Source: Okeania sp. (GTDB taxonomy: Bacteria; Cyanobacteriota; Cyanobacteriia; Cyanobacteriales; Microcoleaceae). Taken from it: a stretch of 32,000 nucleotides of DNA. The stretch lies in assembly GCF_035285525.1 (NCBI RefSeq), contig NZ_JAYKGW010000182.1, positions 1 to 32,000 on the forward strand. The letters are read 5' to 3'. A program made the translations under genes and the position numbers. Positions 1 to 32,000 of the stretch are shown piece by piece; positions within the stretch are counted from its first letter, which is position 1, and each line of letters starts with the position of its first letter. Under the pieces are notes generated by a model. That model saw only the letters and a program-made list of their open reading frames with translations, searched no databases and was not told where the DNA came from.

Positions 1-673
1 GGGAAGTTTTCTCATGGGTTCGCCAGAAAATGAAGCGGAAAGAAAAAGTAATGAAGGTCCGCAACATGAAGTTACTATCCAACCTTTTTATATGAGCAAA
101 TATCCGATTACTCAAAACCAGTACCAAACCATTATGGGAAATAATCCTTCTAGCTTTAAAGGAGGAAGTCGCCCAGTAGAATGGGTGAGTTGGCAAAATG
201 CTGTAGAGTTTTGTCAGAAACTGTCTGAGAAAACAGGGAAAATTTATACTTTGCCCAGTGAGAGTCAGTGGGAATATTCCTGTCGCACAGGGACGACTAC
301 TCCTTTCTATTTTGGAGAAACTATAACCCCTGAGTTAGTTAACTATGACGGCAACTATCCTTATGGTAATGCTCCTAAAGGAAAATATCTAGCAGAAACG
401 ACGAATGTGGAAGCTTTTAAACCTAATGCCTTTGGTTTATATGATATGCACGGGAATATTTGGGAATGGTGTCAAGATGTTTGGCACGAAAATTATAATG
501 GAGCGCCTACTGACGGAAGTGCTTGGGAAGTTGGGGGAGATAGTAATATAAGAGTACTCCGTGGCGGTTGCTGGTACGGCTATTCTAGAAGTTGCCGCAG
601 TGCCAGACGTAACTACGGCAATGCGGTCATCCTCAACAACAATAGGGGTTTTCGTGTCGCGATCAAAAAATAG
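1..673 (+). CDS. Formylglycine-generating-enzyme (FGE/SUMF1-type) domain protein, C-terminal part; the 5' end lies outside the window
   Basis: Reading frame is open back to position 2. FGE-fold motifs are present: HEVTIQPFYMSKYPITQNQY, WEWCQDVW, RVLRGGCWY, and GFRV near the C-terminus. Stop TAG at 671-673. Confidence 0.85.
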   Translation, partial: GSFLMGSPENEAERKSNEGPQHEVTIQPFYMSKYPITQNQYQTIMGNNPSSFKGGSRPVEWVSWQNAVEFCQKLSEKTGKIYTLPSESQWEYSCRTGTTTPFYFGETITPELVNYDGNYPYGNAPKGKYLAETTNVEAFKPNAFGLYDMHGNIWEWCQDVWHENYNGAPTDGSAWEVGGDSNIRVLRGGCWYGYSRSCRSARRNYGNAVILNNNRGFRVAIKK

Positions 674-1587
674 CAGATGAATCAGAGAAACTTAGCCAAT
701 AATTACGAGATAACTTCAGAATTAATCGACTAAGTTCCTCAGAAGGCAAAGCTAATAATTGTTCAATAATTCCTAATAATTCATCATCCAAAGAATCAAA
801 ACGAACCCGAAGCAAATTTTCTACAATTAATCTTTGACCTTGTTGTAAACCTTGTTATGTTCCTTGTTGTATCCCTTGTTGAGTAGCATATTCTAAACGT
901 TGTAAATAAACTGGCAATAATTCCATAATTAACTCCTGATCTTCTGATTCTAAACCTTCATTTAATTCCAACATTGTTAGTAAACTATAAACTAATTCTA
1001 ACACATTAAAATATAACGGACTGTCAATAGATAAATTTCTTAATTCCTGAATAGCTTCCTTTTGTACTTTTCCTTTATCTAACATTCTCAAACACAAAGT
1101 TTCCTCAGTTTTTGGTAATTGATGAACTGCTACTATTTTAGTTCTGTAAATATTTCCTAAAGTGTAAATACCAGAACAATTAAATTCGGGAGGGTTCTGA
1201 GCACCAACTCCAGCAATAATTGCCGATGGAATAGTAGGTGTAATTATCCATAATAGAGGTAAATTTATTTCATCAGTTTTCTCCTTTTTGCGATTAAATT
1301 CTCTTTCTAAACCTGCACAAATATCAAATAATTTTCCCAAACAACTACGAATTTCTCCAGGAGTAACTGCATTACGAAAAGGTTCAATAACACAGACATT
1401 GACAGCAAATTTTTCCAGTAAACCTAAATTTAATAAATTGTCTGGAGTCTGAGCATAAGGGATAAAATAAACATCAGCTTGTCTAATTTCTCCAGAGATA
1501 TCTTTAACTGGTTTCTACTTGACCTCTGTTAGACAATAATTCGGTTAAATATTGTTTAGAGAATTGGTCATGGATAAATCTTGTCAT
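663..1587 (-). pseudogene. Decayed cyanobacterial multi-copy gene (Rpn/PD-(D/E)XK-like N-terminus with DUF4351-type C-terminal tail), carrying one frameshift and one in-frame stop
   Basis: ATG at 1587 gives MTRFIHDQFSKQYLTELLSNRGQVETS, then TAA at 1506-1504. The adjacent frame opens at 1514 and continues VKDISGEIRQADVYFIPYAQ... into the 855..1340 track ORF. After the in-frame TAA (857-855) the same frame continues QGLQQGQRLIVENLLRVRFDSLDDELLGIIEQLLALPSEEL..., a DUF4351-like tail, to TGA at 665-663. Confidence 0.6.
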
Positions 1588-1659
1588 TGATTAACTTGAA
1601 ATTGTACTTTAATAAATACTGATATTATTTCAGTTATCAGTTCTCAGCCTTTTGAGTGA

Positions 1660-1929
1660 AAAACTATTTTATCTATTGCCAATGAGTATCTAAATATCAA
1701 TCAAACCATAGAACTATTAGCATTAGATTTAGTTAAACTAGGATTTCAATTATATGATGCTTTACACTTAGCTTTTACTCAAATCTATAACCTTGATGTA
1801 TTTTTAAACACCCATGATAAACTTTTATGAAAAACTAAAAAGTATTCTAAGTTAATAACTATAAATACAGAAAACCACTTGGTTTATTTAATAAATATTC
1901 TACAAGCGCAAAATGATGAAATTGACTAA
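1660..1929 (+). pseudogene. Remnant of a PIN-domain (VapC-like) toxin gene: C-terminal part only, no start codon, internal stop
   Basis: Translation is ...LALDLVKLGFQLYDALHLAFTQIYNLDVFLNTHDKLL*KTKKYSKLITINTENHLVYL.... It resembles the DALHLA..A...D.FLT.D..LL C-terminal PIN signature. There is an in-frame TGA at 1828-1830 and no ATG upstream. Confidence 0.35.
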
Positions 1930-2112
1930 AATTAGACAGCAAGAATATAAGGCTTTAATCAACTGATTAGGTGTTGTGGGAATTTTGCTTTTTATCCAAT
2001 AATTTAAAGTAGTTTAGGTCGATTATACCAATGAACAAAATTTAGCAGACTTTAAACAATTTGCTAGAAAAAAAACGTACAGAATTAAAATAATTCAAAA
2101 AGCTGATAACTG

Positions 2113-2144
2113 AAAAAAATGCTCGACTAAATTTAGTCGAACAT
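2113..2144 (-). terminator. Rho-independent terminator downstream of ndhB
   Basis: Minus strand reads ATGTTCGACTAAATTTAGTCGAGCAT (stem TCGACTA/TAGTCGA, extended by ATG/CAT) followed by TTTTTTT. It lies 39 nt after the ndhB stop. Confidence 0.6.
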
Positions 2145-2182
2145 TTATCATTCCGAACTTTACTTCCTAAACACCAATCAAA

Positions 2183-3760
2183 CTAATTCTTTGAAGACCA
2201 AGAAATATCTACTTTACTTACTACAGAATTAGTTTCCAAAGTCTGAACTAAAGCCGAATTTAACATCGGGGTTTTAGCAATAGAATTATTAGCTAAAGTA
2301 AACAAAGGGTTAGATAAAATTCCAGCTAAAGAAGTTGCCAAAACTGATACAATTAATCCTACTTGTAAAGGACGCATACCAGGAAGGTTCCAACGAATAG
2401 GAGGATAATTCTTAATAACATCCGACATCTCTTGCGGTTCTTTTACCACCATCATTTTCACCACACGAATGTAATAGTAAATAGAAGCCACACTGGTAAT
2501 TAATCCTAACAGAACTAACCAATATAATCCAGCTTGCCAACCTGCCCAAAACAGATAAATTTTCCCAAAGAAACCTGCCAGTGGCGGTATACCACCCAAA
2601 GACAATAAACAAAGACTTAACCCTAATGTCAAAAGTGGGTCTTTTTGGTATAACCCTGCATAGTCACTAATTTTGTCTGTACCTGTACGGAGAGAAAATA
2701 AAATCACACAGGTAAAACCACCCAAGTTCATAAACAGATAAACTAGCATATAAAAAATCATACTAGCGTAACCTGCTTCAGTATTAGCCAAAAGACCAAT
2801 CATTACAAAACCAGCTTGTCCAATAGATGAGTAAGCAAGTAGACGTTTCATGCTAGTTTGGGCAAGAGCAACGATATTACCCAATACCATACTCATAATG
2901 GCTAAAGCTGTAAATACAAAATGCCATTGTTCCGAAACTAATGGGAAAGCTGTAACTAACAAACGAATAGCTAGAGCAAAACCTGCTGCTTTAGAACCTA
3001 CAGAGAGAAACGCTACAACTGGAGTCGGAGAACCTTCATAAACATCTGGAGTCCATTGGTGAAAAGGAACAGCAGAAATTTTGAAAGAAATACCCGCAAT
3101 AGCAAATACTAAAGCAATAACTAAAGCTAAAGAAACTCCACTACCTCCATTTGCTATACCAGGGGCGATCGCTGTTAACCGAGTTTCTCCACCGGACAAA
3201 CCATAGAGTAAAGAAATGCCATAGAGAAAAACGGCAGAACTAGCAGCTCCAATGAGTAAATATTTTAATGCTGCTTCATTGGAACGAGGGTCACGTTTGG
3301 TATAACCAGTTAATAAATAAGAGGAGATACTCAGAGTTTCCAAAGAGATAAAAATCATTACTAACTCATCTGCTCCAGAAAGGAACATTGCTCCCAAAGT
3401 AGCAGTGAGTAGAATACAAATAAATTCTCCCAGTGGAGTACCAGTTTGTTCTATATATGCTATGGACATTGATATAGTCACAATGGCTGATAGAGCAATA
3501 ATGCCTCTAAATACTATGCTCAGAGCATCAGCATTAAAGCCTCCTAAAAAACCGATAGTATTGGTACTGTCCCATTGAGTATATAAGGCCACAATTGCTC
3601 CAAAGAGACCAACCATGGCAGCATAAGGAGTCCATTTAGTAGAATTACGTCCCACTATCAGGTCTCCAACGAGAACTACTAGCAGGGTAATAAGGACTAT
3701 TCCTTCTGGTAGAATAGTACCCGCATTGAGTTGGGCTGCAATATCAGAGAAATTTATCAT
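2183..3760 (-). CDS. ndhB: NAD(P)H-quinone oxidoreductase (NDH-1) subunit 2
   Basis: 525-aa polytopic membrane protein. The N-terminus ...[20 protein letters not shown]... and the length match cyanobacterial NdhB, and NuoN/ND2-type helices run throughout. Confidence 0.96.
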
Positions 3761-3900
3761 TTTAGATAATTTGAAGTTTTCCAGTAATTAAGAATTTTTG
3801 CTAATTCATAATCCTTTACTGTAAAGGATTTTAGCTTGTATCTGGTAAACAGGGAATAGGTATGGAGGTATGGAGGGAACAAGGAACAGTTGGAAAATTC

Positions 3901-3954
3901 TACACTCCCCACACTTCCCACACTCTCCACACTTCCTACACTTCCCACACTCCC
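3901..3954. repeat. Six tandem copies of a 9-bp unit (YACACTYYC) in the ndhB upstream region
   Basis: The units are TACACTCCC CACACTTCC CACACTCTC CACACTTCC TACACTTCC CACACTCCC. This array generates the artefactual GSVGSVESVGSV and HTSHTLHTSYTSHT ORFs in the track. Confidence 0.9.
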
Positions 3955-3998
3955 GACTCTTCGTTTCTTAGTCTTTGTTATCTAAAATACACAAACAA

Positions 3999-4086
3999 GA
4001 CTTACGCAGCAACTCCAGATATAGTGCTTAAAACCCCATACGCAATGGTTTTTTAACTCTATATATAGTACCTCCCGTGTAAGTCC
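3999..4086. mobile_element. MITE-like element with GACTTACGCA / TGYGTAAGTC termini (copy A)
   Basis: Starts GACTTACGCAGC and ends CTATATATAGTACCTCCCGTGTAAGTCC. It is collinear with the copy at 17025-17110 and inverted relative to the copy at 14968-15120. Confidence 0.6.
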
Positions 4087-4548
4087 TGACAAATTTAGGA
4101 TTTCAATAGTTTAATAGACACTATATTTTCTTGGCAAACTGTCTCTTAATAAAATTTAAAATAATTATTTTTAATTCAATATAGGCTTTGATAAAAATAT
4201 ATGGTATCGGCTCAAACATACTCATTAAAATCAGTATTTTCAGGAAATTATTGTACAATTATAAAATTTAAAAACAATAAAAAACGAATACAAAAATATA
4301 TTAAATAATAATAATAGTTGTCTTTATTGATTTATAGTGATTTTTTGTAAATAAAATTTTTCTAGTTAATTTTGGGATACTATCTTTGATAATTATCACA
4401 AAGATAGGAAGTTTAATGTTTTCCAAAATTATTTGCTATGTAACTATTACCTGGGAAAAATTTTTCGATTACAAGATATAAACTGATTGATATTTTCCAG
4501 TTATGCTAGAGTAAAAAAATAACGAATACAACACAAGTGAGAAAAAAA

Positions 4549-4713
4549 ATGTCCATAATGAACAGAAATACACCAAAAAGTCTAGTTAACTTAAATCAAG
4601 TTCATAAAGAAAACCTCAAAAAAAGATTGACTCATCGCCTGGAAGCAGCTAGAGCCAAAGGAAATCAAGATTTAGTTCAAATGTTAGAGGCAGAAAAACA
4701 ATTACTGGACTAA
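4549..4713 (+). CDS. Small hypothetical protein (54 aa, charged/helical)
   Basis: ATG at 4549 to TAA at 4711-4713 gives MSIMNRNTPKSLVNLNQVHKENLKKRLTHRLEAARAKGNQDLVQMLEAEKQLLD. A strong terminator follows 66 nt downstream. It is below the ORF-track length cut-off and has no obvious SD sequence. Confidence 0.4.
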   Translation: MSIMNRNTPKSLVNLNQVHKENLKKRLTHRLEAARAKGNQDLVQMLEAEKQLLD

Positions 4714-4778
4714 ATCAGATTGCTTTAATATCTAATTTAATCTACCAGCAATTATTTTTAATATTCATTAATCAGATT

Positions 4779-4813
4779 AAAACCCGGTTTCCTGTAGAGA
4801 CCGGGTTTTATTC
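4779..4813 (+). terminator. Rho-independent terminator after the small ORF
   Basis: AAAACCCGGT (4779-4788), an 11-nt loop, then ACCGGGTTTT (4800-4809), running into TTTTATT. Confidence 0.7.
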
Positions 4814-5051
4814 AGTTATCAGTTATGGCGTTACCGCGCTAGGGAATAGGGAACACAGAAGGTGGGAACAGGGAACAATAATATTAGGGAACAGTATAAT
4901 ATTAAAGAGTTTCAAAATATAGAAATATCTTAACCTTTGCTTCGACTTTTATATCAGTTCCTCTGACTGAAGTCAGAACCCTAAATATTGAAGTTGATTT
5001 TTTTTGGTCTTTGATTCAATAAAGAATTTATAACCATAAAAAAAGATTCGT

Positions 5052-5115
5052 GAAAAAACTGTAGGGGTTTGGTTTCCAAATCCCCTGACTCTAGGTTTGG
5101 AGACCAAACCCCTAC
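5052..5115 (-). terminator. Repeat-derived long hairpin plus T-run; probable rpiA terminator
   Basis: GTAGGGGTTTGGT (5061-5073) pairs with ACCAAACCCCTAC (5103-5115). On the minus strand the hairpin is followed by AGTTTTTTCA. Confidence 0.55.
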
Positions 5116-5143
5116 CAGAAAATTTGGCAACCTAAATTTTAAG

Positions 5144-5264
5144 ATTATTACTTGATTTCTCAATCCTATCTGGTTGGGAGTTGGGAGACCAAACCCCTAC
5201 CAGAAAAATTATTACTTGATTTCTCAATCCTATCTGGTTGGGAGTTGGGAGACCAAACCCCTAC
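5144..5264. repeat. Tandem duplication (period 64 bp) of a 57-bp segment that ends in the ACCAAACCCCTAC hairpin arm
   Basis: ATTATTACTTGATTTCTCAATCCTATCTGGTTGGGAGTTGGGAGACCAAACCCCTAC occurs identically at 5144-5200 and 5208-5264. A third copy of the arm lies at 5103-5115. Confidence 0.9.
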
Positions 5265-5287
5265 AATAAAATTTGGCAACCTAATTT

Positions 5288-6001
5288 TTAAGAAATTTCC
5301 TTAATTATCGGTTGCCCATCTTGAATTTCTCCCACTAAAATTATATCCGCAACCCCAACAAATAAACCATTCTCCAAAACCCCAGGAATATTATTTAAAC
5401 TTTTTTCCATTTCCCCAGGATTATCAATATAATCAAACTTAACATCAATAACCAAATTACCTTGGTCTGTCACTACAGGACCAGCCTTCTTCACGGCCAT
5501 TCGTAATTCTGGTTGACCACCTAATTTAGCGATCGCCCGCATAACAGGACTTACTGCCGTAGGTATGACTTCTACTGGCAACAAAAAAGTAGAACCCAAT
5601 TTATCTACCAATTTAGAACTATCTACCACCACAATAAACTGTTCTGCCAGACAATCCACAATTTTCTCACGAGTGTGAGCTGCTCCACCACCCTTAATCA
5701 AATTTTTCTGTGGGTCAACCTCATCAGCACCATCAATAGCAACATCTATTTGGTCAACCTCATCAAGAGTAGTTAATGGTATACCATATTTTCTAGCTAA
5801 TACGGTTGACTGAAAAGAAGTAGGGATACCTTTGATATCTTGAAGTTGTCCACTTTGGAGACGTTCTCCTAAAAATTGAATCATGTAAGCAGCGGTTGAC
5901 CCACTACCTAAACCCACTATAGTTCCAGATGTTACTCGGTCAGCAGCAGCTTTAGCGACTTGCTGTTTCATTAATTTTGTGGGGTCTTGTTCTGTTATCA
6001 T
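5288..6001 (-). CDS. rpiA: Ribose-5-phosphate isomerase A
   Basis: 237 aa with the RpiA signatures [19 protein letters not shown] and [13 protein letters not shown]. Confidence 0.95.
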
Positions 6002-6030
6002 ATTTTAATATTCCCAATCGAAATTATTAG

Positions 6031-6198
6031 GTAAGCATTTAGCCATCAGCTAACAGCTATTGTTTTTGGTTTAAGATTGAAACCTTAACCTTAAGACTAT
6101 ACTTTATAAACATCTTTAATTAACATAAAACTTTATGTTGATCATAGATAGCTTTAAAGATTGGTTTTTATTGCTGATAGCTGAAGTGCTAATAGCTG
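6031..6198. repeat. Opposed AGCTGAT/AGCTATT-type heptamer blocks (GTAAGCATTTAGCC family) bracketing about 110 bp
   Basis: Left arm is GTAAGCATTTAGCCATCAGCTAACAGCTATTG (6031-6063); right arm is GCTGATAGCTGAAGTGCTAATAGCTG (6173-6198). Members of the same family occur at 6881-6905, 10668-10706, 28768-28805 and 28939-28973. Confidence 0.5.
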
Positions 6199-6309
6199 TT
6201 TGCGCAGCATTATCCAGGAAATGTTTACATTATTAGCACTGTTTAATTTAAGTAAACTAATTAGCAACTTCAAGTCAAGTATACTTTTTTCTCTATTGTT
6301 AAAAATACC

Positions 6310-6651
6310 ATGATAATTGAATGGCTACAATTTAAGATTGAGGAGAGTGTCAAAAAAGAATTTATCCAAAAAGATGGAGAGATTTGGACATCTTTCCTAG
6401 CTTTACAAACGGGTTTTTTGAAAAAAGAAGTCTGGTTTAATAGCGATAAAAGTGATGAAATTATTATTATAGTTTATTGGGAAAATCGAGAGAAATGGAA
6501 GTCTATTTCACAAGTTTTATTAGCTCAAACTGAATTGAAATTTAGGGAAGCACTTGGGGTGGAAAATTACTCTTTGTTAAGCTCTAAAGAATATGAACTT
6601 GACACAACTTACCCACAGGGTCCATATTTACTTTCAGTAATTAGGGAGTAG
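6310..6651 (+). CDS. Small conserved cyanobacterial protein, ABM/Dabb-like (resembles the TIGR03792 family)
   Basis: 113 aa. The pattern MIIEWLQFKI...FIQKDGEIWTSFLALQTGFLKKEVWFN...IIIIVYWENREKWKSI matches my recollection of that family. The last codons and the stop lie inside a heptamer array. Confidence 0.5.
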   Translation: MIIEWLQFKIEESVKKEFIQKDGEIWTSFLALQTGFLKKEVWFNSDKSDEIIIIVYWENREKWKSISQVLLAQTELKFREALGVENYSLLSSKEYELDTTYPQGPYLLSVIRE

Positions 6652-6678
6652 GGAGTAGGCAGTAGGGAATAGGGTAAT
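6644..6678. repeat. STRR-like heptamer array (GGGAGTA x2, GGCAGTA, GGGAATA, GGGTAAT)
   Basis: Five consecutive 7-bp units read directly from the sequence. The array overlaps the stop codon of the 6310..6651 ORF. Confidence 0.85.
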
Positions 6679-6789
6679 TAAATTGTTTATTTTAGATATT
6701 GAAATTCATATAATTAAATTTTTTGCAATAGGTCTATTTTAGTTATATAAGTATTTATAACAATATGAAATTATTCGCGATCAAAAACT

Positions 6790-6845
6790 GTAGGGGTTTG
6801 GTTTAGAAACCCGTTGGAGCTTGGATTTTGAAACCAAACTTCTAC
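6790..6845. repeat. Diverged copy of the GTAGGGGTTTGGT...ACCAAAC..CTAC hairpin repeat
   Basis: GTAGGGGTTTGGTTTAGAAACCC...GAAACCAAACTTCTAC, the same family as 5061-5115. Confidence 0.6.
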
Positions 6846-6955
6846 GAAAAATCTCACAACCTATTTAGGATTTTTATAGCTATTAGCTGATAGCTGAAGA
6901 TTGACAAAATAAAGTACAGTTTGAAATATTATCGCCATCAGGGTTAGGAAAGAAA

Positions 6956-9900
6956 ATGTTAGCTGAAAATTATTTCAATACAGCAAATAAATTGAAAGAT
7001 TCTGGACAAATTTATACAGCAATGATTACTTATCAAAAAGCTTTGAGTATTAAACCAGATTATGTCGAAGTTTACAATAAATTAGCTGAAATATATTGGA
7101 GGCAAGAAAATTTTGATGCAGCAATTTCTGCTTGCCAAAAAGCAGTTAAAATTAAACCAAATTTTGCATCTGCTTATCTGACTTTAGGGAATATTTTTCA
7201 AAGTCAGAGTTTATTTGAAAAAGCAATTAATGCTTATCATCAGGCTTTAGGGTTTGAACCAATTTTTCCAGAGGTTTATGCTAATATTGGCAGTGTTTAT
7301 TATAAACAGAGACAGTTTGATTTAGCTATTTTTAATTATCAAAAAGCTTTAGAGATTAATCCAGAGTTGGCATCTGTGCAGTTAATGTTAGGAAATGTAT
7401 TTGCTCATATAGGGGAATTTGATCGGGCGGTTTATTGTTATCAAAAATTGCTAGAAATAAAACCAAAAGATTATAAAGCTTATTTCAAGTTAGCAGAGGT
7501 TTTTGCTTTGTATGGAAATCTTGAATCAGCTTTTGATTATTATGAGAAATCTTTATCTATTCAGCCAAATTATCAATGTGCTTTTGCCAAGTTATATACT
7601 TTACTAAAACCTGAAACTAAGAAGCAAGAATTGGAGGTATTATTTTCTGAATGGCAAAAATTCGCACGGAAAAATAATCGGAATATCAAGGAATATATTA
7701 ATTTGGTAATTCCGGAAAAATTAACGATTTTTTTAGACAAGGAAAAATTAAGGGAAAAACAAAATATAGAAGCTATTAGTGTTAATGCAGAAAATGGAGT
7801 TCAATCTGGTACTTTAAATTTAATTCCTGATGAAAAATTAGATAGTTTAGAGAAGAATTACGATAATTTACCTTACCCAGATGAGGTTAAAAAAAATCTG
7901 GAAAAAAAAGGTGAAACTAAGACTTGGGAAAATCAAGAATTAAAGTCAGAGTTAGCCAAAAAATTATTAAGGTTGCTGGAAGTAGATAGAGAAAATTATC
8001 AGATTAAGTCTACTGCCTTAGACTTAATTAATCAGCCAAAAATAGAGAGTTTAGACAATATTTCTGAGAATTTACTTTTGCCAAATAAAGTAGAAGAAAG
8101 TCTGGAAAAAAAAGGTGAAACTAAGACTTGGGAAAATCAAGAATTAAAGTCAGAGTTAGCCAAAAAATTATTAAAATTTACCGGAGTAGAAACTTATATA
8201 AATCAAGCTAATATTGCCTTAAAACAAAAAAATTTAGAATTGGCGATCGCCTCCTGTAAACAAGCTTTAAAAATTCAACCGAATTATTCTCCCTGTTATG
8301 TAACTTTAGGCAATGCTTTTTATCAACAAAATAATTTAGAATCTGCTTTATATGCTTATAGTCAAGCATTAAAAATTGAACCAGAAGTTGCAGAAGTTCA
8401 GGGAAATATTGGTAGTGTCTATTTCCAATTAGGTCAATATAAACAAGCACTTTTTCATTATCAAAAAGCTGTCGAACTAAAACCTAATTTAGCTGGTATT
8501 TATTGGAACATTGGTAAACTATTTCAACATTTAGGAAAAGTTGATGAAGCTCTTGAAGCTTGGGAAAAAGCATTAAAAATTCAACCAGATATAGTCGAAG
8601 CAAACTTTCACTTTAAATTAGGTAATACTCTAGTTAAACTGAGTAAAACTAATGAAGCAATTAAGTATTATCAAAGAGCAATTAATCTCAAGCCAGATCA
8701 TACCGAAGCTTATAGTAGTCTAGCTAATATTTTAGGTAAACAAGGAAATAAAGAAACAGCAATTAAATATTATCAAAAAGCACTAAATATTAATCCAGAC
8801 TTCAAACATTTACATGAAAAATTAGCAAATAACTTATTGCTAAAAGGCGACTATGACCAAGCAATATATCATTATCAAGAAGCCATTAAATATAACCCTA
8901 AATCTTATGATGCTTATGCCAACTTAGGAACAGCACTTTCCAATAAAGGATTATTAGAATTAGCACTACAAAAATATTATCAAGCATTAGAACTTAAACC
9001 AAACTGGGCAGAAGTTTACTCTCGCATTGGTCATATTATTAAACAAGACAAAATGGAAGAAGCGATCGCTTTATTTGAAAAAGCCATCCAAGCCAAACCA
9101 AAATTTGTCGAAGCTCATCAACAATTATGTGATTTACTAAGTCATACAACTAAACTTGCTGAAGCGAGAAAAGCTGCCGATAACTTCTATAATCATTGTG
9201 GAGAAATAGCTCCTATTCTTTCAGGAGTTGCCTTCTTATTTTCCTACTTCCAATCAGGAGTAAGTGACATAGCAAACTCCAAGCTTTCAGAAGTAGAAAA
9301 AATCTGTTATCAGAGAGTTGAAACTTTCGGTGAAATAGAAACAAAACTACTCTATGAAATTTTCTTATTTGCCGTTCCTCACCTCAGAGATGACTTAGAA
9401 CAAAACGCTAATTTTTACAAATTAATTGCCAAACAATATTATCAAAATCGAACCAAAATTTATCAAACCCCAAAAACTAATACTTCTACTTCTCAACCCT
9501 TAAAAATAGGATTCCTTTCCAAACATTTTCGTCGTCATTCAGTAGGTTGGTGTACCGAAGCTTTAATCAGAGAATTATCTCAAATTACACCAGACCTTCA
9601 TCTCTATATTACAGGTCCGTTGAAGAGAGACGATATTACTCAAAGATTTGAACAAATGTCTGTTAAAACTTATTGGCCGAAAAAATATCCTCATGGCTTT
9701 CCTTCCTATGAAGAAATTACCGCCAAAATATTAGAAGATAAATTAGATATAGTAGTAGATTTAGATTCAATGACATTACCAGTTAATGTTCATATTCTCT
9801 ATGAAAAACCAGCACCAGTTTGTGTTTCTTGGTTAGGTTTTGATGCACCCTATATTTCTGAAAATAACTACTTTTTATGTGACTGGTATACCCATCCTCA

Positions 9901-10606
9901 AGGAAGAGAAAAATATTATTTAGAAAAGTTAATTAGATTACCAGAAACATCTGTAGCTGTCGGTGGTTTTGATAGTCTTTCTGTTGATAGAAATTCTACT
10001 AGAAATAGTCTCGGAATAGACTCAGATAAAATGGTTTATTTGTGTGTAGCACCGGGGCGAAAAACTAATCCTGAAATGGTACGCGCTCAACTGAAAATTT
10101 TACAATATACTCCAGAAAGCATATTAATTAGAAAAGGTCAAGGAGATGTTGATATAATTTATCAAACTTATCGTCAAGAATGTGAAAATTTAGGTGTAGA
10201 TTTTAACCGAATTATCTTTTTAGGGCAAACAAAAACCGAAGAAGAACATCGAGCAATTTATCAGATAGCCGATGCTTTATTAGACTCTTATCCTTATAAT
10301 GGTGGTACTCATAATTTAGAAGCTTTATGGTCAAATTTACCAATAATAACTAGAGCTGGCGAACAATATTTATCTCGAATGGGTTACTCATTTTTGCAGA
10401 ATATAAATTTAGATATAGGAGTTGCTTGGAGTTGGGAAGAATATACAGAATGGGGCATTAAATTAGGTCAAAATAATAGTTTAAGAAATGCAGTCCGCGA
10501 ACATTTGCAAAAGTCAAAAAATCCAGGTAATTTAGCGCCTTTATGGAATCCTCAAAAATTAGCAAAAGAGATGTATCAGGTATTTGCTGAACTAAGGAAT
10601 AAATAA
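6956..10606 (+). CDS. Double-TPR-block protein with a C-terminal GT41 (SPINDLY / O-linked GlcNAc transferase-like) domain
   Basis: 1216 aa. There are about 6 TPRs at aa 1-210 and about 9 TPRs at aa 405-720 (A..Y..AL...P.....LG motifs), separated by a K/E-rich linker. The C-terminus carries GT41 hallmarks: IGFLSKHFRRHSVGW and LDSYPYNGGTHNLEALWSNLPIITRAGEQYLSRMGYS. Confidence 0.88.
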   Translation: MLAENYFNTANKLKDSGQIYTAMITYQKALSIKPDYVEVYNKLAEIYWRQENFDAAISACQKAVKIKPNFASAYLTLGNIFQSQSLFEKAINAYHQALGFEPIFPEVYANIGSVYYKQRQFDLAIFNYQKALEINPELASVQLMLGNVFAHIGEFDRAVYCYQKLLEIKPKDYKAYFKLAEVFALYGNLESAFDYYEKSLSIQPNYQCAFAKLYTLLKPETKKQELEVLFSEWQKFARKNNRNIKEYINLVIPEKLTIFLDKEKLREKQNIEAISVNAENGVQSGTLNLIPDEKLDSLEKNYDNLPYPDEVKKNLEKKGETKTWENQELKSELAKKLLRLLEVDRENYQIKSTALDLINQPKIESLDNISENLLLPNKVEESLEKKGETKTWENQELKSELAKKLLKFTGVETYINQANIALKQKNLELAIASCKQALKIQPNYSPCYVTLGNAFYQQNNLESALYAYSQALKIEPEVAEVQGNIGSVYFQLGQYKQALFHYQKAVELKPNLAGIYWNIGKLFQHLGKVDEALEAWEKALKIQPDIVEANFHFKLGNTLVKLSKTNEAIKYYQRAINLKPDHTEAYSSLANILGKQGNKETAIKYYQKALNINPDFKHLHEKLANNLLLKGDYDQAIYHYQEAIKYNPKSYDAYANLGTALSNKGLLELALQKYYQALELKPNWAEVYSRIGHIIKQDKMEEAIALFEKAIQAKPKFVEAHQQLCDLLSHTTKLAEARKAADNFYNHCGEIAPILSGVAFLFSYFQSGVSDIANSKLSEVEKICYQRVETFGEIETKLLYEIFLFAVPHLRDDLEQNANFYKLIAKQYYQNRTKIYQTPKTNTSTSQPLKIGFLSKHFRRHSVGWCTEALIRELSQITPDLHLYITGPLKRDDITQRFEQMSVKTYWPKKYPHGFPSYEEITAKILEDKLDIVVDLDSMTLPVNVHILYEKPAPVCVSWLGFDAPYISENNYFLCDWYTHPQGREKYYLEKLIRLPETSVAVGGFDSLSVDRNSTRNSLGIDSDKMVYLCVAPGRKTNPEMVRAQLKILQYTPESILIRKGQGDVDIIYQTYRQECENLGVDFNRIIFLGQTKTEEEHRAIYQIADALLDSYPYNGGTHNLEALWSNLPIITRAGEQYLSRMGYSFLQNINLDIGVAWSWEEYTEWGIKLGQNNSLRNAVREHLQKSKNPGNLAPLWNPQKLAKEMYQVFAELRNK
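7897..7970. repeat. Copy 1 of a perfect 74-bp direct repeat inside the TPR/GT41 gene
   Basis: TCTGGAAAAAAAAGGTGAAACTAAGACTTGGGAAAATCAAGAATTAAAGTCAGAGTTAGCCAAAAAATTATTAA, identical to 8101-8174. Confidence 0.95.
8101..8174. repeat. Copy 2 of the perfect 74-bp direct repeat (offset 204 bp = 68 codons, in frame)
   Basis: Same 74-mer as 7897-7970. Both copies encode LEKKGETKTWENQELKSELAKKLL. Confidence 0.95.
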
Positions 10607-10706
10607 GAAGAAAGAAGAAAGAAGGAAGAAATAATAATTAATAAGTAATAATTAATAATTAATAAGGGTAAGCATTTAGCCTTCAGCTATTAGCTATCAG
10701 CTATAG
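10607..10706. repeat. Compound STRR block: GAAGAAA/GAAGGAA heptamers, then AATAATT-type heptamers, then a GTAAGCATTTAGCC + AGCTATY heptamer element
   Basis: Read directly from the sequence, starting 1 nt after the TPR/GT41 stop codon. An inverted TTCCTTCT / GGGAATA-type patch lies at about 10811-10838. Confidence 0.8.
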
Positions 10707-10891
10707 TGTTTTAAAATGAGATGTAAATCTAGATTGAGTTTTTTTTATGGTAAAAAAGCGCTGTATTGAATGCCATATATCCTTATGTTTACTACTATTT
10801 AATGTTGTTTTTCCTTCTTTACTATTCCCTATTCCCTAATATCTCATAAATCATTGCTTATCCCTATGTTTCAATAAAAATAAATTAAATT

Positions 10892-12208
10892 ATGAATCAA
10901 CCCTTATTTCCCAGACAGTTAGAATTATTTCCTGTTGACAAATCAGAAAATTATCATCATCAAACACCTACTTTCTCTGATAATTTATCCCTTCCCATTC
11001 ATAGATGGTTTGGTTATTCAGCAGGATTTTCTGCTAACTGGGTAAAAGAATTAATCCAAACAGAAAAAGTCAAAAGTAGACAAAGAATAATCGACCCATT
11101 TGTAGGTTCTGGAACTACACTTTTAGCTGCCGAATTTTGTAATATTGAAGCAATAGGAATTGAAGCTCATCCTTTTGTTGCCCGTATTGCTCAAGCAAAA
11201 CTTTATTGGAGAGAAAACTATCAAGATTTTAGAGATTATGCAATGGGTATTTTGGCAAATGCTCAAACTATTTACCAAAAAGAAAATATCAACAACTTTG
11301 ACGATTATCCAACTTTAATTCATAAATGCTTTCCTCCTCTAATTTTATCCAAATTAGATAGTTTGTTAAAAGCATGGAAAAATACTGAAGATAATAGCTA
11401 TTTTTCTCAACTTTCATGGTTAGCACTAACTGGAATTTTAAGAGAATGTTCTCCTGTGGGAACTGCTCAATGGCAATATGTTTTACCAAAGAAAAATAAA
11501 GCTAAAATAACTGACCCTTACGAAGCATTTTTAACTAAGATTTACTTGATGAGTAGTGACATGGCTAAACAACAACAATATCAATTAAATAAGAGAGCAA
11601 TATTATATTGTGAAGATGCTAGAAAATGTAATTCAGTTAATAATAAATGGGCAGATTTAGTCATTACCTCTCCCCCTTATGCTAATAACTATGATTATGC
11701 AGATGCTACTAGATTAGAAATGAGTTTTTTTCGAGAAATTAACAATTGGGGAGACTTACAAACTGCTGTACGTCAATATCTAATTCGTTCCTGTACTCAG
11801 CATATTTCTGACTTAAATAAAGAGATTGATAATATCCTCGCTCAACATAAACTTTTGCCAATTTATCAAGAAATTACTGAGACTTGTCAGTTATTAGCTG
11901 ATGAAAGAAAAAATCATGGAGGTAAAAAACCATATCATACTATGATTGCTGCTTATTTCAGTGATATGGCTGAAGTTTGGATAACTTTGCGACGGCTAAC
12001 TCAAGAAGGTTGTTTAGTTTGCTTTATAATAGGAGATTCTGCTCCTTATGGCATCTATGTTCCAGTGGACAAATGGTTAGGTAAGCTAGCTATTTCTGCT
12101 GGATTTAAGTCTTATAAATTTGAGAAAATTAGAGATAGAAATGTGAAATGGAAAAACCGTAAACATAGGGTTCCACTTCACGAAGGAATTCTCTGGGTGG
12201 AAGGATAA
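10892..12208 (+). CDS. Site-specific DNA (N4-cytosine or N6-adenine) methyltransferase
   Basis: 438 aa. The AdoMet motif I is IIDPFVGSGTTLLAAEF (aa ~66-82) and the catalytic motif IV is VITSPPYANNY (aa ~257-267). An N-terminal HRWFGYSAGFS element is also present. Confidence 0.85.
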   Translation: MNQPLFPRQLELFPVDKSENYHHQTPTFSDNLSLPIHRWFGYSAGFSANWVKELIQTEKVKSRQRIIDPFVGSGTTLLAAEFCNIEAIGIEAHPFVARIAQAKLYWRENYQDFRDYAMGILANAQTIYQKENINNFDDYPTLIHKCFPPLILSKLDSLLKAWKNTEDNSYFSQLSWLALTGILRECSPVGTAQWQYVLPKKNKAKITDPYEAFLTKIYLMSSDMAKQQQYQLNKRAILYCEDARKCNSVNNKWADLVITSPPYANNYDYADATRLEMSFFREINNWGDLQTAVRQYLIRSCTQHISDLNKEIDNILAQHKLLPIYQEITETCQLLADERKNHGGKKPYHTMIAAYFSDMAEVWITLRRLTQEGCLVCFIIGDSAPYGIYVPVDKWLGKLAISAGFKSYKFEKIRDRNVKWKNRKHRVPLHEGILWVEG

Positions 12209-12209
12209 T

Positions 12210-12881
12210 ATGGCTAAATCTCCAGCACATCAATTTGGGCAAATTATTGGTGATATTTTAGAAATATCTATTGAATCTATATTGGAAAATTTTGCTAGAG
12301 AAAATCAACTTTATTTAGATAAAAAAGGTTCTCGATCGGCAAGGAAAGGAAAAAAAGTTAGTTGGGTAGACTTATACGGAAACCAGCATGATTTAGATTT
12401 TGTATTAGAAAATGCAGGTAGCGATACACAAATAGGAACGCCAGTGGCATTTATAGAAACTGCTTGGCGTCGCTACACAAAGCATTCTCGAAATAAGGCA
12501 CAAGAAATTCAGGGAGCTATTCTCCCACTGGTTGCTGCTCATCAAAATGCTGCTCCATTTATTGGAGTAATTTTAGCTGGATGTTTTACTGAAAATTCTT
12601 TAAATCAATTACATTCTCTTGGGTTTACAATAGCTTACTTCCCTTATAATACTATTATTCAATCATTTGAATTTGTTGGTATTAATGCCTATTTTGATGA
12701 GAAAACTCCTGATGCTGAGTTTGTTGAAAAAGTGAGTAGATGTCAAACTTTGCCTAGAGAAAATTATATTAATATTGCTAATAAATTGGTTGAGTTAAAT
12801 TCAGACGTAGTTGCAAAATTTATTACCCAACTTAGGTACTATATTACTAGAAAAATTACTTCTATTAAAGTTTGCCATTGA
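12210..12881 (+). CDS. Putative type II restriction endonuclease partner of the methyltransferase (PD-(D/E)XK-like candidate)
   Basis: The ATG lies 1 nt after the methyltransferase stop, indicating translational coupling. The candidate nuclease core is HDLDFVLEN...VAFIETAWRRYTKHSRNK. I did not recognise a named family. Confidence 0.5.
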   Translation: MAKSPAHQFGQIIGDILEISIESILENFARENQLYLDKKGSRSARKGKKVSWVDLYGNQHDLDFVLENAGSDTQIGTPVAFIETAWRRYTKHSRNKAQEIQGAILPLVAAHQNAAPFIGVILAGCFTENSLNQLHSLGFTIAYFPYNTIIQSFEFVGINAYFDEKTPDAEFVEKVSRCQTLPRENYINIANKLVELNSDVVAKFITQLRYYITRKITSIKVCH

Positions 12882-12888
12882 GGCAAAT

Positions 12889-13095
12889 ATGTTTGAGTAT
12901 AATTCAGTAAAAGATGCTATTAAATTTATAGAAACATATCAAGGTAACTCAGGTTTACAACCATTAGTAAAATACGAAATTCAGATTAATTATAATACAG
13001 GCCATCGCATTGAAGGAAAATTTACAGATAAGCAAAACGTCATTCAATTTTTACGCACTTATCAACTTGCTGACTTACGACCTATTATTGATTAA
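12889..13095 (+). CDS. Small hypothetical protein (68 aa), or alternatively a frameshifted C-terminal extension of the upstream nuclease candidate
   Basis: GAGG lies 6 nt before the ATG at 12889, which is 8 nt after the upstream stop. Translation is MFEYNSVKDAIKFIETYQGNSGLQPLVKYEIQINYNTGHRIEGKFTDKQNVIQFLRTYQLADLRPIID. The same frame is already open from 12811. Confidence 0.35.
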   Translation: MFEYNSVKDAIKFIETYQGNSGLQPLVKYEIQINYNTGHRIEGKFTDKQNVIQFLRTYQLADLRPIID

Positions 13096-13214
13096 ATTCA
13101 ACAACTCGTTATTCTTCCTGACTTCCCCTCCTGGGAAAGGGGTGGGTTTACTCCCCACTCCTCTAATCCTTAAAAAAAATTTCTTCTGCAAATCCTTACA
13201 TAATTTAGTCCATT

Positions 13215-13913
13215 TTAATGACAGTATTTTCCATCCACAGCATTATCATGATCTTCTCCAGTTCGCATTCCCCCTATCAGAGTAGAAATAATCACACATC
13301 TTTTAGGTTTATCTTGATTTTGGGGTTTAATGGCTATACGTCCTTGTGCTTGAATGCTAGTTTGGGTACATTGATCCGTAGGATTGTAAACTGGACAACC
13401 CTTGTAGTTAAAAAGAGCGCGATAGATAGGGTCTGTTTTGTTGGTAGTAACTTTATTAGTGTCAGGTTTAACTATTCGTAGCGTAGTTTCATATTTGTCC
13501 TTGTCATTTTTCTCGTTGTCGTCTATCTCAATACCAGGTTCCAAATATTCCCAAGTTGAAGTTGGCACATCGTTGGGGACTGTCGTTGCTTTATGTACTG
13601 CCCACTTAATAACAGGTTGACCTTCTGCATTGGTGGTTTCTTGGAAACTTGCTTGCCAAGCGGTTTTATCTCTCGTAGCATTGCGTTTAGCTTTCAACAT
13701 AGCTTGATATATTCTATCATTGGAGGTGCGGGTGCGTTGTCTATTAATAAAAGCATTCCAACCAGGGGCAGCGATCGCTGCCAAAATACCAATAATGAGA
13801 ACAACAAATATTAATTCTAACAGACTATATCCTGTTTCTGGTTCTTTCAGTGATTTTTCTGATAGATTTTTAATAAGAGTTGATTTGACAAATCGCAATG
13901 TTTTTCCGTTCAT
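13215..13913 (-). CDS. Pseudopilin (prepilin-type N-terminal cleavage/methylation domain), paralogue of HpsD; fifth gene of the hps secretion module
   Basis: Prepilin motif ETG|YSLLELIFVVLIIGILAAIAAPGWNAFINRQRTRT. The C-terminal KRCVIISTLIGGMRTGED is shared with the 14362..14931 product. ATG at 13913 with AGGGTG upstream is preferred over the GTG at 13919 used by the ORF track. Confidence 0.85.
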   Translation of the reverse strand: MNGKTLRFVKSTLIKNLSEKSLKEPETGYSLLELIFVVLIIGILAAIAAPGWNAFINRQRTRTSNDRIYQAMLKAKRNATRDKTAWQASFQETTNAEGQPVIKWAVHKATTVPNDVPTSTWEYLEPGIEIDDNEKNDKDKYETTLRIVKPDTNKVTTNKTDPIYRALFNYKGCPVYNPTDQCTQTSIQAQGRIAIKPQNQDKPKRCVIISTLIGGMRTGEDHDNAVDGKYCH

Positions 13914-14029
13914 TTTCACCCTGATATCCTGTTATTTAACATTAAAGTATTTTACTGATTAATAATTTAATGTCAAACATAGAACCGGGTTATAAAATAT
14001 ATCTTTATAAATCTATACTATACTTAAGT

Positions 14030-14165
14030 ATGCAAGTATGCAATTAGATTTGATAAAATAATTATGCAAGTATGGAACTGGAATTAATAAAATAATTATG
14101 CAAGTATGCAATTAGATTTGATAGAATAATTATGCAAGTATGCAATCAAATTTAATAAAACAGGG
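14030..14165. repeat. Four tandem copies of a 34-bp unit (ATGCAAGTATGCAATTAGATTTGATAAAATAATT) upstream of the distal pseudopilin gene
   Basis: Units lie at 14030-14063, 14064-14097, 14098-14131 and 14132-14165. Units 1 and 3 differ by 1 nt; units 2 and 4 diverge in their 3' halves. Every unit keeps the ATGCAAGTATG head. Confidence 0.9.
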
Positions 14166-14179
14166 TGATATTTTTGAAT

Positions 14180-14224
14180 AAAAAAATTGCCCTGTCGTTA
14201 ACCTAGAATAAGTTTGACAGGGCA
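14180..14224 (-). terminator. Rho-independent terminator downstream of hpsD
   Basis: Minus strand has TGCCCTGTC, an 18-nt loop, then GACAGGGCA, followed by ATTTTTTTATT. Confidence 0.65.
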
Positions 14225-14272
14225 GTTATTTTGTGGTAAGTAGAGCAGCGATTTTCATTTGAATAAACCAAA

Positions 14273-14328
14273 GTAGGGACGTATCGCTGCGCGACATGTA
14301 ACGCATTTTTGTTATGCAACGTCCCTAC
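14273..14328. repeat. Hairpin repeat GTAGGGACGT...ACGTCCCTAC (MITE-like)
   Basis: 10-bp perfect terminal inverted repeat. The internal CGCTGCGCGACATGTAACGC is shared, inverted, with 15031-15050 inside the neighbouring MITE. Confidence 0.6.
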
Positions 14329-14361
14329 AGAGTTATCGCTTTTTTTCGTATGTAAATTAAA

Positions 14362-14931
14362 TTATGGGCAATTAGTATCTTCTGCTGTTCTCATCCCACC
14401 AAGTAAGGTTTCCACAATTACACATCGTTTAAATCCATTATTTGCTGTAGAAACTGTAACAGCAAAAGGTAAGTTATCTTCATTATCTAACGCACCAAGA
14501 TAATTAAAAGAGATACTTGTAACATCTTGATAAGCGGTACAATTATTATCAGCATCTTTAGTTTGACATTCTTTGACAACTAATTTAACCATTTCTGCTT
14601 TGATTTCACCATTAGCATTTAGCTTTTCTTGGGGAAGGTCTCCTATTTTCACCTCTGGAGGGTCTTTAGTAGAAGTAGGAGTGAACGTAACAATTACATC
14701 CTCCTTTTTCGACTTAGCTTGACTTTGTGCTTTTCTTAAAGCTTGAAATACTGCATCATTAACCGTACGAGTGCGTTGTCTATTAATAAAAGCATTCCAA
14801 CCAGGAGCAGCGATCGCGCTCAAGATACCGATTATCAGAACTACTACTACTAATTCTACTATAGAAAAACCAACAGTAGATGTCTTTGAGCGACTGCGTA
14901 GTAATATTTTTAATAAATTCAAAGGTTTCAT
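14362..14931 (-). CDS. hpsD: Hormogonium-polysaccharide secretion pseudopilin HpsD-like
   Basis: 189 aa. Prepilin motif TVG|FSIVELVVVVLIIGILSAIAAPGWNAFINRQRTRT. Third pseudopilin after the giant HpsA-like gene, with C-terminal KRCVIVETLLGGMRTAED. Confidence 0.75.
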   Translation of the reverse strand: MKPLNLLKILLRSRSKTSTVGFSIVELVVVVLIIGILSAIAAPGWNAFINRQRTRTVNDAVFQALRKAQSQAKSKKEDVIVTFTPTSTKDPPEVKIGDLPQEKLNANGEIKAEMVKLVVKECQTKDADNNCTAYQDVTSISFNYLGALDNEDNLPFAVTVSTANNGFKRCVIVETLLGGMRTAEDTNCP

Positions 14932-14967
14932 ATTAGTTAATTTTTCTTACAAATTGTTTGATACTCA

Positions 14968-15120
14968 GGACTGACGCGAAGGCATTATATAGAGTCTTGG
15001 TGCGTTGTGCTTTGTACGCTATTACATGTCGCGTAGCGTTTCGGCGCTTGAGCCGACATATAAAGCGGAGCTTTGCAGAACACAAAACACACCCTACCAA
15101 TAGCATTTATGCGTAAGTCC
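14968..15120. mobile_element. MITE-like element of the GGACTTACGCA family (copy B, long form, inverted relative to copies A and C)
   Basis: GGACTGACGCGAAGGCATTATATAGAGTCTTGGTGCGTT...CACCCTACCAATAGCATTTATGCGTAAGTCC. Its ends match the reverse complement of 17025-17110, and it has about 60 bp of extra internal sequence. Confidence 0.65.
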
Positions 15121-15266
15121 TAATACTTTTAGAAACTGGGTTTCTTTCCATAAGTCCTAAATTAAACTCTCTCAGTGTCAGTATTTTGCTCCCGTGGGTG
15201 CATCTTACCAAAATGAAATCTGCTGTATTATCTTGTTTTCCCTAAGTCCTATTATTGTTTCCTAAA

Positions 15267-16235
15267 TTATTCTGATGTTCCAAAGCCACTACGCGCTCCC
15301 ACTTGAGCAGTTGCTTTTGGGCAATAGGTAGTATTCTTATCACTACAGTCAGCATTGTTTGCTTGCATACGACGTAAGGCATCCCCTCGAATTGTAATTT
15401 TAGCTAAATTGTTTTTGGTACTCACTGAGTCTAGAGTAAAGCCTTCTATGTAATTAACTAACACCAATACATCTTTAGTGTAGGTTTCATTTTCTTTTGT
15501 CCAGCTTTCGGGATCATTATTATATTTGCTATAGCCTGCATCTCGCATAAATTTTTTCTTTTCAGTAGTATTACATATAGTATCATCCCTACCATTAGTA
15601 CCACAAACATAATTATTATTTTGAGTCTCTGTTACCCCATCCTGTATTTGAAACCTACCAATACGCTTGGCGCAATTACCAGTTCCAGGTTGACACCATG
15701 TAGTATTATTATCATCTATCAAATAATAGGCAACTAATGACTGAACAAAGGTATCATTACAGTTTATTGGCTCAGTTGTATCTGTACAAATACTACCCGA
15801 CGGAGCTAGTGCATCTTCAACAAATTCTCGCTTCCAAAATACTAGAATAGGCTCTTTTTCTCCACCAGCATCTTCTGAGGGTGGATGTGGGAGTTGAGCG
15901 ATGAAATTATCAATGGTTGTTTTTTCATCTTCTGTTTTGCCTTCCTTATTCAAGTCATAAATATAAAACGCTTGACTCATATCCTGAACAATATAATCAA
16001 CTGCTGCTTGTAACTCTTGTTGACTGTTCGTCTTTGCCTGTTCCTTTATATCCCTGTCTGTGATATCCACAACAAAAGTCAAAATTGGGACAATGATTAT
16101 CGTTGCCATGATTGTAGCAACTAATAGTTCTACCATGGTGAAGCCACTTATAGAGCTGCTTAACTTTTGCAACTTGCGATTTAACGGGGTTTTTATTAGT
16201 AATCTCAGTAAATTGTCGATCATAAATAAATACAT
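15267..16235 (-). CDS. hpsC: Hormogonium-polysaccharide secretion pseudopilin HpsC-like
   Basis: 322 aa. Prepilin motif ISG|FTMVELLVATIMATIII and a Cys-rich extracellular part. Second pseudopilin downstream of HpsA. An alternative start exists at 16223. Confidence 0.75.
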   Translation of the reverse strand: MYLFMIDNLLRLLIKTPLNRKLQKLSSSISGFTMVELLVATIMATIIIVPILTFVVDITDRDIKEQAKTNSQQELQAAVDYIVQDMSQAFYIYDLNKEGKTEDEKTTIDNFIAQLPHPPSEDAGGEKEPILVFWKREFVEDALAPSGSICTDTTEPINCNDTFVQSLVAYYLIDDNNTTWCQPGTGNCAKRIGRFQIQDGVTETQNNNYVCGTNGRDDTICNTTEKKKFMRDAGYSKYNNDPESWTKENETYTKDVLVLVNYIEGFTLDSVSTKNNLAKITIRGDALRRMQANNADCSDKNTTYCPKATAQVGARSGFGTSE

Positions 16236-16277
16236 TCCTAATTGTTCAAAATTTATCCCTAATGTAAGTTCAAATTG

Positions 16278-17000
16278 CTATTGGCAATCTCCTCCTCCTA
16301 AGCGATCGCAAATTTTTTGAAATGAACCATTGAGTGATTTTGGAGCTATTTCTACTTTAGTTACAAATAGAGGTCTTTCTACATCACCAGACCTAGTTGC
16401 TAACCCAGCGTTATTGACAGTAAATGGTACATCTTGATTTGATAATTTTACAGAGCTGGCAAAAGCTTTGGCTCTAAAAACTCTTACCTTTAAAATATAA
16501 CCAAGTTTTGACTTAGTAGCTGAATCAGCAGTTAGTATTTGGTTCTTGTAATCACTATCTGGCAAATCGAAATAAATTATTGCTCCATGAACCATCATAT
16601 CTGTTAGACTCTCAGGAGTACATTCACCATCACCATCACCATCTACACAATAAAATTGACCTAGCACTTGGGATATTAGTGCTGTTGGGCAATATTGTAG
16701 ATTATTGCCATCAGTCTGGGAACATTCTGTCAAAGCAGTAGCTGAAATTTGTTGGTCGCTGACAAAGCCTTCTGGTGCAGAGAGTTGCCCTTTTCTAACA
16801 GCATCAATATAACTCCTCGCTGCCTGTGTTGCCAGTTCTACTCGTCTTGCCTGAACGCGAGTCCCCACTGACACAGCAATAATAGGAGCAACTGCACTCA
16901 TAATCGCAGCTACTATTACCATTGCTATCAACCCCTCAATCATGGTATAGCCTGCTTCTGGGGAAAAGAAGTTATTTTTTAGTCTTTGTTTAAGTTTCAT
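16278..17000 (-). CDS. hpsB: Hormogonium-polysaccharide secretion pseudopilin HpsB-like
   Basis: 240 aa. Prepilin motif EAG|YTMIEGLIAMVIVAAIMSAVAPII. First pseudopilin downstream of HpsA. Contains a CVDGDGDGEC loop. Confidence 0.75.
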   Translation of the reverse strand: MKLKQRLKNNFFSPEAGYTMIEGLIAMVIVAAIMSAVAPIIAVSVGTRVQARRVELATQAARSYIDAVRKGQLSAPEGFVSDQQISATALTECSQTDGNNLQYCPTALISQVLGQFYCVDGDGDGECTPESLTDMMVHGAIIYFDLPDSDYKNQILTADSATKSKLGYILKVRVFRAKAFASSVKLSNQDVPFTVNNAGLATRSGDVERPLFVTKVEIAPKSLNGSFQKICDRLGGGDCQ

Positions 17001-17024
17001 AGCAGTTAATCCTTTTTTTTATAA

Positions 17025-17110
17025 GACTTACCCATGAACGCTATTGGTAGGGTTTTTTAGCGGTAGCGTAACGCACCAAGAATCTATATATAGTGTCTTT
17101 GCGTAAGTCC
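17025..17110. mobile_element. MITE-like element of the GACTTACGCA family (copy C, short form)
   Basis: GACTTACCCATGAACGCTATTGGTAGGG...CACCAAGAATCTATATATAGTGTCTTTGCGTAAGTCC. It lies in the hpsA-hpsB spacer. Confidence 0.65.
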
Positions 17111-17193
17111 TGTTTTAGTTAACTTTTACTCGTAATTATCACAATAGTAACCATCGTCTTCTTTGTCTGGACGATCTATGGCATTGTCACTAC

Positions 17194-20100
17194 CTACTTT
17201 GGAACTACTTTGGAAGATAACAACGCTTTAACCCAGTCATCGTCCAAACTTACTTCCCGATAATATCTGTCTGGTTCACCACTTGAGTCTTCACCACTCT
17301 GCTGTTGAGCGAAGTAGTCAGGAGCTTGGGAAAGCAAACCCACATCATATCCCCAGTTACGATCTGGTGGTAGGAAGTATCCTATTCGAGCGCCTGCATT
17401 GTTAACAGTATAGTTGTTAAGTTTATATGAACCTCTATATCCAAAACGACTATTTGCACCTTGTTGACCGTTTATACCATTAGGTGGAAGTTGTGGAAAA
17501 GGTGCGGTAGCATAGGCACTACGATTTAATTGAATAAAACTACCAGTGATGTTAGTATCAGAATTATTACTATTACCTGTTGCCCAGTTTTCTAGGAAAC
17601 GAGGCAAGTTTTGTAAACCACCATTGGCTTCTGGAGGACGAGGAGGTACGTCACCAGACCCTACTACTAAGTTAAATGTTGTACTTCCAGAAGCTCTGGT
17701 TAGCCATTTTGATGTACTGTTTAGCGTTTTATTACTCAGATTTAGGAATGTGGGTTGTGTCGCTTCAGGAGTTGTTGTTGGTAAATAATTTTGCAGAACA
17801 GGTACTAACAGAGGTTGTTGCACTGTTCCTACATTTGCGCTGGTCTCCACTAATGCACGCCAATAAAACAAAGGGTAGGTGTTACCATAATCTGCGTCCG
17901 CAGTTGGGTCGGTAATATTGCTAGAAGTTCTAAACCAAAGAGCGTTAGAAGTTGTTGGAGGTACACTAGGATAGGTATACAATGCAACTTTTTTAGAAGA
18001 ATCTATTCCCAGTGGAATCGCTACACCATTTGCATCTAATACTAAGTTATTAGTATTTCGTTGAAATGCTATACGACGTGGATAACGACGGTCATCAGGG
18101 TTTAGTGCAGGGCGAGCGGTAGTACCTGCAATTAATTTATTGACACTTTGGTTTACTACTTGACTTGCTATTTCTTTACCAGTACCATCACTTAGACCTA
18201 CAAACCAATCAACAGGTTGACAAGAGGATACAGGCAACTTACGACACATCTCCATTACATACTCTGGAAATTCTCCCCGTCGCTGAACAGGTGTTACATA
18301 GTTATTAAAATAAGAACTGTTGACAGCATCACCAGTATTAGTGGAGTAGTAACTATCTGTCATTGGTGTAACTGAATTTGGAGTAGGAGTAGCACCGTCA
18401 GTTGGGTTTCCCCCAGCGTCATAGGTTACTTCATTTACTGTCGGAGGTGTACCTGTTGCGGTAAAGTAAGAACCACTACTTAAACCATTAGTAACAAAAT
18501 TATTACCATAGAAACCGTTTAACATCCGAGCGCCAGCAACAGTAATATTAGCTTCAGGCAAAGCTGCGTTTGTAATAACACCATCTCCATCCAAGTCAAA
18601 ACCTAATACTCCCTCATCAATATCTGTCTGGTCGCCGTCACCATTTAGGTCTGTAGCTGCTACTGTTTCATCTAAACCTAGACTTGCATCTGAAGTATCA
18701 TTGGTATTAAAGTCATATCCTGTTTGTGTGCTATTAAATACAACCTTAAAATTACCAGCATTATTTCTGAGATCAAAATCTCCTTCATTACGAAAACCAG
18801 TCCGAAAACCTGAATCTAAGTCATTAGGATTGTCAGACAACAAGGTAATGGCATCTGCCAGTACATTTGCCGGACGCCAACTATCCCCTGTGGTACAACC
18901 AGAAATCCTGGGGTCTCCTTTGCGACAAGCAAAATTCTGATTTATCTGAGCTGCGGTACGAGTGTAAAAATTGCTCCAGTTAGTTGTTAAGTCTTGAGTA
19001 AACTCTTGTTGAGTGTGAAGATTAAACTCACCGTGGATATAGACTGGTAAATTGCTTACCAAAGTCAAACCTTTTTCCTTCACAATATCTTCTACTTTAC
19101 TAACAGCAGTATCATTTTGACCATCATCATTTTGATCATTCCTTGCTAAACGTTGACCATTAATCAACATGATACCATTAGGTCGTCGAGTCGGATCTAA
19201 TTTATAATCTGTAGCACTAAGAGCAGCACTAATATCCTCATCTATAGCATTATTATCTGAATTAGGTGTGCGATCGCTTCTATCTGGTAAAGCATCATCA
19301 CGGCTAACATAAATAATACCACTATTTGGCAGCAAATATTCTGGTGACGGTCCTGTAGTTATCGAAGCATTGAACGGAATCTCCTGCTCTCTCATTTGAT
19401 TCAAATCTAGTTGAGTCAAACGAATTTCTAGAGGTTGCCGTTCCTCTAAGAACAAATCATACTTTGATGTTAAATTTGCCGGAGCTGCCAAAGTGCTAGC
19501 GAGGGTAAAAGTTTCATCCACAGTAGTTGTCGGATCGTCAGCATCCATCGCCTTTACTTGTCTAGCATCCAATAGAGTTACTTCTTTGATAACACCATGA
19601 TTGATTGTTACTCCAGTTGAGGGAGTAGTAGTAGGAGCAAAAGTACCTCCCGCCAATATGTCTAGAGAGCAAAGAGTAGAATCTATAGCTGCCTGTTCTT
19701 CTAGGGTAAGATCGCCATTGTCAGATAATCTTTTTAAAGCTTTTCGCAAAGGTCTATTAGCAAATCTGCCATCTGGAAAAACCATATTCGCTTGTTCTGC
19801 GAGTGCAGTTGGAGTTGTATTAGAAAATAAACCTGTAGCCGCAGTAAAAGTTGCTGTCGTTGGTCTAGCTGTCTTGGGTGGTGGGTAAACTACACCATTA
19901 TTAGATTTACCATTTGCTGTTGCACCAAATCCTACATCTGGTAATTCTGTACCTGTTGGTGCGAAGTTTGCTGCTGTTATGCTGCTCGTTGGATCGTAGT
20001 AACTACTAATACAAGCAATAGGTTTTTGGTCATTGTCTACAGGATCGCCATTAGGATTGATGGGGTCTTGTGCGTAGTGATATAAAACTGTTGCCCGCAT

Positions 20101-22188
20101 CTGGAGATCACCCTTCGTAGGTGGAGCATTTGGACTAATGAAAGCTGAAATATCTTGCCATCCGCCCCCAACAAGATTGGCATTGTCATAGACTAGACCA
20201 TTAGCACCAGGTGACATTGGCATTGTATCCGGCCAGACAACTGTATATTGTTCAGTTACTGTGGTAGTTGCCGGGTCATCATATAGGGACTCATCCACTG
20301 TTGTCGTTCCTGGATCATCTATTCTTGGAGGTGGCAGAAAAGAATCAGTACGGGAATAAATTCCTGCTCCTGTAACTATACGCAAACCACCAATACCATC
20401 TAAACTCGCTTCTGGTACTTGCCCTGCTTTCCTTTCCCAGAAACCATTCCGAGCTGTAGAACCTACAGCAGGTAGTTCTGTTACACGAGGTATACGAGTA
20501 CGAACAGGAGCATCAATGAGGTTTCCACTGTCATCAACCCATTTTCCTCCTGTTGTTTGTTCGGAACTAACAAACTCCGAACCATTCCACCATGTAGCAG
20601 GTAGATTATTTCCTACAAGTATACGTTCTCCCAAAAATTGTTCTGGGCGATCTTCTTCATCATTTGGTACTCTAGCTTGTAATTGATTTACATCTAAGGT
20701 TATTTTAGTTTCAGTATCTGTGGGCAGTATCCATTTGTCTGGTGGTCGAAGTGTATCCCCACTACCTTCTGGAGTTTCTGTAGGGTTATAATCAACTTTA
20801 GCACTTACTTCTCCAAAAGGCACTTTTCTAGTTCGATCGCGGAAGTAAGTGCCTAGTTCTTCACGACGTATTTCTGTTCTCCTCTCTGCATCATCCGTTC
20901 CTTCGTCTTCCATCCTTTGATTTACCTTTTCTATTACTGCTTCTTCAGGATCGGTTGTTTCCTGTTTTTTCATCTGATCTTCAACCATAACACTAATGCG
21001 CTTTTCGTATGCGTTATTGTTATATATTGTATCGTATGCAGTTTCATTATTAACAGACTGATTTGTAGTGCTAATCACTTGATCTGTTTTGACATCACTC
21101 CCATTACCCTGAAATAAATCCACTGCCACATTATTTCTCTTACTGCTACTTGACATTCCATTCACAACATTTCCCCCAACAATTATCTTGCTATTTTCTG
21201 CTTGATAGAAGCAAGACTCATCACTACTTACCTGGTAGGAGCGTAAAACGTTGTTATAGGGAGAAACTACTAAATTACTATTTGTTAACATCCTCCCATT
21301 AATGCGAAAGGCAGGACCGGGAGATATTTCTAGATCGTCCTCATATACTACAGCGTTGTTAGTTAGAGGCAGTCTTTTCCAGTCTTCTTGATATTCCAGA
21401 GCTGTAATACCTGGATTTACTGCTTTTCCATTCATTGGAACAGTTATAATATAAACAAAAAAACTTTTGGTTAATTTACCATCTAATTTGTACCAACCAG
21501 AATCTCCTACTAAGCTAGCACTACTACCTAAAGCTCCTTCACAACCTTGATTTTGCAGCACTCCCAAAGGTGACATTGGTGGAGTTCTGGCTTCTAGAGG
21601 TCTTCTTTTTCTCTTAAATTCAGTTCCATTACGTGGGGTACGGAAAAAGATACCATAAATTGTGTAGCTATCATTAGTTTCATCGTTGTCTGTATCAACA
21701 GGAAATCTCCATGCAGTTGTAATTTTTTCATCATCCTCTATAGTATTATCCTCATCTAAGTCGTAACTTACCTCTAATTTTTCTTCATCCCCAAATTCAT
21801 ATCTATTACTTGCTAAAGTTGAGTTAAGAACATCATCTGATGGTGTTTCTCTTGGTAAAATAGGGTCTTCTCTCAATAAATACTGAATTTTAGCTCTAGC
21901 TCGATCTAGAGCAGGAGTAGCAGCACTGAGAGCTTGCTGACTTACCCTCACGTTTCGAGCTTGTTCTGCTCGATCAAAAGAACGAAGCAATATTGCTGTT
22001 GTCAGTAACAATACTACTATCATTACCATTGTGGCTGTCGGCAATACAAGTCCAGCAATAGAAGCATTAGCAATATTTTTTCTGCTCAGAGCGATCGCTC
22101 TTACTAATGCCTTTTTTAGTAGTCTTAATTGTTTGCCTATGGTTCTGACTATGTTGTTAATGTTTTTTAATATACTATGGTAATACAT
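17194..22188 (-). CDS. hpsA: Giant hormogonium-polysaccharide protein HpsA-like (membrane-anchored, 1664 aa)
   Basis: Single N-terminal hydrophobic anchor GLVLPTATMVMIVVLLLTTAILL without a G|FTLxE cleavage motif. The rest is a long Thr/Asn/Asp/Pro-rich extracytoplasmic region. It is immediately followed by three pseudopilin genes, the arrangement reported for hpsA-D in Nostoc punctiforme. Confidence 0.8.
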   Translation of the reverse strand: MYYHSILKNINNIVRTIGKQLRLLKKALVRAIALSRKNIANASIAGLVLPTATMVMIVVLLLTTAILLRSFDRAEQARNVRVSQQALSAATPALDRARAKIQYLLREDPILPRETPSDDVLNSTLASNRYEFGDEEKLEVSYDLDEDNTIEDDEKITTAWRFPVDTDNDETNDSYTIYGIFFRTPRNGTEFKRKRRPLEARTPPMSPLGVLQNQGCEGALGSSASLVGDSGWYKLDGKLTKSFFVYIITVPMNGKAVNPGITALEYQEDWKRLPLTNNAVVYEDDLEISPGPAFRINGRMLTNSNLVVSPYNNVLRSYQVSSDESCFYQAENSKIIVGGNVVNGMSSSSKRNNVAVDLFQGNGSDVKTDQVISTTNQSVNNETAYDTIYNNNAYEKRISVMVEDQMKKQETTDPEEAVIEKVNQRMEDEGTDDAERRTEIRREELGTYFRDRTRKVPFGEVSAKVDYNPTETPEGSGDTLRPPDKWILPTDTETKITLDVNQLQARVPNDEEDRPEQFLGERILVGNNLPATWWNGSEFVSSEQTTGGKWVDDSGNLIDAPVRTRIPRVTELPAVGSTARNGFWERKAGQVPEASLDGIGGLRIVTGAGIYSRTDSFLPPPRIDDPGTTTVDESLYDDPATTTVTEQYTVVWPDTMPMSPGANGLVYDNANLVGGGWQDISAFISPNAPPTKGDLQMRATVLYHYAQDPINPNGDPVDNDQKPIACISSYYDPTSSITAANFAPTGTELPDVGFGATANGKSNNGVVYPPPKTARPTTATFTAATGLFSNTTPTALAEQANMVFPDGRFANRPLRKALKRLSDNGDLTLEEQAAIDSTLCSLDILAGGTFAPTTTPSTGVTINHGVIKEVTLLDARQVKAMDADDPTTTVDETFTLASTLAAPANLTSKYDLFLEERQPLEIRLTQLDLNQMREQEIPFNASITTGPSPEYLLPNSGIIYVSRDDALPDRSDRTPNSDNNAIDEDISAALSATDYKLDPTRRPNGIMLINGQRLARNDQNDDGQNDTAVSKVEDIVKEKGLTLVSNLPVYIHGEFNLHTQQEFTQDLTTNWSNFYTRTAAQINQNFACRKGDPRISGCTTGDSWRPANVLADAITLLSDNPNDLDSGFRTGFRNEGDFDLRNNAGNFKVVFNSTQTGYDFNTNDTSDASLGLDETVAATDLNGDGDQTDIDEGVLGFDLDGDGVITNAALPEANITVAGARMLNGFYGNNFVTNGLSSGSYFTATGTPPTVNEVTYDAGGNPTDGATPTPNSVTPMTDSYYSTNTGDAVNSSYFNNYVTPVQRRGEFPEYVMEMCRKLPVSSCQPVDWFVGLSDGTGKEIASQVVNQSVNKLIAGTTARPALNPDDRRYPRRIAFQRNTNNLVLDANGVAIPLGIDSSKKVALYTYPSVPPTTSNALWFRTSSNITDPTADADYGNTYPLFYWRALVETSANVGTVQQPLLVPVLQNYLPTTTPEATQPTFLNLSNKTLNSTSKWLTRASGSTTFNLVVGSGDVPPRPPEANGGLQNLPRFLENWATGNSNNSDTNITGSFIQLNRSAYATAPFPQLPPNGINGQQGANSRFGYRGSYKLNNYTVNNAGARIGYFLPPDRNWGYDVGLLSQAPDYFAQQQSGEDSSGEPDRYYREVSLDDDWVKALLSSKVVPK

Positions 22189-23001
22189 ACACTATTCCTT
22201 GGCCTTTAACATTATTGTTATTGTTAGATTAAGATTTGTTATTAAGGGTTAAGATATTAGTTTTTATTGTGCCCATATTGACTCGAAAAAATCACACTGC
22301 TAAAGTTTAATTCTTCAATGTAAATATTTTAGATTTACTAAACTAAGAGAAAAACTGTTCTACTTCATTTTATTCTCAGCCTACAATTTATTCTACCTAT
22401 GCTTCAGTTTGTATGTTTTGCTATTTTAGCATATTCCTAAAGGGAGGAATAAAGGTGAATATAATCACAAAATTATGATTTAACTAGGGTTTGCTGAAAA
22501 AGTCTTATTGTTAAAGTAGGCAGTAGTCGAAATTGAATTGATAAACCACATAGGGTTTGCTGAAAAAAGCAGAGTGTGGAGAGGGTGGAAATACGGAGAT
22601 AGTAGAAGCAACAATTTTTTACCCTTGAGTTTGCTTAAAGTCCTAACTTTTTGGTAACTTGGGCTGAAAAATTTGCACTTTTTATAGCCTTTAAAAAGGC
22701 TATAATTATTAGTATTTTATTAATTGATCATGACCTCTCCCTGAAAGGGAGAAAATTGCCTAAAAAGAAAAGATTTATTTTTTCCCCCTGAGAAAGGGAG
22801 GTTTCAAAGCGCGAATTATTTAATTATTTAATTATTTCGGTAAAGACTATTATATTTATTTAGGAAGCCCCACATAGATAAATATAACTAAAACACTCTT
22901 GGGATGTCTTATTAGAGGTATCTACTGTGGTCTTAAGAAATTAAAAATTCTGTAATAAAGTTGACTGTAGCTGATAATTGAAATAGCAATTTTCTAGATT
23001 T

Positions 23002-23829
23002 TTATAATTTTAATAGCTCTAAATTAAACTCATAAATACTATCTAAGATATATTGTTTCTGAAACTCATTAAATATTTTATTAAATTTATCAGAGCCAGA
23101 TTTTTTAATTTTACCGCTTACCCTTCTTCCCGCCTTTTCTGAACTCAAATATTTAGCTACTTTCCCATAATCTGCTATCATTCTCTCTTCAAATTCTACA
23201 TTTAGAAAATCACATATTTTTTTGAGAATAGCAGCAGGCTCTACAACCAGTTCCTCATAATTAACTAAAATATGATTAGATTTGTGAGAATGCTTCAGAC
23301 TAATTTCTATTGACTCTTTCCATCGTTTTAAACAAAAGTCTATATCCCATGGTTTGTGCCATTCTTGAGGATATTTATGAGTCACTTCATACAGGGAAGC
23401 TACCACATCAGAACCATTTCTTAAAATATGAATCATTCTGGCTTCAGGCAACATCTTTTCTATATAATCTAAAGAAAGTAGATGCTCTGGTGTTTTTTCC
23501 AACCACACACTCTTACCTTCTTCTAGAGTTAAAATATTTAATACTTTAATAAAGCTACGAGTATATAAATCTAGAAGTGGAATCTTAGGGAAATATTCTA
23601 ACATTTCTGGACGATTAATTTCATTTTTAAAATATTGATTTAGATGTTGTTTTAAGTGCCGTGAAATTAATCCCAATTTTTTTCTATTTTTACCTATTCC
23701 ATAAAAGAAAAATTTTGTTTCAGGAAAAGAAGCTATTGCAGGGTGAGTTGCCAATAGACTTTGTAATAATGTTGTTCCAGAACGAGGACATCCGAATAGG
23801 AAAATTGGTGCTTGAAGTTTTTGTTTCAT
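23002..23829 (-). CDS. Sulfotransferase (PAPS-dependent family)
   Basis: 5'-PSB loop FLFGCPRSGTTLLQS and a 3'-PB-like ILRNGSDVVAS. The ATG at 23829 (MKQKLQAPIFLFG...) is preferred over the TTG at 23844 used by the ORF track. Confidence 0.85.
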   Translation of the reverse strand: MKQKLQAPIFLFGCPRSGTTLLQSLLATHPAIASFPETKFFFYGIGKNRKKLGLISRHLKQHLNQYFKNEINRPEMLEYFPKIPLLDLYTRSFIKVLNILTLEEGKSVWLEKTPEHLLSLDYIEKMLPEARMIHILRNGSDVVASLYEVTHKYPQEWHKPWDIDFCLKRWKESIEISLKHSHKSNHILVNYEELVVEPAAILKKICDFLNVEFEERMIADYGKVAKYLSSEKAGRRVSGKIKKSGSDKFNKIFNEFQKQYILDSIYEFNLELLKL

Positions 23830-24275
23830 AATTAACAATAACAATAAACTAATCTAATAATATAGTAATCCTAAATAGGTGGTGACAAATTAAAAGGTAA
23901 ATACAAAAAGCTGAAACTCTTATTTATAGCAGTTAAGCGTTCCTTGTTCCCGAAAAGCTTTTGAATTTTGTACACGAATCAAATAGGATTGCTATATTAT
24001 TTATTCAACCAAACTTGTACAAAATACTACCAACTATGCCATATATACGAACGAGTTCTTAATCGTACTTTCTTTGTGAAATTAAAGTTGAGCCATAACT
24101 CGTTTTAAGTTAAGCAAATTAGATAAACTTTCCTGATACTAAGGGGTTAACCTTTACTGTTATTGCGTTATTGTAATTGGTACACTAATGGTAGTTGTCT
24201 ACTCTACCTGATCGATAATGTTTCAGTACATTTGAAAGAGTCATGCTATTAATCAGCTTAAAAATTATCAGCGAT

Positions 24276-25229
24276 CTATTTTTTGTTTTTGGTAAATAGA
24301 TAAAAACTATAAAAAGGACTGAGGAAGCTACCCCAAAAGAATTCTAATTCAAAAGCTGGAATTAAATCTTTTCTAACTCGACCACGGTACTTAATCAAAT
24401 GCAGAATTATCCGGCGCGAACTTCCCAATAATGTTCTTACAAATAGCATGGGTTTTTCCCAGTTTTTAGCATTAATTGTTAGTAGGAAATAAGTTGGTAA
24501 ACCACAAGCACGACTTAAGGATAATAAATAATCTTTTTCTAATCTATGAGCAGGTATTTTATGATAACTTTCCATCTCAGGGTTGTACCAAATTTCCCAA
24601 CCATTCTTGTAGATATATAATAATAATTCATAATCCTCTGAAGCCACCATTGAACTACCAACTCTACCACTTAAAGTCAAGCGATCAGGAACAGATTCAT
24701 TCCAAGCTTTTTTACTAATTACTAATGAAGCTGTGGTTGGTAAATTCAACCTATTTGGTTCAAAAAGAAGGGGTTTAGAACCATGTTCTCTAATAGACAA
24801 AAAAGGGTATACTTCTTTATATTCTGGGGGTAATTCGACTTCAAAATCACCATGAATTTGACCACCTATTGCTCCAGCTTGAGGATGAGTTTGACAAAAA
24901 GCATAAGCAGCAGATATCCAATTTTCTGTGGGCAAAACATCATCATCTAGAAAACCAATATAATTGCTTTTTGCTTCTTTAATAGCTTTCAAACGAGCAA
25001 ATGCTGCTCCTTGTTGATGTTCAAAAAAGTATTTTATAGAGACAAATTCCGAAAAGCGAGATTGATAGTCTTGAACTATTTCCGAAGTATTATCGCTACT
25101 ATTATTATCAACTACAATTACTTCCCAAGAAATATTTTCTGTATTAATTTGCGCTCGCAACTTCTCTAAAACTAAGGGCAATTTATTTGCCCCATTATAT
25201 GTTGGTATAGCAACGGTAAAATCTAACAT
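24276..25229 (-). CDS. hpsE: Family-2 glycosyltransferase, HpsE-like
   Basis: 317 aa. GT2 motifs are present: MLDFTVAIPTYNGANKLPLVLEKL, VIVVDNNSSDNT, and the DxD motif in IGFLDDDVLP. The N-terminal pattern matches my recollection of HpsE-annotated proteins. Confidence 0.6.
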   Translation of the reverse strand: MLDFTVAIPTYNGANKLPLVLEKLRAQINTENISWEVIVVDNNSSDNTSEIVQDYQSRFSEFVSIKYFFEHQQGAAFARLKAIKEAKSNYIGFLDDDVLPTENWISAAYAFCQTHPQAGAIGGQIHGDFEVELPPEYKEVYPFLSIREHGSKPLLFEPNRLNLPTTASLVISKKAWNESVPDRLTLSGRVGSSMVASEDYELLLYIYKNGWEIWYNPEMESYHKIPAHRLEKDYLLSLSRACGLPTYFLLTINAKNWEKPMLFVRTLLGSSRRIILHLIKYRGRVRKDLIPAFELEFFWGSFLSPFYSFYLFTKNKK

Positions 25230-25329
25230 TATTTTTCACACTTAAACCTATTTTAGATTCTATTTCATCAGTATTCTAATTTAGAGCAACTTTATTCAAA
25301 TAACCACTTTTCAATATCAAAATATAGCA

Positions 25330-25360
25330 GAAGAAAGAAGGAAGAAGGAAGAAGGAAGAA
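25330..25360. repeat. GAAGGAA heptamer array (left block)
   Basis: GAAGAAA GAAGGAA GAAGGAA GAAGGAA GAA, read directly from the sequence. Confidence 0.85.
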
Positions 25361-25471
25361 TCTGGCGTTGTCTGAGTTTTCAGCTTTTGAACTGTCCGCG
25401 CCCTTTGCTTCGACTGCTGTAACTATATACTACTGTATAATATCATGTCTGGTAGCATCGGTATTGCAAGT

Positions 25472-25491
25472 GAGAAGGAAGAAGGAAGAAG
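25472..25491. repeat. GAAGGAA heptamer array (right block, same orientation)
   Basis: GA GAAGGAA GAAGGAA GAAG. It lies about 110 bp after the left block. Confidence 0.8.
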
Positions 25492-25628
25492 CTTTAAGAG
25501 AAGAAAAAAACCTTATATGGCGGTAGATATTTCTCTAACTTTTACACTGGACTATACTAACGGACATGATATAATAATTATTAATAGTAACAATTTCAAT
25601 GGAGACAGACTACTACTAAGCCAATATA

Positions 25629-26567
25629 TTAATTCTGGTAATAACCCAACTTTTCTAGCAGTTCACCAGCTTCTAAGTATATTTGTTGAAGTTGTTCTTC
25701 TGATAATTCCCTTTTCCAATTACCAATAGAATCAGTTCTAGCTTTACTAACAACTGCATGAAACAAATTACGAGATTGAGAACTAGAAATACCTAAGTAA
25801 TTTAACAGGCGATCGCCTTCTTCTATGGGATTATTAACTAAAGATTCATATCTCAGTTCGTGATATTTTTCTGGCCGAAAATTGGAGAAAGCACCCAACG
25901 CTGTTTCTGTATGCCGTCGCCAAGCCCAGATACAACGGTGAATATCTGTAGTCTCTTGAAATTCTTGACGTCTGTCTACCTCTACCCAAAATCTCGGATA
26001 AGGGCCATAGGGATATCCTCCAGACTCACGTTGACTTGATTTGGCCTGAGCTGCCTGTAACCAAGGTTTTTTGCTATGGGAAAGAGCTGCATCTCTACCA
26101 TCTCTAATAATATGGATAAATTGAGCTTCAGGAAATGTAGTGGCCAAAAAATCTATGAGAAAACAATTACGAGGGGTTTTCTCAGCAAAACGAAGGTCGG
26201 CATCTAGGTGGAGTCGCATTAACCAACTATAAACGGAACCATAAAACCATTTACCCTTTGTTATTCCCCAATTTTTTTCATAGATATAGCGAGCAGCAGC
26301 TTTTGTGGCCACAGGTTCAAAATGATAAGAAATTTCTGGCAGGGAACCTAAACAAGTCCCCAGGAAAGTTGTGCCAGAGCGGGGAGACCCAATAATAAAA
26401 ATTGGTCGTCGTAAATTTGGTATTAGCAGAGAGAGCAAGCGACTGGAAGAAATAGGACGTTTTCGAGATTGATATTTTTTCCGGTCTTCTTTTGCAGTTT
26501 TTTTAGCCCATTCTAAAATATTTGACCAGTTAATTTCGGTAGTTTTTGGGATATTCTGAAGTTTCAT
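25629..26567 (-). CDS. Sulfotransferase (PAPS-dependent family)
   Basis: 312 aa with IIGSPRSGTTFLGTCL (5'-PSB) and IIRDGRDAALS (3'-PB). Its ATG is 2 nt downstream of the preceding GT4 stop. Confidence 0.85.
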   Translation of the reverse strand: MKLQNIPKTTEINWSNILEWAKKTAKEDRKKYQSRKRPISSSRLLSLLIPNLRRPIFIIGSPRSGTTFLGTCLGSLPEISYHFEPVATKAAARYIYEKNWGITKGKWFYGSVYSWLMRLHLDADLRFAEKTPRNCFLIDFLATTFPEAQFIHIIRDGRDAALSHSKKPWLQAAQAKSSQRESGGYPYGPYPRFWVEVDRRQEFQETTDIHRCIWAWRRHTETALGAFSNFRPEKYHELRYESLVNNPIEEGDRLLNYLGISSSQSRNLFHAVVSKARTDSIGNWKRELSEEQLQQIYLEAGELLEKLGYYQN

Positions 26568-26569
26568 AT

Positions 26570-27766
26570 TTAATGATTTTTCACTACATTTTGATAAACC
26601 TTTAAATGTTGATTAAAAATATTAGAAATAGAAAGTTTTTCACGCAAACTTATTAATAAATCATTAGGTTTTTCTTCTGTTTCTACCATTGATAATTCTT
26701 CTTTGATAGCTTCAGCCAATGCTTCAGCAGTATAAGGTTGGAAAGTTTGAATTGCTCCTGGTTCTATTTTATTATATTCTGCTATTTGAGGTAGATCGGA
26801 AGCTAAAATCGGACGAGCTAAAGATATCCAAGTTGATAAGGAACCAGAGGCTGAAAGAATTTCAAACGGACAGACTGCCAGATGACTTGCCATTAGATAA
26901 GTTTCTAAATCTTTTTCTGACAAATAGCCAGTTACTAATAAACGGTCTGCTACTCCTATTTTTTCTGCTAATTTTAACAGTTCTTGCCAAAAATTCTCTT
27001 GGTTTGGTGCTGGTTCTCCAGCAAATACAACTTTAATATTTTCTGATAATTTTGGCATAGCTTCAATCAGTAATCTATGACCTTTTGACCTAAAAATAAA
27101 CCCTTGCAAAGTAATTACTTTAAATTTTTCTAAACCTAAAATAGAGCGAGCTTCTGGAGGGCTAATACTAATATTTCTTTCCTCAACAAAATGGAAAATA
27201 TTGACTAATTTTCTACTAGAATAAGGAATTAATCTTTGAGATTCTGCCTTCGTACAGGTAATAACTAATTTTACTTTTTTTAATAGCCAACGAATAGTAT
27301 AAATATTTGGAATGTTATGAGAAATGTAGTTATTCCAAAAATTATTAATCGTACTTCTAAGTGATAATTTTTGAAAGTTTGAATATTTTCTTTGTTGATA
27401 ATACTCCCGTTGGAAAGCTTCTAATAAACTGTAGGGAGGATAATTAGCAGGTAAAACATCGTGGATAGTTGCTACAATTGGAGCTTGACAGTTATTAATA
27501 AAAGCTTTAATATTCTGAAATTGCTGCCATTTTTTTCCCCAAGTGTATATATTGAATTGAATATGAACTACATCAGCTTCAGAAAGTTTTTTTGCTGCTT
27601 GACTGAGTAATTTTAAATTGTTCGTTGTATTAGTTGTTAATTCTACATCAGTTTCTAGTATATCTAGATGAGATTGTTTACGAGCGGCACTAGCCAAAAA
27701 ATGACCATATCTAGTTACCCCACTCTTACTTCCAGCTAAACTAATATGTAAATATCCAATTTTCAT
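26570..27766 (-). CDS. GT-B fold glycosyltransferase (GT4/GT1-like)
   Basis: 398 aa. The C-terminal half has VVFAGE..., LLVTGYLSEKDLETYLMASHLAVCPFEILSASGSLSTWISLARPILASD. GAGGAG lies upstream of the ATG. Confidence 0.75.
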   Translation of the reverse strand: MKIGYLHISLAGSKSGVTRYGHFLASAARKQSHLDILETDVELTTNTTNNLKLLSQAAKKLSEADVVHIQFNIYTWGKKWQQFQNIKAFINNCQAPIVATIHDVLPANYPPYSLLEAFQREYYQQRKYSNFQKLSLRSTINNFWNNYISHNIPNIYTIRWLLKKVKLVITCTKAESQRLIPYSSRKLVNIFHFVEERNISISPPEARSILGLEKFKVITLQGFIFRSKGHRLLIEAMPKLSENIKVVFAGEPAPNQENFWQELLKLAEKIGVADRLLVTGYLSEKDLETYLMASHLAVCPFEILSASGSLSTWISLARPILASDLPQIAEYNKIEPGAIQTFQPYTAEALAEAIKEELSMVETEEKPNDLLISLREKLSISNIFNQHLKVYQNVVKNH

Positions 27767-27779
27767 ATCAACAATCTCC

Positions 27780-28721
27780 TCACTTTTTATTAATTAAAGT
27801 TTTAATCTGCTGCTTAATTTGACTTCTTTTTTGAGAGAGAAAAAGTTTTGATAACCGGAATAGTAATTTGAATAAATTACTATTTAACTTATACCCTATA
27901 CGAATCATATCATTCCAAACTAAAGTTTCAATATCAAGTATCATAGATGCTGATAATTCTGATTGCCAACGATTTATTAATTCTGGATTTAAAGGTTGCT
28001 TGGCATTAGCTTTCCAAGGTTCTCTCTCCACATTAACTGATGATGTGTTTCTTTGGTAAAAATTTAGCATTCTTGGTTCAAATTCAACACCAATAAAGTC
28101 ACATATATTTTGTAGTGTTTTTTCAGATTCTAGGACAAGCTTTTCATAATAAATAGTCAAAACTGATGGTTTAATTTGGATGGGTAAATGATTGATAATG
28201 TTCATATCTTTATGCCAAATTCTAGCATCACCTATGATACTTCCAGTAGACCAATAAACTTTTCGCCAAGAATTTACAACAGCTCTAGGATCGCGGATTA
28301 TATTTATAAATAATGCTGAAGGGAAAAATTTATAAATAGGTTCGATATATCTAAGATGATGAGGGGTTTTTTCTCCTACTATTTGAGCTTTTTTTAATAC
28401 TGCAAATTCTTCTAACAAGAGATTAAATAAACTACCATAGTCTCTGTTTTTTTCCAAAGCTAGTTGACGAAATTTATCTTGGTTAAGCTCCATTTCCGTA
28501 AATTCAGGTAGAGCAATTATATCGGCAATTAACTTATAATAATTTTCGTCTTCATATAAGTTACCATAAACATCCTTTTTTTGCCAAAATAATCGCATAA
28601 AATGGGTTTCAGGAGCGATCGCTATCTGGGAATGGGTGTCTAACATTTCTTGTAGTAGAGTAGTCCCAGAACGAGGACATCCTACCAAAAAAATCCTTGT
28701 TTTAATTTTATGGTGATTCAA
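27780..28721 (-). CDS. Sulfotransferase (PAPS-dependent family), apparently TTG-initiated
   Basis: 313 aa with FLVGCPRSGTTLLQEML (5'-PSB) and IIRDPRAVVNS (3'-PB). The only in-frame start upstream of the PSB loop, after the upstream TAA, is the TTG at 28721. Confidence 0.8.
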   Translation of the reverse strand: MNHHKIKTRIFLVGCPRSGTTLLQEMLDTHSQIAIAPETHFMRLFWQKKDVYGNLYEDENYYKLIADIIALPEFTEMELNQDKFRQLALEKNRDYGSLFNLLLEEFAVLKKAQIVGEKTPHHLRYIEPIYKFFPSALFINIIRDPRAVVNSWRKVYWSTGSIIGDARIWHKDMNIINHLPIQIKPSVLTIYYEKLVLESEKTLQNICDFIGVEFEPRMLNFYQRNTSSVNVEREPWKANAKQPLNPELINRWQSELSASMILDIETLVWNDMIRIGYKLNSNLFKLLFRLSKLFLSQKRSQIKQQIKTLINKK

Positions 28722-28767
28722 GGTCTTTTTTCTTTAAGTTTAACTCGATCAATATCATATAATAAAA

Positions 28768-28805
28768 GTAAGCATTTAGCTAATAGCTAACCGCTGAATA
28801 TTTAC
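28768..28805. repeat. GTAAGCATTTAGC heptamer-type element (left arm of an inverted pair)
   Basis: GTAAGCATTTAGCTAATAGCTAACCGCTGAATATTTAC, which is also internally self-complementary. Confidence 0.7.
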
Positions 28806-28938
28806 CAAGAAAAATAACTTGACTATTATTGACAATCTTTTTCCTTGTTCAAAAAAATCCTTAACTTAACTGTATTGTTTTATAAATTATAGACCTTTAA
28901 AAGCGGTTGAAAATCAAGCCTCTAAAATCAAACAAAAT

Positions 28939-28973
28939 AGCTAATAGCTAATAGTAGATGGCTGAATGCTTAC
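28939..28973. repeat. Inverted partner of the 28768-28805 element
   Basis: AGCTAATAGCTAATAGTAGATGGCTGAATGCTTAC. Its terminal GGCTGAATGCTTAC is close to the reverse complement of GTAAGCATTTAGC. Confidence 0.7.
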
Positions 28974-28997
28974 AAAGATTATAGGAGAAACATATTA

Positions 28998-30236
28998 GTG
29001 ACTATTCCTTCATTTCGGACTTTATTTATAGTTTATCAGTTACCCTATCCACCAATGGGTGGTTCTCCATTACGAAACTGGCAAAATATTAATACGATCA
29101 AAAAATATGGGGAAGTAGGAGTCTTTTCACTTTCTTATAAAAACCATAAATTTAAAACTCTTCCTGGGATTAATTCTTGGCATAATTATAATATGAATTA
29201 TCGAGGGAGCTTTAATCAAAGATTAGCTAAGAAACTATCTAAATTTTTGACTTGGCGATATCCTCTTTTCGATGACGCTTATGGAGAGGTAGGAGCCAAA
29301 AAATTACATGAACTTATGAGAACTTTTCAGCCAGATTTAGCGATAATTTCTCAGCTCACTTGTTATCCATATTTACAGATAGTTAAAAATTATAAATGCA
29401 AAATTATTTTTGATGCCCATGATATTGTTGCAGATGTTTTTCGTCAGAAATCTGGTTTATTAATTGGTGGGAAAAGAAAGCTAATAGAAAAACTGCAATT
29501 AATGGATATTAGCTCCAAAGAAGCTAAGTTAATTCGTACAGTTGACCAAATTTGGGTATGTAGTGAAACAGATAGAAAAATTTTACAAGATTTATATGGA
29601 AAAAACAGACTTTCATATATTGTACCTAATGGCATTAATATTTCTGACTATGCAAATGTGAAAAACGACAATTGCTCTCTTCCCGATCGGTTAAACTATT
29701 ATGAGAAAACGATAATATTTATTGGTTCTTTTGGCTATCAACCTAATATTAATGCTGCTAATTTTCTGATTGATAAAGTTTACCCACGACTGAGAAATAT
29801 TTATCCAGACTGTCAATTATTATTAGTAGGAAAAGACGTACCTAAAGAACTTTTAGAAACTGCCAAAAAGTACCCTAATATTATTTGTACTGGTACTGTT
29901 CCTGATGTTAAACCTTATTTAGCTGCATCTAGTATTGTTGTGACACCTTTGTTTGAAGGTGGTGGTACTCGTCTGAAAATTTTAGAAGCTTTTGCTGCTG
30001 GTAGACCAGTTGTTAGTACCACTAAAGGGGTGGAAGGAATAAATGCTCAAGATGGAAAACATTTATTAATTAGAGATGATGTTGAAGGAATAATTTGGGC
30101 TATCTGTCAACTTTGGTCAGATTTATCTTTGGGAAAAAAATTAACTGCTGCTGCTTATGAACTGGTAAGCTGGGAATACTCCTGGGAAGCAGTGGCAAAA
30201 AAAATTGAACCAGCAGTTAAGGACATTTTTCGATAA
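28998..30236 (+). CDS. Family-4 (GT-B) glycosyltransferase, GTG-initiated
   Basis: 412 aa with the signature FEGGGTRLKILEAFAAGRPVVSTTKGVEGI. AGGAG lies 11 nt upstream of the GTG at 28998. Confidence 0.85.
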   Translation: MTIPSFRTLFIVYQLPYPPMGGSPLRNWQNINTIKKYGEVGVFSLSYKNHKFKTLPGINSWHNYNMNYRGSFNQRLAKKLSKFLTWRYPLFDDAYGEVGAKKLHELMRTFQPDLAIISQLTCYPYLQIVKNYKCKIIFDAHDIVADVFRQKSGLLIGGKRKLIEKLQLMDISSKEAKLIRTVDQIWVCSETDRKILQDLYGKNRLSYIVPNGINISDYANVKNDNCSLPDRLNYYEKTIIFIGSFGYQPNINAANFLIDKVYPRLRNIYPDCQLLLVGKDVPKELLETAKKYPNIICTGTVPDVKPYLAASSIVVTPLFEGGGTRLKILEAFAAGRPVVSTTKGVEGINAQDGKHLLIRDDVEGIIWAICQLWSDLSLGKKLTAAAYELVSWEYSWEAVAKKIEPAVKDIFR

Positions 30237-31323
30237 CTGAGCGGTAAACTTCAACTGTTTCTTGGCCAATTAAATTCCAATCTAGGCGATCGCAAGCTTT
30301 TACAACCAGTCTACTCAACTCATCCAAATCAATTTTGGTACTTTTCTGCATTGTCTTCAGCAAACCTTCTTGATCTTCTGGATCGTACAATAAATCGTTT
30401 GCTTCTCCTACTACTTCTAATAACCCACCTAAACGAGGAGCAATAACTGGTTTTCCAAAAGACATTGCTAAAATCAAACTACCAGAATTTAAAATATTTT
30501 TAAATGGTAAAACTACCACATTTGCTGCACTAAAATATAGATGCAGTTTACTATTATCAACAAACTCTGGGGAAATAATTACTCCCTTTATTTCTGTGGC
30601 TAATTTTTGTAATTTTTGGGCATAACTTTCATCCCAAGGTTTACCAACAATTAACAACATATCACCAGTAAAAATATCTTGATTATCTTGCCAAACCTGC
30701 AATAAATTTTCGATACCTTTATAAGGTTTCAACAATCCTAAATTTAGATATACTTTTCCAGTTTTGGGCAAATTTAACTCTTTTCTAGCTTCTGTTAAAT
30801 CTATTGGTTTATGATAAACATCTCGATAATGACCGTGGGGAATAACTATAGCTTTTGCCGGATTAAATTTATATTCTTTGGCAATTGTTTCTACGGTCAT
30901 TTTATTCAAACAAATTATTCGATCGACCAACTTAACAAACAGTCGTCGCGTCCATAATTCTAAACCTGGAAACTTACTATCGTGACTCAAATAGTTATGC
31001 ACCGTCCATACAAATTTAAAACCAGTTAAACGAGTGATTAAAACATCAAAAAGAAACTTCAAACAGGAGAAAAAATAAAGATATTTATTCTCCCCTGTAA
31101 TATAAAAAGATATCCAGTGAATATGAACTACATCACAATGCTTTTTTCTAGCTACAGCCCCTTTAAATATAGGCAATTTACCTTTGTTATAAAGCCAATG
31201 CTCTACAGATATTCCCTGAATTACTAATGCCTGAGCTAGTAAAAATTGATAAGGATTTAGAGCTTTTTCCAGATGATCATCACTAGGCACCATTAAAACT
31301 CGAAGTTGACTAGATTTATTCAC
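30217..31323 (-). CDS. Family-4 (GT-B) glycosyltransferase
   Basis: 368 aa with VVVLPFKNILNSGSLILAMSFGKPVIAPRLGGLLEVV. Starts at GTG 31323 (or the ATG about 30 nt downstream). Its 3' end overlaps the convergent GT4 gene by 20 bp. Confidence 0.8.
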   Translation of the reverse strand: MNKSSQLRVLMVPSDDHLEKALNPYQFLLAQALVIQGISVEHWLYNKGKLPIFKGAVARKKHCDVVHIHWISFYITGENKYLYFFSCLKFLFDVLITRLTGFKFVWTVHNYLSHDSKFPGLELWTRRLFVKLVDRIICLNKMTVETIAKEYKFNPAKAIVIPHGHYRDVYHKPIDLTEARKELNLPKTGKVYLNLGLLKPYKGIENLLQVWQDNQDIFTGDMLLIVGKPWDESYAQKLQKLATEIKGVIISPEFVDNSKLHLYFSAANVVVLPFKNILNSGSLILAMSFGKPVIAPRLGGLLEVVGEANDLLYDPEDQEGLLKTMQKSTKIDLDELSRLVVKACDRLDWNLIGQETVEVYRSVIEKCP

Positions 31324-31386
31324 AACATTTATATTCCTACTTAATTCCTTTTTTTACTAAAATTAATTTGTTCATTTGTTAAATTT

Positions 31387-32000
31387 TCAATTATTTTTGG
31401 TGGATATGCTCTTAATATAACCTAACAATTTTTTATAAAGTATAGGTGGTAAAAAAATAAATCCCAGGCTTTTAACAAAGATTGCAAAAATCAACCTGAA
31501 ATCCGATTTTAAATAAGGATCATTGAGAGCATAAAGCAAAATAAATTTCATCACTATCAAGCCTTTTTTTGGTGTTGGTTGAGAGTCAATTGTTTTGCAA
31601 GTAAGATATTTATAAATATTTGCCAAGCTCTGTTTTTTTAGGTGTTGAAGAGATGCTGGGGCGCGTTCAAAAGCACTTTCTATTACCTTCAAACATTCTT
31701 GCCCTTGTCTAAGAGCATTAGAAGAAATTGAATTAGTAGAAAATCTGTACAAAATCTGAGGTTTTTCTACTGCCACAAAATGATATTTTTTTCCCAGTCT
31801 TAAATACAGTTCCCAATCTTGACCTCCCTTTAACGACTCATCAAAACCACCTATGTCGTTGATAGCTTCTCTTTTAATTAGAGGATTAGAACCATTTTCT
31901 AAAAAATTCCTCACCAATAGCTCAGAATAAACATCGCCATTAAAAACAACACGCCCACCATGCTTGATCAAATTTCCAGACTTATCAATATAATCAGTCC
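31387..32000 (-). CDS. Family-2 glycosyltransferase, C-terminal part; the 5' end lies outside the window
   Basis: The frame stays open to the right window edge (..TDYIDKSGNLIKHGGRVVFNGD..). It carries the GT2 C-terminal signature GGFDESLKGGQDWELYLRL, and the tail is hydrophobic. Confidence 0.75.
   Translation of the reverse strand, partial: TDYIDKSGNLIKHGGRVVFNGDVYSELLVRNFLENGSNPLIKREAINDIGGFDESLKGGQDWELYLRLGKKYHFVAVEKPQILYRFSTNSISSNALRQGQECLKVIESAFERAPASLQHLKKQSLANIYKYLTCKTIDSQPTPKKGLIVMKFILLYALNDPYLKSDFRLIFAIFVKSLGFIFLPPILYKKLLGYIKSISTKNN

Follow-up and report, generated by a model that had tools for sequence, protein, structure and literature searches.

The hps locus of Nostoc punctiforme comprises hpsA-K (Risser and Meeks, 2013; summarised in PMC4284469 and PMC12288463). 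HPS production in this bacterium requires PilB and PilQ of the type IV pilus, and hps has been reviewed as Wzx/Wzy synthesis combined with minor pilins, with HPS serving as a surface for pilus attachment (PMC12288463). Among Oscillatoriales, the hps cluster of Phormidium sp. KS was briefly noted in 2014 to include a conserved sulfotransferase (ST; PMC4284469). In Synechocystis, STs inside an EPS cluster make sulfated EPS, and marine Trichodesmium is rich in ST genes (PMC8205485). [quoted passage not shown]

The window analyzed here, a stretch of 32 kb, is from Okeania sp., an Oscillatoriales-type cyanobacterium outside Nostocales. Okeania is not known to form hormogonia. The region is the known gliding-slime (hps) cluster of this marine filamentous cyanobacterium, in the layout typical of its relatives. 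As a whole, the locus probably combines, in a non-Nostocales arrangement, a minor-pilin set with an upstream block that builds a sulfated slime. All ORFs listed in a previous sequence-only reading were confirmed at their coordinates and strands, including the minus-strand run from 28721 down to 13215 that contains ST, GT4, ST, GT2, ST, HpsA and four prepilins. The three further glycosyltransferase (GT) genes listed at 28998–32000 were also present, but the one at 28998–30236 is on the plus strand and the last one is cut by the end of the window. Because most genes are set apart by intergenic gaps of about 190–810 bp, a single operon or transcript for the region is unlikely.

HpsA (1664 aa; 17194–22188, minus strand) matched NCBIfam EPS_HpsA at 1550.3 bits (cut-off 400) and was 100% identical to an NCBI protein from Okeania sp. 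already named HpsA. HpsB (16278–17000, minus strand; prepilin leader G|YTMIE) matched EPS_HpsB at 168.4 bits (cut-off 150), and HpsC (15267–16235, minus strand; G|FTMVE) matched EPS_HpsC at 254.3 bits (cut-off 200). No Hps family model was found for the last two pilins, HpsD (14362–14931, minus strand; G|FSIVE) and HpsH (13215–13919, minus strand; G|YSLLE), which were identified as positional orthologues in the gene order hpsA-B-C-D(-H) conserved among 80 hpsA loci. HpsH is a paralogue of HpsD (36% identity) and corresponds in position to the pilin after hpsG in Nostocales loci or after hpsD in other loci. The sequence-only reading had equated the giant protein and pseudopilins with the hpsA-D arrangement and had suggested comparison with the NCBIfam Hps models. 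This identification was confirmed for HpsA, HpsB, HpsC and HpsD, HpsH was added to it, and HpsA, HpsB, HpsC and HpsE all scored above the curated cut-offs. The locus therefore shares with that of N. punctiforme HpsA, HpsB, HpsC and an HpsE-family GT2 by family model, and HpsD and HpsH by position.

HpsD belongs to the FimU/FimT/GspH family of minor pilins. Its homologues carry the name FimT/GspH family in their source records, and HpsD weakly matched the NCBIfam prepilin peptidase-dependent protein model PRK10506. The best PDB fold match of its AlphaFold model (pLDDT 84) was FimU of P. aeruginosa (4ipu; TM 0.72, probability 1.0), followed by EpsH of V. cholerae. PDB profile searches with HpsH gave matches limited to the N-terminal pilin helix. 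HpsB weakly matched PilV (TIGR02523, 22.6 bits, profile positions 2–104 of 139) as well as Pfam N_methyl, and HpsC weakly matched ComGF and the prepilin-peptidase-dependent protein model PRK10557. The leader of HpsA, …ASIAG|LVLPTATMVMIVVLLL…, is prepilin-like and lacks Glu5. This RR..AG|FVLPT leader with its hydrophobic helix and without Glu5 was kept in 30 of 30 HpsA sequences, in whose N-terminal alignment G46, L49, P50 and T51 were invariant. The structure model of HpsA contained a helix at residues 51–107 followed by beta strands. A PilX-like fold was not recovered from the model of residues 1–1200 (pLDDT 65), which had no PDB match below E 0.001, and Pfam PilX_N matched 4 of 30 HpsA N-termini, all below threshold. 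Acidic stretches flanked by tyrosine were also abundant in the HpsA sequence.

HpsA, HpsB, HpsC, HpsD and HpsH are best read as a minor-pilin set. HpsD and HpsH would be FimU/GspH-like, and on weak sequence matches and the preprint HpsB is best read as PilV-like, HpsC as PilW-like and HpsA as a giant PilX-like subunit. Similar to the FimU-PilV-PilW-PilX operon of type IV pili and the GspH-I-J-K set of the T2SS, the hps locus has a run of four to five pilin-like genes that includes no motor genes; one member is FimU/GspH-like by fold and the largest, HpsA, lacks Glu5 as do PilX and GspK. All of these pilins also depend on a prepilin peptidase and an assembly machine that are shared. Different from these sets, however, HpsA is about 10 times the size of proteobacterial PilX, and PilY1 is absent from the hps locus.

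The lack of an assembly ATPase, platform protein, secretin and prepilin peptidase had previously been regarded as a standout feature. The pilins must indeed use machinery encoded elsewhere, but this is the known state of Hps and not unusual: as Hps relies on type IV pilus machinery, a missing ATPase, platform protein and secretin are to be expected, and Okeania shares this dependence with N. punctiforme. The cell's regular type IV pilus machine would process and assemble HpsA-B-C-D-H, which probably serve as tip or priming complex in a pilus specialized for motility on slime. The original hypothesis for Hps, which the sequence-only reading followed, was a dedicated T2SS-like piston in which pseudopilins and HpsA push polysaccharide through a secretin. 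In line with a piston, N. punctiforme no longer makes HPS once PilB or PilQ is lost, and the route by which HPS leaves the cell is still called unsettled; however, a Wza-type exporter for HPS was identified later, and conditioned medium complements the HPS defect from outside (PMC12288463). Moreover, the modeled fold of HpsD resembles that of FimU, a minor pilin of type IV pili, the 2026 preprint assigns the set to the pilus tip complex with HpsA as a proposed slime-track adhesin, and no T2SS-specific component was found in family-model scans of 20 ORFs of the window. A piston is thus quite unlikely, and the picture of a pseudopilus with a 180-kDa anchored protein is dated, given the prepilin-like leader of HpsA and its classification in the preprint as a PilX-type minor pilin.

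The 80 hpsA loci compared for synteny included 50 non-Nostocales and 30 Nostocales-type loci, and upstream genes of the non-Nostocales loci were counted in the 28 whose flank spanned 7 kb or more. GTs were located between the pilin genes in 29 of 30 Nostocales-type loci but in none of the 50 non-Nostocales loci, and upstream of hpsA in 16 of 28. The GTs upstream of hpsA, previously considered a standout, are therefore the standard non-Nostocales layout. Whereas the Nostocales order is A-B-C-D-[E-F-G]-H with two HpsE/F copies in Nostoc, the five pilin genes of Okeania are contiguous, the GTs are upstream and HpsE/F is present once. At least one ST was found upstream of hpsA in 19 of 28 non-Nostocales loci and at least two in 7 of 28, compared with none of 24 Nostocales loci; Okeania adds three STs and three GT4s to what Nostocales loci contain. 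HPS has been characterized mainly in Nostoc, whose hps loci carry no ST, and the comparison across Nostocales genomes that had been proposed would have spoken wrongly against the ST linkage. Three STs were the maximum seen, and none of the 28 other loci had three. Of the three features that had been singled out, two are ordinary, and the three STs are the one notable feature. For each upstream gene of the window, at least one other locus carried a counterpart scoring 200 bits or more, likewise upstream of hpsA.

Similar to Okeania, the hps loci of Phormidium sp. KS (PMC4284469), Oscillatoria acuminata PCC 6304, Laspinema and Trichodesmium erythraeum IMS101 possess GT2s and a conserved ST upstream of hpsA-B-C-D-H. 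The ST of these loci falls in the same group as ST3 of Okeania, with identities of 45–79%. Within 10 kb, each of these loci carries a single ST, and two are present in a few others, whereas the three STs of Okeania are from three different groups. Moreover, clpB, htpG and rpmB are interleaved in the hps loci of O. acuminata and Phormidium sp. KS but absent from that of Okeania.

The three STs are ST1 (27780–28721), ST2 (25629–26567) and ST3 (23002–23844), all on the minus strand. The suggested Pfam comparison placed them in Sulfotransfer_3 at 127, 96 and 127 bits, respectively, well above the cut-off of 27. The identities were 31% between ST1 and ST3, 28% between ST1 and ST2 and 22% between ST2 and ST3. 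All three keep the PAPS-binding motifs (G[CS]PRSGTT, EKTP and the R…S motif) and, in translations read by eye, lack an N-terminal hydrophobic segment; ST2 bears an N-terminal extension of about 50 aa. The previous description of three mutually divergent STs thus holds, as they are real, divergent and intact, but ST linkage is common outside Nostocales, and it is only in their number that they reach the upper end of the observed range. Their closest solved relatives in PDB searches were protein-tyrosine and polyketide (CurM) sulfotransferases, with no sugar sulfotransferases, and their only NCBIfam match was the sugar sulfotransferase NoeE, far below the cut-off.

ST3, which adjoins hpsA, falls in a conserved group whose genes are linked to HpsE-type GT2 genes. 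ST3 counterparts of at least 200 bits were found in 14 loci, and in Dapis, Trichodesmium IMS101 and one MAG, an orthologue (476–498 bits) immediately preceded hpsA. In loci viewed from the ST side, ST3 orthologues always adjoined GT2 genes (HpsE-family in 4 of 5 loci, HpsG-like in L106), and they directly followed HpsE-family GT2s (452–510 bits) even where hpsA was elsewhere. These arrangements bear on whether one or more STs might sulfate proteins, with tyrosines of HpsA or of the minor pilins as targets, instead of the glycan. For ST1 and ST3, the top-ranking relatives of known structure include protein-tyrosine sulfotransferases 1 and 2 (E 1e-15 to 1e-10), ST3 directly adjoins hpsA in the clade of Trichodesmium, Dapis and Okeania, and HpsA is rich in the tyrosine-flanked acidic stretches. 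However, where the two are separated, ST3 orthologues stay with GT2 genes and not with hpsA, and the ST of O. acuminata trails three GT2 genes by 6 bp. Sulfotransfer_3 is also a broad family: TPST and CurM were the strongest PDB matches for all three STs, with weak matches to cytosolic sulfotransferases for ST1 and ST3 only, and NoeE, the one NCBIfam match, acts on sugar. Protein sulfation is therefore very improbable, and a carbohydrate acceptor would fit better.

ST1, ST2 and the GT4 between them (26570–27766, minus strand; Pfam Glyco_trans_1_4 and Glycos_transf_1) are the only tightly packed genes, with spacings of 13 and 2 bp, and a gap of 399 bp separates this cassette from hpsE. It could thus be a unit of its own, such that only ST3 and the HpsE-family GT2 act in the hps pathway and ST1-GT4-ST2 with the three distal GTs form a separate sulfated polysaccharide cluster for a sheath, capsule or released EPS. 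ST2 relatives (52–66% identity) were found in ST2-ST-GT4-GT4 clusters with no HpsA, HpsB or HpsC within 10 kb on either side (L085, L088, L095 and L101). Since ST2-type cassettes occur without hps pilins within 10 kb, ST1-GT4-ST2 could serve a second polysaccharide, and Maeda et al. (PMC8205485) noted many partial EPS clusters with STs dispersed over the genomes of cyanobacteria. Members of the cassette were upstream of hpsA only in L039, with an ST1 orthologue (544 bits) adjoining a GT4 orthologue (687 bits), and in L011, with an ST2 counterpart (258 bits). The cassette is, however, flanked by two hps-type GT2 genes, HpsE/F at 24276 and HpsG-like at 31387, and orthologues of ST1 and of the GT4s at 26570, 30217 and 28998 recur directly upstream of hpsA in L039, L016 and L044. 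Other ST groups are also immediately upstream of hpsA in further loci. Given these recurring genes and other ST groups, the variability of STs and GTs looks like a property of hps loci themselves, and two neighboring systems are unlikely.

Thus, a single hps locus remains the preferred reading, and its three STs suggest, but do not prove, that the slime is sulfated. Similar to the xss (synechan) cluster of Synechocystis sp. PCC 6803 (PMC8205485), the locus contains several GTs and more than one divergent ST, and its predicted product is a sulfated heteropolysaccharide. In xss, which lacks pilin genes, the gene set is nearly complete and includes Wzx/Wzy, a chain-length regulator and regulatory genes; the Okeania window, in contrast, has a minor-pilin operon next to its GTs and STs and contains no polymerase, flippase, exporter or regulator. 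Family-model scans of 20 ORFs in the 32 kb, which comprised nearly all ORFs longer than 100 aa, gave no match to Wzx, Wzy, a chain-length regulator, an outer-membrane exporter or a priming transferase. The upstream block would be a variable, cassette-built region for glycan synthesis, in which one HpsE/F GT2, one HpsG-like GT2, three GT4s and three cytosolic PAPS-dependent STs may act. The sulfated repeat unit would most likely be assembled on the inner side of the membrane while attached to a lipid carrier, after which a Wzx/Wzy-type system encoded elsewhere would take over its flipping, polymerization and export. In gliding and aggregation, the sulfated product would serve as a slime track.

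The GTs of this block also have relatives in other hps loci. The GT2 at 24276–25229 (minus strand), present as a single copy, matched NCBIfam EPS_HpsE at 452.1 bits (cut-off 300). This model scores HpsE of Nostoc at 530 bits and HpsF at 467 bits and thus cannot separate the two. The GT4 at 28998–30236 (plus strand) resembles the stp1 type (TIGR03087, 155 bits, below the cut-off of 317; Pfam Glyco_trans_1_4, 94.5 bits), and its orthologue of 445 bits in the hps locus L016 is likewise inverted. The GT4 at 30217–31323 (minus strand; Pfam Glycos_transf_1) had orthologues of 594–684 bits upstream of hpsA in L016, L039 and L044. The HpsG-like GT2 at 31387–32000 (minus strand; Pfam Glyco_tranf_2_2) shares its TuaG-like NCBIfam profile with the GT that comes third in the hps loci of Nostoc and O. 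acuminata. Based on L081, its full gene extends to about 32346 and encodes 319 aa.

HpsA, a 1664-aa protein encoded at 17194–22188 on the minus strand, matched the NCBIfam equivalog NF038301 over residues 7–1660 with 1550.3 bits (cut-off 400) and was identical to a protein that NCBI already calls HpsA. Directly downstream of hpsA, HpsB (16278–17000) and HpsC (15267–16235), both on the minus strand, also scored above the cut-offs of their NCBIfam equivalogs (168.4 bits with a cut-off of 150 and 254.3 bits with a cut-off of 200, respectively). The proposal of the sequence-only reading that the giant protein and the pseudopilins belong to the Hps family is thus borne out for HpsA, HpsB, and HpsC. 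No NCBIfam model matched the fourth and fifth pilins of the window, HpsD (14362–14931, minus strand) and HpsH (13215–13919, minus strand), nor did any match HpsD or HpsH of Nostoc. The orthology of these two proteins, each of which has a prepilin motif, was assigned from position and best matches across the 80 hpsA loci compared in this study. Two family 2 glycosyltransferases (GT2s) are linked to the pilin genes. One is of the HpsE family (24276–25229, minus strand; 452.1 bits with a cut-off of 300), the other is HpsG-like (from 31387 to the window end), and there is a single E/F copy. The EPS_HpsE "equivalog" model scored both HpsE and HpsF of the Nostoc hps locus L057 (17819–19872) far over its cut-off, at 530 and 467 bits, respectively. 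The single copy of the window is therefore best called HpsE/F-family, and automatic "HpsE" names cannot separate HpsE from HpsF. The locus represents the non-Nostocales form of the known Hps system, and its role in slime secretion and gliding of this Okeania is predicted from sequence.

Upstream of hpsA, the sulfotransferase (ST) gene ST3 (23002–23844), the HpsE/F-family GT2 gene, ST2 (25629–26567), a GT4 gene (GT4_26570, 26570–27766), and ST1 (27780–28721) are all on the minus strand. Three further GT genes occupy 28998–32000, of which the first is on the plus strand and the last is truncated at the window end. The ORF list reproduced the coordinates, strands, and order of the minus-strand genes as they had been read from the sequence alone. 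The complete form of the last GT2 (319 aa) was read from a second contig of identical sequence, which stops ~830 bp past the window. Tight packing was confined to ST1-GT4-ST2, with gaps of 13 and 2 bp, and the remaining genes were 190–810 bp apart. Promoter and terminator consensus scans of the window gave counts that were not above those of shuffled controls, and an Rfam search of the window found no RNA family. The 442-bp spacer between hpsD and hpsH contains a tandem repeat of a 34-bp unit in four copies (84% matches; 14025–14160). HpsA, ST3, and HpsD were each 100% identical to Okeania sp. proteins at NCBI, and the nearest relatives beyond Okeania were from Dapis and Trichodesmium, with identities of 60–66%. 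The source is a marine Oscillatoriales-type cyanobacterium, not a member of the Nostocales. A lower GC content of the ST/GT block was considered as a sign of horizontal transfer and rejected, as AT-richness is the same in the rest of the window except for hpsA, which has a higher GC content.

To place this arrangement among its relatives, 80 hpsA loci from species-representative genomes were compared with their 10-kb flanks, and their ORFs were scored against every window protein. The order hpsA-B-C was found in all of them (79/80) except L066, which terminates within hpsA. In the Nostocales-type loci (n = 30), the order was hpsA-B-C-D-[E-F-G]-H, in which HpsD and HpsH are matched by the fourth and fifth pilins of the window, respectively, and GTs were located between pilin genes in 29 of these 30 loci. 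In the non-Nostocales loci (n = 50), the five pilin genes were contiguous, with a GT in between in 0/50. Among the loci with at least 7 kb upstream of hpsA, to which upstream counts were limited (24 Nostocales-type and 28 other), GTs were found upstream in 16 of the 28 non-Nostocales loci. The sequence-only reading regarded upstream GTs as unusual, but they are the normal layout outside Nostocales. With the three STs of the window as phmmer queries (E ≤ 1e-5), a search that would miss unrelated ST families, STs were found in none of the 24 Nostocales-type loci, while at least one was present in 19 of the 28 others, at least two in 7/28, and three in 0/28. Linkage of STs to hps, also thought to stand out, is therefore common and conserved among homologous loci outside Nostocales and absent within, a distribution that is new here. 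With three STs, the window is at the top of the observed range.

ST1, ST2, and ST3 matched Pfam Sulfotransfer_3 with 127, 96, and 127 bits, respectively (cut-off 27), while their mutual identities were only 22–31%. That there are three divergent STs, as had been noted before, is hence confirmed. The G[CS]PRSGTT 5'-phosphosulfate loop, the EKTP motif, and the R-x7-S motif (3'-phosphate) were invariant in all three. Given that none of them starts with a hydrophobic segment by our reading of the sequences, the STs look cytosolic. We infer a carbohydrate acceptor, i.e., polysaccharide sulfation, from the GT neighborhood and from a match to the sugar sulfotransferase NoeE that lies far below the NCBIfam cut-off. 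Among solved structures, those closest to the STs are of tyrosylprotein (TPST) and polyketide (CurM) sulfotransferases, and for this reason a protein acceptor is kept as an alternative of low probability. A specific form of it, that the STs sulfate HpsA or the minor pilins and, more broadly, that the turnover of STs and GTs constitutes a strain-specific sulfation code of the slime track, to be read by the giant tip subunit HpsA so that gliding filaments recognize their own or kin trails, is speculative and very improbable in our estimation.

Sulfation of a polysaccharide was also suggested by gene orders around ST3 homologs. The ST3 family yielded 1260 matches; among the best 120 of them, the named ones were nearly all from non-heterocystous filamentous cyanobacteria, with identities of 45–79%, and one was a Xenococcaceae MAG. 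In Oscillatoria acuminata PCC 6304 and Laspinema, the gene order is clpB, GT2, GT2, GT2, ST, htpG, rpmB, and hpsA-B-C-D-H. On a metagenome contig, the ST of Oscillatoriaceae M33_DOE_052 is directly 3' of HpsE-family GT2s (458 and 452 bits), with no hpsA within 6–8 kb. In Limnoraphis robusta Tam1, the ST is part of a GT2/GT4 block with no hpsA within 8 kb, in which an HpsE-family GT2 (510 bits) is two genes upstream and the adjoining GT2 scored 139 bits, below the cut-off. The ST of Oscillatoria sp. SIO1A7 (L106) adjoins HpsG-like (TuaG-like) GT2s, not HpsE-family ones, and the surrounding 8 kb also contain a second ST and htpG. The hps cluster of Phormidium sp. KS, reported in 2014, has the same arrangement as that of O. 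acuminata, and its ST was described as "highly conserved" but "apparently unrelated" (PMC4284469). Judged by these gene orders, the ST3 group moves with HpsE-type GTs rather than with the pilins. This tie, also new here, is the best available argument for action of ST3 on the glycan.

Several other genes recurred in the ST3-type loci. In the Oscillatoriales loci L082 (11349–14075), L083, L105 (8972–11417), and L104 (11799–13781), htpG either immediately follows the ST3-type gene or is a few genes further downstream, rpmB followed htpG in L082, L083, and L105, and clpB was often upstream of the GT2s. In L104, a metagenome contig with the ST of Oscillatoriaceae M33_DOE_052, genes for a PatA-type response regulator and CheW precede the block; genes of both types are known from the hmp chemotaxis cluster. 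None of the htpG, rpmB, clpB, PatA-type, and CheW genes was found in the window.

For every gene upstream of hpsA in the window, a counterpart scoring at least 200 bits was found in the hpsA-upstream region of another locus. For instance, counterparts of GT4_30217 (the GT4 gene starting at 30217) were found in L016, L039, and L044, that of GT4_28998 (starting at 28998) in L016, where it is also inverted, those of ST1 and GT4_26570 in L039, that of ST2 in L011, and those of the HpsG-like GT2 in L001 and L041. Moreover, two further ST groups were identified immediately upstream of hpsA elsewhere, one in L002 (1247–2047), L004 (8580–9395), L007 (8662–9432), and L008 (8727–9506) and one in L011 (914–1783), L032 (7207–8076), L039 (7014–7883), and L048 (8284–9153). 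Of these two groups, one has a GGLHRSGT loop and the other is 74–90% identical internally; both are ~25% identical to the window STs. With ST1–3 included, at least five ST groups are linked to hps. The 813-bp gap that separates ST3 from hpsA was searched for a decayed ST with the ST types found there in relatives, and no remnant was detected. The relatives of ST2 on metagenome contigs were in clusters of multiple STs and GTs with no hps pilins within 10 kb. Together with the recurring upstream counterparts, this indicates that the hps-linked glycan region behaves like a variable locus and swaps cassettes with other polysaccharide clusters. The ST and GT content of hps loci turns over between relatives, which is likewise new here. 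The same pilin-free clusters of ST2 relatives also leave room for ST1-GT4-ST2 to serve a second polymer. Within the Hps system, the window is distinguished by its unusually large ST complement and its mosaic of GT4 genes.

The four small pilins all have class III (prepilin) leaders of the form G↓[YF][TS][ML][ILV]E. The HpsA leader, RR…AG↓(F/L)VLPT followed by a hydrophobic helix and without Glu5, was conserved in 30 of 30 homologs aligned. The residue that follows the predicted cleavage Gly (position +1) is Leu in HpsA of the window (22042–22053, residues 46–49) and Phe in 28 of the 29 other homologs. Small subunits with G↓F/Y-x-x-x-E leaders plus an HpsA without Glu5 are the pattern of a core minor-pilin set with a PilX/GspK-like subunit. 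The predicted model of HpsD (pLDDT 84) matched Pseudomonas aeruginosa FimU best in the PDB (4ipu; TM 0.72, probability 1.0), followed by Vibrio cholerae EpsH (2qv8), and HpsD homologs carry FimT/GspH family names from their sources. HpsD and HpsH were 36% identical, and profile alignments of both against a PDB sequence set matched only the shared N-terminal pilin helix. Matches to other pilin models were weak: HpsB scored 22.6 bits with TIGR02523 PilV (cut-off 52), HpsC scored 17.9 bits with PRK10557 (cut-off 120), and HpsD weakly matched PRK10506 of NCBIfam, the latter two being "prepilin peptidase-dependent protein" models. The model of HpsA residues 1–1200, of moderate confidence (pLDDT 65), starts with a long helix and continues with beta strands; a Foldseek search of it against the PDB gave no match below E 0.001, or even below E 0.26. 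Pfam PilX_N matched 4 of 30 HpsA N-termini, all below threshold (E 0.0045 or weaker) and that of the window not among them. A 2026 preprint places HpsA, with an expanded beta-solenoid, among the PilX-type minor pilins and proposes that an HpsA-containing minor-pilin set primes a pilus specialized for EPS-dependent motility.

Scanning 20 ORFs (nearly all >100 aa) of the 32-kb window identified no GspD secretin, GspE ATPase, or GspF platform protein linked to the pseudopilins and no prepilin peptidase. The sequence-only reading was thus right that these components are missing from the window, but their absence, which it considered remarkable, is expected, because Hps depends on the type IV pilus machine. 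According to PMC12288463, the production of hormogonium polysaccharide (HPS) in N. punctiforme requires PilB and PilQ of the type IV pilus, the hps genes comprise Wzx/Wzy-type synthesis and minor pilins, PilQ and a Wza-type protein are candidates for HPS export, and HPS serves as an attachment surface for pili, not as a propellant. Similarly, the 20 ORFs included no Wzx flippase, Wzy polymerase, chain-length regulator, outer-membrane exporter, or priming transferase, all of which may be encoded elsewhere in the genome. Beyond the family membership, the conserved linkage, the intact ST motifs, and the FimU-like HpsD, all directly shown, the following pathway is proposed. HpsD/H, HpsB, HpsC, and HpsA would form a minor-pilin tip or priming complex built by the shared pilus machine. 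On a lipid carrier, the GT2s and GT4s would assemble a repeat unit, which cytosolic STs would sulfate with PAPS ahead of flipping, as proposed for synechan (PMC8205485). The product would be a sulfated motility slime.

Cyanobacteria are already known to make sulfated EPS and to have EPS clusters with STs, and ST genes are reported as abundant in marine Trichodesmium (PMC8205485). The literature searched contained no paper linking hps to sulfation. To our knowledge, the ST in hps clusters of Oscillatoriales was noted in 2014 and never followed up, and the chemical and genetic characterization of gliding slime has been limited almost entirely to Nostoc, which has no ST in its hps loci. The locus is an incremental extension of the known Hps system and not a system of a new kind. 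Among non-heterocystous relatives with enough flank, most carry at least one ST in hps, including Trichodesmium, Dapis, Okeania, Lyngbya, and Planktothrix, which are bloom or mat formers. These results lead to a testable prediction, namely that the motility slime of these bloom- and mat-forming relatives is sulfated to a degree that varies by strain. If true, slime sulfation would bear on the formation of colonies and aggregates, metal binding, and the fate of exopolymers in seawater.

Finally, several features elsewhere in the window were recorded. Next to the hps pilin genes, but on the other strand, 10892–12881 encodes a DNA methyltransferase (Pfam N6_N4_Mtase, 438 aa) and, 1 bp later, a 223-aa protein without family match; the two may be a restriction-modification pair. 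A 1216-aa protein (6956–10606) combines numerous TPR repeats with a glycosyltransferase family 41 (O-GlcNAc-transferase type) domain at its C terminus, and its weak matches downstream of hps pilins in some Microcoleus loci probably reflect TPR similarity only. A protein with an FGE-sulfatase (formylglycine-generating enzyme-like) domain is encoded at the window start (14–673, 162 bits). This domain is common in cyanobacteria, and the protein is no evidence of sulfatase maturation or of a link to the STs. A 64-bp unit is present twice with 96% identity beside rpiA (5144–5271), and an array built on ACACTCCCC is located upstream of ndhB (3902–3962). Large repeat-bearing intergenic spacers occur throughout the window and fit the low coding density of Trichodesmium-group genomes.
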